Origin: a virus
Virus record (IMG/VR): IMGVR_UViG_3300030098_002339
Location: 24,285-88,284 of that record
Direction: 5' to 3' (one strand)
Length of the DNA: 64,000 bases
The position numbers and the translations under genes were made by a program. Below the pieces are notes generated by a model. The model was not told the DNA's origin, did no database searches, and saw nothing but the letters and a program-made list of their open reading frames with translations. Positions within the stretch are counted from its first letter, which is position 1, and every line of letters starts with the position of its first letter. Positions 1 through 64,000 of the stretch are shown here, one piece after another.

Positions 1-38
1 AAAAAGAACAAAATTAAAATAGAAAAGATTAATAAGAA

Positions 39-1466
39 ATGAGATGGTTAATACTATTTACATTATTAACCTTCAATGTTGCAGCTGAAGAAATTACAAC
101 TGGCAACTTATTACCCAATGCAGGAGATTCTGCATCATCTGTACAAAGTGTAGATACTAACGTACCTAATGTAGCATCTAGCTGCAATGATTTTACTATT
201 AATAATAGTCATTGTTTTAGTACTGAAATAGAAGTTACTGGTACAGGTACAGTTAAAAAGTCTGGATCTTTGGTGGGTATTACAACAAATTCTGATACAA
301 CTACTCAAGAAAAATTAGATAATGGTATTACTCTAAATAGTACTACTATTATTCAAAACTGTGAGTGGGCTAATTCCTCTTATGCTTGTGGCAATAGAGG
401 ATCTGGCAGAGATACATTTAAAACTACAGTTAAAATTTTAGATGTTGATGGCAACACTCTTGCTTCTGTAGATCAAATAAGAAATACAGACGCAGGATAC
501 TATGCCAATGCACATAAATATACTGATCAAGTTATTTATAACAATGCAGGTTCCAATCAGTTTGACTGGACTTGGACTGGGATAGATGAACAATCTAATC
601 CTGGAAATCTTGGTGGACCTAATTTATTAGGAGCTTCTCTTACTATGACTTATGAGAATGTAGTACTAGAAGTAGCAACTTTAACTGCTCTTGAAGAAGT
701 TAACGAAGCTGTATCCAATACTGAAATAGAACAATCTGTATCTGAAGTAGTTATAGAAGAAACTAAAACATTAGCTACACAAGTATCTAATATTCAAAAA
801 GCTCCTATAACTAAAACTGCGAAAGTAGTACAAGTACAACAAGCGGTTAAAAAATTTGAAGCTAAGACAGGAGCTAAAGTTGTTAAAGCTAGTACAACTA
901 GCACAACAACTAATACAGCACCAGCTGCTGCTCCTACTAAAGTAGCACAAGCTCCTAAAAAGGAGAAGAAAGCGACAACAATTGCTAAACAAATTATATC
1001 ATCAACTGCTAAAAAGGAGACAATTAATGAAAAAAAAGAAAAACAAGAAGAAAAAAAATCAGAAGTTAAAGAAGAAAAACAAGAAGAAAAACAAGAAAAA
1101 AAGAAGATAGTATCTAAAACAACTTCATCTTCTAAGTCTAAAGTATCTACAATAGATGCTGCAATGGCTAAAGTAGATGAGGTTGTTAAAGACATAGCTA
1201 AAAATTTAGAGGTTAAAAACCTTGTTAAATTAGAAGCTATGAAAGGAGATATTTCTCTTGCTCTTTACACTAATACTGAATTTTATAAAAGCAGAGATAT
1301 TTATTTAAACAATAATATGTTTGATAATAGAGAAATCTATAACAATATCAATTTAGTACAATATATAGAAAATGATCCCGTTGCTCAAAAAGAGAAGATC
1401 CTAAAAGATCTACGATTAAGAGAACGGGAATTGTTATTTAAACTGGAGGCATTAAAAAATGGGTAA
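39..1466 (+). CDS. Secreted/membrane-anchored protein with beta-rich N-domain and Lys/Glu/Thr-rich linker
   Basis: Signal-peptide-like N-terminus MRWLILFTLLTFNVAA; low-complexity central region. Confidence 0.75.
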   Translation: MRWLILFTLLTFNVAAEEITTGNLLPNAGDSASSVQSVDTNVPNVASSCNDFTINNSHCFSTEIEVTGTGTVKKSGSLVGITTNSDTTTQEKLDNGITLNSTTIIQNCEWANSSYACGNRGSGRDTFKTTVKILDVDGNTLASVDQIRNTDAGYYANAHKYTDQVIYNNAGSNQFDWTWTGIDEQSNPGNLGGPNLLGASLTMTYENVVLEVATLTALEEVNEAVSNTEIEQSVSEVVIEETKTLATQVSNIQKAPITKTAKVVQVQQAVKKFEAKTGAKVVKASTTSTTTNTAPAAAPTKVAQAPKKEKKATTIAKQIISSTAKKETINEKKEKQEEKKSEVKEEKQEEKQEKKKIVSKTTSSSKSKVSTIDAAMAKVDEVVKDIAKNLEVKNLVKLEAMKGDISLALYTNTEFYKSRDIYLNNNMFDNREIYNNINLVQYIENDPVAQKEKILKDLRLRERELLFKLEALKNG

Positions 1467-1731
1467 ACTTAAAGATCAACTGGCAGGAATAGCAGCTCTA
1501 GTAGCAGCTATCGTTGCTATAGGCGGTGGATTTATTAAATATGGTGAGATTACTACTAAGTTAGATAACTTATCTAATCAATCACCAGAACAAGCTGAAG
1601 AAGTAGCTGAAAACTCAGGCAACATTATTGATAATCAACAATCAATTAAAGTTTTACAAACTGAAATGGAACTGTTAAAAGTTCGAATGAAAGAATTACA
1701 ACAAGAATCTAAAAATCCACTTGGTGGATAA
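1459..1731 (+). CDS. TM + coiled-coil protein (spanin-like topology)
   Basis: N-terminal hydrophobic helix then coiled coil; GGAGG SD. Confidence 0.65.
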   Translation: MGKLKDQLAGIAALVAAIVAIGGGFIKYGEITTKLDNLSNQSPEQAEEVAENSGNIIDNQQSIKVLQTEMELLKVRMKELQQESKNPLGG

Positions 1732-1850
1732 TGAAAAAGATTAAAGAATCTATTATAGAAATATTTGTTCTTATTTTATACTTCTCATTTTGTTTTCTAA
1801 TATTGATTTTTATTGGAATCTTATGGTTAGTAGATAAACTAATTAAATAA
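1731..1850 (+). CDS. Small membrane protein, 39 aa (not in ORF track)
   Basis: TAATG coupling; MKKIKESIIEIFVLILYFSFCFLILIFIGILWLVDKLIK. Confidence 0.55.
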   Translation: MKKIKESIIEIFVLILYFSFCFLILIFIGILWLVDKLIK

Positions 1851-2526
1851 TTATTTTAGACTTCTCTTTAGGTTCGTCTTTAGGAGCACCAAATACATTA
1901 AAACTAAATGATCTACGTTCTCCTTTTGTTCTAAAAGGATAAACCATGTGGTACATCCACCATGGAAATATATAATAATCACCAACTTTAGGTCTAATTC
2001 TAACTGTATTTGTAGAAAATAAATGAACTTGTCCAAATTGCATTTCTATTCCACCAGCAGTAGGATAATGATCTTCATCTTCTTTCTTCCACTCTTCCTC
2101 TATACCTTCGGGTAAAGATAGATAACCCACACAAGACATGTGGCAATTAGTATGATAATGCAATGGATTAAAATCACCTGCAAAAGATCTAACATACCAA
2201 CCTGATTTAAATATTACCTTTTGAAGTTCTGCAGCATTATCAGGATGTGCTTCAATATAAGCAGTCATAAGTTTTTGAAAGTATGGAGCCCATTTTTCAA
2301 ATACTTCAGGTGTAATAATTAATTCTTGTTTGACATTACCAACTAAATCATCAGAGAAATCATGAATTTTACTTTTCTCTTTATCAGCAATAATGTTATC
2401 ACAATCTTTATTAAAATCATCTATAAGTTCTTGTGGTAATTTACAATGACCTATTGATGGACCAAATGGTCTATATATTTTAAGTTGTTTATTGTCCTTA
2501 TTTAATTTACTAAAGTGCGTCCCCAT
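1843..2526 (-). CDS. Putative 2OG-Fe(II) oxygenase
   Basis: FNPLHYH, distal H in YHMVYPF, ERRSFSFN; homologue at 45237. Confidence 0.8.
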   Translation of the reverse strand: MGTHFSKLNKDNKQLKIYRPFGPSIGHCKLPQELIDDFNKDCDNIIADKEKSKIHDFSDDLVGNVKQELIITPEVFEKWAPYFQKLMTAYIEAHPDNAAELQKVIFKSGWYVRSFAGDFNPLHYHTNCHMSCVGYLSLPEGIEEEWKKEDEDHYPTAGGIEMQFGQVHLFSTNTVRIRPKVGDYYIFPWWMYHMVYPFRTKGERRSFSFNVFGAPKDEPKEKSKIII

Positions 2527-2758
2527 AATCCCTTTCCATTATCATTTCTAAATAGTGTATAGCTTTTTGTATATCTTTTTGTTTTCCCTTAACCGAATGC
2601 CTACAAATATACTTAATAGCATTCCCTTCTGCAAAGGGTAATTTATTTTCATTAATAAATTCAGCAGGTTCTATCTTAAAAGATTTATAATGATTTCCAT
2701 CTACTTGCTTATTAAGTGAATGATAGGTAACCCCTTTAAACATATCTTTATCTGTCAT
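2510..2758 (-). CDS. DUF3310-family protein
   Basis: QVDGNHY...EGNAIKYICR...KG..DIQKAIHYLE. Confidence 0.8.
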   Translation of the reverse strand: MTDKDMFKGVTYHSLNKQVDGNHYKSFKIEPAEFINENKLPFAEGNAIKYICRHSVKGKQKDIQKAIHYLEMIMERDYGDAL

Positions 2759-2760
2759 AT

Positions 2761-3114
2761 TTAAAATACCAATTTATATCTTTGTGCTTCTCTATTAGGT
2801 CTAGGTACATATTTCTTTTTATTAAGAATAGCCTGTTGTTCATAAGTTAATGAATACTTATCTTCTTTTAACAAAATTTCAACTTTATTTCTAGCTCTAT
2901 ATTCTTCATATCCAGCATAATGAAATACTAAACGAAAGTCTTTAGAATCACTTTTTAACCAATCTATAGCACTCATTTTAGCATATATTCTTTCTTTTCT
3001 ATTACCTAAATATTCAGCATCTAAAAGGGCTTGAACAATTACAGCAAACCACAATTTATTTTCCGCTGATGTCTCTTCCTTTGGTAACAATGGTACTGTC
3101 TGTAGAGTTTTCAT
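2761..3114 (-). CDS. Conserved phage hypothetical protein
   Basis: LW.AVI.QA..DA motif; homologue at 46160. Confidence 0.75.
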   Translation of the reverse strand: MKTLQTVPLLPKEETSAENKLWFAVIVQALLDAEYLGNRKERIYAKMSAIDWLKSDSKDFRLVFHYAGYEEYRARNKVEILLKEDKYSLTYEQQAILNKKKYVPRPNREAQRYKLVF

Positions 3115-3289
3115 CAGATTTAGTTACTTCATAAGTAGTTCTTCTATGTAACATTTGATCTCTATTCCAAACAAAATTATTTAAGTCTAAAGATCTAAAC
3201 GTTTTAAGTGCTTCTTCATCATTAACTGCAGATAAATTAATTTCAGTATATTGAGGATCAAAAACCCAAATTTTAAATTTATAAATCAT
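3056..3289 (-). CDS. Conserved phage hypothetical protein
   Basis: Homologue at 46461. Confidence 0.75.
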   Translation of the reverse strand: MIYKFKIWVFDPQYTEINLSAVNDEEALKTFRSLDLNNFVWNRDQMLHRRTTYEVTKSDENSTDSTIVTKGRDISGK

Positions 3290-3612
3290 ATATTATGTTT
3301 ACGTCTACTTGCTTCTAAAGTTCTAAAAAGATCTATTACCATACCTTCTTTATCTCTTTTATTCTCAAGAGTATTTGCTTTAACTTCCGCATCATATATC
3401 TCTTGAACAGCTTTCTGATAATCATCTGATGCATAATATGCCTGTTCTTTGGCAGATATGCTCTTAAGATTACTTTCACCTGTGATAAAGAGAGCTTTCC
3501 TTCTCTTAAGAAGTCTATCCAGGTATTTAACGTTTGCACTTGCTTCCGCACTCTGTTCGTCTGTTTGAGCAAGGTAGGCTAATGCCTTTTCCAATCTGTC
3601 TTCTGTTATCAT
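3286..3612 (-). CDS. Helical protein, UvsY-like recombination-mediator candidate
   Basis: Coiled coil with SAKEQAYYASDDY; homologue at 46688; function inferred. Confidence 0.6.
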   Translation of the reverse strand: MITEDRLEKALAYLAQTDEQSAEASANVKYLDRLLKRRKALFITGESNLKSISAKEQAYYASDDYQKAVQEIYDAEVKANTLENKRDKEGMVIDLFRTLEASRRKHNI

Positions 3613-3728
3613 ATTTTATTTCTCCTGTTCTTTTGAAATGAATATACGCTTTACGAACTTCTTTAGTTTTCTGCCAAGTCTCAAAATGGCATATTTCCAA
3701 GAAGAGTTTGAAAAGTTTGTAATCCATG

Positions 3729-3929
3729 TCATGGAACTAACTTTCCATCTCCTGTCTTACAATAACTTGCCCATACCTGATGACCATTATAATACACTCC
3801 GTCATCAGAACTTTTAGGACTTAACATTTCTACAAATTTATCGTTGCAAGTTTGAGTAGATAATAAAGTTACTGGTACTTTTGCTACTTCTCCGTTTGTT
3901 AAATGAAGTATCATTAATATTGTTTTCAT
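3729..3929 (-). CDS. Small exported hypothetical protein (2 Cys)
   Basis: SD-like AGGA; positional analogue at 47011. Confidence 0.6.
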   Translation of the reverse strand: MKTILMILHLTNGEVAKVPVTLLSTQTCNDKFVEMLSPKSSDDGVYYNGHQVWASYCKTGDGKLVP

Positions 3930-4052
3930 AATATATTCCTATATAATTGCTGATTTCCTACCACAGACTTGGCAGGGAATTTCACCCCGCCTAGTCATCC
4001 AATTGTCCTCATTTTTTTTATAGAAAGGGAGGAAACCATGAATTGGATTCTA

Positions 4053-4511
4053 TTAAAACGGAGCCTCGTCTCCGTCATATTGAGCATCTAATATCATTCT
4101 TACATATTTATCAATCTGATCAAAGTTTACTTCTTTGCCTGATTGTAAAGATGCTGATAATAAATTACTCATAGTTAATCTATATTTCTCTTTCCATTGT
4201 GATTGCTTATCTACAGGTTTTGATGCTGCAGGTGCTACACTTGGAATAGGTACAGAAGTCGCAACCTGTCCATCTAGCATTTCTACTGATTGAGCAGTTT
4301 GATACCACTTACCATTTTTAGATTGTCTTGGAGGTGCAGCAGTAATCTTAAGTCTAGATCCTTTAGACCAGCCTTCAGCTCCTACAGCTTCTCCATAAAT
4401 AGTCATATCAGTTCCATCATCTTTGGTAACGTAAATACTATATTTACCATTACCTTCTTTAGATGCGAATGCTTTTTTATGACTACATTCAAATGTTTCT
4501 ACATTTTGCAT
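4053..4511 (-). CDS. ssDNA-binding protein-like (OB fold, acidic tail)
   Basis: Acidic-aromatic C-terminus DGDEAPF; next to exonuclease; start re-called at MQNVETF after AGGAG. Confidence 0.65.
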   Translation of the reverse strand: MQNVETFECSHKKAFASKEGNGKYSIYVTKDDGTDMTIYGEAVGAEGWSKGSRLKITAAPPRQSKNGKWYQTAQSVEMLDGQVATSVPIPSVAPAASKPVDKQSQWKEKYRLTMSNLLSASLQSGKEVNFDQIDKYVRMILDAQYDGDEAPF

Positions 4512-4575
4512 TTTATTTATTCTCCTATTTATATTTTTAACAATTGATCCAAATCGTTGCATGTTGATTTATACC

Positions 4576-5367
4576 TCATTTCCATGCTTCCATCCAGACC
4601 TTTCTTGCGAATTGCTCAGCACCTGGAGTATATCTCCATCTCCAGTTGTCGAATGTCAAAGGGAACATTCGCACAACGTCTTCTTTGGATCTAGCAATAG
4701 TCAATATATGTTCTATTACTTTGAATGCTTCTATCATTTGTTCAAGATATCCCACTCGATCACCTAGATCTGTAGTGTAGTTATCCCAAGGACTAGCATA
4801 TAACAATAATGCATCCTTTTTAAACAACTCACGATAGAGAAATTGTTGTCTTAAATGTTCAGGTTTAGGGTGATAATTATGATTAATTTTACCCTTCCTA
4901 CCAGCTTTTCTATCAGCAGCTGTAGGAGCATATCTCCATACTTTAGCAGTAGCTTTAGTATCTACAATATAATCTTTAAATTCAAAGTCTAATTTAGCAA
5001 TTATAGGTATTTCAAGACCTGGATACTTACCTTTCCATTCTTTTTGATAGCTTACAATATTACCATATTGTTTCAGTTCTTTTACGAATGCATTAGCTAT
5101 CTGACCAGACCACTCATACTCATCTTCATGAGATTCACCTTGATGGTCTTTTATGTATTTTTCTTTTGAGACATTTATGATATCATCTTCGTTAGTGATT
5201 TGACTCACTAATGCATGATGAGCTGCCTCTTCAGCAGCATGACCCATTTTCATTCTTGCATTCTCTTCAGTTTCGAATCCAAATAATTTATCTATGATCC
5301 ACATTTGCGGACAATCAATAAATGTATTACCTGCGGAAGCTGAATGATGTTCTATTACTTTCAACAT
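4576..5367 (-). CDS. PD-(D/E)XK exonuclease (Cas4/RecB-like)
   Basis: HSAS..N.FIDCP, G.A.E, KLDF...IVDTKAT, Q..LY motifs. Confidence 0.85.
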   Translation of the reverse strand: MLKVIEHHSASAGNTFIDCPQMWIIDKLFGFETEENARMKMGHAAEEAAHHALVSQITNEDDIINVSKEKYIKDHQGESHEDEYEWSGQIANAFVKELKQYGNIVSYQKEWKGKYPGLEIPIIAKLDFEFKDYIVDTKATAKVWRYAPTAADRKAGRKGKINHNYHPKPEHLRQQFLYRELFKKDALLLYASPWDNYTTDLGDRVGYLEQMIEAFKVIEHILTIARSKEDVVRMFPLTFDNWRWRYTPGAEQFARKVWMEAWK

Positions 5368-5382
5368 AATTTACTCCTTTCT

Positions 5383-5682
5383 ATGATTATTAATATTCAA
5401 AAGTACTTAAGTTGTACTTATAACATATCCCTTGATACCCTCAAGGGAAAAAAGATTATAAGATCTAGAGATGAATACAAAATATACAATCTCTCTATCT
5501 TATTATCTTGGCTATTAAACCCTACCAAAAGGTATGGGGTTAAGAGCCTTATTGCACGATTTCATGGTTGTAAACATAAAAATCGAGTCTATAGACTATC
5601 TAAACTATATAAGTCTAATTCACGTTTTAAAAATTTTGTAGACACTAACTTAACAAAATATGAAAAAACTAGAAAAACCTGA
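5383..5682 (+). CDS. HTH protein resembling DnaA C-terminal DNA-binding domain
   Basis: YNISLDTLKGKK...IARFHG..H..V pattern; homologue at 48686; start re-called. Confidence 0.55.
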   Translation: MIINIQKYLSCTYNISLDTLKGKKIIRSRDEYKIYNLSILLSWLLNPTKRYGVKSLIARFHGCKHKNRVYRLSKLYKSNSRFKNFVDTNLTKYEKTRKT

Positions 5683-6145
5683 GCTTGTACAAACAATAAT
5701 AGATAAGAAAAAAGTATGGTTAAACATACGTGAATCTCGTCTATTATATATGTTTCATCGTAGGTTAGTATCCTGGGAAGAATACGAAGCAGGATCTAGG
5801 TATCGTTTCATGTGTGAATTACAAGCAGGAAATTCTGGAAATACTTTAAAAGAAAGATTAGATGGCTGTACAACTGATTTCATTCCACTTCAAATAGGTG
5901 CAGCATTAGCCGTTAAAGAAGTAGATGAAGAAATAGGCGAACACCTTGCCAAAATTATGAAGTTATTTTGTTGGTTTAATTATGGTATAATTGAAATAGC
6001 AGATCGTCTAGAAATATCAGAACGTAAAGCATCTAATTATGTACATGAAGGACTAGCAAGATTATCAGTTTATTATGGGTATAAAAAAGTCAGAAATACA
6101 ATCAAAGGACAAGGAACTAAGGTTAAAAGACAAAAAGTATCTTAA
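5660..6145 (+). CDS. Sigma-70 region 4-like HTH regulator (late activator candidate)
   Basis: YGIIEIADRLEISERKA...EGLARL. Confidence 0.7.
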   Translation: MKKLEKPELVQTIIDKKKVWLNIRESRLLYMFHRRLVSWEEYEAGSRYRFMCELQAGNSGNTLKERLDGCTTDFIPLQIGAALAVKEVDEEIGEHLAKIMKLFCWFNYGIIEIADRLEISERKASNYVHEGLARLSVYYGYKKVRNTIKGQGTKVKRQKVS

Positions 6146-6500
6146 GTGGGTAGCAAGCCAGGCTTGCATACTTTGTCAAGATGTTCCCTGCCAAGCTCAC
6201 CATATAACCTATGCTCAGCATAGAGGCTTTAGCCAAAAAGTAGGTGATCAATGGACTATACCTTTATGTTTTTTACATCATGATCAGCTACATAGATGTG
6301 GCTTATCTGAACGCAATTTCTGGTTAAAAATAGAGATAGACCCACTACATATAGCAGAAACTTTCTATAAACATAACAAAGATATGTGGAAAAACCCTGA
6401 TTTCTTCTATGATGACTCAATGCTTTGGATTATGGTTTATAACAAACTTGTACCTAAGATTAAGAAACACATTGACTTTATCATGCAACCCAAATTATAG
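6075..6500 (+). CDS. DUF968/Ref-like HNH-type Zn nuclease
   Basis: YLKWVASQACILC...AHH...KVGD..TIPLC..HH..LH. Confidence 0.8.
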   Translation: MGIKKSEIQSKDKELRLKDKKYLKWVASQACILCQDVPCQAHHITYAQHRGFSQKVGDQWTIPLCFLHHDQLHRCGLSERNFWLKIEIDPLHIAETFYKHNKDMWKNPDFFYDDSMLWIMVYNKLVPKIKKHIDFIMQPKL

Positions 6501-6534
6501 AATATAGTATCCTCGCCAGAGGTATGAAAAAATT

Positions 6535-6816
6535 ATGGCTAAAATATTTAAATTTCCGTTTAAAAAAGCTAGATATTCTGAGAGCTTTCTTAAGAAAGTA
6601 GATCCTAATAAAATAGGAGACTTTATTTCTAAAGAGCATCCAGATCTTTCTATTAGAGCTGCTGATGCTATGGCATTAGCTGTAATTTATTCTACTTATC
6701 TATCATTGGTATTTGAGGAAGAGGGAAAAAAAGTTCCTGTAGATGTTATGAATAAGTTTGAAGATAACGATTATGCAACATTCATCTGGAACAATGACCC
6801 AAAGACGCTACACTAA
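6535..6816 (+). CDS. Conserved phage hypothetical protein
   Basis: RAADAMALA motif shared with 49839. Confidence 0.75.
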   Translation: MAKIFKFPFKKARYSESFLKKVDPNKIGDFISKEHPDLSIRAADAMALAVIYSTYLSLVFEEEGKKVPVDVMNKFEDNDYATFIWNNDPKTLH

Positions 6817-7075
6817 AAAAAAAAAGAAACCAGTTACTGAGTTTCCTTATAAACCTATTAAAGATAAATTAACCTGGCATGATGCACAATCTGATACTGG
6901 GTGGAAGTCTAAAGATAGCATGGACAGATTAAGACCTGCAATCTCTAAGACTAAAGGATGGATCTATGAGGAAACTGATGAGTATATCAAAACATTTGGA
7001 ACATACTCTATAGATCCTGAAACCAAAGAAATTGAATTTGGGGAAGTACTTTGTATTCCTAAGAATTGGATTTAA
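6794..7075 (+). CDS. Conserved phage hypothetical protein (W.DA...GW family)
   Basis: WHDAQSDTGW...TKGWI...CIP; homologue at 50101. Confidence 0.75.
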   Translation: MTQRRYTKKKKKPVTEFPYKPIKDKLTWHDAQSDTGWKSKDSMDRLRPAISKTKGWIYEETDEYIKTFGTYSIDPETKEIEFGEVLCIPKNWI

Positions 7076-7078
7076 ACG

Positions 7079-7146
7079 CTTGACCCCAGATCCAATTGGG
7101 CGAGATCTCTTTAATGCTGAAGACCCAATTAGATCAGGGCTCAAGT
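7079..7146. terminator. Long imperfect hairpin between convergent genes
   Basis: CTTGACCCCAGATCCAATTGGG ... CCCAATTAGATCAGGGCTCAAG. Confidence 0.55.
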
Positions 7147-7455
7147 TTAAATCTGATTAGAATCTTCTGTTCTATTATTATATTGTTCTTCAGGTTTATG
7201 AACAGGGTCAGCTTCTAACGGATTAGTATAAGTTTCTTCAATTGCTTGACCACCCAATTCTATTATTCTTTTCTTTGTAGCATTAATTTCAGCTTTAACA
7301 TGATCTTTCGCATGTTCTAATACTTGAGTTAACTTTGGAAAATTCGTAGGATATATTCCATAAATAGTTAAATCATTAATTGCTGTCGCTACTCTTTGAA
7401 GTCCTCTTTGACGCTTTTCTAGTCTGAGTACTTCGCTGTCTGGAGTTATTTCCAT
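7147..7455 (-). CDS. Conserved early hypothetical protein
   Basis: Near-identical core at 50675. Confidence 0.8.
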   Translation of the reverse strand: MEITPDSEVLRLEKRQRGLQRVATAINDLTIYGIYPTNFPKLTQVLEHAKDHVKAEINATKKRIIELGGQAIEETYTNPLEADPVHKPEEQYNNRTEDSNQI

Positions 7456-7520
7456 CTTCCATCTCCTTTATTTTACGTTTTAGTTTATCTATTTCTAACT
7501 GCTTAGTAGCAACCATTGCT

Positions 7521-7787
7521 CTAAGTGCGTTTTCGTTTCCATTGCTCATTTATTTGTCCTTCCATTATGTGATCTAAATATTCATATCGATCTTTATATT
7601 CTTTTAACCATTCCTGAATTATCAATGAATGCTTATCATATAAAAATCCACATGCTATAGCATTACTTAACACAGAAATAGATTCTTTACAATCAGCTAA
7701 TTCCTCTTTGGTTTTAGCCATTTCTTCAGCTGGATTAATTGTTATCATAATATTATTGCTCCTGTTGCAAATCCAATTGTGAACCAT
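7521..7787 (-). CDS. Early hypothetical protein
   Basis: NAIACGFL shared with 51064; true start probably internal. Confidence 0.7.
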   Translation of the reverse strand: MVHNWICNRSNNIMITINPAEEMAKTKEELADCKESISVLSNAIACGFLYDKHSLIIQEWLKEYKDRYEYLDHIMEGQINEQWKRKRT

Positions 7788-7851
7788 ACAATCTCGGTTC
7801 TATAATGTAATGACCAAATATCAAAATCTCTTTTTAGTTTTTCCCATTTAT

Positions 7852-8127
7852 TCATATTTCACCATTCTTTCTTAGTTTATCAACTGTTTTATTAATGATT
7901 TCTTTCATCTTATCATTTTCTCTTAATAACTGATTATTAAGTACTCTAAGATCACCATTTGTTTGTGCATGAGAATCATTAATGTTCATTAGATCTGATA
8001 TTCTACGATCTTTATCCATCAGTTCTATATTATGATTATCTTGTAAAAGACTTATTTGCTTTTTAAGATATTCTATTTCTTTATGAAGATCCTCAAATTC
8101 TTTTAAATCTTTCAATCCTTCATTCAT
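7852..8127 (-). CDS. Coiled-coil early protein
   Basis: KDRRI.DL.NIN..H...NGDLR shared with 51276. Confidence 0.75.
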   Translation of the reverse strand: MNEGLKDLKEFEDLHKEIEYLKKQISLLQDNHNIELMDKDRRISDLMNINDSHAQTNGDLRVLNNQLLRENDKMKEIINKTVDKLRKNGEI

Positions 8128-8534
8128 GCAGCCTCCTCTTCAACTTTTTGATAGACACATACTTTACCTGCAATAAAATCGCCTGGTAAACATTGTCTTC
8201 CAGTTTTTTCTAACCATTTACTCCATGCTTCAGTTATTTTTATATTAACTGTAGGCATATCTTTAAGTTTAGATTCTTCATCCATAAAAAAATCTACATA
8301 ACCATCTTTTCTATTAGATAGTTCTGGCATATATCCAGTAGACATTTGTATTATATCAGTTCCTATTTTCTTATACATCAATTTAAAATTAGGTTTCTCA
8401 TGATGCCAAGTAGTGAACTGCTTTCCGTCTTCATGAAATGTTACTAATTTCCATTGAGGACTCTTACGCTCTTTATTCATTTGACTCATTGATTTATTTT
8501 TCATTTTTCTCCTTTTTATAAACATCAAATTCAT
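8124..8534 (-). CDS. DUF3846-like protein
   Basis: MDEESKLK...N...GDFIAG. Confidence 0.65.
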   Translation of the reverse strand: MNLMFIKRRKMKNKSMSQMNKERKSPQWKLVTFHEDGKQFTTWHHEKPNFKLMYKKIGTDIIQMSTGYMPELSNRKDGYVDFFMDEESKLKDMPTVNIKITEAWSKWLEKTGRQCLPGDFIAGKVCVYQKVEEEAA

Positions 8535-8694
8535 TATTAATTTTATTAAGAATATAATTCATTGCAATAGTGCCACCTAATACAACTAAAGCTTTTTCTT
8601 TATTGTTATATCTATCTGTAAATTCTTTATATTCATCTTCAGACTTTGGAGTCCAAAAGAAATTATTTAAAGTAAATTTAATATTATTTTTCAT
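8494..8694 (-). CDS. Hypothetical early protein
   Basis: AGGAG SD, operon coupling. Confidence 0.6.
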   Translation of the reverse strand: MKNNIKFTLNNFFWTPKSEDEYKEFTDRYNNKEKALVVLGGTIAMNYILNKINNEFDVYKKEKNEK

Positions 8695-8875
8695 TTTTCT
8701 CCTTTTCTAGTGTTAATCTCTCTCCAGTATATGCTTCAGCTTCCATTAACATTTTTAAAGCTGTCATATAATCTTGAAGAGTAGCTCCTTCTTTTAAAAT
8801 TTGAACTCTAATTCTACCGAGTCCACATTTTATAAATTCCTTACCTGCGTAAGGATCTTTTAGTTCTTCACTCAT
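8684..8875 (-). CDS. Hypothetical early protein
   Basis: Operon coupling. Confidence 0.6.
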   Translation of the reverse strand: MSEELKDPYAGKEFIKCGLGRIRVQILKEGATLQDYMTALKMLMEAEAYTGERLTLEKEKNEK

Positions 8876-9107
8876 TTTGCATATTCCTTATATTTGGTTG
8901 TTCTCCACATTTTACGAATATTTTCCATTGTTCTCTATCATCAAAACCTGAAAGATTAAATATATCCATTGCATTTTCATAGTTTTCACAGTTAGTAAAT
9001 AGAAATATATTATGTTTGATATTATGAAATATATATACACTATTTTCATTATCTTTACTCATTAGTTTATTCTCCTTTTTATATATTTTGCTACTAACTC
9101 GACCCAT
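8868..9107 (-). CDS. Hypothetical early protein
   Basis: Operon context; likely start at MSKDNEN after AGGAG. Confidence 0.55.
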   Translation of the reverse strand: MGRVSSKIYKKENKLMSKDNENSVYIFHNIKHNIFLFTNCENYENAMDIFNLSGFDDREQWKIFVKCGEQPNIRNMQNE

Positions 9108-9216
9108 CTAAACCATTCGTTTATATAGTGTCTTCTTTTACCTTGACGTTCTTTCTCTACAACTCTTAAGGCTTTGTCAGTAGCTTTATTTAACACTCTT
9201 AATTGTTCATCGTTTT

Positions 9217-9429
9217 TCATTTAAATTTAACTGCTTTCTCTAACTCTTTAACTTTTTCGTTAGTATGTTGCATAATTTTCTTTAAATCTTCTGCAATATT
9301 TTCAATTGAAGAAGTATTTATACTTGCAAATCTTCTTTGCATCTCTTTATAAGCAGCTAATTCACCATGTTTTCTAGCTTCACTATGTAACTCAGTTACA
9401 ATTTGTATTTGTTTTTGTATATCAAACAT
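9217..9429 (-). CDS. Hypothetical early protein
   Basis: GAAAGGA SD. Confidence 0.65.
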   Translation of the reverse strand: MFDIQKQIQIVTELHSEARKHGELAAYKEMQRRFASINTSSIENIAEDLKKIMQHTNEKVKELEKAVKFK

Positions 9430-9447
9430 ATTATTCCTTTCAATTTT

Positions 9448-9483
9448 AGGGCTAAAGCCCTACACTAGATAGGGCTTATGCCA
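9448..9483 (-). promoter_or_regulatory. Conserved intergenic hairpin just 5' of an RBS
   Basis: GGCATAAGCCCTA-loop-TAGGGCTTTAGCC; homologue 52972-53008. Confidence 0.7.
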
Positions 9484-9489
9484 GTTTAT

Positions 9490-9783
9490 TTAAGCAACTT
9501 TAGTATTCTTTTCAGATTCAGATATCTCTTCAAGTTTCTTCGCAACTTGTTTAGCATCTCTAATCTTATCTAAAGCAGCATTTGTTGCTATGAATACAGT
9601 AGCTAACATAGATGTTTGATTAAACTGTGGTAACTGTTTGTATCTTGGATCTTTACTTACCATTTCATAAGTTTGGAAGTATTGTTCCATAAACCATCTA
9701 GTCATTCCACCAGTTTTTTCAGCCACTCTGTTTTTCTGACTTGGTTTCATACCATTCTGTGTCTTCGACTTTTCCATTAGCAT
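9490..9783 (-). CDS. Hypothetical early protein
   Basis: VA.KLE.ISE shared with 53018. Confidence 0.65.
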   Translation of the reverse strand: MLMEKSKTQNGMKPSQKNRVAEKTGGMTRWFMEQYFQTYEMVSKDPRYKQLPQFNQTSMLATVFIATNAALDKIRDAKQVAKKLEEISESEKNTKVA

Positions 9784-9925
9784 CTCCTTTCTTTTTTATT
9801 TCAAACGGAAACTCTAATTTAGCAGGCATATTCTTTTGAATACATCTACTTAATCCAATTAGAGCCCTAATAGGAAATGTAAATGATGACACAAGTGTAT
9901 CACCTACTTTTTCTATTCTTTTCAT
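9719..9925 (-). CDS. Hypothetical early protein
   Basis: Homologue at 53271. Confidence 0.7.
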   Translation of the reverse strand: MKRIEKVGDTLVSSFTFPIRALIGLSRCIQKNMPAKLEFPFEIKKKGDANGKVEDTEWYETKSEKQSG

Positions 9926-10106
9926 ATTGCTCCTTTCGTTTACGTAAACGATGAACTTTCTTCATCGTATCTGACCACTCTTGATCAAATTCTTTCGATC
10001 CAGGAATTGGATCTACGTCAGCCGTGAGCCAATTCCAGGATTTCCTTATCACTACAGCAGAAATGCTATAAGCAATAAATCGAATAAAATTAAAAACTCC
10101 ATTCAT
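9900..10106 (-). CDS. Hypothetical early protein
   Basis: WNWLTADVDPIPG identical at 53446. Confidence 0.75.
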   Translation of the reverse strand: MNGVFNFIRFIAYSISAVVIRKSWNWLTADVDPIPGSKEFDQEWSDTMKKVHRLRKRKEQYEKNRKSR

Positions 10107-10107
10107 T

Positions 10108-10518
10108 CTACTCCTCTCTATTCGTCATAACATTATATAACTTTTCAGTTCTTCGTTTATAATATTTATCAGCAGATATTTCAGATTTCTTCCACATCTC
10201 TTTAACCTGCTCATATTCACGAGGTATAGCTCTATTATTTGGATAATCTCTTTGCATCCACTCATCTAACATCGCATCAGAATCTGCATACATCATAGTT
10301 ATATCCCATTTCTTCTCTTCACATATTCTTTGTAAATCTTCAGCATATATCCTATTTACACATTTTTCCATCTTCTGATACTGTTGAAAAGAAACACCAA
10401 TAATATCACCCATTTCAGTTTGTGTTAATCTAGACCATATTCGGTGTGCTATCAAATTCTTTGCTAGCCTTTTTGCTATGTCTAAATTTCTTTCGTCTCT
10501 CTTCGATCTTTTTGACAT
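10108..10518 (-). CDS. XRE-family HTH regulator (repressor candidate)
   Basis: LTQTEMGDIIGVSFQQYQKME. Confidence 0.85.
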   Translation of the reverse strand: MSKRSKRDERNLDIAKRLAKNLIAHRIWSRLTQTEMGDIIGVSFQQYQKMEKCVNRIYAEDLQRICEEKKWDITMMYADSDAMLDEWMQRDYPNNRAIPREYEQVKEMWKKSEISADKYYKRRTEKLYNVMTNREE

Positions 10519-10819
10519 TGTCTATCTCCTTTCCATATAATTGTTTTAAGACAAGTAACTCTCGCTTGTCGGAGGTACTTGGCTTAGTCACTACTCTTAC
10601 CGATGGCTTCCCATCACGCATTATCTTAACCAATTGTATCCATCCCTTCTTCGGATATAATATTTCAAGATAAATAAATCTAATGAGATATCTCTTCCAC
10701 CATGTAATATGTTCTATTTGAATAGAACCTGTAAATGGCTGATGATACATCACTCTTATCACTCTACTTAAATTGATAGGTCTCTCTTTAAATCTATTCT
10801 TTAATATCACTCTATACAT
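10430..10819 (-). CDS. Conserved early hypothetical protein
   Basis: RVMYHQPFTGSIQ shared with 53942; AAAGGA SD. Confidence 0.75.
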   Translation of the reverse strand: MYRVILKNRFKERPINLSRVIRVMYHQPFTGSIQIEHITWWKRYLIRFIYLEILYPKKGWIQLVKIMRDGKPSVRVVTKPSTSDKRELLVLKQLYGKEIDNVKKIEERRKKFRHSKKASKEFDSTPNMV

Positions 10820-10847
10820 ACACTCTATCCTTTCTTCCGAATTTTTT

Positions 10848-11006
10848 TAGTGGACTGTCTAACATACAGCTTCCAGTATTTCAGCTTTAGACCTTTTTCA
10901 AGGTTTGGATTTTACGCTTCTGTGACCGACAGTCCTAAGATACTCTACATAGTTGCGCTAATTGGGAGTTATTTTTTTACCACACTTCTTCTATGCTTGA
11001 GTCATC
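10848..11006 (-). ncRNA. Candidate structured leader/ncRNA
   Basis: GGACTGTC/GACAGTCC helix enclosing an ACCTT-GAAA-AAGGT hairpin; GCAACTATG motif shared with 54560 region. Confidence 0.5.
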
Positions 11007-11070
11007 TATTCTTTCAAAATTTTTAAGGACTACGCCTAGAGGGAGGTCGAGACGCAGTCCTTGATTGACA

Positions 11071-11256
11071 TTATTTAGTCAATTTTGCTAGTATTTTCTC
11101 AAGCATTTCATCTTGCTTGTCCAATCTAGTCTTCAATACTTTAGGTATGAAGATACCATTCTGTATCTTTTGAACATAACTCATACCATTATTAATAGCT
11201 GATTTACTTACATCTTTAGCAGTATCAACTACTGATTGTTTATTTGACATATTCAC
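11071..11256 (-). CDS. Hypothetical early protein
   Basis: GAAAGGTGA SD. Confidence 0.6.
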   Translation of the reverse strand: MNMSNKQSVVDTAKDVSKSAINNGMSYVQKIQNGIFIPKVLKTRLDKQDEMLEKILAKLTK

Positions 11257-11301
11257 CTTTCTGTTAATATTATTTACGCTAGTAACAATAATATTAACTA
11301 T

Positions 11302-11469
11302 TTATTTAAATGAGTCTATATGTGCTTTGGCTAAACTTAAACCAAATAACAATAAACCACCTACTGCGAGTATTATACCTAATTTCGTGTGTTCAGGAGC
11401 ATTAATCATAATTATAATACCCATTACATTCATACATAGATATATTACCCATTGAACTACATAAGCCAT
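11302..11469 (-). CDS. Small two-TM membrane protein (start re-called)
   Basis: MAYVVQWVIY...; TAATG-coupled to upstream gene, GAGGTG SD. Confidence 0.6.
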   Translation of the reverse strand: MAYVVQWVIYLCMNVMGIIIMINAPEHTKLGIILAVGGLLLFGLSLAKAHIDSFK

Positions 11470-11606
11470 TACTTCACCTCTGGAATGATTTGATTTAACA
11501 TTCTTTTTGCGGTGAAATAGCCTACTAAAGTACCACCTATTAGCATTGTCATATATATAGCTAATAAGAATAACACAATAGTATACAATACTTCTATACC
11601 AGTCAT
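11469..11606 (-). CDS. First early gene: 45-aa single-TM protein (not in ORF track)
   Basis: GAAAGGA SD; MTGIEVLYTIVLFLLAIYMTMLIGG...; positional homologue 55174-55305. Confidence 0.65.
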   Translation of the reverse strand: MTGIEVLYTIVLFLLAIYMTMLIGGTLVGYFTAKRMLNQIIPEVK

Positions 11607-11972
11607 TATATCCTTTCCGAGCCTTCGACAACAACCCGTTGAATAGGCTCATTTACTGTGTGTTTCATATCACTAGCAATCAAGTTAGCTAATGATATCA
11701 ATGGTTATAGAGCGATTCGGTAATCAGTTAATCAATGATGTTTCGGTCAGAGTTAACTCATCACCAAACCGCAATTAATAACAACAATTATTTTATCGCT
11801 GTCGCTAGCGACTTAGCGATGAAATAATCAACAATAACAAAGACAATCGCAACAGCGATTGACATTGACGGGTTTGTAATCGACCCTCGCAAGATATCGA
11901 TTTGTAATCGATTCTTGTATAGGGGGGTTTGTTATAGCATAGACCCACAATAGCAATGATAAGGAGAAATAG
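11607..11972. promoter_or_regulatory. Early/late divergence region with hairpin array (origin/packaging/promoter candidate)
   Basis: Blocks shared with 55306-55686: TCCTTTCCGAGC, CTGTGTG, GATTCGGTAATCA, GACGGGTTTG, ATAGGGGGGTTT; several CG-rich palindromes. Confidence 0.7.
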
Positions 11973-12227
11973 ATGGCAGCACCATTAATAAAACTAGGAG
12001 GAGCAGCAGCATTTAGAATGCTTAGAACACTTTACAAAAGTGGTAAGTCGGCTAAAAAAGCGGCTGTTTCTGCGACTGCAAAAGTCTCGAACCCGACAGT
12101 CCGAAAAGGACTAGAAGGTGCTGGGAAAAAAGCAGCTAAAGCTGGAGCTCACCTAAGAAAACACCACAAAGCATACGGATACGGTGTTACAGGTGCAGCA
12201 GCTTGGGATATTATCGATAAAGACTAA
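11973..12227 (+). CDS. Small basic protein
   Basis: AAGGAG SD; LRTLYK...GAAAWD shared with 55687. Confidence 0.75.
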   Translation: MAAPLIKLGGAAAFRMLRTLYKSGKSAKKAAVSATAKVSNPTVRKGLEGAGKKAAKAGAHLRKHHKAYGYGVTGAAAWDIIDKD

Positions 12228-12361
12228 TGAGTAAAAAGCTCCCAAAATGGGGCGTTAATACTTACGTCAGATCGACAAAGAAAAAACGACCAGGACGACA
12301 TGCGAAATCCTACTCGAAGAGGATTCCAAAACGTTCCAAATACAGAGGACAAGGAAAATAA
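12227..12361 (+). CDS. 44-aa basic protein ending YRGQGK (not in ORF track)
   Basis: TAATG coupling; PKWGVNTYV and YRGQGK conserved at 55953. Confidence 0.75.
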   Translation: MSKKLPKWGVNTYVRSTKKKRPGRHAKSYSKRIPKRSKYRGQGK

Positions 12362-12832
12362 ATGGCAACAACAATAACAGCATCAACATTAACAGTAACG
12401 TTAACAGAAGCTATTTCGTTAAACGGATACGACCAGGGATCATCGAATACCCTGTCGATTTCCAGTATTAACGAGGTTCATAAGCGAATACTTACAGTTC
12501 CTACTTCAGAAATAGAAGTAGTAGCGATGAGTACCGCTAATAGCTCAGGTACGTTTATCGAAGGAGACGTAAGATATATGAGATTTACGAATCTGGACGA
12601 TACGAACCATGTGACGCTAACGTTCAAAAACGAAAACGATGACGAGTTCGCAATTAAACTAGACAAAGGACAATCCTTTATCTACAATGGCGACATGTCT
12701 GGAGGAGTCGTAGATACAATGGATGGCATAGACGGAACAGGATTAACAGTATCCCTAGGGGATTTAGTTAATGTAACTGCTTTAGCAGATACTGCCGCTT
12801 GCGATTTAGAAGTATTTGTGGCTTGTGTATAA
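12362..12832 (+). CDS. Conserved acidic beta-rich protein, probable virion component
   Basis: Nearly identical protein at 56084. Confidence 0.75.
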   Translation: MATTITASTLTVTLTEAISLNGYDQGSSNTLSISSINEVHKRILTVPTSEIEVVAMSTANSSGTFIEGDVRYMRFTNLDDTNHVTLTFKNENDDEFAIKLDKGQSFIYNGDMSGGVVDTMDGIDGTGLTVSLGDLVNVTALADTAACDLEVFVACV

Positions 12833-12990
12833 TGAAAGCAATAAGAAGTTTACATAGCATACCAGGATGGTTTAAGAAAACGAGAACAAAAGTCGCTAAA
12901 CAGCAGGCTGCGTTCCAAAAAGACCTTAAAGATCCAGGGTTTAGAAAAACAGCTAAAATAGGTAAATACAGAAAGATGTTCCATGGCTAG
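12832..12990 (+). CDS. Small basic protein
   Basis: LK.P.FR..AK shared with 56554. Confidence 0.6.
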   Translation: MKAIRSLHSIPGWFKKTRTKVAKQQAAFQKDLKDPGFRKTAKIGKYRKMFHG

Positions 12991-13222
12991 AAAATCTATA
13001 GAAAAATTAGCAGATAAGATTATTCAGCTATCCCCAGAGGAAGCAGAACAACTTTCATTAGTTATTAAAGCTAAAATGCTTCCAGAAATCGCAAAACAAC
13101 AAGCAGGATTATTAGAACAGGCAGCGAATAATCCGCAATTGGCAGCGATGGGTCAAAGACAAGGCGGAAGAATGCCTATGCCAACTTCAGCAGATGCTGC
13201 TAGACAAGGACTGTTAAGATAA
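12983..13222 (+). CDS. Conserved hypothetical protein
   Basis: Homologue at 56712. Confidence 0.75.
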   Translation: MARKSIEKLADKIIQLSPEEAEQLSLVIKAKMLPEIAKQQAGLLEQAANNPQLAAMGQRQGGRMPMPTSADAARQGLLR

Positions 13223-13320
13223 TGCCAAAAGTAGGAAAAAAGAAGTTCAGCTATACTAAAAAAGGTAAAGCTGCAGCTAAAAAATACGCAAAAAAGAAAG
13301 GCAAAAAGGTTAAATACTAA
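13222..13320 (+). CDS. 32-aa Lys-rich peptide (not in ORF track)
   Basis: MPKVGKKKFSYTKKGKAAAKKYAKKKGKKVKY; TAATG coupling. Confidence 0.65.
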   Translation: MPKVGKKKFSYTKKGKAAAKKYAKKKGKKVKY

Positions 13321-13335
13321 AATAACGAGGAAACC

Positions 13336-13554
13336 ATGGCAAAAAAATTTAAAATGACTAAACAACATAAATTCTTAGGTAAGACGCTACCCAAAGCAAT
13401 TGGTGGAGCAGCTAAATTTGCCTTTAAACAACCTTTAACAGTAGCTGGTGCTTATATTGGTACTAAATTAATAGGAAAGGCTTTTAGAAAAGCTGATAAA
13501 GGAATTAGTTTTCCTGTTGCTAGACAATTCAATAAAAAAGGTAGAAAAATTTAA
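13336..13554 (+). CDS. Small basic protein
   Basis: RQFNK.GRKI shared with 57129; GAGG SD. Confidence 0.7.
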   Translation: MAKKFKMTKQHKFLGKTLPKAIGGAAKFAFKQPLTVAGAYIGTKLIGKAFRKADKGISFPVARQFNKKGRKI

Positions 13555-13871
13555 TGTCAGAAGTTGAAAAAAATCCAAATTATGGAGGCAAAAGGGAAGG
13601 TGCAGGAAGACCTTTAGGGTCTAAAAGCACTAAACCTAAGTGGAAAAGTATGGAAGAAATGTCCGTAAAATACCAACATTCCCCTTTAGATTATATGCTA
13701 GCTGTGTTAAACAATCCTATGAGTTCACCTGAACGTAAAATGTATGCAGCTGAAAAAGCAGCACCATTTGTTCACCCAAGGTTAGCTTCAACACAATCAC
13801 GAATAGGATCTGATGAACCAATTGAAATCAAAGTCGAGTGGCAAAAAGACCAAGAAAATAAAAAAGATTGA
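13554..13871 (+). CDS. terS: Terminase small subunit
   Basis: GGKREGAGRP, PLDYML, AEKAAPFVHPRL; precedes TerL. Confidence 0.8.
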   Translation: MSEVEKNPNYGGKREGAGRPLGSKSTKPKWKSMEEMSVKYQHSPLDYMLAVLNNPMSSPERKMYAAEKAAPFVHPRLASTQSRIGSDEPIEIKVEWQKDQENKKD

Positions 13872-15120
13872 AATTCCTTATAAGCCACGAGAATATCAAT
13901 TAGAAGTACATAACAATAAAAAAAGATTTAATGTACTGGTTTGTCATAGACGATTTGGTAAATCAGTATTATCAATTAACGAATTAATTAAAACCGCAGC
14001 TGCTAAGCCTAGATCTTTATGTGCATTTATTGCACCAACTTACAGACAAGGTAAAGCAATTGCTTGGGAATATTTAAAATTTTACACTAAACCTTTAATG
14101 TATTTTGGAGGTGGACGAAATGAGACTGAATTAAGAATAGATTTATTTAACGGAAGTCGTATTCAAATATTTGGTGCAGATCATCCAGACTCAATCCGAG
14201 GAATGGGATTTGATGGAGTCGTAATGGATGAATATGCGATTATGTCACCAAGAGTCTGGACAGAAATTATACGTCCAGCAGTTTCTGATAAACTAGGATG
14301 GGTAATGTTTATTGGAACACCAATGGGTCATAATCAATTTTGGGAAGTATATGACTATGCACAACGTGGTCATAAAGATTGGATGGGTAAAATCTATCGA
14401 GCTTCCGAAACCAAAGTGATTCCAGATGAAGAGCTGGAACAGGCACGTGCGATAATGACTGAAGAACAATTCGAACAGGAGTTTGAATGTTCATTTACTG
14501 CAGCAGTCTCAGGCAGTTATTATGGAAGATTAATAACTAAAGCCGACTCCGAGAGGAGAATTACCAGCGTGCCACTAGATTCAAATGTAGGTGTAGAAAC
14601 GTGGTGGGATTTAGGTATAGGTGACTCAACAGCGATTTGGTTCGCACAAAGAGTGGGCAAGGAAATACATCTCATTGATTATTACGAAACTTCAGGTGAG
14701 TCATTAGCACATTATGCTGATAAACTTGAAGAAAAAGGATATGCTTATTCTAATCATATAGCTCCACACGATATAATGGCTAGAGAATTAGGAACAGGTA
14801 AATCTAGAATAGAAGTAGCAAGTGATTTGGGTATACAATTTGAAGTTGCTCCTAAATTAGAAGTAGATCATGGAATAGAAACTGTGAGAAACTATTTATC
14901 ACATTGTTATTTTGATAGAGAAAAATGCAAAGTAGGACTAGATGCATTGAGACAATATCGAAAACAATGGGACGATAAAAACCAAGTGTTTAAGAATAAA
15001 CCTTTACACGATTGGTGTTCACATGCAGCTGACGCTTTTAGGTACGGATGTGTTGCAGAACCAATTAATATGTCAGAATGGAATAAACCAATTAGAGTAG
15101 ATACAAAATATATAGTATGA
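13813..15120 (+). CDS. terL: Terminase large subunit
   Basis: HRRFGKS Walker A, VVMDEY Walker B, GTP motif, WDLG and SHAADAFRY nuclease motifs. Confidence 0.95.
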   Translation: MNQLKSKSSGKKTKKIKKIEIPYKPREYQLEVHNNKKRFNVLVCHRRFGKSVLSINELIKTAAAKPRSLCAFIAPTYRQGKAIAWEYLKFYTKPLMYFGGGRNETELRIDLFNGSRIQIFGADHPDSIRGMGFDGVVMDEYAIMSPRVWTEIIRPAVSDKLGWVMFIGTPMGHNQFWEVYDYAQRGHKDWMGKIYRASETKVIPDEELEQARAIMTEEQFEQEFECSFTAAVSGSYYGRLITKADSERRITSVPLDSNVGVETWWDLGIGDSTAIWFAQRVGKEIHLIDYYETSGESLAHYADKLEEKGYAYSNHIAPHDIMARELGTGKSRIEVASDLGIQFEVAPKLEVDHGIETVRNYLSHCYFDREKCKVGLDALRQYRKQWDDKNQVFKNKPLHDWCSHAADAFRYGCVAEPINMSEWNKPIRVDTKYIV

Positions 15121-17270
15121 AAAAATCAGAACAAGAAATATTATCAATATTAAATACAGAAATACATAACGCATCAGGATTTATTGGTGGCGAGTTAGTA
15201 GCTAGAAGAAAAAAATCTTTAAGCTATTATCTTGGTATGCCCTTAGGGAACGAACAAGAAGGTCGTTCTCAAGTGGTATCCAATGATGTATTAGACACAG
15301 TAGAAAGTCTAATGCCATCTTTAATGAGAATTTTTACATCTGGAGATAATGTATTTCAATGTGAAGGTGTTGGACCAGAAGACGATGAAATGGCTCGTCA
15401 ATGTTCCGATTACCTTAATTATATTTTTTATAAAGAGAATGATGGCTTTGTAGCCTTATATTCTGCATTTAAAGATGCATTAATCCAAAAGAATGGAATT
15501 TTAAAAGTATACTGGGATGATTCAGAAAAAACTGAAAGAGAAGAATATACAAGATTAACAGATGATGAATTTAATGATCTTGTTGCAGATTCAGAAGTTA
15601 AAGTTAAAAATCATTCAGAATACGAAGAATCTATAACAGATGATCGTGGTAAAGAAATTGATAAAGTTACTTTACACGATGTTGTTATTCATAGAACAAG
15701 ATTATATGGTAAGGTTAGAATTGAACCTGTACCACCTGAAGAATTTTTAATTGAAAGAAGATGTAAAGATATTAATTCAGCTAACTTTGTTTGTCATAGA
15801 ACAAATAAAACTAGATCTGAATTAGTTGAAATGGGTTTTCCTAAAGATGTTGTAGAAAATATACCTCAAGGTGATACTGATTTCTTTACAGAAGATAAAT
15901 TTACTAGACACCAAAACGTAGATTTCTCACATGGAGAAAATGATGGAGATAGATCCACTAATGATATTTTAGTATATGAATCATATATTAAGATGGATGT
16001 TAATAATGATGGTAAATCAGAATTATTAAAAATAACTACTGCTGGATCTGGAACTGGTAAAATTTTAGATATGACTGAAATAGATAGTATTCCGTTTATA
16101 TCTATGACACCAGTTATTATGCCTCACAGATTTCATGGAAGATCTATATCTGAATTAGTAGAAGACATCCAATTAATTAAATCTACTGTTATGAGACAAA
16201 TGTTAGATAACATGTATCTAACAAATAATAACAGAGTTGCTGTCCAAGATGGACAAGTAGCAATGGATGATCTTTTAACAAATCGTCCAGGCGGAATTGT
16301 AAGAACTAAACAACCTCCACAAAATGTTATGATGCCTATTCAGGCACAACCTATTACAGAACAAGCAAGTGGAATGTTATCTTACTTAGATTCTGTTAAA
16401 GAAACTAGAACTGGAATTACAAGACAATCACAAGGTCTTGATGCTAATACTTTAAACAAAACAGCAACAGGTCAAAACCAAATTCTAACTCAATCTCAAA
16501 TGAGAATGGAATTGATTGCAAGAATCTTTGCTGAAACAGGTGTTAAAGATTTAGCATTAAAAATGTTTGAACTTACTTGTAAGTATCAACAAAAAGAAAA
16601 GATCGTAAGAATTAGAGGTAAGTATATACCTATGAGACCTTACGAATGGAAAGACAGAGTTAATATTACTGTTCAAGTAGGACTAGGTACAGGTTCTAAA
16701 GAACAACAACTAATTTTATTAAACGCTATTCTTGAAAGACAAATGCAAGCAATTAATTTGCAACAGAATGTATTTGGTCCAATGGTTAATTTAAGAAACG
16801 TTTATAATACACTTAAGAAATTAATTGAGAATGCAGGACTTAATGGAATTGAACCATACTTTATGGATCCAGATGTCGGTGCAGCTCAAATGCCTCAACT
16901 ACCACCTAAACCTCCAACTGAGTTTGAAAGAGTTACATTAGCTCAAGTTCAAGGTGAAAATCAAAGAGCTCAGTTAGAAGCTAATACAAGATTAAAAGAA
17001 GTTGAAGCTAAAATGAGACAACAATTGCTTGATTTTGAAATACAAATTAAAGAATTAGAGCTTAAATATGGTTCACAAATAGATGAGCTTGAATTGAAGC
17101 GTAGAAGTATGTTAGAACAAACAGATCTTCAGAAATCTGGAGATATGATGAAAGAAATAGTCAAAGGACAACAAAAATTCTTTAATGATAAACAAAATGG
17201 AAAAGCAAATCAGGGAGGGCAAACGAGCCCAAGTACTTCTAAACGATCCTCTTCTAAAACAAGCGTTTGA
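15117..17270 (+). CDS. Portal protein (P22-like, with barrel)
   Basis: 717 aa after TerL; SQVVSNDV..VE...PSLMR, coiled-coil C-terminus. Confidence 0.92.
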   Translation: MKKSEQEILSILNTEIHNASGFIGGELVARRKKSLSYYLGMPLGNEQEGRSQVVSNDVLDTVESLMPSLMRIFTSGDNVFQCEGVGPEDDEMARQCSDYLNYIFYKENDGFVALYSAFKDALIQKNGILKVYWDDSEKTEREEYTRLTDDEFNDLVADSEVKVKNHSEYEESITDDRGKEIDKVTLHDVVIHRTRLYGKVRIEPVPPEEFLIERRCKDINSANFVCHRTNKTRSELVEMGFPKDVVENIPQGDTDFFTEDKFTRHQNVDFSHGENDGDRSTNDILVYESYIKMDVNNDGKSELLKITTAGSGTGKILDMTEIDSIPFISMTPVIMPHRFHGRSISELVEDIQLIKSTVMRQMLDNMYLTNNNRVAVQDGQVAMDDLLTNRPGGIVRTKQPPQNVMMPIQAQPITEQASGMLSYLDSVKETRTGITRQSQGLDANTLNKTATGQNQILTQSQMRMELIARIFAETGVKDLALKMFELTCKYQQKEKIVRIRGKYIPMRPYEWKDRVNITVQVGLGTGSKEQQLILLNAILERQMQAINLQQNVFGPMVNLRNVYNTLKKLIENAGLNGIEPYFMDPDVGAAQMPQLPPKPPTEFERVTLAQVQGENQRAQLEANTRLKEVEAKMRQQLLDFEIQIKELELKYGSQIDELELKRRSMLEQTDLQKSGDMMKEIVKGQQKFFNDKQNGKANQGGQTSPSTSKRSSSKTSV

Positions 17271-17448
17271 GGATTTACTAGAAACTTACAAGCAAGAAAT
17301 TTTTAATACAAGTTTTGCTGACGATAATAAACGCAGATCTCTTTGGATGGCATATAATATGCTAGACAAAATTAGAGGTCATTTACAGTCTATTATGGAA
17401 AGCGGAAAACTAGCTCAAAAAGATCTTGAGCAGTTAAATAAGAGCTAA
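17185..17448 (+). CDS. Conserved head-region helical protein
   Basis: Between portal and scaffold; homologue at 61137. Confidence 0.75.
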   Translation: MINKMEKQIREGKRAQVLLNDPLLKQAFEDLLETYKQEIFNTSFADDNKRRSLWMAYNMLDKIRGHLQSIMESGKLAQKDLEQLNKS

Positions 17449-17496
17449 CCTATTCTAGGAGCTCAATATACGTCAACCAACAAGGAGGAACGTTAC
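17441..17496 (+). promoter_or_regulatory. Structured 5' leader of scaffold gene
   Basis: GAGCTAACCTA-TTC-TAGGAGCTC hairpin; ACGT...AGGAGGA-ACGT; conserved at 61393-61445. Confidence 0.55.
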
Positions 17497-18489
17497 ATGG
17501 CAGAAAGTACTAATGTACAAGGTGCTGCTGATAAGATCAAAGGACTTCTGAATCCTGAACAAGGACAATCAGAACCTAAGAAAAAAGCAGAACCATCAGA
17601 GCAACCTGAAAAGATCAAACAGGAATCTTCAAAAGAGAGTCAATCAAAGTCTGAAGAAACTCCAAAAGAAGAAGCATCTGAAAATACTGAGATCAAAGAA
17701 GAAACGCAAACAGCAACAGAGGAACCAGAACTCCACCGAGTCAAAGTACAAGGTCAAGAGTTAGAGGTTAGCCTCGATGAACTGAAAGCAGGTTATTCTA
17801 GAGACTCGGATTATAGACAAAAAACTCATTCTTTAGGCTTAGAGAAAAAAGATCTTGAAGCTCAAAAGAGTAGTTTGCGTCAAAATTATGACAATCGTTT
17901 AAGTGAACTTAACGACTTGATTGCAACTGCTGATGGTTTCATCAGACAACAACAAGGTAGTAAAGATCTTAAAAAACTTTGGGAAGAAGATCCCACGTCT
18001 GCAGCACGACTGGATTACCAGTTAAGAGAACAAAACAGGCAGATAGATGATATGAAATCCAAAGCAAAAGACGCTTATCAAAAACAATATGATGAGTACC
18101 TTGATACACAGAGACAGTTAGCAGCAGCGAGAATACCAGAATACAGCGATCCTAATAAAGCTGATCAATTTAGAACTGATATGAGAACCTCTTTGAGGTC
18201 TTATGGTTTTAGTGAGCAGGAAATTGGGAATCTGGCTGATCATCGTTTTTTAATGGTGATTAGAGATGCTATGAGTTATAAATCTGTTAAAGATAGAAAA
18301 CCTATAGTCCAGAAGAAGGTAGCTAACGCACCTAAAGTTGTTAAAGCTGGTGTCGCTAAACCAAGTACAGGCACAGGACGAGACGCCATAAGAAACAAAA
18401 TTGGCAAGTTAGCAAAAACTGGTCATATTAAAGATGCCCAGTCTGCAATACTTGACATGATTAATCTTAAATCTCAACAAAAAAGGTAA
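17497..18489 (+). CDS. Capsid scaffolding protein
   Basis: Acidic N-terminus, VKVQGQELEVSLDEL...YSRDSDYRQKT. Confidence 0.88.
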   Translation: MAESTNVQGAADKIKGLLNPEQGQSEPKKKAEPSEQPEKIKQESSKESQSKSEETPKEEASENTEIKEETQTATEEPELHRVKVQGQELEVSLDELKAGYSRDSDYRQKTHSLGLEKKDLEAQKSSLRQNYDNRLSELNDLIATADGFIRQQQGSKDLKKLWEEDPTSAARLDYQLREQNRQIDDMKSKAKDAYQKQYDEYLDTQRQLAAARIPEYSDPNKADQFRTDMRTSLRSYGFSEQEIGNLADHRFLMVIRDAMSYKSVKDRKPIVQKKVANAPKVVKAGVAKPSTGTGRDAIRNKIGKLAKTGHIKDAQSAILDMINLKSQQKR

Positions 18490-18495
18490 AACACA

Positions 18496-19437
18496 ATGGC
18501 ACAACCAACAAATACGTTTGATACGTATGACAGTATTGGTGAAAGAGAAGACCTGTCGGATGTTATTTATAACATCTCGCCAACTGACACTCCATTCTTA
18601 AGCTCAGCTGCTAAAGTAAAAGCAACTGCAGTTTTACACGAATGGCAAACTGACAGCTTGGCTGCAGCTTCTACATCAAACGCTGTAATCGAAGGTGACG
18701 AAGCCACTTTGGATTCTACTTCTGCAACAACTAGATTATCTAACTCTTGTCAAATTATGGACAAAACAGTTGTAATCACAGGTACGCAAGAAGCAGTTAA
18801 CAAAGCTGGTAGAGCATCTGAGATCGCTTATCAAGTAGCTAAAAGAGCTAAAGAGCTTAAAAGAGACTTGGAAGCAATGTTAACAACAAACAACGCTGAA
18901 GTAACAGGTAACGCTACAACAGCAAGAGAAATGGGTTCATTAAGAGCATGGGTTGCTACTAATGACGTAATGGGAACTTCTGGAACATCTGGAGCAGCAG
19001 GTAATACTGCAGCAACTGATGGAACTCAAAGAGTTTTCACAGAATCTCTCTTGAAATCTGTAATTAAATCAGTATGGGAGCAAGGTGGAAATCCAACTAT
19101 GGTTATGGTTGGTCCTTTCAACAAGCAAAAATTATCAGGATTTACTGGTAATAGTACTAGATTCGATGCAGGTGCTGATGCAACTTTGTATACATCAGTT
19201 GATGTTTACGCTTCTGACTTTGGTCAGCTTCAAGTAGTACCTAACAGATTCTCTAGAGATAGAGATGCTTGGGTATTAGACATGGATTACTGGGGAGTAG
19301 CTTTCTTAAGAGACTTTCAAATGCATGATCTTTCAAAAACTGGAGACACAGAGAAAAAACAACTTCTTTTAGAAGCAACTCTGGAATCTAGAAACGAAGC
19401 TGCAAGTGGCTGCGTAGCAGACTTGACAACATCGTAA
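18496..19437 (+). CDS. Major capsid protein (DUF5309-type HK97 fold)
   Basis: REDLSDVIYNISPTDTPF...HEWQTD; follows scaffold. Confidence 0.92.
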   Translation: MAQPTNTFDTYDSIGEREDLSDVIYNISPTDTPFLSSAAKVKATAVLHEWQTDSLAAASTSNAVIEGDEATLDSTSATTRLSNSCQIMDKTVVITGTQEAVNKAGRASEIAYQVAKRAKELKRDLEAMLTTNNAEVTGNATTAREMGSLRAWVATNDVMGTSGTSGAAGNTAATDGTQRVFTESLLKSVIKSVWEQGGNPTMVMVGPFNKQKLSGFTGNSTRFDAGADATLYTSVDVYASDFGQLQVVPNRFSRDRDAWVLDMDYWGVAFLRDFQMHDLSKTGDTEKKQLLLEATLESRNEAASGCVADLTTS

Positions 19438-19448
19438 TAACTAAATAA

Positions 19449-19531
19449 CTGTTTGGGCGAGTAACCTTAAATCTGCTCGCCCAGCAGATTCTAACAATGA
19501 AGTCTTGAGAGAAGGTTAAAGGCGGAACATT
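19449..19531 (+). ncRNA. Kissing-loop/pseudoknot cis element downstream of MCP
   Basis: Two stems with complementary loops AACCTT/AAGGTT; compensatory changes at 63401-63486. Confidence 0.65.
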
Positions 19532-19545
19532 AAAGGAATATAAAC

Positions 19546-19893
19546 ATGAGAACATTAAACGACTATTTTTTACATGCAGCAATCGCAGATATTAGTACAG
19601 CATCATCAACATTCGTGCCTGTACCTGATGGAGGCAAAGTAATAAAAATTATAACTGCTCTTCAAGGAGCAATTGGAACAGCTAATGGCGGAATTTCTTT
19701 CGAAATTGGTGGTACAGCAATAACTGGTGGCGGGATTACAGTAACACAATCTGGATCTGCTGCTGGGGATGTTGATACAGCAGAACCAACTGCAGCTAAT
19801 GACGTTGCTGAAGATGGAACTATTGAAATGATAACTGACGGAGCTTCTAGCAACGCAGTTAAACTTAATGTAACATTCGTTATAAGAAGATAA
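19546..19893 (+). CDS. Capsid decoration/cement protein candidate
   Basis: Gly/Ala/Thr beta-rich; nearly identical to 63497. Confidence 0.7.
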   Translation: MRTLNDYFLHAAIADISTASSTFVPVPDGGKVIKIITALQGAIGTANGGISFEIGGTAITGGGITVTQSGSAAGDVDTAEPTAANDVAEDGTIEMITDGASSNAVKLNVTFVIRR

Positions 19894-19957
19894 TTTAAAT
19901 CGGTAAATGTTCCTGGAACGTTCTGGGAACATTACCAAAACATAAGGAGAACAAAAT

Positions 19958-20236
19958 ATGAACTATGGTTTAAGACATGGAACTGTGCATAAGCTAACTT
20001 CTGGAAGTTCATCTTCTGCAAGTTCAGCTTTTTCAGCTAATATAGAATATATAAGAGTTGTAGGCACTATTGCTTGTCATATACATATAGCAGTATCACC
20101 AACAGCAACTACAAGTACTACTTATTTACCTGCAGGAGAAGTTGAAGTTATTAAAGTGTCAGCTGGAGAAAAGATTGCAGTATTAAGAATTGGTGGTTCT
20201 GACGGAGAATTATACGCTACAGAATTAACTGAATAA
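19958..20236 (+). CDS. Small virion beta-protein
   Basis: AAGGAG SD; start repeated at 63892. Confidence 0.7.
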   Translation: MNYGLRHGTVHKLTSGSSSSASSAFSANIEYIRVVGTIACHIHIAVSPTATTSTTYLPAGEVEVIKVSAGEKIAVLRIGGSDGELYATELTE

Positions 20237-20574
20237 TGGGTAAAGTAAGAGCAACCGAATGGAATGCTGATGCTAGTAGAACTCGTTATATACAAGAGTC
20301 TGATGGCAAACTAACAGTTAATAATCAGCAAAACTTAAATCCTTTATTAGAAAGGAATAAGAAACTTTATACTCATAATGATGGCTATACAGCCTCAAGA
20401 GATATGAGACGGATTGCTAGTGTCCCTCCAATCATACTACAGATTTGGACTAAAGAATATAATGGGACTAATAATTGGTGGGCTTTACCTAAAGAAACAC
20501 AAAAAAAAATAATGAGAACTAAACTCAACAGTAGTGATTTTAGATACTTTAAAACTTCTGAAGGAAGATTATAA
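20236..20574 (+). CDS. Conserved head-region hypothetical protein
   Basis: RRIASVP...KLN..DFRYFKT; translational coupling. Confidence 0.7.
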   Translation: MGKVRATEWNADASRTRYIQESDGKLTVNNQQNLNPLLERNKKLYTHNDGYTASRDMRRIASVPPIILQIWTKEYNGTNNWWALPKETQKKIMRTKLNSSDFRYFKTSEGRL

Positions 20575-21245
20575 TGGCATTAAATACTTATGCAGCTTTA
20601 AAAACAGCTATCGCTAATTGGTTAAATCGAAGTGATTTAACAGATGAGATCGCTGATGATTTTATTAAACTTACAGAAGCTGATTTCAATTCAAAATTAA
20701 GAATAAGACAGATGGAACAAATAGATACAATAACTATTGATTCAGAAACTGAAACTGTTCCTACTGGTTTTATTGGAGTTAGATCATTTTATATTTTATC
20801 AAGTGATACTAAATATACTTTAGAATACATTACACCCCATAATTTATTTGAAATAAGAGGAGGTTCTAGAACTGGTAGACCTCGTTCTTATACTATTGAG
20901 GCAGACAATGAAACAGAACAATTCAGATTTGGTCCTAGTCCTGATACTACTTACACTGGTTATTTATCATATTATAAAAACTTTGAATCTCTTAGTTCCT
21001 CTAGTGCCAACTCAAGTAATTATATTTTAAGCAATCATCCTGGAATCTATTTGTATGGTAGTCTTTACCATGCATCCAATTTTATTGGAGGAATAGATCC
21101 AGAACAAAAACAGAATTGGTTACAAATGTACATCGCAGCTCTTGAAAGATGCGAGAATAACGATAAACAAGATAACTATGGTGGAGCACCTGTAGTTCAA
21201 AGAACAGATGTGCAAACTGATTTATCTTTCTATAGGCGGAAATAA
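20574..21245 (+). CDS. Head-tail adaptor (tail tubular protein A-like)
   Basis: YAALKTAIANWLNRSDLT...FIKLTEA..N..LRIRQM; YLYGSL. Confidence 0.8.
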   Translation: MALNTYAALKTAIANWLNRSDLTDEIADDFIKLTEADFNSKLRIRQMEQIDTITIDSETETVPTGFIGVRSFYILSSDTKYTLEYITPHNLFEIRGGSRTGRPRSYTIEADNETEQFRFGPSPDTTYTGYLSYYKNFESLSSSSANSSNYILSNHPGIYLYGSLYHASNFIGGIDPEQKQNWLQMYIAALERCENNDKQDNYGGAPVVQRTDVQTDLSFYRRK

Positions 21246-22690
21246 TGCAAGTACCTTTTGGAGAATGGTTACCTGATATACCTGATCATTTAAATAAAGG
21301 AGCTACAACTGCAACTAATGTATTCCCTGCAGCAGTTAGCTATAAACCATTTAAAGCATCACAGCAAAAATCTAATGCTTTAGATAGTCAATGCTTTGGT
21401 GCATTTTCTACAAAAGACAATAGTGCAAACGTCTATACTTTTGCAGGAACAAAATCAAAATTATACAAATTATCTGGCGAAACATTTTCAGATGTAAGTC
21501 AAGCCAGTACTACATACAATGCAGGAGCTGATAACTTCTGGTCATTTTCTAACTTTGGAACAACAGTTGTTGCTTCCAATGGAGAAGATACTCCACAAAA
21601 ATTTGTAGTAGGAACTTCTAGTGTATTTGCAGATCTAGGTGGTTCCCCACCTATTTTTACATTTTCTGCAGTGATTAGAGATTTTCTTGTAGTAGGAAGA
21701 ATTAAAACTGTTAAAAATAGAGTTCAATGGTCTGGCATTAATGATGTTGAAACATGGACATCAGGTACTAAACAATCTGATTATCAAGACTTAGCAGATG
21801 GTGGTGAGATTACAGGTATAGTCGGAGGCGAGTATGGTTATATATTTCAAGAAAACCAAATAACTCGTATGGACTATGTGGGTGGTACAACAGTATTTAG
21901 ATTTTCAGTTATATCTAAAAACAGAGGTGCTATCTTTGCTAAAGCAATAACACAAGTAGGTAAAAGAGTTTTCTTTTATGCTCAAGATGGTTTCTTTGAA
22001 ATTGATGGTGAAACTATTAGACCAATAGGACAACATAAAGTTAATGATTATTTTGAAAGTAATTTATCTGCAGGCTATCAACAAAATATTATAGCTTCTA
22101 CAGATCCATTAAATCATTTAGCAATATGGTCTTATCCTAGTACTGCTGCTACAACAGGAGTTCAAGATCGTTTACTTATTTATAATTATTCTGTTAATAG
22201 ATGGTCTGTAGTAGAAACAGCTGCTGAAATGATTTTTTTACAATTTTCAGAAGCTTATACAGTTGATACATTAGATAACGTATCAAATAGTTTGGATGAT
22301 TTAAATGTATCATTTGATTCTAGATATTGGTTAGGTGGAGTTGTTAATTTTGCAGGTTTTGATGGTGATCATAAACTTATTCAATTTGATGGAGATACTT
22401 TAGCAGCAACAATTGAAACAGGAGAAATAGAACCATCACCTGGAAGACGATCAACTGTAACAATGGTTAGACCAATAGTAGATGGAACATCTACAGCACG
22501 AGTAACAAGTCGTGCAAGAGCAGCAGATTCAGGAACAAGTACTAGCTATGCTAGTTTGCAAACAAATGGAGATATACCTGTTAGATCTTCTGGAAGGTAT
22601 CATAAAGTTGGAGTTGCTATAGCAGCAGCTGCATCTTGGAATGATGCTCAAGGAGTAGATTTAATAGCAGTATCAGCAGGTAATCGATGA
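21245..22690 (+). CDS. Nozzle/tail tubular protein B (P22 gp10-like)
   Basis: FGEWLPD; RVQWSGIND...QSDYQD; position. Confidence 0.8.
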   Translation: MQVPFGEWLPDIPDHLNKGATTATNVFPAAVSYKPFKASQQKSNALDSQCFGAFSTKDNSANVYTFAGTKSKLYKLSGETFSDVSQASTTYNAGADNFWSFSNFGTTVVASNGEDTPQKFVVGTSSVFADLGGSPPIFTFSAVIRDFLVVGRIKTVKNRVQWSGINDVETWTSGTKQSDYQDLADGGEITGIVGGEYGYIFQENQITRMDYVGGTTVFRFSVISKNRGAIFAKAITQVGKRVFFYAQDGFFEIDGETIRPIGQHKVNDYFESNLSAGYQQNIIASTDPLNHLAIWSYPSTAATTGVQDRLLIYNYSVNRWSVVETAAEMIFLQFSEAYTVDTLDNVSNSLDDLNVSFDSRYWLGGVVNFAGFDGDHKLIQFDGDTLAATIETGEIEPSPGRRSTVTMVRPIVDGTSTARVTSRARAADSGTSTSYASLQTNGDIPVRSSGRYHKVGVAIAAAASWNDAQGVDLIAVSAGNR

Positions 22691-22836
22691 GTGATACAAT
22701 AGATATAGATAATATAAGATTTGCATTTTCAGAAACTGACTACTTTCAAAGAGAAGTAGAAAGATCTGTTAATGAATTAATACTAAAAAACAACCAGGAA
22801 AATGACAAAGCATTTATCTGGTTTATGGGAGGATAA
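22687..22836 (+). CDS. 49-aa tail-region protein (not in ORF track)
   Basis: ATGA coupling; MSDTIDIDNIRF...FIWFMGG fills the gap to the fibre gene. Confidence 0.65.
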   Translation: MSDTIDIDNIRFAFSETDYFQREVERSVNELILKNNQENDKAFIWFMGG

Positions 22837-22839
22837 TAA

Positions 22840-25128
22840 ATGGCAGGATCATATATAGGCAAATACGATACAACAGCTGCTAATAATACTGCAACAGGCA
22901 CAGGTTCGGTTAGTATAGCTGAAGGTATGCTGCCTTCTAATGTTAATAATGCTATGCGTGATATTATGGCGGACATTAGGCAATGGTATAATTCAGCTGA
23001 ATGGATTGAATACGGAGATGGAGCAGGATCATATACACCTGCTTATGCATCAGGAACAAGTTTTACAATTGCAGGTGCAGATGTAACTTCTGCTTACCAT
23101 GTAGGTAGAAGAGTTAAAGCAGTAGGTTCGTCTACAGGAACAATTTACGGATCAATTACTGCTACAAGTTTTTCAACAAATACAACAGTTACAGTTTCTT
23201 GGGATTCAGGTTCACTATCTAGTGAATCTTTAACAATTTATATTGGTATTACAAGTGCAACAAACACTTCAATGCCAGAAACTCCATCTATTACTGGAGA
23301 TTATACATTAGATGTATCAGGCGATATTATCCTAGATGCTGATGGCGGAGATGTATTCTTTAAAGATGGTGGTACTACCTTTGGAAGTGCTACTAATTCT
23401 TCAGGTAATTTAATTATTAAATCAGGTACAACAACAGCTTTAACATTTAGTGGAGCTAATGCTACCCTTGCTGGAGATTTAACAATCTCTGGTGATGATT
23501 TAACAATGGGTACTAATACTTCAGGAATGTTATTAGTAGCTGATGGTACAAATTTTAATCCAGTAGCAGTTAGTGGAGATGTTACTATGGCTTCTAATGG
23601 AGCAGTAACAATTGCTTCAACAGCTGTAGAAAATTCTATGTTAGCTGGATCTATTGCTGATAGCAAATTATCTACAATTTCAACAGCAGATAAAGTTGCT
23701 GGTGGAGCTATTCAAATTGATAGTGGTACTGATGGTACATCTATTACATTAGCAGATACAGATAAATTTTTAGTTGATGATGGTGGTACAACAAAATATG
23801 TTAATGCCTCTCAAATTAATAGTTATGTAAGTGCTTCCGTTGCAGCAGACGATCTTGGATCTGGTGATGCCGCAATTAATCTAACAACTTCATCTGGCAA
23901 TATTACAATTGATGCAGCAGCTAATGATAGTGATATTATATTTAAAGGAACAGATGCAACTTCCGATATTACAATGCTTACATTGGATGGAAGTGAAGCA
24001 GGACACGCAACTTTTAATAGTCACGTATCTGTTGGTGGATCTAATAACGAATTAAGATTTTATGAAGGTGCAAACTATATAGGTTTTGAAGCACCCGCTT
24101 TATCAGGAGATCAAATATGGGTATTACCTGCAGCAGATGGATCTTCGGATCAAGTATTAAAAACAGATGGCTCAGGTAATTTAGGTTGGGCTTCTGTTAC
24201 AGGTACAATTACTGCTTTAAATAATCAATCAGCTAATCGATTAACTACAATCGGTTCAACAACAACACAGTTAGATGGTGAAGCAAATTTAACTTTCACA
24301 GGTTCAGCATTAACTTGTATAGGAACAATTACAGTTGGTGTAGATGACACAGGACATGACGTTAAGTTCTTTGGTGCAACAGCTAGTAGATACTGGTTAT
24401 GGGATGAATCAGCAGATGGTGTAGTACAACAAGGTACATTAACTGTTGGAGTTGACGATACTGGATATGATGTAAAATTCTTTGGAGCTACAGCAAGTGC
24501 TTATATGCAATGGGATGAATCAGAAGATGATTTAATCCTAGGTGGTGCTGCAAGAATAGTTGTCCCAGAAGGACAATTAGTATTAGGTAGTACAGCTGTA
24601 AGTTCAACTGCAGCAGAATTAAATTTATTAGATGGTGTTTCAGGATTAGTACAAGCAGATCTAACTAAATTAGCAGCAGTTAATTCTACAGACGCAGAAC
24701 TTAATATATTAGATGGTTCAGCTAAATCTACATCTTCAATTACATTAGCAGATACTGATGCTTTAATTGTTATAGATGGGAATACAACAAAACAAATTCC
24801 TGTTTCAGATATTAAAACATACAATCCAGGTGGAACTGCATGGCAAGCTGTTGTTACAGGTAATACAACAATGGTTTCTGGTAGAGGTTATTTTGTTAAT
24901 ACAACTTCAGCTGCAATTACAATGACATTACCTGCATCTCCTTCATTAGGAGATAGTGTAACGGTTATTGATTATGCAGGAACAGCAGATTCAAATAATA
25001 TTACGATAGGAAGAAACTCTCAAAAAATTCATGGAGCTTCTGAGGATTTAACAGTAGCAACAGAACGAGCTGCCTTTACATTAGTATTTACAGATTCTAC
25101 TCAAGGTTGGCTCTTAACGGAGAAATAA
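22840..25128 (+). CDS. Tail fibre protein
   Basis: EGMLPSNVNNAMR N-anchor, Gly/Ser/Thr-rich modules, GYFVNTTS..ITMTLPASPS C-terminal module. Confidence 0.85.
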   Translation: MAGSYIGKYDTTAANNTATGTGSVSIAEGMLPSNVNNAMRDIMADIRQWYNSAEWIEYGDGAGSYTPAYASGTSFTIAGADVTSAYHVGRRVKAVGSSTGTIYGSITATSFSTNTTVTVSWDSGSLSSESLTIYIGITSATNTSMPETPSITGDYTLDVSGDIILDADGGDVFFKDGGTTFGSATNSSGNLIIKSGTTTALTFSGANATLAGDLTISGDDLTMGTNTSGMLLVADGTNFNPVAVSGDVTMASNGAVTIASTAVENSMLAGSIADSKLSTISTADKVAGGAIQIDSGTDGTSITLADTDKFLVDDGGTTKYVNASQINSYVSASVAADDLGSGDAAINLTTSSGNITIDAAANDSDIIFKGTDATSDITMLTLDGSEAGHATFNSHVSVGGSNNELRFYEGANYIGFEAPALSGDQIWVLPAADGSSDQVLKTDGSGNLGWASVTGTITALNNQSANRLTTIGSTTTQLDGEANLTFTGSALTCIGTITVGVDDTGHDVKFFGATASRYWLWDESADGVVQQGTLTVGVDDTGYDVKFFGATASAYMQWDESEDDLILGGAARIVVPEGQLVLGSTAVSSTAAELNLLDGVSGLVQADLTKLAAVNSTDAELNILDGSAKSTSSITLADTDALIVIDGNTTKQIPVSDIKTYNPGGTAWQAVVTGNTTMVSGRGYFVNTTSAAITMTLPASPSLGDSVTVIDYAGTADSNNITIGRNSQKIHGASEDLTVATERAAFTLVFTDSTQGWLLTEK

Positions 25129-25131
25129 TAA

Positions 25132-26100
25132 ATGGCTGATTATAAAGCTATCAAGGGCTGGACTATTCAAACAGTTTCTAGTGATCCTAGTAATCCTATT
25201 AAAGGACAGGTGTGGTATAATTCAACACTTGGAAAATTAAGAGGTGCTAAATTAGCTGCTGGTGCTTGGAGCACAGGAGCTAATGTAGGAACAGCAAGAG
25301 CTAATCCAGAAGGTGCTGATAGATCAACACCATCCGCAGGTTTAATTTTTGGTGGAAGAACAAGTGGATCAGCAGGTGGTGGAGATACAGAAGAATATAA
25401 TGGAACAGCTTGGTCTGAACAAAATGATTTAAATGTTAATCGTTGGCGAGGTGGTGGTGCTGGAACTCAAACAGCAGGATTTAGTTTTGGAGGATCAACA
25501 GGACCTACAGCTCACGTTGGAACAGCAGAGACCTATGATGGTACAAGCTGGACTGAAGTTGGCGATCTTACTTCTACTACCAGACCTAATACAGTAGGAT
25601 TTGGATTACAAACAGCAGCTTTATGCGTTGCTGGATATGGTGTAGCGGTTGTAGAACAATATAATGGTTCTTCTTGGTCAGAAGTCGGAGATTTAAATAC
25701 TGCTAGAGGTTCTATGGCAGGATGCGGATCAACAACAGCAGGACTTGTAGCACAAGGAGAATCTCCAGGTGGTAATATAGATTCAGTAGAACAATGGGAT
25801 GGTTCAAGCTGGACTGAAGTTGCAGATTGTAATACTGCTCGAAATCAACCAGGTGGAGGTGGAACATCTACTTCTTCTATATGTTTTGGTGGCGATCCTT
25901 CTGCTTTAACAGAAAACTGGGATGGTTCTTCTTGGACTGAAGTGGGTGATATGTCTACAGCAAGAGGTCGTGCCGCAGCAGCAGGAACATCGAGTTCTGC
26001 ATTTTGTGCAGCAGGTGCAACACCAGGAGCAACGACTGGAGTTAATAATACAGAAGAATGGGATCAATCAGTATCTGGAAATAATTGGGATACAACATAA
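25132..26100 (+). CDS. Kelch-like beta-propeller tail protein 1 (one propeller)
   Basis: Repeats E.(Y/W)(D/N)G(T/S)SW(T/S)E..D.NTAR. Confidence 0.8.
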   Translation: MADYKAIKGWTIQTVSSDPSNPIKGQVWYNSTLGKLRGAKLAAGAWSTGANVGTARANPEGADRSTPSAGLIFGGRTSGSAGGGDTEEYNGTAWSEQNDLNVNRWRGGGAGTQTAGFSFGGSTGPTAHVGTAETYDGTSWTEVGDLTSTTRPNTVGFGLQTAALCVAGYGVAVVEQYNGSSWSEVGDLNTARGSMAGCGSTTAGLVAQGESPGGNIDSVEQWDGSSWTEVADCNTARNQPGGGGTSTSSICFGGDPSALTENWDGSSWTEVGDMSTARGRAAAAGTSSSAFCAAGATPGATTGVNNTEEWDQSVSGNNWDTT

Positions 26101-27884
26101 TGGCAGATTACAAAGAATTAAAAGGAAAACATATTTTAAGTATCGCATCAGACTTGGACAACGCTGCAGGTGAAGGACAAATTTGGTATAATACTACATC
26201 TGGAGACTACAAGACGATTGTTAAAGCGGCTGGAACTTGGTCAACTAGTAATAGTTTGAACACAGGTAAAGAAAAATCTTTTGGCATAGGAATTCAAACA
26301 GCTGCTCTTACTATAAGTGGAGAAGGTACAGCCACAGTTGAACAATATGATGGTACTTCTTGGTCGGAAATTGCAGATGTTAATACAGCAAGAGAACATG
26401 GCGCAGGTTGTGGAACTGTAGCCTCAGGTCTTTTTTTCGGTGGACAACCTCCTGTTACAGGAAAAACAGAATCCTGGAATGGAACCTCATGGACAGAAAC
26501 TGGAGATTTGAATACCTCTCGAAGAGGAGGAGGTGGATCAGGACCAAGTAGCTCTGCTGCTCTTGCAGCTACAGGTTATGATGGTTCTAATAATGTTACA
26601 AATGTTGAAAGTTGGAATGGATCAAGCTGGACTGAAGTGGCTGATGTTAATACTGCACGAAGAACAGGAGCAAGTGGAGGAACGAGCAGTACCGCTTCAA
26701 TGATAGTAGGAGGCGGAGGACCTGGTAGTGGAACAGCAAATGTCGAAGTATGGGATGGAGCAAGCTGGACTGAAGTAACTGATATTAATACTGCTAGAGA
26801 AGAATTTAAAGGTGCTCCAGAGACTTCTGCAACAAATTTGGTTTTTGGAGGTGCTCATGATCCAGGTCCTACAGCTGCTACAGAATATTATGATGGATCT
26901 AGTTGGTCAGAGGTCGGAGATTTAAATGAAAATAGACAAAGATTATCAGGAACAGGAACAACGATTTTAGCATTGGCTTCTGGAGGAGGAACTCCTCCCT
27001 CTCCCCTTGTTACTGTTGAAGAATGGGATTGGACATCTACCCTTGCTGCAGGTGCATGGGCATCGGGTGGAGCAGCAAATAATCCAAGAGGTAAAGGTGG
27101 AGGAGCTGGAATTCAAACTGCAGCTGCAGTTTTTGGTGGTGTCGTTAGTGATACCCCTAAATCAAATACAACAGAAGAATATGATGGTTCTTCGTGGACA
27201 AATACAGGAAATTTAAATACAGGTCGACATGCTGGAGCTGGTTTTGGAGTACAAACAGCAGCTTTTTATTGTGCGGGAGAATCAACAGCTTATGTTGATA
27301 ATGTTGAATCTTACAATGGTTCAACCTGGTCCGAAACAACAGATTTAAGTACAGCTCGTGGAGGTGCAGAAGGTAATGGTACAACAACAGCAGGAATGGT
27401 AGTTTGTGGTGCAGTAAACCCGCCTAATTTTTCAACTCTTAACGAACAATGGAATGGTTCTGCTTGGTCAGAAGATGCAGATACTAATACAGGTAGAAAT
27501 GAGGGTGGATGTGTAGGCACATCAACCGCTGCTTTATATTTCGGTGGTTTTACTCCAGATTTAACAGCAAACTCAGAAGAATGGAATGGAACAGCATGGG
27601 CAGAAGGAAACAATGTAAATAGAGTTATTGGACAATCAGGTGATTTTGGCATTCAAACTTCAGCGATTGCTGCTGGAGGAAGTCCAGGAGATGTAGCTAG
27701 CACAGAGGAATATGATGGTACTTCTTGGGCTGAAGTTGCAAATTTATCTACAGCAAGAAATATACTTATTGGAAATAATAATAGCACTGATTCTACTCTA
27801 GGATTAGTTATGGGAGGAGATCCAGGCGTTACTACTACAGAAGAATGGACACAATCACAAAACATTAAGACAATAGCAGACTAG
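26100..27884 (+). CDS. Kelch-like beta-propeller tail protein 2 (two propellers)
   Basis: About twice as many repeats; start re-called at MADYKELKG (TAATG). Confidence 0.8.
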   Translation: MADYKELKGKHILSIASDLDNAAGEGQIWYNTTSGDYKTIVKAAGTWSTSNSLNTGKEKSFGIGIQTAALTISGEGTATVEQYDGTSWSEIADVNTAREHGAGCGTVASGLFFGGQPPVTGKTESWNGTSWTETGDLNTSRRGGGGSGPSSSAALAATGYDGSNNVTNVESWNGSSWTEVADVNTARRTGASGGTSSTASMIVGGGGPGSGTANVEVWDGASWTEVTDINTAREEFKGAPETSATNLVFGGAHDPGPTAATEYYDGSSWSEVGDLNENRQRLSGTGTTILALASGGGTPPSPLVTVEEWDWTSTLAAGAWASGGAANNPRGKGGGAGIQTAAAVFGGVVSDTPKSNTTEEYDGSSWTNTGNLNTGRHAGAGFGVQTAAFYCAGESTAYVDNVESYNGSTWSETTDLSTARGGAEGNGTTTAGMVVCGAVNPPNFSTLNEQWNGSAWSEDADTNTGRNEGGCVGTSTAALYFGGFTPDLTANSEEWNGTAWAEGNNVNRVIGQSGDFGIQTSAIAAGGSPGDVASTEEYDGTSWAEVANLSTARNILIGNNNSTDSTLGLVMGGDPGVTTTEEWTQSQNIKTIAD

Positions 27885-27910
27885 ACAAATGGAATTTAAA
27901 CAAATATAAA
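27882..27910 (+). promoter_or_regulatory. Sigma70-like promoter
   Basis: TAGACA-N17-TATAAA, then AAGGAGG SD. Confidence 0.5.
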
Positions 27911-27929
27911 AGGAAAAAGGAGGAGCAAT

Positions 27930-28223
27930 ATGGCAAATGACATCTTTAATTACTGCGTAGCAACGAACACTGGAAAGGGTTTCATCACACATGATGATAG
28001 CCGAAGATTCTGGATTAGTGGCAATCCTGGTAATGTATGGGTTGCAACAGACTGTGTAGAATCAAGACATTGGATTGCAAGAAACAATGGTGTTTCTAAA
28101 ACTAAAGAAGAAGCACAAGCTATTGTAACAGCAGAAGTTGAAGCAGCACAAGCAGCTTGGGATGCTTTATCTGATGAAGAAAAAGCATTAACATCAAGAC
28201 CAGGCGACATAACTCTTCCCTAA
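27930..28223 (+). CDS. Hypothetical protein in propeller cassette
   Basis: Strong SD; between propeller genes. Confidence 0.75.
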   Translation: MANDIFNYCVATNTGKGFITHDDSRRFWISGNPGNVWVATDCVESRHWIARNNGVSKTKEEAQAIVTAEVEAAQAAWDALSDEEKALTSRPGDITLP

Positions 28224-28232
28224 AGGAATTAA

Positions 28233-30059
28233 ATGGCAACGTACCGAGAAATTAAAGGACTCACCGTTCCTTATTTAGATGCTGATTTACCTTCTGCTTC
28301 TGCAAGTACGCAAGAAGGACAGGTTTGGTATAACTCAGCTACAGGAAAGCTACGAGCTTTTATATCCTATAATACATGGGCTACATCTAGTGCTGCAAGT
28401 ACAGGTCGTGGAGAATTAGGTGGTACTGGACCTCAAACTGCTGCTTTTATATGTGGTGGTAGAAGTCCAACTGTAAGAGCACATACCGAACATTATAATG
28501 GTAGTGGCTGGTCAGAAGTTGCTGATCTTAATTCAGCTAGACATGCTTTAGCTGCTTTAGGTACGCAAACAGCAAGTTTAGCTTATGGTGGAGCATTTCC
28601 TGGAAGCACTGATTCGGATATATCGGAAGAGTTTGATGGTTCTTCTTGGTCAGAAGGAGACGATTTAAATACAGCAAGACAAGATTTAGGTGGTACTGGA
28701 GCTGGAACACAAACAGCTGGGTTAATGGCTGCGGGTAATGTTAAAGCAGGAGGTACTACTACCAAACAACTTTGTGAGTCTTACAATGGAACTAGCTGGT
28801 CAGAAGAATCTGATTTAGGAACAGCTAGATATTATACGGGAATTATTGGAGCACAAGATGCTGCTCTTTGTGTATCAGGAGGTCCTGCACCTGCACCAGA
28901 TGTAACTGTTAATGTAGAATCTTGGAATGGTTCATCATGGACAGAAACTACAAATGTAAATACAGGAAAAGCTCAAGGAGCTTCTTTTGGAACACAAACT
29001 CATGCAATTAATGCAGGTGGTGATAATCCAGGTCCTTCTGAACTTAATGCAGAAGAATGGGATGGCACTTCTTGGACAGAAACGACTAACATATCCTCAG
29101 AAAAAAAATACCATACAGCTGGAGGAAGTGGAACAGCAGGAGCTCATTTAGCTGGTTACGATATGAGTAATTATGTAGGTACAACAGAAGAATGGAACAA
29201 ATCAATTTTAACCTATACCCCTGCAGCATGGGCAAGTGGTGGAAATTATGGACAATCTTTAAAAGGAGTTGGTGGAGCAGGAACTCAAACTGCTGGACTT
29301 GGATTTGGAGGTCAACCTCCCACTAAAGCTGAAACTTATGAATACGATGGTACGGCTTGGACAGAAACAAATGATTTAAATACAGCAAGATATAATACAC
29401 AAGGAACTGGAACTCAAACTGCAGGATTAGCAGCTGGAGGATATGATGCTCCAAATCGTAAAGACGAAGTAGAAGAATATAATGGTTCTACTTGGAGTGA
29501 ACAAAATGATATACCTGCTGCTACATATAATGCGGGTATGGCTGGAACTCAAACTTCAGCTCTTTTCTTTGCAGGTAATAGTCCAGCTGGAGGAAGTACT
29601 GCTGAAACTTATGAATATGACGGCACAAATTGGACTGATGGTGGAGATTTAAGTACAGCTAAAAATGCTAACACAGGATGTGGAACACAAACAGCAGGAT
29701 TATCAATGTTTGGAGAACCTGGTGTATCTAGTGAAGAATATAATGGAACAGCTTGGACAGCTGGAGGAAATGGGAATATTGAACGATATGGTTTAGCTGG
29801 ATGGGGAATCCAAACGGCAGCTGGAGTAGCTGGTGGTTATGGACCTGGATACTCAAGTCTTTCTGAACTTTATGATGGGACCTCTTGGTCAACAAATGCC
29901 TCTTTAAGTACAGCAAGAAGTGCGATAGGAACAGCAAGAAATTCAACACAAGAAGCTGGATTAGTATTTGGAGGATCAAGACCAGCTAATAGTGATGCAA
30001 CAGAAGAATTTACAGGTGTAACAACAGCCGCAGAAGCTGCTGATATTGACTTTGACTAA
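28233..30059 (+). CDS. Kelch-like beta-propeller tail protein 3 (two propellers)
   Basis: Same repeats and GQVWYN N-anchor. Confidence 0.8.
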   Translation: MATYREIKGLTVPYLDADLPSASASTQEGQVWYNSATGKLRAFISYNTWATSSAASTGRGELGGTGPQTAAFICGGRSPTVRAHTEHYNGSGWSEVADLNSARHALAALGTQTASLAYGGAFPGSTDSDISEEFDGSSWSEGDDLNTARQDLGGTGAGTQTAGLMAAGNVKAGGTTTKQLCESYNGTSWSEESDLGTARYYTGIIGAQDAALCVSGGPAPAPDVTVNVESWNGSSWTETTNVNTGKAQGASFGTQTHAINAGGDNPGPSELNAEEWDGTSWTETTNISSEKKYHTAGGSGTAGAHLAGYDMSNYVGTTEEWNKSILTYTPAAWASGGNYGQSLKGVGGAGTQTAGLGFGGQPPTKAETYEYDGTAWTETNDLNTARYNTQGTGTQTAGLAAGGYDAPNRKDEVEEYNGSTWSEQNDIPAATYNAGMAGTQTSALFFAGNSPAGGSTAETYEYDGTNWTDGGDLSTAKNANTGCGTQTAGLSMFGEPGVSSEEYNGTAWTAGGNGNIERYGLAGWGIQTAAGVAGGYGPGYSSLSELYDGTSWSTNASLSTARSAIGTARNSTQEAGLVFGGSRPANSDATEEFTGVTTAAEAADIDFD

Positions 30060-30080
30060 TATTTAAAAAAAGAGTATAAA
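30052..30080 (+). promoter_or_regulatory. Sigma70-like promoter of modification cassette
   Basis: TTGACT-N17-TATAAA, 8 nt before an ATG with no SD (possibly leaderless). Confidence 0.6.
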
Positions 30081-30088
30081 ACCTCTAT

Positions 30089-30775
30089 ATGAAAGAGAAA
30101 AGAAACATACACGAACTTATTGTAAAAGAAGAACCTCATCTTCATGAAATATTAGATCCTGCACAAGTTGCTAAATTTAAAGAATTAACAAACGAACTTA
30201 GAGATACCTGGACAAAGAAACAAATGTTCAGAACAAAAACAGAGATGGAATTTTCTGTTTTAAATGATGCTAAATATCCAACCAATGCTGCTAAGTATTG
30301 GCAATGTGTGAGAGAACAAAATACTCACATGGAAAACTTAATGCATTTATCCTTTGATGCTCGTAAAAATGATATTGAAATAAAACAAAAATTAAAAGAA
30401 CTAGAAGAAGAAAAAGACGAATTAAAAAAAGAACTCATACAAGTAGAAATAGATGAAAAAACTTATAGTAAAGCTAGTATGCAACTTGTTGCAGCTCATC
30501 GTATGAGAGAAGTTACTGAATGGTCTAACTTTAAAAAGATTTATAATGATGGTACTTTTGATGATAAGAATGTAGATACACACCAACTATTATCATACAA
30601 AAAGATCATGAAGAATAGAAAGAATACATTAACTCCTGGATCTTCACAACCTGAAGTCTTTAATGTATTAGGTCAATTGCAAACAATTGAACGGGTGGAA
30701 GAAGAACGAAAAGCCCTTGGACACGAAAAGAAAAAGGCTATAAGTGAAACACCTAAATACGGAAAACAAGGCTAA
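30089..30775 (+). CDS. Coiled-coil protein (fibre-assembly chaperone candidate)
   Basis: YPTNAAKYWQCVREQ plus coiled coil; function inferred from context. Confidence 0.6.
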   Translation: MKEKRNIHELIVKEEPHLHEILDPAQVAKFKELTNELRDTWTKKQMFRTKTEMEFSVLNDAKYPTNAAKYWQCVREQNTHMENLMHLSFDARKNDIEIKQKLKELEEEKDELKKELIQVEIDEKTYSKASMQLVAAHRMREVTEWSNFKKIYNDGTFDDKNVDTHQLLSYKKIMKNRKNTLTPGSSQPEVFNVLGQLQTIERVEEERKALGHEKKKAISETPKYGKQG

Positions 30776-31538
30776 ACAAATCTACTTTCTTTGTGCGATG
30801 CCAAGATCAGGGAATACCTTATTTGCATCACTCATGAATCAAAATCCAGAGATTGCTGTTACCGCCAATAGTATCACCTTGGAAATTATGAAAGATTTAT
30901 TTCTTCTTAAAAAAATAGATGCCTTTCAAAATTTTCCTGATGAACAATCTTTAGATAATGTTATGGATGAAGTTTATAATCTTTATTATAAACATTGGAA
31001 TTATAAAGTTATTATTGATCGAGGACCTGTTTGTACATCTAGCAATCTAAAGATCATGCAAAAACATTTTAAACAACCTATACGATGTATTGTATTAGTT
31101 AGAGATTTATTAGATGTTTTAGCTTCTTATATTAAATGGTTTGAAACTGAGCCAACTGCTTTTTTAAATCAATTAAAAACAATAGATGAAAAATTAAGTC
31201 GACTTATGCACAAGTATGGAGCAATAGCAAAAGGACTTTTATCTATTCAGTATTTACTTCAGCATCCTGAGATGGCTGTGTTTATTAAGTATGATGATTT
31301 AGTTGTTAATCCAGAACAAGAATTAAGAAAAGTCTACACTTTTTTAAATCTCCCCTATTTTCCGCATAAGTTTATTGATCTAGATCAAATTACCGTGAAT
31401 GGTTTACAATATAATGATAGTATTACAGGTAAAAATATGCACACCATTAGAACACAAAATGTTCACAAGGTTGATAATCCATATAAGAATATGATACCAG
31501 AGAGATTTATTAAGGAATATGGACACATCCGATTTTAA
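30744..31538 (+). CDS. Sulfotransferase-family protein
   Basis: MPRSGNTL PAPS loop, LVRD...VLAS, KYDDLV.NP. Confidence 0.85.
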   Translation: MKHLNTENKAKQIYFLCAMPRSGNTLFASLMNQNPEIAVTANSITLEIMKDLFLLKKIDAFQNFPDEQSLDNVMDEVYNLYYKHWNYKVIIDRGPVCTSSNLKIMQKHFKQPIRCIVLVRDLLDVLASYIKWFETEPTAFLNQLKTIDEKLSRLMHKYGAIAKGLLSIQYLLQHPEMAVFIKYDDLVVNPEQELRKVYTFLNLPYFPHKFIDLDQITVNGLQYNDSITGKNMHTIRTQNVHKVDNPYKNMIPERFIKEYGHIRF

Positions 31539-32178
31539 ATTTATCTGGTTAGGGCAAACTATTTTAAGATATAAAGTTCCTTTAGATGTTTTTAATACTC
31601 TTAATGGAATTTACGAAACTAATTTTGTTAATCTTCCTGATGCTCATAAACAACTTGTGGGGAAAATAAGAAAAGAAAATTCTTTGTTTTTTGGTGGTGC
31701 TCCCAATAATAAAATGCACCGACATAATTTACTTCCTCCTTATGTTTTAAATTGGTTTGAAAGTAAATTTAGACATTATTTAGATTTTAATAAAATACAT
31801 CCTTATACACTTCATATGAACTCTATATGGATTAATGAGATGAAAGCAGGAGAATACAATCCTATTCATATTCATCAAGGCACGATTTATACAGGACTTT
31901 CATCAGTCATGATGCTTAAACTTCCTAAAGATATGGGTCCTGAATATGCAAGACCTGATACTCCTTTAAATGGTAAGTTACAAATCGTAGGTGCAGCTAA
32001 TGGTCAATTTGTAAAATCTGACTATTCACCTATTGCAGAAGAAAGAGATTTTTATATTTTTCCTTATGACATGAGGCATTGTGTTTATCCTCATACCAAT
32101 CCTAATGCCATAAGACGCACACTTGCAGCCAACATGGATGTAGAGTATAACCCTGTTAGTACAAGGACAGCAGGATGA
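31519..32178 (+). CDS. Putative 2OG-Fe(II) oxygenase
   Basis: WINEMKAGEYNPIHIH...HCVYP...RRTLA. Confidence 0.8.
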   Translation: MDTSDFKFIWLGQTILRYKVPLDVFNTLNGIYETNFVNLPDAHKQLVGKIRKENSLFFGGAPNNKMHRHNLLPPYVLNWFESKFRHYLDFNKIHPYTLHMNSIWINEMKAGEYNPIHIHQGTIYTGLSSVMMLKLPKDMGPEYARPDTPLNGKLQIVGAANGQFVKSDYSPIAEERDFYIFPYDMRHCVYPHTNPNAIRRTLAANMDVEYNPVSTRTAG

Positions 32179-32759
32179 TACCTACAGAACCTACTTGGAG
32201 AAGTTATATAGCTGAAACAACTCAGCCTATCTTTTCACCTAAACAATGCCAGATGGTTATTGATAAGGGCATGAGTTTAAAAAAAGAAACAGCTGCAGTA
32301 GGTATGGGTAATCCCAAAGGAAGTGGTATTGATCCTGACAAAAGAATTACAACAATTAGTTGGATTCCTTTTAAAGAAATGCCAGAGATGTATCGTGATA
32401 TTGAAAAGACTATGCTTCAAGCAAACAATAATCACTTTGGTTTTGAAGGAATGCGATTAACTGAACCTGGACAATTTACACATTATCTTACAGGTGGATT
32501 TTATGAATGGCATATGGATAATGATGTAGTAGGAAAACATCAGCCTCCTGTTCGTAAAATCTCAATGACACTTCTGTTATCTGATCCTTCTACCTTTGAA
32601 GGTGGTGAATTAGAGTTTATGAGTAAAGGTAAGACTGCAAAGTTAAAACAAGGTCAAGCTATTTTCTTTGCGAGTTGGTTACAGCACCGAGTTAAACCCG
32701 TTACTAGAGGTGAGAGAAAATCTTTAGTCATGTGGTTTGGAGGTCCTTCCTTTAAATGA
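32175..32759 (+). CDS. Prolyl-4-hydroxylase-like 2OG-Fe(II) oxygenase
   Basis: YEWHMD, RKIS, FEGGEL, HRVKPVTRGERKSLVMW. Confidence 0.88.
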   Translation: MIPTEPTWRSYIAETTQPIFSPKQCQMVIDKGMSLKKETAAVGMGNPKGSGIDPDKRITTISWIPFKEMPEMYRDIEKTMLQANNNHFGFEGMRLTEPGQFTHYLTGGFYEWHMDNDVVGKHQPPVRKISMTLLLSDPSTFEGGELEFMSKGKTAKLKQGQAIFFASWLQHRVKPVTRGERKSLVMWFGGPSFK

Positions 32760-33337
32760 TTACTGAGCATCATTTTCCAACAATCATTTATATTAAAGAT
32801 CTACCGAATGCTCTTCAGTTGAATCAATATTTAGAACAAAAGATTATTCAATGGAGCCAACAGGATAAAGGCGAACAAAAAACTAATGCAGGTGGATGGC
32901 ATAGTAAAACGGATATGAATAAAAAAGAAGAATACAATCCGTTAACAAAAGAACTCTTTAATATGCAAGATGAGATTTATCAAAAAGAGCATTTGTCTTT
33001 AAAACCTGTACTTGGAAATATGTGGGCAAATATTAATTATCCAAAATGTTTTAATAGACCTCATATTCATCCTAACTCATTATTCTCAGGTGTTTATTTT
33101 ATTAAGACTCCTCAAAAATCTGGTAATTTGATGGTATACGATCCAAGACCAGGAGTTCAAATGGCAATGCCTAGTCGTAAAAAGGGAGATCTTCCTCCTG
33201 CATCGTGGAGAGAAGTACATTACGAACCTGTTGCAGGAAGATGTATTATGTTTCCTTCTTGGTTATGGCATGAAGTAAAACCTAATGAAAGTAATGATAT
33301 AAGAATATCTGTATCGTTTAATTTTTTACAACGATGA
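32756..33337 (+). CDS. TIGR02466-like 2OG-Fe(II) oxygenase
   Basis: WANIN...HIHP...SGVYF...FPSWL.HEV...RISVSFN. Confidence 0.85.
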   Translation: MITEHHFPTIIYIKDLPNALQLNQYLEQKIIQWSQQDKGEQKTNAGGWHSKTDMNKKEEYNPLTKELFNMQDEIYQKEHLSLKPVLGNMWANINYPKCFNRPHIHPNSLFSGVYFIKTPQKSGNLMVYDPRPGVQMAMPSRKKGDLPPASWREVHYEPVAGRCIMFPSWLWHEVKPNESNDIRISVSFNFLQR

Positions 33338-33978
33338 GTTTCAAAGAAAAGAAATATGAAGTTATTCCCAATGCTATTTCTTACGAACTCGCTAATTTTG
33401 CTTTTAATTACTTTTTACTTAAAAGAGATGCTGTAAACTGGATGTATCAGAATAATTACATATCAGAATTTACACCAGGATTTGGTACTTGGAAAGATAA
33501 ACAAATTCCTAATACCTATTCCTGTTATGGTGATTTTTTCATGGAAACTTTAATGATGAAAGTATTACCTATTATGCAAAAGTTTACAGGTTTAAATGTT
33601 ATACCAACGTATACTTATACTAGAGCATATAAAAAGGGAGATATTTTAAAAAGGCATAAGGATAGACCTAGCTGTGAAATATCCACAACCTTACATTTAG
33701 GTGGAGAACCTTGGTCTATTTATATAGATCCTACGGGATCTAATAACGTGATTGATGAATATAAAAATATTCATAAACCTAATGCTCCTAAAGGAGTACC
33801 CGTTGATCTTAACGTAGGAGATATGTTAATATATAGCGGATGTGATTTAGAACATTGGAGAGAACCTTTTGAAGGTAATGTCTGTGTTCAAACATTTCTT
33901 CATTATAATAATGCAGATGGAAAATTTGCTTATAATAATAAATTTGATAAACGACCAATGTTAGGAATACCAAAATGA
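33334..33978 (+). CDS. Putative 2OG-Fe(II) oxygenase
   Basis: L.RHKDRPSCEISTT...GC.LEHWRE. Confidence 0.8.
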   Translation: MSFKEKKYEVIPNAISYELANFAFNYFLLKRDAVNWMYQNNYISEFTPGFGTWKDKQIPNTYSCYGDFFMETLMMKVLPIMQKFTGLNVIPTYTYTRAYKKGDILKRHKDRPSCEISTTLHLGGEPWSIYIDPTGSNNVIDEYKNIHKPNAPKGVPVDLNVGDMLIYSGCDLEHWREPFEGNVCVQTFLHYNNADGKFAYNNKFDKRPMLGIPK

Positions 33979-34205
33979 AACAATTACTATTAGCACTACA
34001 AAGACAATACGAAGCTAAAATATTAGAAGCAGATTATCAGATTAAGCATTATAGTTCTCATAATTTAGCTGTTAATGCTCATTCAGATATTATAAATGAA
34101 CTTGATAAATGGGTAGATCGTAAAGCCTTTTATGAAGGTAAGTTAAAACAAGTTATAACTTATATGCCTAAAGAAGATAAGAAAGATAAAAAGGATGGCA
34201 AATAA
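33975..34205 (+). CDS. Hypothetical protein
   Basis: ATGA coupling. Confidence 0.65.
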   Translation: MKQLLLALQRQYEAKILEADYQIKHYSSHNLAVNAHSDIINELDKWVDRKAFYEGKLKQVITYMPKEDKKDKKDGK

Positions 34206-34521
34206 TTATAAATTCACTGGTGTAGCATTAGCTACAACTTCTGAAACAACTTTATTAACAGCAGCAGCTGATACTACAGTTGTTATAAGATCTATTAGAG
34301 TTACTAATAATACTTCTAATACACCGACTATCTCATTAGATTTATCTGATGATTCAGCAAGTACTGAGTATACAATATTAAAAACTCAAACACTTGCAGC
34401 TAATACAGGTGTAGAATTATTATCAGTACCTTTAGTCCTAGAAGAATCTGATGCACTAAAAGCAACAATGAGTTCAACAGATTCAACACATATAGGAATA
34501 AGTTACTTAGTAATTTCGTGA
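34195..34521 (+). CDS. Small beta-rich virion protein
   Basis: IRVTN...PLVLEESDALK pattern. Confidence 0.65.
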   Translation: MANNYKFTGVALATTSETTLLTAAADTTVVIRSIRVTNNTSNTPTISLDLSDDSASTEYTILKTQTLAANTGVELLSVPLVLEESDALKATMSSTDSTHIGISYLVIS

Positions 34522-34952
34522 TCCAATTAATTAACATACCAACCAAAAGTGTTGATGAGGCTTGGGGGGTAGTTAGAACCGATATAGCCAATGCTTTAAC
34601 ACGTTCTAACGGATATGCTTTATCAGAGCATATTAAGAAATGGATTATAGAAGAAAAGATGCAGCTCTGGATTCTTTGGGATCAAGAAGCTGACAAAGAA
34701 AAGTATTACGGAGTTGTTGTAACTGAAGTAATACAACGACCATTACAACGATGCCTGAATATTAAAATAATGACAGGAAGACATCGTGAGAAATGGCAAC
34801 ATTTAATCAAACATATAGAAGACTTTGCTTGGCAACAAAATTGCGATTTACTCGAATTAGTTGCTAGACCTGGGTGGAAGAAAATTCTGAAACCCTTTGG
34901 TTATAAAGAAAGTCATGTATTGTTAGAAAAGAAAAAAAAGGAGAATAAATAA
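34518..34952 (+). CDS. GNAT-like protein preceding ejection genes
   Basis: IEDFA....CD.LE..ARPGWKKILK..GY. Confidence 0.65.
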   Translation: MIQLINIPTKSVDEAWGVVRTDIANALTRSNGYALSEHIKKWIIEEKMQLWILWDQEADKEKYYGVVVTEVIQRPLQRCLNIKIMTGRHREKWQHLIKHIEDFAWQQNCDLLELVARPGWKKILKPFGYKESHVLLEKKKKENK

Positions 34953-34953
34953 T

Positions 34954-35688
34954 ATGTCAATCGGAGGCGGAGGAAGTGGCGGTGGAACACAAACTACTGT
35001 AGCTTCTACACAACCATATGGTCCAGCGGAACCTGCTTTAGGGCAGATTCTGTCTGAAGCACAAACTATATATGGGCAAGGTCCAGCAGCAGCTGGATAT
35101 GTTGCTCCTACAACTCAAACCCTAGAAGGTATAGCAGCTCAAGAACAAATAGCTAATGCTGCTAATCAGCAAATATTAGGTACTATTCAAGGTCAGTATA
35201 CGAATCCTTTTTTATCTCCTTTGATCGCACAATCTGCTCAAGATGTGTATTCTAATGTAGCTGGACAATTTTCTGGTATGGGTAGAACACCAACAAGTCC
35301 AATGGCACAACAGGCTGTTATAGGTCAAGTTGCACAAAAAGCATTACCTTATGCATTTGGTCAATTAGAACGAGAACGAGCAAGACAACTTCAAACAGCT
35401 CAAAGAGTACCAAGTTTAACTGCTGTTGGCGGACAATTAGAAGATATACAAAGACAACAACAAATGGCTCCAAGTGATGCGTTAGCTCAATATTATAATG
35501 TTGCAGCTCCCATTGCTTTTGGGCTACCAACACAAAACGTACAAAATCAACTACCAGACGCTAACCCAATAACTATGGCTGCAGGCGGAGCAATGACAGG
35601 AGCAGCTTTAGGATCTATGTTTCCTATGGGAGGAGGCATGGGTGCACTTATTGGTGGCGGTATGGGATTATTAGGAGGATTATTATAA
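34954..35688 (+). CDS. Ejection/DNA-transfer protein candidate
   Basis: Gly-rich ends, Gln/Ala-rich core. Confidence 0.7.
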   Translation: MSIGGGGSGGGTQTTVASTQPYGPAEPALGQILSEAQTIYGQGPAAAGYVAPTTQTLEGIAAQEQIANAANQQILGTIQGQYTNPFLSPLIAQSAQDVYSNVAGQFSGMGRTPTSPMAQQAVIGQVAQKALPYAFGQLERERARQLQTAQRVPSLTAVGGQLEDIQRQQQMAPSDALAQYYNVAAPIAFGLPTQNVQNQLPDANPITMAAGGAMTGAALGSMFPMGGGMGALIGGGMGLLGGLL

Positions 35689-35786
35689 TGGATAAATTTT
35701 TAGACACAATAGAACATTACTGGACTAATCACAAAAAAGCTGTGATTATAGTTGCAGTAATAATCGTATTAGCAATCATAGCGTAA
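35688..35786 (+). CDS. 32-aa membrane peptide (not in ORF track)
   Basis: AGGAGG SD, TAATG coupling, hydrophobic C-terminus. Confidence 0.55.
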   Translation: MDKFLDTIEHYWTNHKKAVIIVAVIIVLAIIA

Positions 35787-35797
35787 GGAGAATATAA

Positions 35798-36736
35798 ATG
35801 TCAGGAGGCGGAGGCGGCAACGGCAATGGCGGAGGCGGAGGACCACCAGGTGGTGGTGATCCAGGAATGTCTTATTCAGCTCCAACAGGTCGTCAAGATA
35901 GAGAAGGAGCTGCATCATCTCAAACATATTCAGCACCAGATAGAGGTGGACCTCCAGGAGGAGGAGATCCAGGTATGACTTATACTGCACCTGCTCCAAC
36001 ACCAGATAGAAATACATATGATGAGTGGGCTACAGTTATTGATACACCTGAAGTTATACCTACTGTTACATCTGAAAATGTATCTAAAGAACCTGTGTAT
36101 GCTGATAGAATCCAAAGAATATCTACTGGAGAAGAACCTGGTTATAGAGCACAAGATTCTCAACCTTTTGGTTTAAGTAAAGAAGAGGCATATAGACAAG
36201 GTAAAATTACAGTAGATCAAAGAGATGCTGATCCTGTATTAACAGCACCAGAAGAAAGAGATTTAACAAGAGATTTAACCTTTGCAGAGCATTGGAATTT
36301 AGCACCAGACGCTTTAAAATATTCACCTACCCTTAGACTATTATGGGCTACAGGTGCAAATTTAGGAGAATGGTCTAAAAGACAAGGTGCTAATGTTTGG
36401 GATTGGGGAACAGGAGAATCTAATATTTCACCTGCTCCTGATAGAGGAGATGGACAAGGTGCAACAGGTGCAGTATCTGCAGCACAATCTAATTACATAA
36501 CTTCTGGACAAACATCTCCAAGTAATTCTGTTGCTGCTAATTGGTATCAAAGTTTAGGAACAGGAAGTGCATCAGGTAATAGTGGTGCATTTAATCTAGC
36601 TTCTGAATATGCAGCTGCACAACAAAAAGTAAAACAAACACTAGGAACACCTAGTGCTGTAGGAATGTTAGCTGTAAATGATAGTCCATTTTTTGACTTC
36701 TTACAGAAACATAATTTGACAAAAGGAATATTATAA
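35798..36736 (+). CDS. Gly/Pro-rich internal virion protein candidate
   Basis: GGPPGGGDPGM(S/T)Y(S/T)AP twice; AAGGAG SD. Confidence 0.65.
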   Translation: MSGGGGGNGNGGGGGPPGGGDPGMSYSAPTGRQDREGAASSQTYSAPDRGGPPGGGDPGMTYTAPAPTPDRNTYDEWATVIDTPEVIPTVTSENVSKEPVYADRIQRISTGEEPGYRAQDSQPFGLSKEEAYRQGKITVDQRDADPVLTAPEERDLTRDLTFAEHWNLAPDALKYSPTLRLLWATGANLGEWSKRQGANVWDWGTGESNISPAPDRGDGQGATGAVSAAQSNYITSGQTSPSNSVAANWYQSLGTGSASGNSGAFNLASEYAAAQQKVKQTLGTPSAVGMLAVNDSPFFDFLQKHNLTKGIL

Positions 36737-36737
36737 T

Positions 36738-37796
36738 ATGGGAATGTTCGATATATTCGCAAATTGGGGTATGCAAAACCCTGATGAAAGAAAGAAATCT
36801 TTAGAAGAAATTGCTAGAGGTTCACAATATGGTACAGGTTTACAAAACAAAAGTGATTTTAAAGATAGTTCTAGTTTAGTTTCTAGATATAATTTAAGAG
36901 ATAGACAAAATCCAAATGTTGTACCTATGCAAAAAAAACAATCAATTTACCCAGATGCCATAACAACAGGTGGTCAAGGAACTCAACAAGGTGATATAGG
37001 ATTTTTACAAAGACTCTCTAATTTAGCTGGAGTAGATATGGATAAAGCTGCAGCAATGTGGAAAGACAAAGGTGGCTTTGAAGGACTAATGTCTAATCCT
37101 GCCTTTACTATGGGCTTAGCATTTATGCAAGCTGGAGCTAATGGTAAAACTTTAGGTCAAGATGCACTAAACAATGTTGTTAAAGCAGCAGGAATATCTG
37201 CTGAATTTAAAGATAGAATAGCAGCTAGAAAACAAGCACCTATACAAGCTACTGCTGGAGATATAGCAGAAGTTAAAGATTTACTTCAAACTATGAAAAT
37301 AGACGAACCTAATATGTGGGAAAAAGCATTTGGTTGGATTAAAGGTGATAATGTTACTGCTAAATATGATGAAGCAGCTGAACAAATTGCTGTTGAATAT
37401 CAAAAAGAAATTGCAATACTTCAGAAAAATAATAAATCGGGTAAACCACTTGTTATTGATACACCTTTAAAGAAAAGAATTATTAAAAAAGTTCTTAAAT
37501 CAGGTAAAATTAAACATAAAAAAGGATGGTTTGGTCCAGTAACTAAAGGTACTATACAAGGTACATCTGAAGATCCTTTTAAAGCAAGAGGTGGTCCAGT
37601 TAAAGCTAATAAAGCCTACATTGTAGGAGAAGAAGGACCAGAAATTATGATAGCTAAATCATCAGGTAAAGTATTATCTAACGATGATTCACAAATATTT
37701 GCTATGCTATTAGCAGCAAACCCACAATTACAAAAAGTATCTAAAGCGAGAGCTGAGAAGATTATGAGATCTCGTTTCCCTGAATACTTTGAATAG
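36738..37796 (+). CDS. Internal virion/ejection protein candidate
   Basis: C-terminal RGGPV....YIVGEEGPE motif. Confidence 0.65.
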   Translation: MGMFDIFANWGMQNPDERKKSLEEIARGSQYGTGLQNKSDFKDSSSLVSRYNLRDRQNPNVVPMQKKQSIYPDAITTGGQGTQQGDIGFLQRLSNLAGVDMDKAAAMWKDKGGFEGLMSNPAFTMGLAFMQAGANGKTLGQDALNNVVKAAGISAEFKDRIAARKQAPIQATAGDIAEVKDLLQTMKIDEPNMWEKAFGWIKGDNVTAKYDEAAEQIAVEYQKEIAILQKNNKSGKPLVIDTPLKKRIIKKVLKSGKIKHKKGWFGPVTKGTIQGTSEDPFKARGGPVKANKAYIVGEEGPEIMIAKSSGKVLSNDDSQIFAMLLAANPQLQKVSKARAEKIMRSRFPEYFE

Positions 37797-37804
37797 GAGA
37801 CATA

Positions 37805-38302
37805 ATGATTAAAATATTCCATCCCAGAGGACTGAAAGAACTTATCTGGAAAGCAGGAAGAACTACTGAAACAGTAGCTTTTAAAAGATTAATTAAAAAA
37901 CATCCTAAGCAAGGCATTAGAGCATTTACAATTGCTCAACGCAAAGGATTAAAAAAAGTTCAAGCTCTTGGTAAAAGACATGGAGTTGAAGGACTTGGTG
38001 TATCTTTAAGAGGAAAAAGAGTTAAACCTTCTAGATATAAACCCACACATTTTGATGATCCTAATAAGGCTTATGCTGATCTACATCAAATTAAAGGTAG
38101 AGCTTCAGCAGAAGCTAAAGAAACATTACATGGATGGGGATTTAGACCAAGAAATCCTAAATTTTACAAAGTTTCAGAAAGAAGAATAGATCCTTTAACA
38201 GGAAGAGCTTCTCTTGTTAGAGTTCGTAAAGGACCACAATATATAAAACATAAAAATTTATCTGCTTGGATCAAAAGTGGTAGAAAAACTTATAAAGATT
38301 AA
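37805..38302 (+). CDS. Basic hypothetical protein
   Basis: AGGAG SD; Lys/Arg-rich. Confidence 0.65.
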   Translation: MIKIFHPRGLKELIWKAGRTTETVAFKRLIKKHPKQGIRAFTIAQRKGLKKVQALGKRHGVEGLGVSLRGKRVKPSRYKPTHFDDPNKAYADLHQIKGRASAEAKETLHGWGFRPRNPKFYKVSERRIDPLTGRASLVRVRKGPQYIKHKNLSAWIKSGRKTYKD

Positions 38303-41300
38303 TGGCTAATGATTTTAATGTTAATGAATTTAAATTAAAAGACCCAGTACGTAGTATACCCGATGGTTTAAAAGAACCAGTAAAGGATTCAACGCCTGGG
38401 TTTTTTCAGTCTCTTCGTAATCCATATCACCTATGGTTAGAAGAATCTTTACCAGCATCACTCTACCAATGGATGACTGGCAATACAAAAAAGAAACAAG
38501 CACAAGAAGCACTCAATTACATTCGTAATAATCCTCAGCAACAAGGATCTAAAATTTATCAGGAAGCTGAAAGAAAACTACAAAGATTTGGTTATCTTTT
38601 AGATGATGGTCCTATGTCCATAGACATGAAGGAAGTTGGTAATATGATTAAAGCCAACCCTAAACTCTTTGGAGCTGAATTAGTTAATATGATTATGGCA
38701 GATCCTTGGTTATTATTTATGCCTCTTGGATGGCATAGATTAGGTAGAGGAGTTGTTAATGGTATTAGATTAAAACGAGCTAAGAATCTTAGCATGACTA
38801 CAGTAGCAGCTAAGAAAGCTGATAACATGGCTGATATTAAAGTTGGAGCTATGGCTACACTCGGAATACCTTTTGCATTCTCAACTGCATGGCAATTAGG
38901 AGAAGATGCTACATTAGATCCTAAAAGAACTACAGTAGAAACTACATTAGGAGCTACAGCAGGAGCTTTAATCTCAGTAGGTTTTGCAGGCACAGGAGCT
39001 TTAGCACAAAGATTAACTCAAGTTCCTAAAAATAGAGTTTTACAAATACAAAACCAAGTTTTAAATAAACATGGAATTAATCCTGAGAAATTATTAGACT
39101 ATAATGAAAATGGTATTTTCCGTTCTGTTGATGAACTTATAGACGAGATACAAAAACAAACTAGAATTATTACAGATCCTAAAAAATTTCAAGTTATTAA
39201 AGCAGATATGACTGCTGCCTTAAGACAGCTGAATGAACATGGAAGAGATATGTCTTTTAATGCTGCTCTTAAAAGAGGTGGTACTCTTGCAGCTATAGGT
39301 GCAACTGCACAATTCTTAACAGCTGATGATGAGAAATTATTAGCAACAGCTAAGGGTGCAGGAGCTGGTGCAGCTATATATTTAGCTGGAAGATTCCTTA
39401 CAAGTAAACTTAGGCAAATGCCTAAAGACTTTGATGCTGCTACTATATCAGCAGAAGCTACATTAGATGCAGCTAAAATGAGTACAGTTAAATTAAACTC
39501 TGCTGCATATGAACTAGCTAATAAGATTAAACAAAATATACCTGATGCAATAGATTCTAGACGTAAGATATTTTATTACTTAACTAGAGCTAGAGTTGAT
39601 AGAAAAAACTTTAGATATGATGGTAAATTAAAACCTATTGCTGATTCAGAATTATCTGCTAGAGAATTAGATGCAGCTAAAGCTATTAGAAAAACATTTG
39701 ATAGTTTAGAGCAATCTCTTGGTAAAGAAGGTAGTGGTTTATTATTTAATAAAAGAGTTAACTATCTTCCTTTATTATGGGAACATTATAATCCTAAGAT
39801 ACAACCTTTTAGATTTGTTAAAGAATTTGATCAAACAGTAACTGGTCCATCAGGTAAGTTTCAGTTTGCTAAACGTGGTGTCTTTGGAGATATTAACGCA
39901 GGACTTCAAAAGAACTTTAAAATTAAACCAGGTTATGATGATCCTACTGAACTTATTAAAGTATATACTCATGCAGCAGGTAAAGCATTATCTACTAGGG
40001 CTTTAATTACAAGTTTAGAAACTTCAAAAATAGAAGGTCTACCTCTCTTAATCAGAAGAGGAACAAGACCTGTTAATCAAAACTATATAGAATTTAAACA
40101 TCCTTACTTTGAAGGTAAAGAAGGATTCCCTTATATCCATAGAGGAATGGATAAATCATTAAGAATGGTTTTCGATGCTACAGATGAACAACCATTAATG
40201 TCAGCACTTTTTACGACTAACTTAATGATGAAGAGATTAGCGGTAGGTTTTTCATTTTTCCATGCAGGTGCATTAGTTGAATCAATGTGGTTTGCTGGAT
40301 CTAAATGGAATTTTATTAAGAAAATATTAAACCCAAGATCTAAAGCTGAATTAGAAAATCTAATTAATAATCCTAGAACTTATGTTAATGAGTTTCCTCA
40401 TGCAGTAAACCAATTAGAACAACATGGCTTTAGGGATGTTATTCAATTTTCTAGAGGATCAGGATTACAAATATCAACACCTGAAGATATAGGATTTGAT
40501 AGATTCTATTATAACTTAAGAGGAGTTGATACCTTTTTAAAAAGACATTTTGGTATTTCATCTAGTGGTAAAGCTGAAAAAGTTTTTAAATGGTTTGATA
40601 GAATAACTTGGGATAGAGTATTTACTCATGCTAAACTTAATACTTTTCTTACAGCATTAAATAAATCTGTACAGCCTGGAGATACTCAAGCTATTATATA
40701 CAGGAAAGCACAACAAGCAGCACAGTTTTCTAATGATGCTTTTGGTGGACAAGACTGGGCTAAATTAGCTAATAGCATACAAACACCTTGGTTAAAGAGA
40801 ATGATGCAAACTACATTTGCACCAGGCTCTAGAGGTTATATGCAGTTGTTAATGTTTGCTCCTGACTGGACAATATCTAATGTTAGAATTATTGCTAAGT
40901 CTTTACCTGCATTTGAAGCTGATCCACAGTTAAGAAGACTATACCAATTTTATTTTGCTAAAGCTGCACTTACTTATGCAGCAGCAGGATCTGCATTAAA
41001 CTATGCATTTAGCGGACACTCTATATTAGAGAATACAGATCCAACAAGAATTGACTTAGGGAATGGTGAAGTACTTACTTTCTCAAAACAGTTAATGGAA
41101 CCTTTCCATTGGATAACTGCTCCACAATCTACTGGTCTTAAAAAGATAGGAGCATTACCTAGAGTTACAATAGAAGTATTAACAAATAAGAAATACTTGA
41201 CAACTAAGTGGAGTCCAAACATCACTAAGAAAGATGATGAAGCTATTGAAAAAGGTTTAAAGATAGGTGGTCAGGTTGGTAAAAGATTTTTACCTATTTG

Positions 41301-41487
41301 GCTGCAAACAGCATCACAAAATATTGCTGAAGGTTTAGAACGAGATGGGCTTAGTGCTGATCTTGCTTGGGACACAGCAGTTGATTTTGTGCTAGGGCAA
41401 AGTGGTCACCCTAGATACCAAGGACCACGATATACACAATATAAAACAAAAGGATTAGTAAGGTCTCCTTACGAAACATTATTTTAA
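38302..41487 (+). CDS. Large ejection protein (internal virion protein)
   Basis: 1061 aa helical; FSNDAFGG, FAPDWT motifs; last structural gene. Confidence 0.75.
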   Translation: MANDFNVNEFKLKDPVRSIPDGLKEPVKDSTPGFFQSLRNPYHLWLEESLPASLYQWMTGNTKKKQAQEALNYIRNNPQQQGSKIYQEAERKLQRFGYLLDDGPMSIDMKEVGNMIKANPKLFGAELVNMIMADPWLLFMPLGWHRLGRGVVNGIRLKRAKNLSMTTVAAKKADNMADIKVGAMATLGIPFAFSTAWQLGEDATLDPKRTTVETTLGATAGALISVGFAGTGALAQRLTQVPKNRVLQIQNQVLNKHGINPEKLLDYNENGIFRSVDELIDEIQKQTRIITDPKKFQVIKADMTAALRQLNEHGRDMSFNAALKRGGTLAAIGATAQFLTADDEKLLATAKGAGAGAAIYLAGRFLTSKLRQMPKDFDAATISAEATLDAAKMSTVKLNSAAYELANKIKQNIPDAIDSRRKIFYYLTRARVDRKNFRYDGKLKPIADSELSARELDAAKAIRKTFDSLEQSLGKEGSGLLFNKRVNYLPLLWEHYNPKIQPFRFVKEFDQTVTGPSGKFQFAKRGVFGDINAGLQKNFKIKPGYDDPTELIKVYTHAAGKALSTRALITSLETSKIEGLPLLIRRGTRPVNQNYIEFKHPYFEGKEGFPYIHRGMDKSLRMVFDATDEQPLMSALFTTNLMMKRLAVGFSFFHAGALVESMWFAGSKWNFIKKILNPRSKAELENLINNPRTYVNEFPHAVNQLEQHGFRDVIQFSRGSGLQISTPEDIGFDRFYYNLRGVDTFLKRHFGISSSGKAEKVFKWFDRITWDRVFTHAKLNTFLTALNKSVQPGDTQAIIYRKAQQAAQFSNDAFGGQDWAKLANSIQTPWLKRMMQTTFAPGSRGYMQLLMFAPDWTISNVRIIAKSLPAFEADPQLRRLYQFYFAKAALTYAAAGSALNYAFSGHSILENTDPTRIDLGNGEVLTFSKQLMEPFHWITAPQSTGLKKIGALPRVTIEVLTNKKYLTTKWSPNITKKDDEAIEKGLKIGGQVGKRFLPIWLQTASQNIAEGLERDGLSADLAWDTAVDFVLGQSGHPRYQGPRYTQYKTKGLVRSPYETLF

Positions 41488-41681
41488 TGAGTAGACATAC
41501 AGAAAATAAAGAAGAAATATTAAAAATTCATGGCGAACTTAAGGTAATTAATACTAAGTTAGATAACCATATTGTACACTTAACAGCTAGAGTAAATACG
41601 ATTTATAAAATTATTTGGGTTGTTGGTGTTATGGCGTTAGGAAACCTTTTAGGGTTAGTTAAAACTCTCCTGGTTCCATAA
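41487..41681 (+). CDS. Coiled-coil + TM protein (hemolysin/holin-like)
   Basis: KLDNHI.HL..RV then C-terminal TM. Confidence 0.6.
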   Translation: MSRHTENKEEILKIHGELKVINTKLDNHIVHLTARVNTIYKIIWVVGVMALGNLLGLVKTLLVP

Positions 41682-41905
41682 TGAAAGTAGCTTTGGCAAT
41701 TGTTATGTGCTCTCTTGTTTATGCAGAGTGCATGCCTCCTTATGAATTTCCCGAAAGATACCGAAGTCATTACGAATGTATGATTGCAGGATATGAAAAA
41801 TCATTATCTAAAATGAAAGAAATTGGGAGAACAGATATTAATAAAGATCAAGTATTTATTAAATTTGCTTGTTATCCAGTAGAAGAACCAGGTTCAGATA
41901 CATAA
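41681..41905 (+). CDS. Small exported Cys-rich protein
   Basis: Hydrophobic N-terminus, 4 Cys. Confidence 0.65.
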   Translation: MKVALAIVMCSLVYAECMPPYEFPERYRSHYECMIAGYEKSLSKMKEIGRTDINKDQVFIKFACYPVEEPGSDT

Positions 41906-41922
41906 TTTTGTACCTCTAGGTC

Positions 41923-41951
41923 TAGACTAACACACTAATTAGTTGTACAAG
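41923..41951 (+). promoter_or_regulatory. Sigma70-like promoter
   Basis: TAGACT-N17-TACAAG just before ATG. Confidence 0.4.
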
Positions 41952-41958
41952 CAATAAT

Positions 41959-42672
41959 ATGCTTCGAAAATCAATACTTTGCATTAGCGATCAACACTCT
42001 CCATATCATCATCCAGATACACTTGACTTTCTGGCTGCACTCAAGAAAGAATACAAACCCGATTGTATTGTGAATATGGGAGATGAATTAGACTGGCACA
42101 GTATTTCTTTTCATGACCATCATCCAGGATTACGTGCACCTAAAGATGAACTTACGGAAGCTAAAGTATTCTTCCAAGAGTTACATAGTATGTTTCCTAA
42201 AATGCATTTATTGGATTCCAATCATGGAAGTCTAGTATTTAGGAAAGCAACAAGACACGGAATACCACACGAACTTTTTAAATCATATAATGATATGTTA
42301 GGTGTGGGACCAGGTTGGACTTGGCATGAGGACTTAATCATCAAAGCATCCAACGGACAAAAAATTTACTTCTGCCATGGTAAATATAAAGATGTGCTAA
42401 AGGTAGCACAACAATATGGTATGTGTACTGTCCAAGGACATTACCATACTACATTCAGTATACATTACTGGAGTAATCCAAATGAATTACTCTGGGCTAT
42501 GCAAACTGGATGTTTAATAAACATGAAAAGTTTAGCTTTTGAATATAATAAACTTCAAAAGACTAGACCAGTAATAGGAACCGCTGTGATCATTAACGGA
42601 CTACCGAAATTGATCCCAATGGTATTAAAAGACAATGGCAGATGGAATAGAAAAATTACCGAGAGGAATTAG
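41959..42672 (+). CDS. Calcineurin-like metallophosphoesterase
   Basis: SDQH, GDELD, SNH, CHG, GHYH motifs. Confidence 0.88.
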   Translation: MLRKSILCISDQHSPYHHPDTLDFLAALKKEYKPDCIVNMGDELDWHSISFHDHHPGLRAPKDELTEAKVFFQELHSMFPKMHLLDSNHGSLVFRKATRHGIPHELFKSYNDMLGVGPGWTWHEDLIIKASNGQKIYFCHGKYKDVLKVAQQYGMCTVQGHYHTTFSIHYWSNPNELLWAMQTGCLINMKSLAFEYNKLQKTRPVIGTAVIINGLPKLIPMVLKDNGRWNRKITERN

Positions 42673-43081
42673 AAACAAGAATCCAGGCAATATTAAAATA
42701 GGTACTGACTGGGATGGGTTGGCTGATGAACAATCAGATCCAACTTTTTGTGTTTTTAAGGAAGCTGTTTGGGGTATTCGAGCTTTAATGAGAATACTCT
42801 TAGTCTATCGTTTTCATCATAAAAAAAATAATGTAGAGGATATTATCGGAAGATGGGCTCCTCCTAGTGAAAATGATACTGACGCTTATATAGACTTTGT
42901 CTGTAACAAGACAGGTTTCAATCCGATGGATCAACTAGATAATAGTATTGAACACTATTTACCTTTAGTTAAATCCATCATTCAAATGGAAAATGGCAAG
43001 CAGCCATATACAGATGAACACTTAGTGGAAGGAATGTATAAAGCATGGGAGGGATTTCCAACAAAATCCTCCGCTACTTAA
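42635..43081 (+). CDS. Lysozyme-like endolysin/virion hydrolase
   Basis: RGIRNKNPGNI...RWAPPSENDT..Y...MENG. Confidence 0.8.
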   Translation: MADGIEKLPRGIRNKNPGNIKIGTDWDGLADEQSDPTFCVFKEAVWGIRALMRILLVYRFHHKKNNVEDIIGRWAPPSENDTDAYIDFVCNKTGFNPMDQLDNSIEHYLPLVKSIIQMENGKQPYTDEHLVEGMYKAWEGFPTKSSAT

Positions 43082-43200
43082 TGTATGTTGGAGATAGATT
43101 ACATCAATGGGCTTGGGATAGATTCTACAAAAGACGAAAAGTTATTCGTCACGTTGGTGGAAGAACAGGTAAAATATACACTTTTAAAAGGAAGTAATAT

Positions 43201-43599
43201 ATGTGGTTAGGACTAGCAAAAATGGCTCTCCAAACGGGAGCTAAAGTCTATGCAAATAAGCAACGCACTAAACAAGCGATGTCTGACGCTGCCCTATTGA
43301 CTGCTGAAAAGCAAGCACGGGGTGAGATTGAATATAATGGTAAGCTATTAGAAGCTCGTCAAAATGATTATAAAGACGAAGTAGTCTTGATTATTTTAAC
43401 GCTTCCGATTTTGGTACTCGCTTACGGGGTGTGGTCAGACGATCCGCAAGCTATGGAAAAGATACAAATATTCTTTGATCATTTTCAAGCACTCCCTTCA
43501 TGGTTTACTAATTTGTGGATTTTAGTTGTTGCATCAATTTTTGGTATTAAAGGTACACAAATCTTTCGTAGTGGTGGACCTAAATTACCTAAAAAATGA
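43201..43599 (+). CDS. Holin (3TM/GTA-holin-like)
   Basis: TM segments, LPSWF...FGIK; follows lysin. Confidence 0.65.
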   Translation: MWLGLAKMALQTGAKVYANKQRTKQAMSDAALLTAEKQARGEIEYNGKLLEARQNDYKDEVVLIILTLPILVLAYGVWSDDPQAMEKIQIFFDHFQALPSWFTNLWILVVASIFGIKGTQIFRSGGPKLPKK

Positions 43600-43811
43600 C
43601 AGAAAAAGCAGACTATCAAGAAATTATAAACGAATACAAAGAACAAGTACGGGTTCTTAAAGAGCAGCTCAATGAGCTTACGGATGCTGCTAAGGCTAAA
43701 GATTCGGCTCTTAAAAGAACTTTACAAAAGTTAGAATACGTAACAGAAGATTTAGACAAAGCGAATGAAGAATTAAATGCAAAAAAAGGTATGGAAAAAA
43801 CCTCAAAATAG
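43596..43811 (+). CDS. Coiled-coil protein
   Basis: ATGA coupling. Confidence 0.65.
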   Translation: MTEKADYQEIINEYKEQVRVLKEQLNELTDAAKAKDSALKRTLQKLEYVTEDLDKANEELNAKKGMEKTSK

Positions 43812-43953
43812 AACCTATGATGTAGGTAAATGTAAATGGTGTCATAAAGACATGGTTAGTTCTGATCCTTTTGTAGTTTTTGCAGATAAATCTAGAGCTT
43901 GTTTAAAATGTTATCATAACTCAGGAGCATCCTTACCGATGTTTCGTAAATGA
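43777..43953 (+). CDS. 58-aa zinc-finger protein (not in ORF track)
   Basis: CKWC...CLKC. Confidence 0.55.
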   Translation: MQKKVWKKPQNRTYDVGKCKWCHKDMVSSDPFVVFADKSRACLKCYHNSGASLPMFRK

Positions 43954-44035
43954 CAAATTTTCCTTACGATATACAAATGACAGGAATGTTTGTATTTATA
44001 ACACTCTACTTAGTATTTAAGGTAATAAACTGGAT

Positions 44036-44407
44036 ATGAAAATAAGTGAATCAACAAGTGTGGCTATGCCAATCAAAAATATGATTGGAATTATTTTTGC
44101 AGTTGCTATGGGTGTGTGGGCATGGGCAGATATTACAAGTAGACTTACATCTTTAGAGACTTCTAAACAATTAATGGAACAAGATTTACTTGAAGCAAGT
44201 ACTCAAAAACCCATAGACCAAGAGCAATTCATGTTGTTGGAAATGATTACTTCTTCTCAAGAAAAATTAATTAGAAGAGTTGATGACATGATGCATAATA
44301 AAATTAATATTAAAGCATTAGAAAAATCAGTTAATAAACTGCAATCTGATGTAGAAAAATTAAAAGATAAGCAAAGATCCTTTGCTAATGGAAATGGAGC
44401 ACATTAA
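44036..44407 (+). CDS. TM + coiled-coil protein (spanin-like topology)
   Basis: N-terminal TM then coiled coil. Confidence 0.65.
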   Translation: MKISESTSVAMPIKNMIGIIFAVAMGVWAWADITSRLTSLETSKQLMEQDLLEASTQKPIDQEQFMLLEMITSSQEKLIRRVDDMMHNKINIKALEKSVNKLQSDVEKLKDKQRSFANGNGAH

Positions 44408-44625
44408 TGGTCGAAACGGTGATCGCCCTATGTATGTTTTATCAAGGTGGAATTATTGAACACACTTATAAAAAAAGTATGTCTGATTGTTTAAAATCTA
44501 AAAGGATTGCTTCTAGAGAAGTTAATCCTGAAAATGTCAGATTTGCCTGTGGTAAAGTAACTGCAAAAACAGAAATTTATATGGGTGAAAAAAAGATACT
44601 TAAAATATTAGAAGATAAATATTAA
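44407..44625 (+). CDS. Small Cys-containing protein
   Basis: TAATG coupling. Confidence 0.65.
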   Translation: MVETVIALCMFYQGGIIEHTYKKSMSDCLKSKRIASREVNPENVRFACGKVTAKTEIYMGEKKILKILEDKY

Positions 44626-44728
44626 TGAACACATGTACAAATTGTAAATGTAATAGTAAATGGCTTTATATTTATAGAGCTGCTATTGTTATATCTATTC
44701 TTGGATTGTTTTATATTCATACAATGGA

Positions 44729-44917
44729 GTGTATTTAATGGACAATAAAATAGTAACAGCATTGTTAGCTATTCTTCTTGCATTGGGAGGCTGGAATTTA
44801 AGTCAGACTTTTAAATTAAGCAATGATATGGTTTTAGTTAAAGAGAAAATTTCTAACATTGAAAACAAAATTAATAAATTCAAACCAAATAAGAAGAAAA
44901 AGAAGAAGAATAAATAA
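44729..44917 (+). CDS. Small TM protein
   Basis: Hydrophobic N-terminus, basic tail. Confidence 0.55.
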   Translation: MYLMDNKIVTALLAILLALGGWNLSQTFKLSNDMVLVKEKISNIENKINKFKPNKKKKKKNK

Positions 44918-44965
44918 CCAATACAATTACTTTCTTAAAAAACGTAGATGGTATAGTAGGAGGAG

Positions 44966-45154
44966 ATGAGGTATTTAATTACATTTTTATTTTTAAGTTT
45001 ATTTTTAGTAGCTTGTGAAAACACAAGACACTCAATAGGTGTTACTGGTAAACCATTAGCAACTGAGGGTAAATTTGAAGATAGTGTAAAATTTAATTAT
45101 AAGATTATTTTTGGGAAAATCAGATCAAAAAACACAGAAGAAGATGACGACTAG
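44966..45154 (+). CDS. Small lipoprotein
   Basis: Lipobox LVAC; AGGAGG SD. Confidence 0.65.
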   Translation: MRYLITFLFLSLFLVACENTRHSIGVTGKPLATEGKFEDSVKFNYKIIFGKIRSKNTEEDDD

Positions 45155-45248
45155 GAATCCAGTCGCTAGAAGTTTACCTAAATACAAACATAAACGCTTT
45201 AAAGATAATACGAAATATAATAGGAAGAAGTATAAGTTAGAGTATTAG
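45144..45248 (+). CDS. 34-aa basic peptide (not in ORF track)
   Basis: MTTRNPVARSL...KYNRKK. Confidence 0.45.
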   Translation: MTTRNPVARSLPKYKHKRFKDNTKYNRKKYKLEY

Positions 45249-45917
45249 TTTGGATTTAGGTTTTTTTTCTTTTCTAGGTTCACCGAATACATTAAAACTA
45301 AAAGATCTACGTTCTCCTTTTGTTCTAAAAGGATAAACCATATGATACATCCACCAGGGAAAGAGATAATAATCTCCAACCTTTGGGCGGATTCTTACTG
45401 TATTAGTTGAAAATAATTGGACTTGTCCATACTGCATTTCAATACCACCAGCAGTTGGATAATGATCTAGATCTTCTTTATCCCATTCTTCTTTAATACC
45501 TTTAGGTAAAGATAGATACCCTACACAAGACATATGACAATTCGTATGGTAATGTAAGGGATTAAAATCACCTGCAAAGGTTCTTACATACCAACCCGAT
45601 TTAAATACTATTTTTTGAAGTTCTTTAGAATTATCTGGATGTGCTTCAATATAAGCACTAACTAATTTTTGAAAATAGGGAGCCCATTTTTCAAATACTT
45701 CAGGACTAATAATTAACTCTTGTTTAACATTACCGACTAGATCATCAGAGAAATCATGTAATTTACTTTTCTCTTTATCAGCAACAATGTTATCACAATC
45801 TTTATTAAAATCATCAATCAGTTCTTGAGGTAATTTACAATGACCTATGGATGGACCAAAAGGTCTATAAATTTTAAGTTCTTTATTCTCTTTATTTAAT
45901 TTACTATAATGTGCCAC
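45237..45917 (-). CDS. Putative 2OG-Fe(II) oxygenase (unit C)
   Basis: Close homologue of 1843-2526. Confidence 0.8.
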   Translation of the reverse strand: MAHYSKLNKENKELKIYRPFGPSIGHCKLPQELIDDFNKDCDNIVADKEKSKLHDFSDDLVGNVKQELIISPEVFEKWAPYFQKLVSAYIEAHPDNSKELQKIVFKSGWYVRTFAGDFNPLHYHTNCHMSCVGYLSLPKGIKEEWDKEDLDHYPTAGGIEMQYGQVQLFSTNTVRIRPKVGDYYLFPWWMYHMVYPFRTKGERRSFSFNVFGEPRKEKKPKSKLIL

Positions 45918-46191
45918 GTTTCCACTTTCTATATCCTTCTACCCAGGATTCTTTAGGTTCATTAGTATAGTCTCTTTCAATAATCATTTCAATAAAGTGT
46001 ATAGCTTTAAGTAAGTCTTTCTTACCACCTTTATCTTGGTGTCTAATGATATACTTAATAGCTGATCCTTCAGGAAATAATAACTTATTTTCTACAACAA
46101 ATTTACTAGGCTGAATCTTATATTTTAAATAATAAGATCCACCTACCTGTTGATCATAACTAGAACTTGAGTTTGAAACCTTTTTTTTCAT
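45904..46191 (-). CDS. DUF3310-family protein (unit C)
   Basis: QVGGSYY...EGSAIKYIIRH..KG..DL.KAIH; start re-called. Confidence 0.75.
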   Translation of the reverse strand: MKKKVSNSSSSYDQQVGGSYYLKYKIQPSKFVVENKLLFPEGSAIKYIIRHQDKGGKKDLLKAIHFIEMIIERDYTNEPKESWVEGYRKWKRGTL

Positions 46192-46519
46192 ATTTAATTT
46201 GAGCAGGAGTTCTTTTATCATGTAAAAGTTTAAGCTGCTCATCAGTCATAATATACTCTTTATTCTTTAAAGCAATCTGTATTTTAGTATAAGCATAATC
46301 TGGATCTATATTAGCCATTCTAAATACTATTTTAAAATCTTTAGACTTTTTGGAAAGCCAAGTAAGTGCTTTATGTTTACAATCAACATATCCTTTTCTA
46401 ATACCTTCGTAAGTCGCATCTCTAACTGCTTGAGCAATTACCGCTGTCCACAGTATATGTTCAGGACTCTTCTCTAAATCTGTCGACTGTTCTGTGGGTA
46501 GTGTCTTTAACCTCAACAT
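46160..46519 (-). CDS. Conserved hypothetical protein (unit C)
   Basis: Homologue of 2761. Confidence 0.75.
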   Translation of the reverse strand: MLRLKTLPTEQSTDLEKSPEHILWTAVIAQAVRDATYEGIRKGYVDCKHKALTWLSKKSKDFKIVFRMANIDPDYAYTKIQIALKNKEYIMTDEQLKLLHDKRTPAQIKYEKKGFKLKF

Positions 46520-46691
46520 CTTTTACAACCTCATAAGTTACTCTTGATTTTCTCATGCCATCATCACGAAATTTAAATTCACTTAGGTTTAATTTTTTAA
46601 AGTTAGATAAGGCATGGTCATCATCTTCAGCAGATAAATATATTTCTGTTGTTTGAGGTAACCATACCCATACTTTAAACTTATAAATCAT
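46461..46691 (-). CDS. Conserved hypothetical protein (unit C)
   Basis: Homologue of 3056. Confidence 0.75.
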   Translation of the reverse strand: MIYKFKVWVWLPQTTEIYLSAEDDDHALSNFKKLNLSEFKFRDDGMRKSRVTYEVVKDVEVKDTTHRTVDRFREES

Positions 46692-47014
46692 ATATTATGT
46701 TGTCTTCTACTAGCTTCTAAAGTTCTAAAGAGATCTATAATTAGACCTTCTTTATCTCTTTTATTACCCATTGTAGCTGACTTAACTTCAGCCTGGAATA
46801 ATTCTTCAACAGCATTCTTATAAATATCTGAAGCATAAAAGCCTTGCTCTTTAGCAGATATAGATTTTAATTCTCTATCATCCATTATAAATAATGCTTT
46901 CTTTCTCTTTAATAATCTATCTAGATACTTTACATTAGCATTAGCTTCTGCACTCTGTTCATCAGTATCACTTAGATATTTTAGAGCTTTCTCTAATCGT
47001 TCTTCTGTTATCAT
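46688..47014 (-). CDS. UvsY-like helical protein (unit C)
   Basis: Homologue of 3286. Confidence 0.6.
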   Translation of the reverse strand: MITEERLEKALKYLSDTDEQSAEANANVKYLDRLLKRKKALFIMDDRELKSISAKEQGFYASDIYKNAVEELFQAEVKSATMGNKRDKEGLIIDLFRTLEASRRQHNI

Positions 47015-47244
47015 TTTTCACCTACTTTTTTACAATACGTTAAAAATACTTTATATTCTTTATTATCAATCTTATAAAATACTCCTTCATATTTTTGTTC
47101 ACCTGGTTTACTATATGTATTTTTTACTACATATTCTTCGCAAGTTTGATAATCCACAAATTGTTGTTTCAGAACATATTTCATTCCTAACTTTTGTGGA
47201 TTGATTTCGCTGGGTGCTATTAATAGCATTAATAATTCTATCAT
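47011..47244 (-). CDS. Small exported hypothetical protein
   Basis: AAGGA SD; 2 Cys as in 3729. Confidence 0.6.
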   Translation of the reverse strand: MIELLMLLIAPSEINPQKLGMKYVLKQQFVDYQTCEEYVVKNTYSKPGEQKYEGVFYKIDNKEYKVFLTYCKKVGEK

Positions 47245-47363
47245 ATATTCCTTTTATTAAATGACAAAGTGGGCTCATTTATATTTATACATTTGTTCTA
47301 TGTTGAACCCACTCGCCACGCTATGCTTAAGAGGGAGATGATTCGTCAGCATAGCAATTCGGT

Positions 47364-47819
47364 TTAAAACTGATCGTTAAATTCATCAGGATTTTCTTTA
47401 GCAGATAATATCTTTCTTACATATCCATCTACTTTAGTAAAATCAATTTCTTTACCTGATTGAATTGATGCAGCCATTAAATTACTCATAGTCAATCTAT
47501 ATTTTTCTTCCCATTGACCAGATTTAATTGGTGCAGATTGAACAGCATTTGGTACAGGTACACTAGCAGCAACTTCGCCACCTAGTAACTCAACTGACTT
47601 TGCAGTTTGATACCATTTACCATTCTTGCTTTGTCTTGCAGGCATTGCAATGATTTTTAATCTTGCACCTTTCTGCCAACCTTCAGCACCTACTGCTTCA
47701 CCATAAATAGTCATATCATTACCATCATCTTTGGTAACGTAAATACTATATTTACCGCCACCATCTCTTGATGCAAATGATTTCTTATGTGAGCATTCAA
47801 ATGTTTCTAGATTTTCCAT
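47364..47819 (-). CDS. SSB-like protein (unit C)
   Basis: Homologue of 4053; AGGAGG SD before MENLETF. Confidence 0.65.
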   Translation of the reverse strand: MENLETFECSHKKSFASRDGGGKYSIYVTKDDGNDMTIYGEAVGAEGWQKGARLKIIAMPARQSKNGKWYQTAKSVELLGGEVAASVPVPNAVQSAPIKSGQWEEKYRLTMSNLMAASIQSGKEIDFTKVDGYVRKILSAKENPDEFNDQF

Positions 47820-47874
47820 ATTCCTCCTTTTATTTAATTGTTTAACTATACTACCTATTCGTTGCATATATACC

Positions 47875-48672
47875 TCATTTCCAGGCTGTATGCCATATCT
47901 TTCTTGCGAACGCTTCAGCACCTGGCGAATATCTCCATCTCCAGTTGTCGAATGTCAAAGGAAACATTCGTACAACGTCTTCCTTTGTTTTCGCTATTCC
48001 TAAGATATGTTCTATCGATTTAAAGGCTTGGATTAAAGTTTCTAAACATCCTACATGATCTCCTAAATCAGAAGTATGATGATCCCAAGCAGATGCATAT
48101 AACAGTAAGCATTCTTTATTGAATAACTCACGATATAAGAACTGCTGCCTTAAATGATCGGGTTTAGGGTGATAGTTATGATTAATTCTTCCCTTTCTCC
48201 CCTTATGTCTTTCTGCTGCAGTTGGAGCATATCTCCAAACTTTAGCAGTCGCTTTAGTATCAACGATATAATCATTGAACTCAAAGTCTGTCTTCGCAAC
48301 TACTGGCAAACATAGATCCTTATAAGGACCATTATATTCCCTTTGATAATGAATTAATTTACCATATTGTTTTAATTCTTTAACAAATGTATTTGCTATT
48401 TGAGCAGTCCATTCGTATTCATCATCAATGGTTCCTCCGTTTTCACCACATCTTTCTATGTATTTACCTTTAGCATCACTTATGATAAGTTTTTCATCAG
48501 TGATTTGATTTACTAATGCATGATGAGCTGCTTCTTCCGCAGCGTGTCCCATTCGCATTCTTGCATTCTCTTCTGTTTCGAATCCGTATATTTTTTCTAT
48601 GATCCACATTTGCGGACAATCAATAAACGTATTACCAGCAGAAGCTGAATGATGTTCTATAACTTTCAACAT
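47875..48672 (-). CDS. PD-(D/E)XK exonuclease (unit C)
   Basis: Homologue of 4576. Confidence 0.85.
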   Translation of the reverse strand: MLKVIEHHSASAGNTFIDCPQMWIIEKIYGFETEENARMRMGHAAEEAAHHALVNQITDEKLIISDAKGKYIERCGENGGTIDDEYEWTAQIANTFVKELKQYGKLIHYQREYNGPYKDLCLPVVAKTDFEFNDYIVDTKATAKVWRYAPTAAERHKGRKGRINHNYHPKPDHLRQQFLYRELFNKECLLLYASAWDHHTSDLGDHVGCLETLIQAFKSIEHILGIAKTKEDVVRMFPLTFDNWRWRYSPGAEAFARKIWHTAWK

Positions 48673-48685
48673 AATTTTCTCCGTA

Positions 48686-48978
48686 TGATTGTTAATATTC
48701 AAAAGTACTTATGTAGTACTTATAACATATCCCTTGAAACTTTGAAGGGAAAAAAACCAATAAAAGATAAAGATGAGTATAATAAATACAACTTATCTAT
48801 TATCTTATGTTGGCTATTGCTACCTACGCAACGCTGGGGTAGCAAAAGCCTTATAGCTCGTTTCCACGGGTGTAAGCATAAGAATAGGGTATATCGTCTT
48901 ATTCGCTTCTATGAGTCTAATAGAGGCTTTAAACGCTATGTTAATGAGGCTATAAAAGGGTATAAATGCGACAAATAG
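48686..48978 (+). CDS. DnaA-C-like HTH protein (unit C); start approximate
   Basis: IARFHGCKHKNRVYRL identical to unit B. Confidence 0.55.
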
Positions 48979-49463
48979 AAAAACCAGAACTTATCTCTAC
49001 AGTAATGGATAAGAAGAAAGTATGGTTAAATATAAGAGAATCTCGCCTCTTATATATGTTTCATCGCAAGCTCATTTCTTGGGAAGAATATGAAGCTGGT
49101 TCCAGATACCGATTAATGTGTGAACTCCAAGGTGGAGGTACAGGTAATGTTCTTAAAGAACGTACTGATGGTGGAACTCCAGATTTTATGACTATGCAAA
49201 TAGGGGCAGCACTAGCAATAGCAGAAGTGGATGCTGAACTTGGTGAAGATAATGCTAGAAATATGAAGTTATTTTGCCATGAAAATTATGGTATTATTGA
49301 AATTGCACATATGCTAGGTAAGTCAGAACGTAGTACTTCTTTTTTAATTCACGAAGGTTTAGCTAGATTAGCAGTTTATTATGGGTACAAAAAAGTTAGA
49401 CATACCATCAGGAGACAAGGTACAAAGGTTAAGAGACAAGCAATATCTGAAATTTGTAAGTAG
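48966..49463 (+). CDS. Sigma-70 region 4-like regulator (unit C)
   Basis: Homologue of 5660. Confidence 0.7.
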   Translation: MRQIEKPELISTVMDKKKVWLNIRESRLLYMFHRKLISWEEYEAGSRYRLMCELQGGGTGNVLKERTDGGTPDFMTMQIGAALAIAEVDAELGEDNARNMKLFCHENYGIIEIAHMLGKSERSTSFLIHEGLARLAVYYGYKKVRHTIRRQGTKVKRQAISEICK

Positions 49464-49806
49464 ACAACCTTGCTTACTTTGTTTAACTCCTAAGTGTCAG
49501 GCACATCACTTAACATTTGCTATGCCACGTGGAATGAGTCAGAAAACTGGAGATCAATGGGCAGTTCCTTTATGTCCTGCACATCATTCTCAGCTGCATT
49601 TATGTGGCAAAAATGAGAAGGATTTTTGGAAAACACTAGATATAGATGCTGAAGATATAGCTTGTATACTATATCAATGGTGGTTAGATCAGAAAGTTTC
49701 TAAAGAATTTTTTACTGATGAGTCAATACTTTGGGTCAAGATCTATAATAATCTTGTACCTAAGATAAAGAAAAATATTGACTTTCTCATGCAACCCAAA
49801 CTATAG
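49381..49806 (+). CDS. DUF968/Ref-like nuclease (unit C)
   Basis: Homologue of 6075. Confidence 0.8.
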   Translation: MGTKKLDIPSGDKVQRLRDKQYLKFVSRQPCLLCLTPKCQAHHLTFAMPRGMSQKTGDQWAVPLCPAHHSQLHLCGKNEKDFWKTLDIDAEDIACILYQWWLDQKVSKEFFTDESILWVKIYNNLVPKIKKNIDFLMQPKL

Positions 49807-49838
49807 ATTGGAATATCCTCGCCAGAGGTATGTTTATT

Positions 49839-50123
49839 ATGGCTAAAATATATAAATTTCCTAAAGGTAAAAAGTTATATTCTCAAAGGTTTATACAGAA
49901 TATAAACCCTAATGCTATAGGTGATTTTATCCAAAAACAAAATCCACACCTTTCTTTAAGAGCTGCAGATGCTATGGCTCTAGCTATTATTTATAGTACA
50001 CATTTAAAATTAGTTTTTGAAGAAGAAGGATCTCAGATTCCTATTGATGTCATGGAAGATTTTGAGGAGAACGATCATAAAAGTTTTTTGTGGAATAAAC
50101 ATGGTCCAAAGACGTTACATTAA
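49839..50123 (+). CDS. Conserved hypothetical protein (unit C)
   Basis: Homologue of 6535. Confidence 0.75.
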   Translation: MAKIYKFPKGKKLYSQRFIQNINPNAIGDFIQKQNPHLSLRAADAMALAIIYSTHLKLVFEEEGSQIPIDVMEDFEENDHKSFLWNKHGPKTLH

Positions 50124-50379
50124 AAAGAAAAAGCCTAATAAAGATTTTCCTTATAAACCTATTCCTAAGCATTTGCTTTGGCAAGATGCTCAATCACAAA
50201 CAGGTTGGTTAACTAAAGAACAAATGGATAAACTTAGACCTGCACAGTCTAAAACTAAAGGATGGATTTATGAAGAAACTCAAGATTATATTAAGACGTT
50301 TGGAACTTACTCTATAGATTCAGAAGATGAATCAATTGAATTTGGGGAAGTAATTTGTATTCCTAAGAATTGGATTTAA
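50101..50379 (+). CDS. Conserved hypothetical protein (unit C)
   Basis: Homologue of 6794. Confidence 0.75.
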   Translation: MVQRRYIKKKKPNKDFPYKPIPKHLLWQDAQSQTGWLTKEQMDKLRPAQSKTKGWIYEETQDYIKTFGTYSIDSEDESIEFGEVICIPKNWI

Positions 50380-50380
50380 T

Positions 50381-50670
50381 TAATGGCTTTGTTCTCAAAA
50401 CTGTTTTCCTCCCGTGTTAATTCACAACACTATGTTAATTCATAGTGTACCTGGAATAAATTTACTCGAACTTCTCAGGTTGCTAAATACTTAGCTCCAC
50501 AGTCATTATTTCGATACCATTAACGAACCAGGCAGTCTCCCACCTGGTTAGCCGAAGTGATGGCTTTTTTAAATAGGTCGTCACCCTAAAACTGGACATT
50601 TTAAGTACCTCCAATTCTTTTACGACAGATCGGTACACCATTCACTTCTATCTGATCTAGAATCAGAATT
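50381..50670 (-). ncRNA. Candidate large pseudoknotted ncRNA
   Basis: No ORF in the track; many helices, GAAGTGA/TCACTTC long-range pairing, twin GAATTAAC loops. Confidence 0.65.
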
Positions 50671-50674
50671 CTGT

Positions 50675-50932
50675 TCACTCATCGTGAATTGGTTCAAGTG
50701 GATTAGTGTAAACTTCTTCTACAGTAGCTCCACCTAGTTCTATAATTCTTTTTTTTGTCGCAATAATTTCAGCTTTAACATGATCTTTACTATGTTCTAA
50801 AGCAGTAACTAATTTTGGAAAATTAGTAGGATATATTCCATAAATAGTTAAATCGTTAATTGCTGTCGCTACTCTTTGAAGACCTCTTTGTCTTTTTTCT
50901 AACCTGAGTATCTCGCTGTCTGGAGTTATCAT
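50675..50932 (-). CDS. Conserved early protein (unit C)
   Basis: Homologue of 7147. Confidence 0.8.
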   Translation of the reverse strand: MITPDSEILRLEKRQRGLQRVATAINDLTIYGIYPTNFPKLVTALEHSKDHVKAEIIATKKRIIELGGATVEEVYTNPLEPIHDE

Positions 50933-51074
50933 TTAGTTTCCTTTCTCTCTGATTTTCTGCTTCCATACGTTCACATTCAGATTCATTTTCCATTTCTTTT
51001 ACTTTACGTTTTAACTTATCTATTTCTAACTGCTTACCAGCTAGTAATGCTTTCCATTGTCCATCATTTACCAT
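50856..51074 (-). CDS. Early hypothetical protein
   Basis: KQLEIDKLKRK also encoded at ~7460-7545 in unit B. Confidence 0.65.
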   Translation of the reverse strand: MVNDGQWKALLAGKQLEIDKLKRKVKEMENESECERMEAENQRERKLNDNSRQRDTQVRKKTKRSSKSSDSN

Positions 51075-51279
51075 TTGTCCTCACATTTTCTATTTGTTCA
51101 CGTAAATATTCTATTCGATGTTTATACTCTTTAATCCAGTTTTGAATAATAAGATTATGTTCATCAAATAAAAATCCACAAGCTATAGCATTATCTAGCA
51201 CAGATACACTTTCGATGCAATCATCGAGTTCATTCTGTGCTTGCTCTATTTCTTTAGCTCTATTAACAGTTATTTTCAT
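51064..51279 (-). CDS. Early hypothetical protein (unit C)
   Basis: Homologue of 7521. Confidence 0.7.
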   Translation of the reverse strand: MKITVNRAKEIEQAQNELDDCIESVSVLDNAIACGFLFDEHNLIIQNWIKEYKHRIEYLREQIENVRTNGK

Positions 51280-51575
51280 ATTACACCTGCTTTTCTAAGT
51301 TTATTAATATTATCATCAACTTGTTTAGCTAAATTTTGATTATCCTTAATAAGCTCGTTATTTAATTGTCGAAGATCACCATTAATTTTCTTATGTTCTT
51401 CATTAATATTTAATAAATCAGTTATACGTCTATCTTTTTCTAAAGTATCTATTTGAGCTTGTTCTCTAACTAAAGCAAGCTCTTTCTCATAATGATCTAT
51501 TTTTTTCATCATGAGTTCATCAGTTTCTTTTTTAACTTTCTCTATTTCAATAATATGTTTCCAATATTCACTCAT
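51276..51575 (-). CDS. Coiled-coil early protein (unit C)
   Basis: Homologue of 7852. Confidence 0.75.
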   Translation of the reverse strand: MSEYWKHIIEIEKVKKETDELMMKKIDHYEKELALVREQAQIDTLEKDRRITDLLNINEEHKKINGDLRQLNNELIKDNQNLAKQVDDNINKLRKAGVI

Positions 51576-51910
51576 GCTGCATCATCCTGCACTTTCTGTA
51601 TTACACATACATGACCTGCAATGAAATCTCCAGGAATAATTTGATGTTTTGTTTTCTTTGCCCATTTATGCCATGCATCTGTAATATTTTTATTAATAAT
51701 AAATGGATGTTTTAATTTAGATTCTTCATCCATCCATAGATCAGTATATCCATCTTTACGATTAGAATACTTTGGTAAATATCCTGTAGTTCTTTCAATC
51801 ATTCTACAGTCTATTTCCTTATACATATCTTCGAATGTAGGTTTCATTTTATAAGGATCTGATTTAATAGATCCATCTGTTCTAAATGTATGTAATTTAT
51901 AACTACTCAT
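51572..51910 (-). CDS. DUF3846-like protein (unit C)
   Basis: Homologue of 8124. Confidence 0.65.
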   Translation of the reverse strand: MSSYKLHTFRTDGSIKSDPYKMKPTFEDMYKEIDCRMIERTTGYLPKYSNRKDGYTDLWMDEESKLKHPFIINKNITDAWHKWAKKTKHQIIPGDFIAGHVCVIQKVQDDAA

Positions 51911-52217
51911 TTTTCCTCCTTTTTTAATAATAAGCTATACCTTCCTGTATCAGTATTAAATGCAAGATCTGCTTCAGATCCATCTAACAATGAACCTGCA
52001 TCAGTTACATCATAATCTAATTCTTTTTCCAGAAAGTTTTGTATAGCCACTCGTATTTCATATATATCAGTCATTTTTTTTTCTTTTCTTCTTATTTTCT
52101 ACGATTTGTCTTTTAACTCTTTTTTTTAATTGTTTGTTCATTTTGATAGTCTTATCTTTTTTAACATCAATATAATAAACAGGCATAAAGTCTAATAGAT
52201 CTTTCATTTTTTTCATC

Positions 52218-52604
52218 TTACCAACTACAATTATAGGTTACTTCTCTACCAGCTTTTAATGCTTTTCTTGCAGCTCTTAAAAACTGTTTATCAAGTTCTT
52301 TATACTCTTTCACAGACTCTTCTTGGTATTGTTGTCCCCAAAAGAATCCATCAGATGCAAAGTAATCATAGTAACCATTCTTAATAGCTGTTTCTAATCT
52401 ATCTAAGATTTCATTAGTAATGTTTACTGGTCCTCCATTAAATCCTAAATGAGAAAGACCTCCTTCGTTTTCACTAGCTTTCTCTTCTCTAGGATTTTGT
52501 TTGTTATACTCTTCTGCCATAAACACTTGTAATCTTGCGTGTTTACGCCAATAGAACTCCTTATTGAGTCCATCTGCATATTGATCAAGTCCCATATTTA
52601 TCAC
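52218..52604 (-). CDS. Conserved phage protein (MGLDQY...YWRKH family), unit C only
   Basis: MGLDQYA, YWRKH, GFFWG, Y.CSW motifs; absent from unit B. Confidence 0.7.
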   Translation of the reverse strand: MINMGLDQYADGLNKEFYWRKHARLQVFMAEEYNKQNPREEKASENEGGLSHLGFNGGPVNITNEILDRLETAIKNGYYDYFASDGFFWGQQYQEESVKEYKELDKQFLRAARKALKAGREVTYNCSW

Positions 52605-52851
52605 CTATTTCTTTCATCTTTTTACCCATATCTGTAGTCAAAATTAATTCTTCATATCTTTTAATTTCAGCCTTCAGATGTTCAGTTATTTTTAATCCTA
52701 AATCTTTAGGTGTTATTTTAGGATCAACATTTGCTATAAAATTTACTGTATCTTGTATAGCATATAAACCTCCAGTCCATCTAGCATGATTCTGTTGATC
52801 GACTGTATCATTTAACATTTGTTTTATATCCATTTTTTTCCTTTCTACCAA
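52585..52851 (-). CDS. Hypothetical early protein
   Basis: GAAAGGA SD before MDIKQM. Confidence 0.6.
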   Translation of the reverse strand: MVERKKMDIKQMLNDTVDQQNHARWTGGLYAIQDTVNFIANVDPKITPKDLGLKITEHLKAEIKRYEELILTTDMGKKMKEIGDKYGT

Positions 52852-52971
52852 AAATTTTCCAATATTTACGTAGAATAATTTCTGGTATTTGTTTCTTTTT
52901 ATATTTTGATGTATCTATTTGTGATACCCAAATTGCAAAGGACATTATTTTTTTCATATTAATTCCTTTCT

Positions 52972-53008
52972 AGGGCATTAAGCCCTACACACAGTTAGGG
53001 CTTATGCC
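52972..53008 (-). promoter_or_regulatory. Conserved intergenic hairpin
   Basis: Homologue of 9448-9483. Confidence 0.7.
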
Positions 53009-53017
53009 AATTAGTAT

Positions 53018-53350
53018 TTAAGCTGATTTTCGTTCAACTTTACTCGTTTCACTTATCTGTTCAAGTTTAGCTGCAACATCTTTTGCTTTCGCTGCATCTA
53101 TTAACTTATGACCTCTAATTACTATCGTAGCAGCAGCAGTTTGTTGTCCGATTATATTTCCTTGTCGTACACCTAACTCCTGTATTACTTGATCAGCAAT
53201 CTTAATCTGCATTGCAATATTCTTATACATTTTATAATACTTGCTATGCACTCTGTTATATAGTTCTTGACTAGATTCTGTTTTCTTTTGACTCGATTGG
53301 TTCAACATCAATAACGTCTCCTTTCTTGTCACGTTTTTTCTTAATTTCAT
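53018..53350 (-). CDS. Hypothetical early protein (unit C)
   Basis: Distant homologue of 9490. Confidence 0.65.
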   Translation of the reverse strand: MKLRKNVTRKETLLMLNQSSQKKTESSQELYNRVHSKYYKMYKNIAMQIKIADQVIQELGVRQGNIIGQQTAAATIVIRGHKLIDAAKAKDVAAKLEQISETSKVERKSA

Positions 53351-53471
53351 AAGGCATTTCTAGTCTGTCAGGCATATTCTTTTCAACTGCATTGACTATA
53401 CCTACGACTATCCTTACTGGTAATGTTAATCCTCGAATTAACATATCACCGTATTTTTCTACTCGCTTCAT
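53271..53471 (-). CDS. Hypothetical early protein (unit C)
   Basis: Homologue of 9719. Confidence 0.7.
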   Translation of the reverse strand: MKRVEKYGDMLIRGLTLPVRIVVGIVNAVEKNMPDRLEMPYEIKKKRDKKGDVIDVEPIESKENRI

Positions 53472-53655
53472 CGTATTCTCCTTTCTTTTTTCTTAATCGA
53501 TTATACTTTTCTTTGGCTGCGTAGAACTCTTTATCAAATTCCTTTGTTCCAGGAATTGGATCAACATCAGCGGTGAGCCAATTCCATGCTTTTCTTACTG
53601 TTACAGCAGCAACGCTATAAGCAATAAATCGAACAAAATTAATAACTCCATTCAT
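53446..53655 (-). CDS. Hypothetical early protein (unit C)
   Basis: Homologue of 9900. Confidence 0.75.
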   Translation of the reverse strand: MNGVINFVRFIAYSVAAVTVRKAWNWLTADVDPIPGTKEFDKEFYAAKEKYNRLRKKKGEYDEASRKIR

Positions 53656-54048
53656 TTACTCCCTTTCTTCTCTATGATCTTCTAACTTAGAATCATACTT
53701 AGTTAGGTCTTCAAAGAATGTATTTATATCAGTATCTGTTAATTCACAGAACTTCCATAAATTTCTTAATCCGATAGCGTTCATTCCACATTCGTATTTT
53801 TGAACTTGTTGAAATGTTACGTCTAACATAATTGATACTTTGGTCTGAGTTAGATTCTTTTCTAATCTTATCTTTCTTAACTTCATACCAATTACTCGTG
53901 CAAATACACTAGGTACTATGTCATTATTATTTCTTATTGTTTCATCTATTTCTATTTGACATAACTCTGGTGTTTTGAACTTTCTTATTTGTCCTGTTCT
54001 TGCGCTCATATGTATCTTTCTCCTTTCCATATAGTTGTTTGTAGACAA
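53656..54048 (-). CDS. XRE-family HTH regulator (unit C, divergent)
   Basis: LTQTKVSIMLDVTFQQVQKYECG. Confidence 0.85.
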   Translation of the reverse strand: MSTNNYMERRKIHMSARTGQIRKFKTPELCQIEIDETIRNNNDIVPSVFARVIGMKLRKIRLEKNLTQTKVSIMLDVTFQQVQKYECGMNAIGLRNLWKFCELTDTDINTFFEDLTKYDSKLEDHREERE

Positions 54049-54313
54049 GCAACTCTCGTTTGCCAGAGGTGCTTGGCTTTGTTATTACTCTAATCGATGG
54101 TTTCCCATCTCTATATACTTTAACTAATTGAATCCATCCTTCACTTGGATATAGTATTTCGAGCATTATTGGTTTAATCCAATATCTCTTCCACCACTTG
54201 ATATGTTCACTCTGAATAGATCCTGTAAATGGTTGATGATACATCACCCTACTTACTATACTCAGATCTATTCTTCTCTCTTTGAACTTTCCTTTTAGTA
54301 TTACTTTGAACAT
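53942..54313 (-). CDS. Conserved early protein (unit C)
   Basis: Homologue of 10430. Confidence 0.75.
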   Translation of the reverse strand: MFKVILKGKFKERRIDLSIVSRVMYHQPFTGSIQSEHIKWWKRYWIKPIMLEILYPSEGWIQLVKVYRDGKPSIRVITKPSTSGKRELLVYKQLYGKEKDTYERKNRTNKKVQNTRVMSNRNR

Positions 54314-54549
54314 TCTTTTTCCTTATCCAATATTCAGCATCCATCCTTTTAGTTGGATGATTCATTATTTCTGATAATTTAACTATTGTATATTTCATCT
54401 TTCCATCCAAGGTTTAATTGCAAATAGTATCAATACTAAGAGCACTATCATATATAGTTCCTTACTCTGTATTGTATTCCAAAATGAATCTATTGCAAGT
54501 TGTATTATTGTAGGCTCCATACTCTCTATCCTTTCAGTTTAAAATTTTT

Positions 54550-54898
54550 TATAGTCTACCATAGTTGCGTAGTGCCCTTGCGGAGTGACACGTACCCAAG
54601 TACTAACTACCACGTTAGACTAGGCATATAGTAGACTATACGATATATTATATATATCTCACACGTGCTTGGATTTTTTCTAGCCTGTGTTTCCACAGGA
54701 TGTATTACACTTGCAAATGTAATAACTGCCAAGCAACTACCAGGTGCATAAGCACATTAGGTTAACTCTAGATTTTACATCTAGAATTACAAGTAGTACA
54801 CTACTCATCTGGCTCTCAGGATTTATCCCAAACACCAGACTCTCGCTACCTTATCGCGTTAACCAAACGATTCTTCAGTCAACGTGAGAGATATATAT
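54550..54898 (-). ncRNA. Candidate two-domain multibranch ncRNA
   Basis: Closing helices 54550-59/54631-40 and 54650-66/54882-98; GAAA and GCAA tetraloops on minus strand. Confidence 0.65.
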
Positions 54899-54905
54899 TT
54901 TTTTC

Positions 54906-54940
54906 AGGGCTATGCCCTGCACTAAGCAAGGGCATAACCC
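54906..54940 (-). promoter_or_regulatory. Hairpin of the 9448/52972 type
   Basis: GGGTTATGCCCTTGC-loop-GCAGGGCATAGCCC. Confidence 0.6.
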
Positions 54941-54949
54941 ATATTATAT

Positions 54950-55123
54950 TTATTTCTTATCAACTAATGCTTTAATCATATCTTTTAATTCAGCTAGTTC
55001 TTTTCTAACTTGAACAAATGATTGATGTGTAGCATATGGCTGATGTTTCTTATTATCCCAGTTCTTGTTTAACCAAGCAACTTTTTCATTGGGAGTCTTA
55101 CCATTCATAGGTTGTACAGACAT
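54950..55123 (-). CDS. 57-aa early protein (not in ORF track)
   Basis: GAAAGGAG SD; MSVQPMNGKTPNEK...; positional analogue of 11071. Confidence 0.6.
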   Translation of the reverse strand: MSVQPMNGKTPNEKVAWLNKNWDNKKHQPYATHQSFVQVRKELAELKDMIKALVDKK

Positions 55124-55173
55124 ATTATCTCCTTTCTGATAATAAATATCACTATCGCTAGAGCCAGTGATAT

Positions 55174-55305
55174 TTAAACTATTTCTTTATTTTCGTCCTT
55201 TAAACTCTTAAAGAACTTATAACTAAACACACCACTTGCTACCATCACTGCTAATTGTATAGAGAGATAGATAGCTAATAGAGTCATTACTATTGTAGTT
55301 AACAT
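55174..55305 (-). CDS. First early gene: 43-aa single-TM protein (not in ORF track)
   Basis: GAAAGGA SD; LLAIY shared with 11469-11606. Confidence 0.65.
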   Translation of the reverse strand: MLTTIVMTLLAIYLSIQLAVMVASGVFSYKFFKSLKDENKEIV

Positions 55306-55686
55306 CTTATCCTTTCCGAGCTCGATTCTATGCTAGAATATAGCTCTTTCTGTGTGACTATTTGATAATCATCAATCAATATCATCAATGTTATCAAGGG
55401 TTAACGAGTGATTCGGTAATCAATATATCAATGGATTTAGCCCAATGTATACCGACTACCGAAGATAAACAAACAACAACAAAATTGTTGTCGATTTCGC
55501 TAGAAATATCGACAACTATTTTAAATAAAAACAAAGACGAATTGCGACAAAGTTGTCGCTAGCAATTCGACTGTCATTTTAATGACGGGTTTGAAATTCA
55601 CCCTGATCACATCGAGATTGATCTCGATTGATCAAATAGGGGGGTTTTGTACAGCAACAACACAACAACGAAAGAAGGAGGAAACT
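55306..55686. promoter_or_regulatory. Early/late divergence region with hairpin array (unit C)
   Basis: Same blocks and hairpin order as 11607-11972. Confidence 0.7.
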
Positions 55687-55953
55687 ATGGCATTACCATT
55701 CGCAGCAGGTTCTGTAGGGATGAGATTCCTAAGAACACTCTACAAAGGTAAGAAGAAGATTGGCAAAGGAGCTTCAATGGCAGCGGGATACGCTGGCAAA
55801 AAAGGCTTCGTAAAGACTAGCCAAGCAATTACAGGTGCTTCAAAGAAAGTACATAGAGGAACTATGTCCGCTAAAAGTTTAGCGAAAAAATACCCAAAAT
55901 CGACTGCAGCCATCGGTGGTGCAGCGGCTTGGGATATGCTTGATCGTGACTAA
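55687..55953 (+). CDS. Small basic protein (unit C)
   Basis: AGGAGG SD; homologue of 11973. Confidence 0.75.
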   Translation: MALPFAAGSVGMRFLRTLYKGKKKIGKGASMAAGYAGKKGFVKTSQAITGASKKVHRGTMSAKSLAKKYPKSTAAIGGAAAWDMLDRD

Positions 55954-56084
55954 TGGCTAAGAAACCCAAATGGGGTGTTAACACCTACGTCAAACGAACC
56001 AAGCCTCAAATAGGCAGACATAAGAAACGGATGAACAAGGACGAAAAACGATCCTATAAAAAATACAGAGGACAAGGCAAATAA
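55953..56084 (+). CDS. 43-aa YRGQGK basic protein (not in ORF track)
   Basis: Homologue of 12227. Confidence 0.75.
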   Translation: MAKKPKWGVNTYVKRTKPQIGRHKKRMNKDEKRSYKKYRGQGK

Positions 56085-56554
56085 TGGCAACAACACTAAC
56101 AGCAGCAACATTAACTGTGACATTAACAGAGGCAATTTCGTTAAACGGATATGACCAGGGATCAAAGAATACCCTAAGCATAGCCAGCATTAACGAAGTC
56201 CATAAGCGTATTCTAACAGTCCCAACTTCAGAAATAGAAGTTTTGGCTATGAGTACCGCTAATGCTTCTGGGACTTTCATAGAAGGCGATGTACGATATA
56301 TTCGGATCACTAATTTAGATGATACGAACCATGTAACTCTTACCTTCAAAAATGAAAACGATGATGAGTTCGCAGTTAAACTAGACAAAGGACAATCCTT
56401 TATCTACAATGGCGACCTATCAGGAGGAGTCGTAGATACGATGGATGGCATAGACGGAACAGGATTAACAGTTTCCTTGGGGGACCTGGTAAATATAACT
56501 GCACTTGCAGATACTGCCGCTTGCGATCTAGAAGTATTTGTGGCTTGCGTATAA
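56084..56554 (+). CDS. Conserved beta-rich protein (unit C)
   Basis: Homologue of 12362. Confidence 0.75.
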   Translation: MATTLTAATLTVTLTEAISLNGYDQGSKNTLSIASINEVHKRILTVPTSEIEVLAMSTANASGTFIEGDVRYIRITNLDDTNHVTLTFKNENDDEFAVKLDKGQSFIYNGDLSGGVVDTMDGIDGTGLTVSLGDLVNITALADTAACDLEVFVACV

Positions 56555-56712
56555 TGAAATATCCATTAGGATTACCTTATACAGTCATCAGTAGTCTTTC
56601 AGCTAAAACTTTAAAAAAGAGCTGGAAGAAACGGGATCAGTTTATTAAAAATTTAAAGAATCCTAAGTTCAGAGCAAAAGCTAAACTGAAGGATTATAAA
56701 ACAGTACTATAA
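56554..56712 (+). CDS. Small basic protein (unit C)
   Basis: Homologue of 12832. Confidence 0.6.
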   Translation: MKYPLGLPYTVISSLSAKTLKKSWKKRDQFIKNLKNPKFRAKAKLKDYKTVL

Positions 56713-56951
56713 TGGCTAAACGATCATTAGAAAAATTAGCAGATAAAATTATCCAATTAACTCCTGAAGAAGGACAACAATTGGGTTTAATTATAAGAGC
56801 TAAGATGTTGCCAGAAATGGCAAAGAAACAAGCTGGATTATTAGAACAAGCAGCGAATAATCCACAGATGGCACAAATGGGACAACCACGTGGTGGTCAA
56901 ATGCCTATGCCAACTTCAAGACAAGCTGCGATGCAAGGACTATTAAGATAA
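56712..56951 (+). CDS. Conserved hypothetical protein (unit C)
   Basis: Homologue of 12983. Confidence 0.75.
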   Translation: MAKRSLEKLADKIIQLTPEEGQQLGLIIRAKMLPEMAKKQAGLLEQAANNPQMAQMGQPRGGQMPMPTSRQAAMQGLLR

Positions 56952-57031
56952 TGAAAAAGAAAAAAAATAAGAAGAAGAAAAATCAAAAGAAAAAGAAGAA
57001 CAAAAAAAAGAATAAGAAAAAAGGGAGATAG
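56951..57031 (+). CDS. 26-aa poly-Lys peptide (not in ORF track)
   Basis: MKKKKNKKKKNQKKKKNKKKNKKKGR; TAATG coupling. Confidence 0.5.
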   Translation: MKKKKNKKKKNQKKKKNKKKNKKKGR

Positions 57032-57041
57032 AAAGGTAAAT

Positions 57042-57119
57042 ATGCCAAAAGGAAAAGGAACATACGGGTCTAAAAGAGGTAGACCTCGTAAAAAAAACAA
57101 AAAGAAAAAAAGAAAGTAA
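57042..57119 (+). CDS. 25-aa AT-hook peptide (not in ORF track)
   Basis: MPKGKGTYGSKRGRPRKKNKKKKRK; AAAGGT SD. Confidence 0.6.
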   Translation: MPKGKGTYGSKRGRPRKKNKKKKRK

Positions 57120-57128
57120 AATACTAAT

Positions 57129-57440
57129 ATGGCAAATGTTAATGGAAATTGGAAAGGCGGTAAAGCAGTAGTTAAGTATTCCAAAGCTAAAGCTAAGGGA
57201 AGAAAAGCTGCTGGTCAAATTGCTAGAAACTACAAAAGATATGTTAGCCCTTCTGTTAAAATATTAAAAGGAGCAACAGGCTTAGCAGCTGGTGCTGGTA
57301 AACTAGCTTTAAGATTTCCTGGTACAGGTTTAGTTGCAGCTGGTTTATATGCTGGAGCTAAAGGTATTGCTAAAAGACAGAAGGGTTTAAAATTTCCTCA
57401 ATATAGACAATTTAATAAACGAGGAAGAAAGATCATCTAA
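57129..57440 (+). CDS. Basic protein (unit C)
   Basis: Homologue of 13336. Confidence 0.7.
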   Translation: MANVNGNWKGGKAVVKYSKAKAKGRKAAGQIARNYKRYVSPSVKILKGATGLAAGAGKLALRFPGTGLVAAGLYAGAKGIAKRQKGLKFPQYRQFNKRGRKII

Positions 57441-57817
57441 TGAGTGAAGATAAAACACAAGAAAACAAAGTTGAAACTAAAGAAGAAGGTCCTTTAGACA
57501 AACCTAATTATTGGGGAGTCTTAGGAAGCAAAAAACCTTCTAATAAAGGTGGAAAACGTGAAGGAGCTGGAAGACCATTAGGTTCTAAAAGCACAAAACC
57601 TAAATGGAAATCTATGGATGAGATGTCTGTGAAATATCAACATTCCCCTTTAGATTATATGTTATCTGTGTTAAATAATCCTATGAGCTCACCTGAGAGA
57701 AAGATGTATGCTGCTGAAAAATCAGCTCCATATATTCATCCTAGGTTAGCTTCTTCAACAGCAAGAATAGGATCAGATGAACCAATCGAAATCAAAGTCC
57801 AATGGCAAAAAGATTAA
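57440..57817 (+). CDS. terS: Terminase small subunit (unit C)
   Basis: Homologue of 13554. Confidence 0.8.
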   Translation: MSEDKTQENKVETKEEGPLDKPNYWGVLGSKKPSNKGGKREGAGRPLGSKSTKPKWKSMDEMSVKYQHSPLDYMLSVLNNPMSSPERKMYAAEKSAPYIHPRLASSTARIGSDEPIEIKVQWQKD

Positions 57818-59075
57818 GCGAATTGAAATTCCTTATAAGCCAAGACCTTATCAATTAGAAGTACACGATAATAAAAAACGATTTAATGTATTAGTCTGTC
57901 ACAGACGATTCGGTAAATCAGTATTATCCATTAACGAATTAATTAAAACCGCAGCAGCAAAACCGAGAGCTCTGCTGGCTTTCATAGCTCCTACCTATAG
58001 ACAAGGAAAATCTATAGCTTGGGAGTATTTAAAATTTTATACGAAACCTCTAATGTATTTTGGAGGAAGTAGGAACGAGACTGAATTAAGAATAGATTTA
58101 TTTAACGGAAGTCGTATTCAAATATTTGGTGCAGATAATCCAGACAGCATCCGTGGATTAGGATTTGACGGAGTGGTTATGGATGAATATGCAATTATGT
58201 CACCTAGAGTTTGGACAGAGATCGTAAGACCTGCTGTATCAGACAAACTAGGATGGGTTATGTTTATCGGAACACCCATGGGACATAATCAATTCTGGGA
58301 AGTCTATGATTACGCCCAACGAGGTCATAAAGACTGGATGGGTAAAATCTATAGAGCCTCAGAAACCAAGGTGATTCCAGACGAGGAGCTGGCGCAGGCA
58401 CGTTCCATAATGACCGAAGAGCAGTATGACCAAGAGTTCGAATGCTCTTTTACTGCAGCGGTCTCAGGAAGTTATTACGGAAGATTAATAACGAAAGCCG
58501 AAAATTCTAGAAGAATCGGATCCGTGCCTGTGGATAGTAACGTAGGTGTAGAAACGTGGTGGGATTTAGGTATAGGTGACTCAACAGCAATTTGGTTTGC
58601 TCAACGAGTGGGAAAAGAAATACACCTTATAGATTATTATGAAACTTCAGGAGAATCTTTAGCACACTATGCAGATAAACTTGAAGAAAAAGGATATGCT
58701 TATTCTAATCACATAGCTCCACACGATATAATGGCTAGAGAATTAGGAACAGGTAAATCAAGAATGGAAGTTGCTAATGAATTGGGTATTGATTTTGAAG
58801 TAGCTCCTAAGTTAGAAGTAGATCACGGAATTGAATCTGTGAGAAATTTATTACCACATTGTTATTTTGATAGAGAAAAATGTAAACTAGGATTAGATGC
58901 ATTAAGACAATATCGAAAACAATGGGATGATAAAAACCAAGTGTTTAAAAATAAACCTCTACACGATTGGTGTTCTCATGCAGCTGACGCATTTCGATAT
59001 GGCTGTGTATCTGAACCGATTGATATGACGGAGTGGAATAAACCAATTAAAGTAGATACCAAATATATAGTATGA
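57777..59075 (+). CDS. terL: Terminase large subunit (unit C)
   Basis: Same motifs as 13813. Confidence 0.95.
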   Translation: MNQSKSKSNGKKIKRIEIPYKPRPYQLEVHDNKKRFNVLVCHRRFGKSVLSINELIKTAAAKPRALLAFIAPTYRQGKSIAWEYLKFYTKPLMYFGGSRNETELRIDLFNGSRIQIFGADNPDSIRGLGFDGVVMDEYAIMSPRVWTEIVRPAVSDKLGWVMFIGTPMGHNQFWEVYDYAQRGHKDWMGKIYRASETKVIPDEELAQARSIMTEEQYDQEFECSFTAAVSGSYYGRLITKAENSRRIGSVPVDSNVGVETWWDLGIGDSTAIWFAQRVGKEIHLIDYYETSGESLAHYADKLEEKGYAYSNHIAPHDIMARELGTGKSRMEVANELGIDFEVAPKLEVDHGIESVRNLLPHCYFDREKCKLGLDALRQYRKQWDDKNQVFKNKPLHDWCSHAADAFRYGCVSEPIDMTEWNKPIKVDTKYIV

Positions 59076-61222
59076 AATCAGAAAAAGAAATATTAGCAAT
59101 ATTAGGAAAAGAATTACATAACGCTTCTGGATTTATTGGAGGCGAATTAGTTGCTCGAAGGAAAAAATCCTTAGAGTACTACCTAGGAATGCCATTAGGG
59201 AACGAACAAGAAGGTCGTTCTCAAGTGGTATCTAATGATGTATTAGATACAGTTGAAAGCCTCATGCCATCTTTAATGAGAATCTTTACAGCTGGCGATA
59301 ATGTATTTAATTGTGAAGGTGTTGGACCAGAAGACGATGAAATGGCACGTCAATGTTCCGATTACCTTAATTATATTTTTTATAAAGAGAACAATGGATT
59401 TGTAGCTCTTTATTCTGCATTTAAAGATGCATTGATCCAAAAGAATGGAATCTTAAAAGTTTATTGGGATGATTCTCAGAAAACTGAAAGAGAAGAATAT
59501 ACAAGATTAACGGATGATGAATTTAATGATCTCGTTGCAGATCCTCAAGTTAAAGTTAAAAATCATTCAGAATACGAAGAACCAATAACGGATGATCGTG
59601 GTAAAGAAATTGATAAAGTTGCTTTACACGATGTTGTTATTCATAGAACAAGATTGTACGGACAGGTTAAAATTGAACCAGTTCCTCCAGAAGAATTTTT
59701 AATTGAACGTAGATGTAAATCTATTGATGCTTCCCATTTTGTTTGTCATCGAACAACAAAAACAAGAACAGAACTTATTGAAATGGGTTTTCCCAAAGAT
59801 GTCGTAGAAGGATTACCTGCAGGCGATGCAGATTATTTTACGGAAGATAAGTTTGTTAGACATCAAAATATTGACCTACAGCACGGAGCTGCTGATGGAG
59901 ATAAAGGCACAACAGATATTACAGTTCATGAATGTTATATTAACATTGATGTTAATGAAGATGGTAAATCAGAATTAGTTAAAATCATTACAGCAGGTAG
60001 CGGTACTGGTAAAATTCTAGATTTAGAAGAAGTTGATACTATACCATTTATATCAATGACACCCGTTATTATGCCACACAGATTTCATGGCAGATCTGTG
60101 TCGGAATTAGTAGAAGACATCCAACTTATTAAGTCTACTGTTATGAGACAAATGTTAGATAATATGTATCTAACAAACAATAACAGAGTTGCAGTACAAG
60201 ATGGTCAAGTTGCAATGGATGATCTTCTAACTAACCGACCAGGTGGAATCGTAAGAACAAAACAACCTCCTCAAAATGTTATGATGCCTATTCAGGCACA
60301 ACCAATTACGGAACAAGCTAGTGGAATGTTAGCTTATCTAGATTCTGTTAAAGAAACTAGAACAGGGGTTACAAGACAATCCCAGGGGCTAGATGCTGAT
60401 ACCTTAAATAAAACAGCAACTGGACAAAACCAAATTCTGACACAATCACAAATGAGAATGGAGTTAATTGCCAGGATCTTTGCTGAAACAGGTGTTAAGG
60501 ATCTAGCTTTAAAAATATTTGAATTGGTATGCAAGTATCAACAAAAGGAAAAGATAGTAAGAATTAGAGGAAAATACATTCCTATGAGACCTTATGAATG
60601 GAAAGACAGAGTAAATGTTACTGTTCAAGTAGGTTTAGGTACAGGTTCTAAAGAACAACAGCTAATTTTATTAAATGCAATCTTAGAAAGACAAATGCAG
60701 GCAATAAACTTACAACAAAATGTCTATGGACCTATGGTAAACCTTAGAAATGTATACAATAGTTTAAAAAAATTAATAGAAAATGCTGGATTGAACGGAA
60801 TTGAGCCATTTTTCATGGATCCTGACGTTGGTGCAGCACAAATGCCACAACTTCCACCTAAACCACCAACAGAATTTGAAAAAGTGACGTTGGCTCAGGT
60901 TCAAGGTGAAAATCAGCGTGAACAATTGAAAGCTGAAGTAAGATTAAAAGAAGTTGAAGGTAGAATGAGACAACAATTGCTTGATTTTGAGATAAAAATT
61001 AAAGAATTAGAACTTAAATACGGATCTAAAATCGATGAACTTGAATTGAAACGTAGAACTATGTTAGAAGAAGTAGATCTTCAAAAATCTGGAGATTTAA
61101 TGAAAGAAATAGTGAAAGGACAACAACAATTCTTTAATGATGGACAAGCTAGAAACACAGCTGCGAAGGGGAAAGAGAGCCCAGGTGCTGCTAGACGATC
61201 CCCTGCTAAAGCAAGGGTTTAA
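59072..61222 (+). CDS. Portal protein (unit C)
   Basis: Homologue of 15117. Confidence 0.92.
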   Translation: MKSEKEILAILGKELHNASGFIGGELVARRKKSLEYYLGMPLGNEQEGRSQVVSNDVLDTVESLMPSLMRIFTAGDNVFNCEGVGPEDDEMARQCSDYLNYIFYKENNGFVALYSAFKDALIQKNGILKVYWDDSQKTEREEYTRLTDDEFNDLVADPQVKVKNHSEYEEPITDDRGKEIDKVALHDVVIHRTRLYGQVKIEPVPPEEFLIERRCKSIDASHFVCHRTTKTRTELIEMGFPKDVVEGLPAGDADYFTEDKFVRHQNIDLQHGAADGDKGTTDITVHECYINIDVNEDGKSELVKIITAGSGTGKILDLEEVDTIPFISMTPVIMPHRFHGRSVSELVEDIQLIKSTVMRQMLDNMYLTNNNRVAVQDGQVAMDDLLTNRPGGIVRTKQPPQNVMMPIQAQPITEQASGMLAYLDSVKETRTGVTRQSQGLDADTLNKTATGQNQILTQSQMRMELIARIFAETGVKDLALKIFELVCKYQQKEKIVRIRGKYIPMRPYEWKDRVNVTVQVGLGTGSKEQQLILLNAILERQMQAINLQQNVYGPMVNLRNVYNSLKKLIENAGLNGIEPFFMDPDVGAAQMPQLPPKPPTEFEKVTLAQVQGENQREQLKAEVRLKEVEGRMRQQLLDFEIKIKELELKYGSKIDELELKRRTMLEEVDLQKSGDLMKEIVKGQQQFFNDGQARNTAAKGKESPGAARRSPAKARV

Positions 61223-61400
61223 AGATCTCTTAGAAACTTACAAAGACGAAATTTTTAATACGAATTTTGCTGACGATGAAAAACGTAGATCCCTTTGGAT
61301 GGCATATAATATGCTAGACAAAATACGAGGGCATTTACAGACAATCATGGAAAGCGGAAAACTAGCTCAAAAAGATCTTGAGCTTTTAAACAAGAGCTAA
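61137..61400 (+). CDS. Conserved head-region protein (unit C)
   Basis: Homologue of 17185. Confidence 0.75.
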   Translation: MMDKLETQLRRGKRAQVLLDDPLLKQGFKDLLETYKDEIFNTNFADDEKRRSLWMAYNMLDKIRGHLQTIMESGKLAQKDLELLNKS

Positions 61401-61445
61401 CCTTTATAGGAGCTCACTTACGTCAACCAATAGGAGGAACGTTAC

Positions 61446-62441
61446 ATGGCACAAGAACAATCAGTTCAAGGTGCTGCTGAAAAAATATCTGGATTACTGA
61501 ATCCTAAACAGGACAATCAAGTACCAGAGAAGAAAGAAGCAGCTCCCTCAGAGCAACCTGAAAAGATCAAACAGGAACCTTCAAAAGAGAGTCAATCAAA
61601 GTCTGAAGAAACTCCCAAAGAAGTAGCTACTGAAAAAACCGAAATCGAAGAAGAAACGCAAACAGCTACAGAGGAACCCGAACTCCACCGAGTTAAAGTT
61701 AGTGGTCAAGAGTTAGAGGTTACCCTCGATGAGTTGAAAGCAGGTTATTCACGAGACTCGGATTATAGACAAAAAACTCATACTTTAGGCTTAGAGAAAA
61801 AAGATCTTGAAGCTCAAAAGCAGAGTTTGCGTCAATCTTATGATACTCGTTTATCAGAACTAAACGAAATGATTACAACTGCTGACAGTTTTGTCAGACA
61901 ACAACAAGGTAGTAAGGATCTCCAAAAACTTTATGATGAAGATCCCACATCTGCAGCTAAACTGGATTACCAGTTACGACAACAAAATAGGCAGATAGAG
62001 GAAATGAAGTCTAAAGCTCAAGAGGCTTACACAAAACAATACAATGAATACCTTGATATACAGAAACAGTTAGCAGCAGCTAAAATCCCAGAATATAGCG
62101 ATCCCAATAAAGCTGATCAATTCAGAACTAATATGCGTACAACACTACGTGGATATGGTTTTAATGATACAGAAATTGGAAACCTGGCAGATCACCGTTT
62201 TTTAATGGTGATTAAAGATGCAATGAGTTATAAATCTGTTAAAGATAAAAAACCTATTGCCCAGAAGAAGGTAGCAAATGCACCTAAAGTCGTTAAAGCT
62301 GGAGTAGCTAAATCAGGACCAAGTTCAGGTAGAGAGGAAATAAGAAACAAGATCAATCGCTTAAAGAAGACTGGGCATCTTCGTGAAGCTCAAGACGCAA
62401 TAAGAGATATGATCAATCTTAAATCTCAACAAAAAAGGTAA
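61446..62441 (+). CDS. Capsid scaffolding protein (unit C)
   Basis: Homologue of 17497. Confidence 0.88.
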   Translation: MAQEQSVQGAAEKISGLLNPKQDNQVPEKKEAAPSEQPEKIKQEPSKESQSKSEETPKEVATEKTEIEEETQTATEEPELHRVKVSGQELEVTLDELKAGYSRDSDYRQKTHTLGLEKKDLEAQKQSLRQSYDTRLSELNEMITTADSFVRQQQGSKDLQKLYDEDPTSAAKLDYQLRQQNRQIEEMKSKAQEAYTKQYNEYLDIQKQLAAAKIPEYSDPNKADQFRTNMRTTLRGYGFNDTEIGNLADHRFLMVIKDAMSYKSVKDKKPIAQKKVANAPKVVKAGVAKSGPSSGREEIRNKINRLKKTGHLREAQDAIRDMINLKSQQKR

Positions 62442-62447
62442 TAAACA

Positions 62448-63389
62448 ATGGCACAACCAACAAATACGTTTGATACGTATGATTCCATTGGAGAACGTGA
62501 AGATCTGTCAGATGTTATTTATAACATCTCGCCAACTGACACACCATTCCTTAGCTCTGCAGCTAAAACAAAAGCTACAGCAGTTTTACACGAATGGCAA
62601 ACTGACAGTTTGGCATCAGCTTCAACATCCAATGCTGTAATCGAAGGTGACGAAGCAACTTTAGACGCTGTTACTGCAACAACTAGATTATCTAACTCTT
62701 GTCAAATTATGGACAAAACAGTTGTAATCACAGGTACGCAGGAAGTAGTTGATAAAGCTGGAAGAGCTTCTGAACTAGCTTACCAAATCGCTAAAAAGTC
62801 AAAAGAGCTTAAAAGAGACTTGGAAGCACAACTAACAACAAACAACGCTGAAGTAACAGGTAATGCTACAACAGCAAGAGAAATGGGTTCATTAAGAGCA
62901 TGGGTTGCTACTAATGACGTAATGGGAACTTCTGGAACTTCAGGAGCAGCAGGTAATACTGCAGCAACTGATGGAACTCAAAGAGCTTTCACAGAATCTC
63001 TCTTGAAATCTGTAATTAAATCAGTATGGAACGAAGGTGGAAACCCAACTATGATTATGGTTGGACCTTTCAATAAACAAAAATTGTCAGGATTCACTGG
63101 TAACAGTACTAGATTCGATGCAGGTGCTGATGCAACCTTATACACATCAGTAGATGTTTACGCTTCTGACTTCGGTCAACTTCAAGTAGTACCTAACAGA
63201 TTCTCTAGAGATAGAGATGCTTGGGTATTAGACATGGATTATTGGGGAGTAGCTTTCTTAAGAGACTTTTCAATGCATGAATTGTCAAAAACTGGAGACT
63301 CAGAGAAAAGACAACTAATTCTAGAAGCGACTCTAGAATCTAGAAATGAAGCTGCAAGCGGCTGCGTAGCTGACTTAACAACTTCATAA
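62448..63389 (+). CDS. Major capsid protein (unit C)
   Basis: Homologue of 18496, same length. Confidence 0.92.
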   Translation: MAQPTNTFDTYDSIGEREDLSDVIYNISPTDTPFLSSAAKTKATAVLHEWQTDSLASASTSNAVIEGDEATLDAVTATTRLSNSCQIMDKTVVITGTQEVVDKAGRASELAYQIAKKSKELKRDLEAQLTTNNAEVTGNATTAREMGSLRAWVATNDVMGTSGTSGAAGNTAATDGTQRAFTESLLKSVIKSVWNEGGNPTMIMVGPFNKQKLSGFTGNSTRFDAGADATLYTSVDVYASDFGQLQVVPNRFSRDRDAWVLDMDYWGVAFLRDFSMHELSKTGDSEKRQLILEATLESRNEAASGCVADLTTS

Positions 63390-63400
63390 TAATATAACAA

Positions 63401-63486
63401 ATGCGTAGGCGGGTAACCTCAAATTCTACCCGCCTTGCATCCTAATTAACATTGAAGTCTTGAGAGGGGTTAAAGGCGGAACAATG
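63401..63486 (+). ncRNA. Kissing-loop element downstream of MCP (unit C)
   Basis: Covarying homologue of 19449-19531. Confidence 0.65.
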
Positions 63487-63496
63487 AGGAAACAAA

Positions 63497-63844
63497 ATGA
63501 GAACATTAAACGACTACTTTTTACACGCAGCAATCGCAGACATTAGTACAGCATCATCAACATTCGTGCCTGTACCTGATGGAGGCAAAGTAATAAAAAT
63601 TATAACTGCTCTTCAAGGAGCAATTGGTACAGCTAATGGCGGAATTTCTTTTGAAATTGGTGGAACAGCAATAACTGGTGGCGGGATTACAGTAACACAA
63701 TCTGGATCTGCTGCTGGAGATGTTGATACAGCAGAACCAACTGCAGCTAACGAAGTTGCTGAAGATGGAACTATTGAAATGATAACTGACGGAGCTTCTA
63801 GCAACACAGTTAAACTCAACGTAACATTTGTTATAAGAAGATAA
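63497..63844 (+). CDS. Capsid decoration protein candidate (unit C)
   Basis: Two aa differences from 19546. Confidence 0.7.
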   Translation: MRTLNDYFLHAAIADISTASSTFVPVPDGGKVIKIITALQGAIGTANGGISFEIGGTAITGGGITVTQSGSAAGDVDTAEPTAANEVAEDGTIEMITDGASSNTVKLNVTFVIRR

Positions 63845-63891
63845 TTAATTCAGGGGATGGAAACATCCCCTAAACAAAAGGAGAACAAAAT

Positions 63892-64000
63892 ATGAACTAT
63901 GGTTTAAGACATGGGACTGTGCATAAGCTAACTTCTGGAAGTTCATCTTCTGCAAGTTCAGCTTTTTCAGCTAATATAGAATATATAAGAGTTGTAGGCA
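63892..64000 (+). CDS. Small virion protein (unit C), truncated by window
   Basis: Near-identical to start of 19958. Confidence 0.7.
   Translation, partial: MNYGLRHGTVHKLTSGSSSSASSAFSANIEYIRVVG

What the first reader, a model, noticed from the sequence alone, without database searches (positions are those of the whole stretch)
1..64000. Head-to-tail array of different phage genomes (~43.4-44 kb period) with no integrase, host DNA or visible att scar
Seen: the gene order repeats with offsets of 43394 (oxygenase) to ~43950 (TerL, MCP). The copies are not identical: early genes are diverged or replaced, and the segment before the oxygenase differs completely between 1-1850 and 43.9-45.2 kb, so every region seen twice is a different variant. 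All ORFs compared look intact. Established: replicative concatemers are near-identical, and tandem prophages normally show an integrase and att repeats. Inference: this is either a real heterologous concatemer/polylysogenic stack built by homologous recombination between co-infecting relatives (an exonuclease, SSB-like and UvsY-like genes are present), or an assembly chimera that switches strain at near-identical blocks.
Basis: partly seen in the sequence, partly recalled or inferred. Interest (0 to 1): 0.85.

Follow-up and report, generated by a model that had tools for sequence, protein, structure and literature searches.

The report
Two phage genomes mis-joined by assembler
The apparent head-to-tail array is most likely two related 44-kb marine phage genomes that a metagenome assembler threaded into one 88-kb contig, so it is a database artefact and not a biological concatemer.

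Summary
The window is the last 64 kb of a single 88,284-bp IMG/VR virus record. That record is two colinear, diverged (65-86% identical) units plus 175 bp of a third start: A is 44,175 bp and B about 43,934 bp. There is no integrase, resolvase, tRNA or host flank.

The array is most likely not a physical molecule.
- The record's first 77 nt recur exactly at the end of unit A. Its last 85 nt recur exactly 13 nt further on, at the start of unit B. Only 70 of 88,208 positions carry a repeated 77-mer. This is the pattern of a k=77 de Bruijn walk that goes once round A, crosses at a shared node, goes once round B and stops on a node it has already visited.
- An independent metagenome contig (L090) matches "A end + A start" in one 12.8-kb alignment at 99.1%. 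It matches the record's own A-end/B-start join at only 94.9%.
- None of 14 independent contigs crossing this locus reproduces the record's linkage.
- A-specific and B-specific Logan contigs differ about 2- to 6-fold in depth in three of four runs.

CheckV's paper describes the artefact class. This diverged-copy case escapes its k-mer test (multiplicity 1.02). Earlier reports of this scan reached the same verdict on other DNA. Interest is low.

The parts
1..19891 (+). Last 19.9 kb of unit A (contig 24285-44175; unit A = contig 1-44175). Holds an A-only 475-aa ORF, minus-strand early genes and the plus-strand TerL-portal-scaffold-MCP-115aa genes.
   Evidence: L001 matches contig 33452-43082 at 95.5-98.2%. 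L090 matches contig 35434-44175 and continues into contig 1-4029 at 99.1%.
19892..19968 (+). Node x: a 77-nt stretch exactly identical to contig 1-77, the record's first 77 nt. It covers the long-type intergenic spacer, the RBS, the ATG and the first 11 nt of the next gene. This is the k-mer-length closure of unit A and the point where the path leaves A for B.
   Evidence: Exact-match list (1 <-> 44176, 77 nt, cut on the left by the contig start). Three-way alignment.
19944..19968 (+). 25-nt RBS/start-codon block identical in all three copies (contig 53, 44228, 88162). It is also present in 14 independent contigs.
19969..19981 (+). 13-nt link between nodes x and y. It is B-type sequence that differs from the third copy by one base.
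   Evidence: The same long-spacer + B-type-gene combination occurs in L082, L083 and L084.
19982..20066 (+). Node y, first copy: 85 nt inside the first B gene (92-aa ORF at 19958-20236), exactly repeated as the record's last 85 nt.
   Evidence: 44266 <-> 88200, 85 nt, cut on the right by the contig end..
19892..63825 (+). Unit B (contig 44176-88109), one full lap of the gene order. It runs from virion and tail genes through three phrog_27227 repeat proteins, an oxygenase cluster, a 1061-aa protein, phosphoesterase, a lysozyme-like gene, minus-strand early genes, TerL, portal, scaffold and MCP to the 115-aa gene.
   Evidence: L085 matches contig 44069-49262 at 98.6% and L027 matches contig 82940-87680 at 99.6%.
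63826..64000 (+). Start of a third lap: short-type spacer (17 nt shorter), the 25-nt block, then 123 nt of the B-type first gene. It matches B at all but one base and is unlike A. It ends the record on node y (63916-64000).
   Evidence: The same short spacer + B-type gene occurs in L085, L088, L091 and L092.
13813..19893 (+). Unit A packaging and head genes: TerL 13813-15120, portal 15117-17270, scaffold 17497-18489, MCP 18496-19437, 115-aa gene 19546-19893.
   Evidence: PHROGs: terminase large subunit E 4.7e-43, portal 6.3e-170, scaffold 8.5e-51, major head protein 7.8e-106. The 115-aa gene has no PHROG hit.
57777..63844 (+). Unit B copies of the same genes: TerL 57777-59075, portal 59072-61222, scaffold 61446-62441, MCP 62448-63389, 115-aa gene 63497-63844.
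   Evidence: for the ORFs; 85.6% identity to window 13567-20066.
1843..2526 (-). 2OG-Fe(II) oxygenase of unit A. Its unit B copy is at 45237-45917 on the minus strand.
   Evidence: phrog_81 E 1.1e-26 and 8.1e-28. 86.3% nucleotide identity between the copies.

Best explanation
The 88,284-bp record is a two-lap path through a de Bruijn assembly graph, not a molecule. Two co-occurring relatives of one marine tailed-phage lineage, each with a circular-mapping genome, share a few exact stretches. A is 44,175 bp and B about 43,934 bp. The assembler started at a branching 77-mer (node x) in the spacer between the 115-aa gene that follows the MCP gene and the next gene. It walked once round A and returned to x. 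There it took the other outgoing branch, because B-type genomes with the same long spacer also exist. It then walked once round B and stopped on reaching node y, which it had already used.

Shown: the exact 77-nt and 85-nt repeats flush with both record ends; closure of A in an independent contig; and the fact that the mid-junction is an ordinary within-genome adjacency in other assemblies. Inferred: the assembler type and the value k=77.
For: 1. Structure. The record is two colinear units plus 175 bp, with no exact terminal repeat.

2. Ends. Contig 1-77 equals 44176-44252, and contig 88200-88284 equals 44266-44350. Both matches are cut only by the record's ends, and they lie 13 nt apart at the unit boundary. 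Only 70 of 88,208 positions hold a repeated 77-mer, so two random ends would both fall on one with a chance of about 6e-7.

3. The third copy is not A. The record's end re-enters the B-type first gene: 123 nt with one mismatch to B, and strongly diverged from A. A closed A-B circle is therefore excluded, and B is followed by B.

4. Independent closure of A. L090, an independent metagenome contig, aligns as one 12,771-bp HSP at 99.1% to contig 35434-44175 followed by contig 1-4029. The 500-bp windows beside the join are 99.4-100% identical. L090 is only 94.9% identical to the record's own A-end + B-start.

5. Linkage in other contigs. Of 14 independent contigs carrying the 25-nt block (9 IMG/VR, 5 metagenome), none pairs a >=95% A-end with a >=95% B-start. 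Four pair an A-type start (98.5-99.6%) with an upstream end closer to A-end than to B-end: L090, L086, L087 and L094. Two pair B-like ends (91-94%) with B-like starts (92-93%): L088 and L091.

6. Depth. For the pieces listed, A-specific against B-specific contigs read 57.8-75.5 against 22.2-27.9 in X1, 24.5-30.9 against 13.1-18.7 in X3, and 32.1-105.4 against 6.7-8.6 in X12.

7. Expected size. 14 of the 15 listed phage records with the nearest portals are 33-51 kb, so 88 kb is about twice the expected length.

8. Literature. The CheckV paper (PMC8116208, passages seen) reports that assemblers leave k-mer-length repeats at the ends of circular templates. [quoted passage not shown]
Against: - No raw reads of the source sample were available. 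The four laid runs are short Logan contigs, and no listed piece bridges the junction, so the record's A-to-B link was neither confirmed nor refuted read by read.
- The tool warns that contig depths are poor measures of abundance. Only the longest pieces of each run were listed (32 rows shown, 2,617 not shown). In run X9 the A and B depths overlap (33.8-53.2 against 4.6-40.9).
- Independent closure of B is weaker than that of A. L085 is 99.7% identical to the B start but holds only 107 nt upstream. The contigs that span both sides (L088, L091) are only 91-94% identical to B.
- Three other exact A/B matches of 81-86 nt exist. A k=77 graph must have resolved these correctly, so k=77 is a reasoned guess.
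- L086, L087 and L094 carry an upstream allele only 91-92% identical to the record's A end.
Confidence: 0.9

Rival explanations
1. A real heterologous concatemer or tandem pair. Two related phages co-infecting one cell recombined at the shared spacer, or two prophages or episomes sit head to tail, and the assembler reported that molecule faithfully.
For: The junction is seamless and lies in a block shared by both types. A weak exonuclease-like hit (phrog_69, E 2e-4) means some recombination function may be present. Spacer types and flanking gene types assort in all four combinations among independent contigs, so recombination at this spot does happen in nature.
Against: Both record ends are flush with exact 77-nt and 85-nt repeats of the junction. 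The third copy is B-type, so the only heterologous link is a single crossover. L090 shows the A end followed by the A start at 99.1%. None of 14 independent contigs carries the record's linkage. A and B depths are unequal in 3 of 4 runs. There is no integrase, resolvase, tRNA or host flank. Natural recombination at this spot would make a unit-length recombinant genome, not a double-length one.
Confidence: 0.04
2. Blind concatenation after assembly. Two separately assembled circular contigs were pasted end to end by a binning, scaffolding or merging step.
For: Contig 1-44252 looks like a stand-alone circular contig with a 77-nt overlap. Contig 44266-88284 looks like one with an 85-nt overlap. 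The Phables paper (PMC10563150, passages seen) describes bins that combine variant genomes into over-long sequences.
Against: There are no Ns. The 13 nt between x and y complete a natural sequence that also occurs contiguously in L082-L084. Pasting two independently cut circles would not recreate that sequence unless both were cut at the same graph node, and that case is the graph-walk explanation again.
Confidence: 0.04
3. A true 88-kb genome that arose by an ancient duplication of the whole genome, followed by divergence of the two halves.
For: All compared ORF pairs are intact. CheckV rates the record 100% complete.
Against: The record has no closing repeat, and it runs on into a third, B-type copy. 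Independent contigs close A on itself. The nearest portal relatives have 33-51 kb genomes in 14 of 15 listed records. A T=7-type head gene set is not expected to package 88 kb; this last point is my own knowledge and was not tested.
Confidence: 0.01

Closest known systems
Concatenated-genome contigs in IMG/VR and GOV, as described in the CheckV paper (PMC8116208; passages seen)
   Same: This is an IMG/VR virus contig about twice the expected length, with the whole gene order repeated head to tail. It carries k-mer-length exact repeats of the kind that assemblers leave on circular templates. The authors judge such contigs 'probably artifacts of metagenomic assembly'.
   Different: [quoted passage not shown] Here the two laps are different strains or species (65-86% identity). 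Mean k-mer multiplicity is only 1.02 at k=20, so the k-mer test misses it. Only a check of contig length against the expected genome length would flag it.
Variant-genome 'phage components' with bubbles in assembly graphs (Phables paper, PMC10563150; passages seen)
   Same: Co-occurring mosaic phage variants share unitigs. Assemblers or binners can then output sequences that hold more than one variant genome, which draws CheckV's '>1.5x longer than expected' warning.
   Different: That paper discusses variants with >99% ANI and over-long bins. Here a single contig path joins two genomes that are much more diverged.
Replicative phage concatemers
   Same: Head-to-tail order of genome units.
   Different: Replicative concatemers consist of near-identical units. 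These units are 65-86% identical and carry replaced segments.
Tandem prophages (polylysogeny at one att site)
   Same: Two related phage genomes sit side by side.
   Different: There is no integrase or resolvase and no host flank or tRNA. The boundary lies in an ordinary late-gene spacer that independent contigs cross within single genomes.

Membership tests
Assembler-made concatenated-genome contig (CheckV / IMG-VR artefact class) | Contig length is a multiple of the expected genome length, with the whole gene order repeated colinearly | tested here: met
   88,284 = 44,175 + 43,934 + 175 bp, colinear throughout. 14 of the 15 listed records with the nearest portals are 33-51 kb. No closed ~44-kb relative of this exact lineage was recovered; the 80 IMG/VR loci listed come from contigs of at most 23 kb.
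Assembler-made concatenated-genome contig (CheckV / IMG-VR artefact class) | Exact repeats of k-mer length at the contig ends or lap boundaries | tested here: met
   The first 77 nt equal contig 44176-44252, and the last 85 nt equal contig 44266-44350. Repeated 77-mers occupy 70 of 88,208 positions.
Assembler-made concatenated-genome contig (CheckV / IMG-VR artefact class) | Each unit closes on itself in independent data | tested here: met
   A: L090 is 99.1% identical over 12,771 bp across A-end to A-start. B: internal evidence only (123 nt with 1 mismatch), plus B-like contigs L088 and L091 at 91-94%. The feature is therefore firmly met for A and only partly for B.
Assembler-made concatenated-genome contig (CheckV / IMG-VR artefact class) | Average k-mer frequency clearly above 1 (the same genome repeated) | tested here: not met
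   Mean multiplicity is 1.022 at k=20 and 1.009 at k=31. The laps are different variants. This is therefore a diverged-copy version of the artefact, not the identical-copy form that CheckV's k-mer test finds.
Replicative concatemer | Units near-identical | tested here: not met
   Identity is 65-86% where the units can be aligned, and some segments are replaced outright.
Tandem prophages / polylysogeny | Integrase or other site-specific recombinase | tested here: not met
   PF00589 and PF00239 each gave 0 matches at E<=1 in the whole record. The control genomes scored positive in 14 of 14 and 13 of 14. Other recombinase families were not searched.
Tandem prophages / polylysogeny | Host flanks and att repeats at the unit boundaries | tested here: not met
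   The record holds no DNA outside the two units and no tRNA. The boundary repeat is the spacer, RBS and start of a late gene, which single-genome contigs also cross.
Physical heterodimer (A and B covalently 1:1) | Equal abundance of A-specific and B-specific sequence in every sample | tested here: inconclusive
   Listed Logan-contig depths differ 2.1-3.4-fold in X1, 1.3-2.4-fold in X3 and roughly 4-16-fold in X12, and they overlap in X9. The tool warns that contig depth is a poor measure, and only the longest pieces were shown.

The most novel reading that the evidence does not exclude
The record reports a real molecule: a hetero-concatemer (A-B-B...) formed by homologous recombination at the shared late-gene spacer between two co-infecting relatives of an abundant marine phage lineage. 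It would have been captured as replicating or mis-packaged DNA. That would be direct sequence evidence of co-infection and of inter-strain recombination intermediates in the ocean.
Probability: 0.03. Interest if true: 0.6.

Novelty: not a real feature. Interest (0 to 1): 0.07.

Why it matters
The value is in database hygiene, not new biology.
- The record is listed as one linear virus genome of 88 kb with 100% estimated completeness. It holds two genomes.
- Taken at face value it doubles the genome size and gene count. It creates false 'paralogue' pairs and false synteny, and it invites concatemer or polylysogeny stories.
- Because the two laps are diverged, the k-mer-frequency screen for concatenated genomes does not see it: multiplicity is 1.02 at k=20.
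- Cutting at the unit boundary (window 19892 for A/B, window 63826 for the end of B) would probably recover two usable, near-complete genomes of an abundant and hard-to-assemble marine phage lineage. That lineage has 509 IMG/VR relatives, and the 80 listed come from contigs of at most 23 kb.
- The two genomes give a clean pairwise view of which modules are conserved, diverged or replaced.

Tried and rejected
1. Exact terminal repeat of the record: none found. The start and end overlap by 175 bp of homologous but different sequence. A closed 88-kb circle is rejected.

2. megablast of window 13500-23500 against GenBank phages: no match. The lineage has no close cultured relative. The nearest portal is Pelagibacter phage HTVC106P at 51.7%.

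3. Read-level test of the junction. The 24 listed runs (20 hold at least half of the sampled words) are all kept as Logan contigs. Laying X1, X3, X9 and X12 gave only short pieces, and no listed piece bridges window 19892-20066. Absence of a bridge here proves nothing.

5. Independent closure of B at >=98% on both sides: not found among the 14 contigs.

6. Blind pasting of two contigs: rejected because the junction recreates a natural contiguous sequence seen in L082-L084.

7. Strain switching inside the units: no sign of it in the stretches covered by L001, L027, L085 and L090. The rest of each unit was not covered by independent contigs.

8. A lead from an earlier report of this scan, that Kirchberger et al. 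2022 (PMC9239249) describes concatenated microvirus genomes: the passages I saw use 'concatenated' only for alignments. I do not cite it as support.

9. Supplementary files of the papers were not opened. CheckV's lists of flagged IMG/VR contigs might name this record.
Full report
WHAT THE WINDOW IS

The window is bases 24285-88284 of a record that consists of one 88,284-bp contig. It is an IMG/VR virus record classed 'linear', with a CheckV completeness of 100. GC content is 29-41%. The genes are those of a tailed phage. PHROGs finds a terminase large subunit, portal (E 6.3e-170), scaffold, major head protein (E 7.8e-106), virion structural proteins, a tail-fibre-like C-terminus, three phrog_27227 proteins, several 2OG-Fe(II) oxygenases, a metallophosphoesterase and a lysozyme-like protein. 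The nearest cultured relative by portal is Pelagibacter phage HTVC106P at 51.7% identity. IMG/VR holds 509 relatives; the 80 listed come from contigs of at most 23 kb. Twenty public runs labelled marine metagenome or marine plankton metagenome hold at least half of the sampled words of a 10-kb stretch.

CHECK OF THE OBSERVATION

Early genes match at 68-76%. Window 1-1850 has no counterpart in the other unit, even by tblastx. ORF pairs have matching lengths. PF00589 and PF00239 give no match in the whole record, while the controls are positive. No tRNA is present.

Seen on the whole contig, the picture is simpler than 'an array'. Contig 1-44175 (unit A) is colinear with 44176-88109 (unit B), and the last 175 bp begin a third lap. 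There is no DNA outside these units.

THE DECISIVE ANATOMY

An exact-match scan and a three-way alignment of the three copies of the boundary show the following.
- The record's first 77 nt are identical to contig 44176-44252 (window 19892-19968).
- The record's last 85 nt are identical to contig 44266-44350 (window 19982-20066).
- Both matches are cut short only by the record's ends, and they lie 13 nt apart at the A/B boundary.
- The first repeat (x) ends exactly at the base where the A-type and B-type versions of the next gene diverge.
- The second repeat (y) starts right after a single-base difference between the middle copy and the third copy.
- Only 70 of 88,208 positions carry a repeated 77-mer. 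Two unrelated ends would both fall on such a position with a chance of about 6e-7.

This is what a path in a de Bruijn graph with k=77 looks like. It starts on a branching 77-mer, goes round cycle A and meets the same 77-mer. It takes the other exit, goes round cycle B and halts on an edge it has already used. That 77 is a common largest k for short-read SPAdes runs is my recollection and comes from no call. [quoted passage not shown]

The third copy matters. After a spacer 17 nt shorter than that of the other two copies, the record re-enters the B-type gene for 123 nt with one mismatch. The A-type gene is very different there. The record therefore cannot be a closed A-B circle. B is followed by B, and the only A-to-B link in the whole record is one switch inside a 25-nt block that all three copies share.

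INDEPENDENT ASSEMBLIES

That 25-nt block (RBS plus the start of the 92-aa gene at window 19958-20236) occurs in 9 IMG/VR contigs and 5 metagenome contigs. All 14 cross the boundary as an ordinary adjacency: the 115-aa gene, the spacer, then the 92-aa gene. All four combinations of spacer type (long or short) and downstream gene type (A or B) occur, so the record's middle junction is a natural sequence. L082-L084 carry the same long spacer with a B-type gene.

Linkage over the flanking 1 kb was measured.
- L090 pairs a 99.8% A end with a 99.6% A start.
- L086, L087 and L094 pair a 98.5-98.8% A start with an upstream end closer to the A end (91-92%) than to the B end (84.5-86%).
- L088 and L091 pair B-like ends (91-94%) with B-like starts (92-93%).
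- L085 has a 99.7% B start but only 107 nt upstream.
- None of the 14 pairs a >=95% A end with a >=95% B start, which is the record's own linkage.

L090 aligns as a single 12,771-bp HSP at 99.1% to contig 35434-44175 followed by contig 1-4029. Against the record as written it reaches only 94.9%. Unit A therefore closes on itself in an independent assembly.

Coherent stretches of both units also recur elsewhere. L001 matches contig 33452-43082 at 95.5-98.2%. L027 matches contig 82940-87680 at 99.6%. L085 matches contig 44069-49262 at 98.6%.

DEPTH

The four laid runs are Logan contigs. They are short, and none of the listed pieces bridges the junction. Depths of the listed pieces that lie on A-only or B-only sequence are given below.

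Run | A-specific depth | B-specific depth
X1 | 57.8, 75.5 | 22.2-27.9 (6 pieces)
X3 | 24.5, 30.9 | 13.1-18.7 (6 pieces)
X12 | 32.1-105.4 (5 records) | 6.7, 8.6 (2 records)
X9 | 33.8-53.2 | 4.6-40.9 (overlapping A)

The tool warns that such depths are a poor measure, and only 32 of about 2,650 pieces were listed. I count this as soft support for the view that A and B are separate populations whose ratio changes between samples.

RIVALS

- A real hetero-concatemer or tandem pair would need the record's ends to fall by chance on the junction's own exact repeats. It is also contradicted by L090 and lacks any integration machinery or host flank.
- Blind pasting of two circular contigs would not recreate the natural junction sequence.
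- An ancient whole-genome duplication is contradicted by the run-on into a third copy and by closure of A. Genome sizes of portal relatives also speak against it: 14 of the 15 listed records are 33-51 kb.

COMPARISON WITH WHAT IS KNOWN

The CheckV paper reports IMG/VR contigs more than twofold longer than expected. [quoted passage not shown] The Phables paper describes phage assembly-graph components with bubbles, and over-long outputs that combine variant genomes (PMC10563150). The present record belongs to this artefact class, but its two laps are different variants. Its k-mer multiplicity is 1.02 at k=20, so the k-mer screen cannot see it.

Earlier reports of this scan reached the same verdict on other DNA (e1-5866043, e1-6118265, e1-5873526, e1-2910993). 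I did not test those cases. A paper lead from one of them (PMC9239249) was not borne out by the passages I read.

VERDICT

The 'real array' reading is not supported, and the 'assembly chimera' reading is supported with about 0.9 confidence. This is not a real feature and its interest is low. The useful outcome is that the record should be split at window 19892 and trimmed at window 63826. This would probably give two near-complete genomes of about 44.2 and 43.9 kb.

The missing decisive test is mapping the source reads, or long reads, across the three possible boundary models.

Noticed in passing
window 10821-11014 (unit A, early/late divergence region): This 194-nt segment is replaced by the same 7 nt in Logan contigs of all four laid runs (joint 10820->11015). 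The same replacement occurs in the independent IMG/VR contig L001, which jumps from contig 35104 to 35299 with 7 nt between. It is therefore a presence/absence polymorphism, and the record's version seems to be the rarer one. It overlaps a stretch that another first-stage note read as a structured RNA.
   Followed up: partly
window 31519-33978 (unit B); a further oxygenase on the minus strand at 45237-45917 and 1843-2526: Three adjacent late genes hit 2OG-Fe(II) oxygenase PHROGs (phrog_81 and phrog_61). A fourth hits families labelled 'ferrochelatase' (phrog_2954, E 2.3e-50). They sit just downstream of the phrog_27227 repeat proteins. This is an unusual density of oxygenases for a 44-kb phage. 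Function was not examined.
   Followed up: no
window 25132-30059 (unit B) and contig ~5300-9450 (unit A, outside the window): Three consecutive genes (322, 599 and 608 aa) all match phrog_27227 and carry many internal diverged repeats. This is the least conserved part between the two units, at under 70% identity or unalignable. Logan contigs show many alternative joints there. It is a likely hypervariable receptor-binding module.
   Followed up: no
window 39-1466 (unit A only): A 475-aa ORF has no PHROG hit and no counterpart in unit B. In the same slot unit B carries a 123-aa phrog_20984 gene at 44036-44407. This is a replaced cargo slot between the late and early modules.
   Followed up: no
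phage record PP027964.1 (hit H12): Among the 15 listed phage records with the nearest portals, one (Vibrio phage VpP_43, unannotated) is 93,814 bp, while its neighbour vB_VpP_BA6 is 50,520 bp. It may be another over-long record, but it was not examined.
   Followed up: no
window 19892-19943 versus 63826-63877: The spacer after the 115-aa gene exists in two forms, long and 17 nt shorter. Among 14 independent contigs these forms assort freely with A-type and B-type flanking genes. This points to frequent natural recombination at or near this conserved RBS block.
   Followed up: partly

What the first reader, a model, noticed from the sequence alone, without database searches (positions are those of the whole stretch)
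19449..19545. Covarying kissing-loop RNA between major capsid and decoration genes
Seen in both units (also 63401-63496). Stem 1 GGCGAGTA/TGCTCGCC becomes GGCGGGTA/TACCCGCC. The outer stem 2 AATG/CATT becomes CATTG/CAATG. The inner GTCTT/AAGGC with its AA/GGAA internal loop is invariant. Loop AACCTT pairs with AAGGTT in B and AACCTC with GGGGTT in C. There is no U-tract, so it is not an ordinary terminator, and it ends right at the downstream RBS. Inference: a tertiary element setting capsid:decoration stoichiometry, protecting the mRNA end, or acting as a small assembly RNA.
Basis: partly seen in the sequence, partly recalled or inferred. Interest (0 to 1): 0.7.

Follow-up and report, generated by a model that had tools for sequence, protein, structure and literature searches.

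The report
Kissing-loop RNA after pelagiphage capsid gene
A conserved, folded stretch of messenger RNA sits between the major capsid gene and a small capsid-cement-like gene in a very abundant group of ocean phages, and its two hairpin loops pair with each other; its job is still untested but is probably to balance how much of the two proteins is made.

Summary
The window is a tandem of two diverged genomes of HTVC106P-like pelagiphages. The spacer lies between an SU10-type major capsid gene and a 115-aa jelly-roll gene that resembles phage cement proteins.

More than 130 distinct homologous spacers fall into two classes.
- Class I (117 sequences) has P1a/P1, P2 and P3 with heavy covariation.
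- Its loop-loop helix ACCU:AGGU is paired in all 117 at three positions.
- Compensatory changes are C-G to U-A on at least three backgrounds (50 of 50 in an exhaustive metagenome scan) and A-U to G-C once.
- One uncompensated change (3 sequences) and a variable fifth pair count against strictness.
- Class II (HTVC106P itself) lacks both kissing loops but keeps P2, the AA/GGAA internal loop and P3.

The element is not in Rfam. It is not a canonical terminator, although distant relatives have one at this position. RNA-library contigs bridge it.

Best reading: a cis-acting intercistronic mRNA element that tunes capsid and cement expression. This function is inferred, not shown.

The parts
18496..19437 (+). 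Major capsid protein gene (SU10 type), unit B; stop TAA at 19435-19437 followed by a second TAA
   Evidence: Pfam PF17236 SU10_MCP E 1.4e-101; PHROG major head protein
19449..19487 (+). Hairpin 1, unit B. P1a is CTGTT 19449-19453 with AGCAG 19483-19487. P1 is GGGCGAGTA 19455-19463 with TGCTCGCCC 19474-19482. Loop L1 is ACCTTAAATC 19464-19473.
   Evidence: MFE fold. On 101 sequences P1 is 100% paired with 6 of 9 pairs changed on both sides; P1a is 91% paired with 5 of 5.
19464..19468 (+). L1 kissing nucleotides ACCTT, unit B. They pair with AAGGT at 19512-19516.
   Evidence: Pairs at A3 columns 32-35 with 93-96 are 100% paired in 101 sequences; C-G to U-A in 14, A-U to G-C in 1. Native L1-L2 duplexes are more stable than shuffled partners, 0 of 2000.
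19488..19495 (+). Single-stranded A/U-rich linker ATTCTAAC between the hairpins. ATTCT can pair weakly with the SD region GGAAT.
   Evidence: MFE. Linker-SD duplex energy is only slightly better than shuffled: -1.48 vs -1.30 kcal/mol, 4 of 2000.
19496..19531 (+). Hairpin 2, unit B. P2 is AATG 19496-19499 with CATT 19528-19531. The internal loop is AA 19500-19501 opposite GGAA 19524-19527. P3 is GTCTT 19502-19506 with AAGGC 19519-19523. Loop L2 is GAGAGAAGGTTA 19507-19518.
   Evidence: P2 is 95% paired with 3 of 5 pairs changed on both sides; P3 is 96.6% paired with 5 of 5. TGAAG...CGGAAC occurs only at these two sites in the window, 0.2 expected.
19533..19548 (+). Shine-Dalgarno AAGGAA (19533-19538) and start codon ATG (19546-19548) of the 115-aa gene
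   Evidence: Read from the sequence; the ORF is listed
19546..19893 (+). 115-aa jelly-roll protein gene, putative capsid cement/decoration protein, unit B
   Evidence: No Pfam or PHROG family. AF2 pLDDT 93.2. VIA-align Z 9.8 to KHP30 capsid chain 7dn2_1, 8.7 to BPP-1 3j4u_H, 8.7 to KHP40 cement 7dou_4.
62448..63389 (+). Major capsid protein gene, unit C
   Evidence: ORF list; about 86% DNA identity to unit B over this module
63401..63440 (+). Hairpin 1, unit C. P1a is ATGCG 63401-63405 with TGCAT 63436-63440. P1 is AGGCGGGTA 63407-63415 with TACCCGCCT 63427-63435. L1 is ACCTCAAATTC 63416-63426, with kissing nucleotides ACCTC at 63416-63420.
63450..63486 (+). Hairpin 2, unit C. P2 is CATTG 63450-63454 with CAATG 63482-63486. 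The internal loop is AA 63455-63456 opposite GGAA 63478-63481. P3 is GTCTT 63457-63461 with AAGGC 63473-63477. L2 is GAGAGGGGTTA 63462-63472, with kissing nucleotides GGGGT at 63466-63470.
63497..63844 (+). 115-aa jelly-roll protein gene, unit C
   Evidence: N-terminus MRTLNDYF as in all homologues

Best explanation
The element is a cis-acting structured segment of the late mRNA. It fills the ~105-117-nt spacer between the major capsid gene and the next gene, a jelly-roll, cement-like protein, in HTVC106P-like pelagiphages.

Shown:
- It has two adjacent hairpins.
- Hairpin 1 (P1a+P1, G+C-rich) starts 7-11 nt after the capsid stop codon.
- Hairpin 2 (P2, a near-invariant AA/GGAA internal loop, then P3) ends at the Shine-Dalgarno sequence of the next gene.
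- In class I, loop 1 (UAACCU...) and loop 2 (...AGGUUA) co-evolve as a 4-8-bp helix.

Inferred:
- Hairpin 1 is the descendant, or the positional equivalent, of the intrinsic terminator that follows the capsid gene in distant relatives. It has lost its U-tract, so transcription runs on into the added cement gene, while the hairpin still shields the capsid message from 3' to 5' decay.
- Hairpin 2 organises the ribosome-binding site of the cement gene.
- The loop-loop contact locks the two hairpins side by side into one compact fold. This stabilises the AU-rich hairpin 2 and brings the capsid stop codon close to the next start.
- The net effect would be to fix the relative output of two proteins that are needed in similar, very large numbers.
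For: Structure:
- Covariation on 101 CM-aligned class I sequences: 97% of cells paired, 21 of 28 pairs changed on both sides, 0 of 500 shuffles as high, and slid controls 40-46% paired.
- The same architecture appears in 30 class II sequences, with P1 covarying at 6 of 10 pairs. All 16 distinct class II P3 hairpins have complementary ends.

Strand: G-U pairs are frequent (for example U-G in 59 of 101 at one P1 pair), and only the + strand folds well.

Kissing contact:
- Tally over 117 sequences: A-U 116 and G-C 1; C-G 103 and U-A 14; C-G 117; U-A 77, U-G 36, C.A 3, gap 1.
- The U-A variant arose at least twice on a capsid tree.
- An exhaustive metagenome scan for loop-2 G99 variants gave 52 hits, all GAUUA. 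Of these, 50 of 50 with loop 1 present carry UAAUCU, on three or more loop backgrounds. One shows a fifth-pair A-U to U-A swap.
- Native L1-L2 duplexes average -4.86 kcal/mol against -4.02 for shuffled partners, 0 of 2000.
- Both kissing loops are absent together in class II.

Context:
- One copy per genome unit.
- Among 15 distant capsid relatives whose spacer I read, 14 carry a hairpin followed by a T-run right after the capsid gene and lack the 115-aa gene. They are MW202481 and 13 genome-contig loci. The fifteenth, L388, has the 115-aa gene and a hairpin without a T-run. Four other loci showed no clear terminator or were cut, and L374-L376 are class II copies.
- Only 15 of 101 class I and 4 of 30 class II hairpins are followed by 5 or more T in 8 nt.
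- RNA-library contigs from 4 runs in 2 studies run from the capsid gene through the element into the next gene.
- The downstream protein resembles cement proteins.
Against: - No experiment or raw-read end mapping supports any function. The contigs cannot show ends or levels and could include DNA carry-over.
- Class II phages do without the kissing contact, so it is not essential to the core function.
- The fifth kissing pair is unpaired in 30 of 102 sequences.
- Three related sequences (L579, L591, L592) carry an uncompensated U to C change at the fourth pair.
- The strict invariance of UGAAG...CGGAAC, and in class II of about 30 nt around it, is not explained by a simple stabiliser or spacer role. 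It fits a specific binding partner better.
- SD sequestration by the linker is weak.
- A plain hairpin without a U-tract also follows the 115-aa gene, so such hairpins may be this group's ordinary gene punctuation.
Confidence: 0.55

Rival explanations
1. Hairpin 2 is a translational operator. A phage protein (for example free cement protein, capsid protein or scaffold) or a host RNA-binding protein recognises the invariant AA/GGAA internal loop next to the Shine-Dalgarno sequence and represses or activates the 115-aa gene. The kissing loop only pre-organises the site.
For: UGAAG...CGGAAC is invariant or nearly so in both classes, while the flanking helices covary freely. Class II keeps this core while losing the loops. 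The site abuts the SD. There is a single site per genome. Autogenous control through an RNA structure upstream of the gene is known for T4 gp32 (passage in PMC10690425).
Against: No candidate binder was identified. The 115-aa protein is an all-beta jelly roll with no nucleic-acid-binding family hit. The internal loop did not fit a kink-turn when I checked the sequence by hand against the consensus as I recall it. Invariance could also reflect an RNA-RNA tertiary contact.
Confidence: 0.2
2. This is ordinary punctuation. Hairpin 1 is a non-canonical terminator or 3' stabiliser and hairpin 2 an unrelated local structure. The loop complementarity is a by-product with no functional tertiary contact.
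For: Distant relatives have plain terminators at this position. A U-tract-less hairpin also follows the next gene and is non-homologous between units B and C. 15 of 101 class I members do have a T-rich tail. Class II lacks the contact.
Against: Loop 1 UAACCU and loop 2 GGUUA are conserved while their stems change. There are compensatory double changes at two kissing pairs with no half-changed intermediates. Native loop pairs beat shuffled partners. The two loops are lost together in class II.
Confidence: 0.1
3. The element is a processed, stable small RNA that acts in trans.
For: The invariant loop letters AACC/GGUU are the same as the interlocking loops 5'aacc/3'uugg of phi29 pRNA (PMC3753930, Fig. 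1 legend). Covariation cannot tell intra- from intermolecular pairing. The element lies within the head-gene block.
Against: There is no Rfam match of any kind, even at E up to 10. There is no three-way junction and no 5'/3' closing helix. The phage encodes a terminase large subunit. RNA-library contigs continue into both flanking genes. No promoter-like site lies within about 1 kb upstream of the element on the + strand; the nearest is at 18401-18429. Class II relatives lack the loops.
Confidence: 0.05
4. The element is a ligand-sensing riboswitch: two hairpins whose loop-loop docking depends on a metabolite and controls the adjacent ribosome-binding site.
For: The fold is compact with a tertiary contact and a conserved internal loop directly upstream of an SD. 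As recalled, it resembles loop-loop riboswitches in architecture (purine, guanidine-II).
Against: No Rfam riboswitch matched. The regulated gene is a structural protein. Class II lacks the docking loops. The SD is not clearly sequestered in either state.
Confidence: 0.03

Closest known systems
Intrinsic terminators and 3'-end stabiliser hairpins placed after phage major capsid genes
   Same: A G+C-rich hairpin begins 7-11 nt after the capsid stop codon. Among 15 capsid relatives at 44-63% identity whose spacer I read, 14 have a canonical hairpin plus T-run at the same position; the fifteenth, L388, has a hairpin without a T-run.
   Different: 86 of 101 class I and 26 of 30 class II members lack a T-tract, and the tool's terminator scan does not flag the hairpin. 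The loop is 10-16 nt and sequence-conserved. A second conserved hairpin follows, and the loops pair. RNA-library contigs read through.
Mu-gpT-DE RNA motif
   Same: It is a conserved RNA structure immediately downstream of a phage major head gene. This description of the motif is recalled, not read here.
   Different: No match to any Rfam 15 model at gathering score or at E up to 10. The capsid here is SU10 type, not Mu gpT.
phi29 pRNA interlocking loops
   Same: The two loops carry 5'-AACC and GGUU-3', the same letters as pRNA's interlocking loops (PMC3753930, Fig. 1 legend). Both belong to podovirus head or packaging gene contexts.
   Different: There is no Rfam pRNA match, no three-way junction and no terminal helix. 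The element is embedded in an mRNA spacer rather than being its own gene. Packaging here uses a terminase large subunit. A four-letter identity is easily chance.
Loop-loop (kissing) tertiary contacts between neighbouring hairpins of cis-regulatory RNAs, such as purine riboswitch L2-L3 and guanidine-II (recalled)
   Same: Two adjacent hairpins of similar height, with Watson-Crick pairing between their loops, next to a ribosome-binding site.
   Different: There is no sequence or model similarity, no evidence of a ligand, the gene is structural, and the contact is dispensable in class II.
Bulk catalogue of candidate structured RNAs from IMG/VR (PMC10690425)
   Same: It draws on the same data source and the same kind of object: 8,495 unnamed candidates from IMG/VR, several upstream of capsid genes (passages read).
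   Different: I could not establish whether this motif is among them. The alignment archives could not be opened, and the table I read carries no sequences or coordinates.

Membership tests
Rfam families, including Mu-gpT-DE, phage pRNA, pistol and other ribozymes, and riboswitches | Match to the family covariance model | tested here: not met
   0 matches at gathering score over the whole window. 0 matches at E up to 10 over 19400-19600 with permissive filters.
Intrinsic (Rho-independent) terminator | G+C-rich hairpin directly after the gene | tested here: met
   P1 is 9 bp, 100% paired in 101 sequences, and mostly G-C.
Intrinsic (Rho-independent) terminator | U-tract immediately 3' of the hairpin | tested here: not met
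   5 or more T in an 8-nt window within 0-2 nt of the stem in only 15 of 101 class I and 4 of 30 class II sequences. Not flagged by the scan.
Intrinsic (Rho-independent) terminator | Transcripts end at the site | tested here: inconclusive
   RNA-library contigs of 4 runs in 2 studies bridge the site, but contigs cannot show ends or levels, and DNA may be present in the libraries.
RNA kissing-loop / pseudoknot tertiary contact | Loop-loop complementarity maintained by compensatory changes across homologues | tested here: met
   Three of four core pairs are paired in 117 of 117 sequences. There are double changes at two pairs. 50 of 50 metagenome variants are compensated. One uncompensated event covers 3 sequences at the fourth pair.
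RNA kissing-loop / pseudoknot tertiary contact | The contact forms within one molecule, shown physically | not testable with these tools
   This needs chemical probing, native gels or a structure.
phi29-type pRNA | Three-way junction with a 5'/3' terminal helix, and a phi29-type packaging system | tested here: not met
   The consensus structure is two independent hairpins. The phage encodes a TerL with Terminase_6N/6C.
Capsid cement/decoration protein (for the 115-aa gene) | Jelly-roll fold like known cement proteins, with the gene next to the capsid gene | tested here: inconclusive
   pLDDT 93. Z 9.8 to 7dn2_1 (rmsd 3.2, 109 aligned), 8.7 to 3j4u_H, 8.7 to 7dou_4, 8.4 to 7eel_H. Unrelated jelly rolls score Z 8-9 as well. 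Presence on the virion is untested.

The most novel reading that the evidence does not exclude
The L1-L2 pairing may be intermolecular rather than intramolecular. It would use the same AACC/GGUU loop letters as phi29 pRNA. That would give these very abundant ocean podoviruses an RNA scaffold that co-localises synthesis or assembly of capsid and cement proteins: a pRNA-like principle outside the phi29 family and inside an mRNA.
Probability: 0.05. Interest if true: 0.9.

Novelty: new variant of a known kind. Interest (0 to 1): 0.55.

Why it matters
[quoted passage not shown] Almost nothing is known about how they control gene expression.

This element is a well-supported structured RNA that is not in Rfam. 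It has a covarying loop-loop contact and an unexplained invariant internal loop, and it sits exactly where capsid and cement-protein output must be balanced.

It also offers a natural comparison. Class I has the tertiary contact, class II lacks it, and more distant relatives have a plain terminator. That series could show how a terminator is remodelled when a new gene is inserted behind a highly expressed one. One cultured member (HTVC106P on Pelagibacter HTCC7211) makes the question testable.

Tried and rejected
- **L1 as an anti-SD.** Loop 1 pairing with the downstream Shine-Dalgarno sequence was rejected. Native pairs are no better than shuffled ones (-2.54 vs -2.46 kcal/mol, 136 of 2000), and the loop-2 G to A changes are explained only by L1-L2 pairing.
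- **SD sequestration by the linker (P2a).** MFE folds pair part of the SD with the linker in 65 of 101 sequences. The energies are tiny and barely above shuffled, so this remains a weak possibility only.
- **Kink-turn.** I checked by hand whether the AA/GGAA loop fits the kink-turn consensus as I recall it. It does not.
- **GNRA tetraloop-receptor contact in class II.** By my own reading of A4, 17 of 30 class II loop-1 sequences are GNRA. This is not universal, so I left it as speculation.
- **Antisense small ORF.** It is present over copy B but broken in copy C.
- **Extra copies or a regulon.** None found. The weak model hit at 63013-63084 (20.7 bits) lies inside the capsid gene of unit C only and is probably chance.
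- The scan for loop-1 A37 variants used too loose a pattern.
- The scan used the wrong IUPAC letter (D for H) and simply re-sampled class I. I used its 118 loci as extra sequences.
- The corrected scan found 0 loop-2 G98 variants in viral contigs among elements that match the rest of the pattern exactly.
- **Published csRNA catalogue.** The alignment archives could not be opened and the tables hold no sequences.
- **Earlier findings of this scan.** These were closed to the session.
- **RNA depth.** Depth differences between the capsid gene and downstream contigs cannot be used as expression levels.
- **L388.** Model R1 did not match the L388 prophage spacer at E up to 0.01.

Full report
**What the window is.** The window is bases 24285-88284 of an 88,284-bp IMG/VR virus record. 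The feature recurs at a spacing of 43,952 bp, so the record holds 2.009 genome units. The two units are only 68-86% identical at the DNA level, so they are two diverged genomes laid head to tail. In each unit the order is terminase large subunit, SU10-type portal, scaffold, SU10-type major capsid protein (PF17236, E 1.4e-101), a ~110-nt spacer, a 115-aa ORF with no Pfam or PHROG family, then adaptor and other virion genes. The nearest cultured phage is Pelagibacter phage HTVC106P. That record has the same gene order and a 104-nt spacer.

**The observation.**
- The spacer folds into two hairpins on the + strand with z-scores of -3.4 (B) and -3.1 (C). The reverse complement folds no better than shuffles, at -0.6 and -1.2.
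- Between B and C, stem 1 has one A-U to G-C double change and one U-G to U-A change. The outer stem 2 differs as described. The inner stem and the AA/GGAA loop are identical. The loops can pair as ACCUU:AAGGU (B) and ACCUC:GGGGU (C).
- A 64-aa minus-strand ORF over copy B is broken in copy C.

**Homologues.** Capsid-protein queries recovered several hundred related loci: 592 of 598 candidates confirmed, with similar numbers, and the best 80 kept each time. A motif scan added more. In every locus where both genes were present, the spacer lay between the capsid gene and an MRTLNDYF... gene. By then I had 128 distinct spacers, 102 of class I and 26 of class II, and later calls added more.
- Class I, which includes both window copies, has a 10-16-nt loop 1 beginning UAACCU and a 9-12-nt loop 2 ending AGGUUA.
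- Class II, which includes HTVC106P, has a 4-7-nt loop 1. By my reading, 17 of 30 are GNRA. It has a short P3 with a 3-6-nt loop and no ACCU/AGGU.
- Both classes share P2, the AA/GGAA internal loop and a P3 closed by G-C. UGAAG...CGGAAC is invariant or nearly so.

**Nested helices.** I built covariance model R1 from the MAFFT alignment A2 and realigned 101 class I sequences (A3). Four near-duplicates were left out because of the source limit and added later. On A3, 97.0% of cells are standard pairs against 81.8% in shuffles, with 0 of 500 shuffles reaching that value. In all, 21 of 28 pairs have changes on both sides, and partners slid by 1-3 columns give 40-46% paired. By helix:

| Helix | Cells paired | Pairs changed on both sides |
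|---|---|---|
| P1 | 100% | 6 of 9 |
| P1a | 91% | 5 of 5 |
| P2 | 95% | 3 of 5 |
| P3 | 96.6% | 5 of 5 |

A3 was fitted to these helices, which favours them somewhat. The unfitted MAFFT alignment A2 gives the same picture at 94.9% paired. In class II, P1 covaries at 6 of 10 pairs. P2 and its extension are invariant, so they say nothing either way. All 16 distinct class II P3 sequences have complementary ends, although they are thermodynamically marginal alone. Frequent G-U pairs and the strand asymmetry of folding show that the structure belongs to the sense RNA.

**The loop-loop contact.** The model carried no pseudoknot, so counts on this contact are not biased by the fitting. On A3 the four core pairs are 100% paired, and 0 of 500 shuffles reach the observed covariation. 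Sixteen further class I sequences were added. The tally over 117 sequences is:

| Pair (A2 columns) | Counts |
|---|---|
| A37-U100 | A-U 116, G-C 1 (L301) |
| C38-G99 | C-G 103, U-A 14 |
| C39-G98 | C-G 117 |
| U40-A/G97 | U-A 77, U-G 36, C.A 3, gap 1 |

- *Independent origins.* On a capsid tree, L220 (U-A) nests with the canonical L217 and L221, and that group is sister to the 13-member U-A clade. So at least two origins are needed. L220 differs from its neighbours by the two point changes only.
- *Two exhaustive scans as tests.* No loop-2 G98 variant exists in viral contigs among elements matching the rest of the pattern. In metagenome contigs, all 52 G99 variants read GAUUA. All 50 that include loop 1 carry UAAUCU, on at least three backgrounds (L236 type, L220 type, and a new ACCUC-like type reading AAUCUC:GGGAUU). 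One shows a fifth-pair A-U to U-A swap.
- *Partner specificity.* Native L1-L2 duplexes are more stable than loop 1 with other sequences' loop 2: -4.86 vs -4.02 kcal/mol, sd 0.12, 0 of 2000.
- *Evidence against strictness.* The fifth pair fails in 30 of 102 sequences. L579, L591 and L592 (one event) have an uncompensated U40 to C. L117 combines an ACCUC loop 1 with a UAGGU loop 2. Class II has no contact at all.

**Other pairings.** Loop 1 also resembles an anti-SD, but L1-SD duplexes are no better than shuffled (136 of 2000). Linker-SD pairing is weak (-1.48 vs -1.30 kcal/mol, 4 of 2000).

**Context.**
- The element occurs once per unit.
- Hairpin 1 is not a canonical terminator. Only 15 of 101 class I and 4 of 30 class II members have 5 or more T in the 8 nt after the stem, and the scan tool does not flag it.
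- Of the 15 capsid relatives at 44-63% identity whose spacer I read, 14 carry a textbook hairpin followed by a T-run directly after the capsid gene and have no 115-aa gene. These are freshwater phage MW202481 and 13 genome-contig loci, mostly alphaproteobacterial MAG contigs. The fifteenth, L388, has the 115-aa gene and a hairpin without a T-run. Four other loci showed no clear terminator or were cut.
- The 115-aa gene was found in only 1 of 50,697 GenBank phage records, HTVC106P.
- A further U-tract-less hairpin follows the 115-aa gene and is non-homologous between units B and C.
- Contigs assembled from metatranscriptome libraries of 4 runs in 2 studies run from the capsid gene through the whole element into the next gene. 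They cannot show ends or levels and may include DNA.

**The downstream protein.** It folds with high confidence (pLDDT 93.2, pTM 0.85) as an eight-stranded jelly roll. The best VIA-align matches include the KHP30 capsid chain 7dn2_1 (Z 9.8, rmsd 3.2, 109 aligned), the BPP-1 jelly-roll chain 3j4u_H (8.7), the KHP40 trimeric cement protein 7dou_4 (8.7) and Pam1 7eel_H (8.4). Carbohydrate-binding modules and plant-virus coats score Z 8-9 too (Foldseek). A cement or decoration role is therefore plausible from fold plus position, but it is not shown.

**How it most likely works.**
- *Shown:* a conserved, sense-strand, two-hairpin mRNA structure, with a co-evolving loop-loop helix in class I and an invariant internal loop in both classes, placed exactly between a stop codon and the next ribosome-binding site.
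- *Inferred:* when the cement-like gene came to lie behind the capsid gene, the post-capsid terminator lost its U-tract. Both abundant proteins are then made from one message, while the G+C-rich hairpin still protects the capsid segment. Hairpin 2 shapes the initiation region of the new gene. The loop-loop contact packs the two hairpins, which are of similar height (about 14 and 12-15 layers), side by side. This stabilises the AU-rich hairpin 2 and brings stop and start close together. I give this family of cis mechanisms about 0.55.
- *Main rival:* the invariance of the internal loop is the main fact this reading leaves unexplained. That keeps a protein-operator reading alive at 0.2.

**Comparison and novelty.**
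- No Rfam 15 family matches, at gathering score or at E up to 10. The element is therefore not a member of Mu-gpT-DE, pRNA, any ribozyme or any riboswitch family.
- The loop letters AACC/GGUU equal those of the phi29 pRNA interlocking loops (PMC3753930, Fig. 1 legend), but nothing else of pRNA is present.
- The HTVC106P description (bioRxiv 10.1101/2019.12.14.876532, passages) does not contain the word 'terminator', and the passages I read do not mention any RNA element.
- Full-text searches for 'HTVC106P' (3 papers), 'Mu-gpT-DE' (2 papers) and 'structured RNA / major capsid / phage / intergenic / covariation' (35 papers, 20 listed) turned up no description of this motif. In the 2017 survey of 224 motifs (PMC5737381), 'capsid', 'gpT' and 'Pelagibacter' do not occur in the main text.
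- A bulk catalogue of 8,495 unnamed IMG/VR candidates (PMC10690425) may contain it. Its alignment files could not be read here.
- I rate it a new variant of a known kind: a new structured intercistronic RNA family with an unusual, well-supported kissing contact and an unknown function.

Noticed in passing
whole window; record G000:C1:1-88284: The record is 2.009 units of a ~43,952-bp genome. The two tandem units are only 68-86% identical (85.6% over the head module). Both record ends fall near the same point, just after the RNA element. This looks like an assembly walking twice round a strain-mixed circular or permuted genome, or a heterologous concatemer, rather than one phage genome.
   Followed up: partly
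window 19902-19936 and 63852-63871; L003 2701-2731: A second strong hairpin without a U-tract follows the 115-aa gene (z -3.4 and -3.9). It is non-homologous between units B and C; C has a GAAA tetraloop. U-tract-less hairpins may be this phage group's usual gene punctuation.
   Followed up: partly
L373 2728-2800; L377, L379, L380, L382, L383, L385-L387, L389-L391, L393, L395 (downstream of the capsid gene): Distant SU10-type capsid relatives carry canonical hairpin-plus-T-run terminators directly after the capsid gene and lack the 115-aa gene. They are a freshwater phage and contigs of alphaproteobacterial and other MAGs and genomes.
   Followed up: yes
L388 about 2445-2525: A Rhodobacterales MAG contig has an MRTLNDYM homologue of the 115-aa gene behind the capsid gene. 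Its spacer is different and shorter: a hairpin, then GUGAAGGAAC just before the start. Model R1 does not match it. It may be an intermediate or independent form.
   Followed up: partly
L189 and L619 (same kind of contig): The 5' arm of hairpin 1 and everything upstream are replaced by unrelated coding-like sequence. The breakpoint lies at the start of loop 1. This is either a recombination junction or a chimeric contig.
   Followed up: no
L579, L591, L592: Loop 1 reads UAACCCUU instead of UAACCUUU, while loop 2 stays AAGGUUA. This is the only uncompensated change seen in the four core kissing pairs.
   Followed up: yes
class II spacers, for example L003 2285-2330: In class II about 30 nt around hairpin 2 (GUUUGGUCUUUGAAG ... 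CGGAACGAAGCAAA) are invariant across phages whose capsid proteins are only ~57-60% identical. That is far more conserved than the flanking genes, and it is unexplained.
   Followed up: partly
window 63013-63084: A weak hit of model R1 (20.7 bits) lies inside the capsid gene of unit C only. It is probably chance.
   Followed up: partly
L374, L375, L376: Class II copies of the capsid-element-115-aa module occur on contigs filed under a Rickettsiales MAG, a Marinamargulisbacteria single-cell genome and an alphaproteobacterial single-cell genome. These are probably phage contigs binned with cells, or infected cells.
   Followed up: no

Follow-up and report, generated by a model that had tools for sequence, protein, structure and literature searches.

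Flavivirus xrRNAs are compact structures of the 3' untranslated region (3'-UTR) that yield a stable downstream fragment. The intercistronic processing hairpins of phage T7 and the PeSL cassettes of T4-type phages are conserved structures at cassette boundaries that shape message ends and are possible crossover points. Pelagiphage-like phages rank with the most abundant of ocean phages; to our knowledge almost nothing has been described of message control in them. The enterobacterial 3'-UTR RNAs processed by RNase E are, in the excerpts of Chao et al. (2017, PMC5222698) used here, short RNAs that bind Hfq and whose 3' end is an intrinsic terminator, and the same excerpts give the core motif of the enzyme as RN|WUU. 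In the coremin xrRNA of plant viruses, the first hairpin is small and conserved and has a YGAD loop, the spacer is a conserved stretch of 10 nt, and the second hairpin is variable; this stalling motif occurs as tandem repeats in some of the viruses (PMC6546385, as excerpted). Fremin, Bhatt, and Kyrpides (2023, PMC10690425) list, according to the portion of their text used here, 8,495 unnamed candidates from IMG/VR, which are covarying RNA motifs of 29–151 nt in viral intergenic regions.

The element described here lies in a phage from the same database and is composed of a leader and three structured modules, designated X, P2, and Y. It resembles the RNase E-processed RNAs, as they are presented in the excerpts of PMC5222698, in its position at the 3' end of a message, with a putative RN|WUU site after the stop codon and a structured fragment downstream; it differs from them in its length of ~290 nt, in its probably knotted modules, in having no terminator on the minus strand, and in that the role of RNase E is putative. 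The likeness to plant-virus xrRNAs such as coremin (PMC6546385, as excerpted) is functional only and concerns compact 3'-UTR structures, sometimes in tandem, that would leave a stable downstream fragment. Unlike coremin, the element has a variable first hairpin (16–108 nt), a spacer of ~2–5 nt, and a second hairpin with a fixed loop, and both the fold and the host enzymes are different. With the candidates of PMC10690425 it shares the database and the character of an uncatalogued covarying intergenic RNA; the portion of that text used here describes no such leader or mosaic, and because the comparison was made with the text, X, P2, or Y may already be numbered there. The array has no sequence or structural likeness to the T7 hairpins or PeSL cassettes, and its modules are larger, probably knotted, and have fixed loops. 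Like GOLLD and ROOL of Rfam it is phage-borne and ornate, but the Rfam models do not match it and it is a chain of small modules rather than one large fold. A full-text literature search found no description of the leader, X, P2, or Y motifs.

X, the P2 core, and Y represent at least three well-supported families, none of them an Rfam family, that are added to the uncatalogued RNA repertoire. What is unusual in this locus is the combination of a shared leader, swappable bodies, the hint of a defined RNA end, and the location of the array exactly at a cassette junction, which makes it a concrete case of either RNA-level control of a gene boundary or a stable RNA made by a phage, in uncultured phages.

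The locus and the minus-strand fold

The window, that is, the whole stretch of 64 kb that was analyzed, is one part of an 88-kb IMG/VR virus record comprising a ~43.5-kb phage genome in two diverged tandem copies that are 72–97% identical. The large terminase has its best identity, 52%, to that of Pelagibacter phage HTVC106P, and the phage is an uncultured marine relative of pelagiphage-like podoviruses (terminase ~50% identical to those of Pelagibacter phages). A blastn search with the 294-nt sequence against 50,697 phage records gave no match, so that a cultured carrier is not known. The gap that contains the element extends from 50380 to 50674 of the window (minus strand, 295 nt) between two convergent open reading frames (ORFs). 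Upstream is an 85-aa ORF on the minus strand (50675–50932), whose stop codon TGA (50675–50677) adjoins the gap; on the far side the gap is bordered by the stop codon of a 120-aa ORF on the plus strand (50017–50379). The element sits in unit C. An initial annotation, made from the sequence, had assigned it to unit C only and had considered it accessory, and both statements hold: the corresponding gap in unit B has 71 nt of different sequence, the model of X described below has one match in the whole 88-kb record, and both unit B and a few relatives lack the element, which is therefore dispensable. The sequence GGGAGACT has a single occurrence in the 64-kb window. A search for the leader across the window gave two matches against 1.2 expected, one of which is the element itself. 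The motif GATAGAG has 15 matches in the window as compared with nine expected, and these include contexts resembling ribosome-binding sites at 54524 and 10823.

The minimum free energy (MFE) fold of the minus strand has −85.5 kcal/mol, as compared with a mean of −64.1 (sd 4.8) for 200 dinucleotide shuffles (z = −4.45), none of which was as good, and this bears out the proposal of an RNA that is structured beyond shuffled controls. For the plus strand the fold is weaker (−66.8, z = −3.66). When the minus strand of the window was divided into 217 tiles of 294 nt, with 15 shuffles for each, the mean z was −1.6 (sd 1.5) and that of the target −5.0, and six of the 217 tiles had a lower z than the target. 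Folding energy alone is not exceptional in this generally structure-rich phage, and the case is therefore carried by the comparative evidence. The hairpins TCTGAT/ATCAGA, GTACC/GGTAC, AACCAGGT/GCCTGGTT, GCTAAG/TTTAGC, ACCTG/CAGGT, and ACACTATG/CATAGTGT and the GACTGT/ACAGTT helix, all of which had been listed in the initial annotation, are present in the minus-strand MFE structure. Its view of the gap as one RNA of ~290 nt has been abandoned, together with a single fold of 290 nt, because the three parts are found separately in other contigs.

No Rfam family matches the window. The 4227 models of Rfam 15, a set that includes the hammerhead, twister, twister-sister, pistol, hatchet, and HDV-like ribozymes, IMES, GOLLD, ROOL, and HEARO, gave no match at gathering thresholds either in the 64-kb window or in 19 related loci (129,548 bases). 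In E-value mode (E up to 10), positions 50250–50800 gave four matches, all with E of at least 4.1 and scores of 11.9–14.8 bits, none to a ribozyme model. For positions 300–700 of the related locus L097, the best match had 21.9 bits against a threshold of 55.2 and was on the opposite strand; again, no ribozyme model was matched. The initial annotation could not match the element to tRNA or tmRNA, and ARAGORN finds no genes for either in the window.

A 52-aa ORF on the minus strand (50483–50641) that lies within X, P2, and Y is judged not to be a gene. It belongs to no PHROG or Pfam family, and the internal ATG behind GGAGG is confined to the window and L093/L102, with ATAG at this place in the remaining 25 of the 28 full-length copies of X; a small protein from this ORF was rejected because the internal start is lost in those 25 copies. 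A 7-codon mini-frame in P2 (start, GGA GAC ..., stop) was rejected also, as its start codon is missing in stems of the CACCC type. Between 49800 and 51200 no intrinsic terminator was found on the minus strand, and one weak site (50550–50565) was found on the plus strand, where 0.7 are expected by chance. There is no U-run behind P1, P2, X, or Y in the window, and no promoter was found before 50669 on the minus strand.

Three modules and their recurrence in marine phages

Module X, preceded by the linker UAGA, occupies 50555–50650 on the minus strand and is a ~100-nt domain with UUGGAGG, UCCAG, and an A-run as conserved single strands. Its 10-bp closing helix (50638–50647 with 50555–50563) covaries. 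This helix contains the complementary segments GAAGTGA and TCACTTC, for which the initial annotation had envisaged a pseudoknot between a loop and the 5' region; the segments do pair in the fold, but as an ordinary closing helix. Both that pseudoknot and a proposed AGCC/GGCT hairpin were rejected in favor of the covarying helix; the hairpin competes with this helix and is absent from other copies of the module. Inside the domain are helices P3 (GUACC/GGUAC, 50632–50636 with 50605–50609) and P4 (UAGG/CCUA, around 50571–50591). The latter had been proposed as TAGG/CCTA and is supported by the comparative data; the MFE structure does not draw it as such. In 496,138 bases, a covariance model of X (R1), built from 23 sequences, detected 28 copies of full length and one that is cut, and it gave two further, weak matches of 19 bits. 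The copy in the window is the most divergent (94 bits), and its closest relatives are those of L093/L102. In the alignment, 94.0% of 683 cells are paired and 16 of 28 pairs are changed on both sides, figures that lean toward the structure because the alignment was fitted to the model's own structure; none of 500 shuffles was as high on any of five measures. When the weak and cut rows are left out, 608 of 644 cells are paired and 13 of the 28 pairs are changed on both sides. The long unpaired stretches of X are invariant across 23 distinct rows.

The loops of P3 and P4 are likely to form a knot within X, as judged from their complementarity in the copies. The candidate contact (50622–50627 with 50578–50584, minus strand) is the kissing interaction GTCGT/ACGAC of the initial annotation and is possible in every homologue, five pairs being formable in all 11 of the loop combinations found. 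The window-type P4 loop can form five pairs only with its own P3 loop, and the other loop types differ at the contact in a compatible manner. A five-pair match in a loop of ~25 nt has an estimated chance of ~1 in 7, and the support from covariation is modest because the invariant GAUCA gives a second register. A second possible knot in X, between UUGGA and UCCAG, involves invariant sequences and so carries no covariation information.

Hairpin P2 (50526–50549, minus strand) has a stem of 8 bp, which is 9 bp in relatives, and the loop GGGAGACU (50534–50541). It is followed by UUCGUUAA in the window, and the general pattern behind the hairpin is UUCG or CUUG and then YUAA. In 54 distinct copies of 41 nt, 99.6% of 486 cells are paired and eight of the nine pairs are changed on both sides, part of the pairing being due to selection because the copies were picked by the loop and at least five contiguous pairs adjoining it; the outer four pairs lie outside the selection. 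None of 500 shuffles was as high, and slid controls were 30–46% paired. The stem changes freely, and the loop is GGGAGACU in 53 of the 54 distinct copies. An antisense target of this loop within the phage was considered and rejected, since 7-mer complements of the loop are at or below chance in the window. Covariation among homologues, a check named in the initial annotation, is present in both modules (eight of nine pairs in P2 and 13–16 of 28 in X).

Y is a multibranch module (50380–50523, minus strand) with 12 homologues from syntenic gaps. MFE folds of the members contain a closing helix, UUAAUGG/CCAUUAA in the window (50517–50523 with 50380–50386), of which the closing pair AAUGG/CCAUU is CUGG/CCAG or UUGG/CCAA in relatives. 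Hairpin Y-P3 (50472–50480 with 50449–50456) has a conserved 15-nt loop, and hairpin Y-P4 (50441–50448 with 50427–50434) has the loop AAUUAA, which is the same or a close variant in most members. The Y of the window carries three additional features: the GACUGU/ACAGUU helix (50499–50504 with 50399–50404), a second, duplicated hairpin with an AAUUAA loop (50414–50426), and a GCUAAG/UUUAGC hairpin. When the members were folded one by one, the closing helix, a hairpin of the Y-P3 type, and a following hairpin were present in the MFE structures of 13 of 13, and the stem sequences differ between members yet still pair. The support for Y consists of these separate folds; the MAFFT alignment is not structural, and hence no count of columns is given.

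Relatives were collected through the plus-strand neighbor gene (four loci), the P2 pattern (19 stretches), the upstream protein (62 loci), and the X-domain pattern (seven viral and 21 metagenome stretches). The modules recur in other uncultured marine phage contigs in varied combinations and partly in other gene contexts. L011 and L097 have the leader with X and then a second leader with P2, L028 has P2 ahead of the leader and X, L078/L091 have Y alone, and many relatives have only the leader and P2. X also follows other genes, for example before an SSB-like gene in L093, and an ORF of 45 aa or more with the same orientation ends 2–22 nt upstream in 11 of the 26 X loci. The element may be followed by a convergent gene, a promoter, a terminator, or an SSB-like gene, and the convergent gene on the far side of the gap differs between relatives. 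GGAGG-like runs also occur in several other, unrelated modules of these gaps. The X and P2 patterns each had no match in 185,579 prokaryote genomes, which, with the compensatory changes in the modules, upholds the view of a phage-specific structured RNA.

The pairing is specific to one strand. G-U pairs make up 92 of the 486 cells in P2, and X has 42 G-U as compared with 11 A-C. G-U pairs far outnumber A-C and would be mismatches on the opposite strand, which points to an RNA with the sense of the early operon; the orientation of the modules is always that of the upstream gene. We consider it very probable that three RNA modules, each folding independently (leader with X, P2, and Y), make up the gap as a mosaic that forms the 3' untranslated end of the minus-strand early operon, and that each family has been shuffled among uncultured marine phages and is not found in cellular genomes. 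The features of several other classes are not seen. The element follows genes and has variable downstream content, which is not the arrangement of a riboswitch or cis-regulatory leader, and MITE-, REP-, or BOX-like repeats are not indicated, there being one copy in the 88-kb record and strand-specific pairing with G-U. Nor is an RNA anti-CRISPR indicated, as the P2 pattern has no match in the 185,579 prokaryote genomes, a search that covered exact pattern matches only.

The leader and a putative processing site

The array begins with the motif ACAGAAUUCU (50665–50674, minus strand), just after the upstream TGA, in which AUUCU is conserved. The order of elements in the leader is stop codon, R-A-A-U-U-C-U, hairpin P1 with a UCU/AGA base, and AGAUAGA. 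A stop codon, 0–12 nt, and then [A/G/U]AUUCU are found at the start of 49 of the 62 syntenic gaps, and all X units start in the same way. P1 (50651–50667, minus strand; UCUGAU/AUCAGA with a 5-nt loop) is present in the MFE fold and in the X alignment, where three to four of its six pairs are changed on both sides. Its UCU/AGA base is conserved, and its interior varies from 16 to 108 nt in relatives. In 30 unique segments delimited by sequence anchors only, with no pairing rule, positions 4–9 from the base are 71% paired as compared with 52% (maximum 67%) in 1000 partner shuffles. A third helix, between the 5' flank and the 3' flank of the P1–P2 core, was examined by eye and rejected, as there is no compensating change.

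All or part of the stretch is present in 20 public runs, of which six are RNA libraries, and the contigs of four RNA runs were placed on positions 49700–51400. The X15 contig (50334–50669) and the X16 contig (50412–50669) both span X, P2, and Y, so that the element is covered by contigs from RNA libraries; X15 and X16 are two metatranscriptome samples of one study, and their contigs give no strand, true ends, or levels. Both contigs stop at 50669, where no loose end is listed. The stop falls between A50670 and A50669, inside the conserved AAUUCU, and is a weak hint of an RNA end. A shared stop may also arise at a branch point of the assembly graph where strains differ. RNA libraries can contain DNA, and no 3' end is seen in the contigs. 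X15 and X16 have no contig on 49700–50326 or ~50670–50800, and such holes are not probative; nor are the contig depths, which are 39–70 on the element and 4–16 on the upstream genes. The X17 and X18 contigs belong to relatives and end where the P2 stem begins, at 50547.

The sequence at 50669, G-A|A-U-U, fits the RNase E core motif RN|WUU, which comes from enterobacteria and may not be that of the host. Motifs of this kind are short and common in a genome of 35% G+C. Another reader of the leader is possible because AUUCU and AGAUAGAG together are longer than an RNase E site needs.

The whole is best explained, with a probability that we put at about 0.45, by a mosaic RNA array that is a processed, stable 3'-UTR RNA with a boundary role. 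The leader (R-N-A-U-U-C-U followed by P1) would be the processing signal. A cut between A50670 and A50669 by a host endonuclease of the RNase E type is a tentative assignment, which we hold somewhat less probable than its being wrong. The freed RNA would have two free bases and then a hairpin at its 5' end and would be shielded from 5'-end-dependent decay, and the compact modules (Y, P2 with the fixed loop, and X, in which a loop-loop knot is likely) would make it a long-lived fragment. The array would act as the boundary at the end of the operon, separating and stabilizing the message end where transcription units converge and cassettes are exchanged, and the conserved loops of the stable RNA (GGGAGACU and UUGGAGG) would be free to bind a partner.

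Alternative roles of the array

The initial annotation had suggested a protein decoy, an anti-defense RNA, or a ribozyme as the role, and each of these retains some probability. Binding of a partner could also be the principal function. The array might be a trans-acting decoy or sponge whose fixed loops (GGGAGACU, UUGGAGG, and the GGAGG-type motifs of other modules) titrate a host or phage factor, a reading that we regard as unlikely although it accounts for several observations. The retention of GGGAGACU in nearly all distinct copies of P2 while the stem varies is the pattern expected of a loop that is read by a partner, and the invariance of the unpaired stretches of X, the GGAGG-like runs in unrelated modules of the same gaps, and the accessory nature of the element point in the same direction. 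Candidate targets would be a small-subunit ribosome site, a nuclease that reads GGAG, a global RNA-binding regulator, and a defense protein. However, complements of the P2 loop are not above chance in the window, and purine-rich G runs may merely build stems in an A+T-rich genome.

A more speculative proposal, and a still less probable one, is that the shared leader (AUUCU, P1, and AGAUAGAG) and the interchangeable P2 and X bodies constitute a new RNA class whose members generate a stable 3'-UTR fragment themselves, through self-cleavage ahead of AUUCU or through a block to a 5'–3' exonuclease. It would be a phage counterpart of the flavivirus subgenomic RNAs, and a host factor would then be the target of the fixed loops.

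Each of these two routes can also be considered as an explanation in its own right. An exonuclease-blocking RNA, as a bacterial counterpart of the viral xrRNAs, would stall 5' decay at the leader and knot and leave a stable 3'-UTR fragment. The position in the 3'-UTR, the compact and probably knotted fold right behind the contig stop, and the tandem units of L011 and L097, which recall the tandem coremin motifs of some plant viruses (PMC6546385, as excerpted), are consistent with such a block. We nevertheless consider it improbable, as conserved bases ahead of the hairpin would be superfluous in a stall site and the coremin architecture does not fit, the first hairpin being the variable one here. 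A self-cleaving ribozyme, in which the leader acts with P2 or X to cleave the RNA ahead of AUUCU, would account for the ~25 conserved bases in junctions and loops around two helices, for the use of one leader by two bodies, and for a contig stop within a conserved motif. It is very unlikely, because no Rfam ribozyme model is matched at E up to 10 in the window (50250–50800) or in L097 and because the two bodies share little beyond their flanks, which would be odd for one catalytic core.

An element that acts as DNA, with no function as RNA, is improbable to the same high degree. It would consist of mobile repeats that form hairpins, a linker for recombination, or an origin at the cassette junction, and the mosaic character of that junction, with a differing convergent gene on the far side and shuffled modules, speaks for such an element. 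A covarying stem combined with a fixed loop is also a typical feature of hairpins at which rolling-circle nucleases cut. However, read on the opposite strand the frequent G-U pairs become A-C mismatches, each genome carries a single copy whose orientation with respect to its neighboring genes does not change, RNA-library contigs cover the gap, and no terminal inverted repeats are present other than the closing helices.

The processed, stable 3'-UTR RNA remains the preferred reading. Ordinary transcription terminators or chance structure, as might be suggested by the location between convergent genes, the six tiles with a lower z, and the weak terminator-like site at 50550–50565 on the plus strand, are the least probable of the alternatives, since there is no terminator on the minus strand, the plus-strand site matches the 0.7 expected by chance, no U-runs follow the modules, and chance is ruled out by covariation and conserved loops across dozens of contigs.

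Architecture of the record and RNA-library contigs

The ~43.5-kb phage genome is present in the record as two tandem copies, unit B (window ~1800–45200) and unit C (window ~45200–64000), that have diverged and are 72–97% identical. This arrangement looks like the co-assembly of two strains and not a natural dimer. Upstream of the element in unit C, RNA-library contigs from two runs (X15 and X17) skip 54 nt at window 50929–50984 and have 3 other letters between. Small early open reading frames overlap in this stretch, and the skip probably reflects how they vary between strains.

Leader-like motifs and other folding stretches in the window

The sequence GGAUAGAG, which is similar to the conserved AGAUAGAG of the element's leader, occurs on the minus strand at window 54524–54530 and 10823–10829, in each case a few bases 5′ of a start codon, a placement like that of a ribosome-binding site. 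GATAGAG occurs 15 times in the window, as compared with 9 occurrences expected. Strong folding on the minus strand is also seen at window 54550–54900 (tile 54685: MFE −98.7, z −5.1) and in the tiles that start at 55567 (z −5.9) and 48217 (z −5.7). Leader and motif searches of the window found no AAUUCU/AGAUAGAG leader in the 54550–54900 stretch.

Modules and P1 inserts in related loci

In related phage and metagenome loci, the syntenic gap is also filled by at least five other recurring modules, which are found in the syntenic gaps of L045, L049, L057, L062, L072, and others, as well as in L012/L016/L089 and L003/L005/L006. Examples are a module of ~110 nt with CCCAAGGAGGAGUAGG at its end, one that has AAGGAGGU within it, and one with the closing helix GGGAGGGAG/CUCCCUUGCC. 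Among the variable inserts of the leader hairpin P1, sub-modules recur in inserts that are otherwise dissimilar. In many of the inserts (L049, L058, L060, L063, L064, L065, L071, L079, L085, L086, and others) there are hexamers that are self-complementary and centered on GAUC or GUAC (AGAUCU, GGAUCC, GGUACC, and UGAUCA). These hexamers could be kissing or dimerization loops or, at the DNA level, restriction or methylation sites.

Neighbors of domain X and a P2-type loop on another stem

In metagenome contigs L093 (3748–4206) and L102 (1278–1736), a co-oriented SSB-like gene lies 17 nt downstream of the closest relative of the window's domain X. Candidate RNAs 5′ of single-strand-binding protein genes are among those reported by Fremin et al. 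(PMC10690425). The GGGAGACU loop of hairpin P2 recurs at L025:6221–6261 (minus strand) on a stem unrelated to that of P2 and followed by a U-run, a hairpin that looks like an intrinsic terminator. It lies ~450 nt from an X unit, and its gene context is unrelated. Because the loop is found here on an unrelated, terminator-like stem, GGGAGACU may be a reusable signal.
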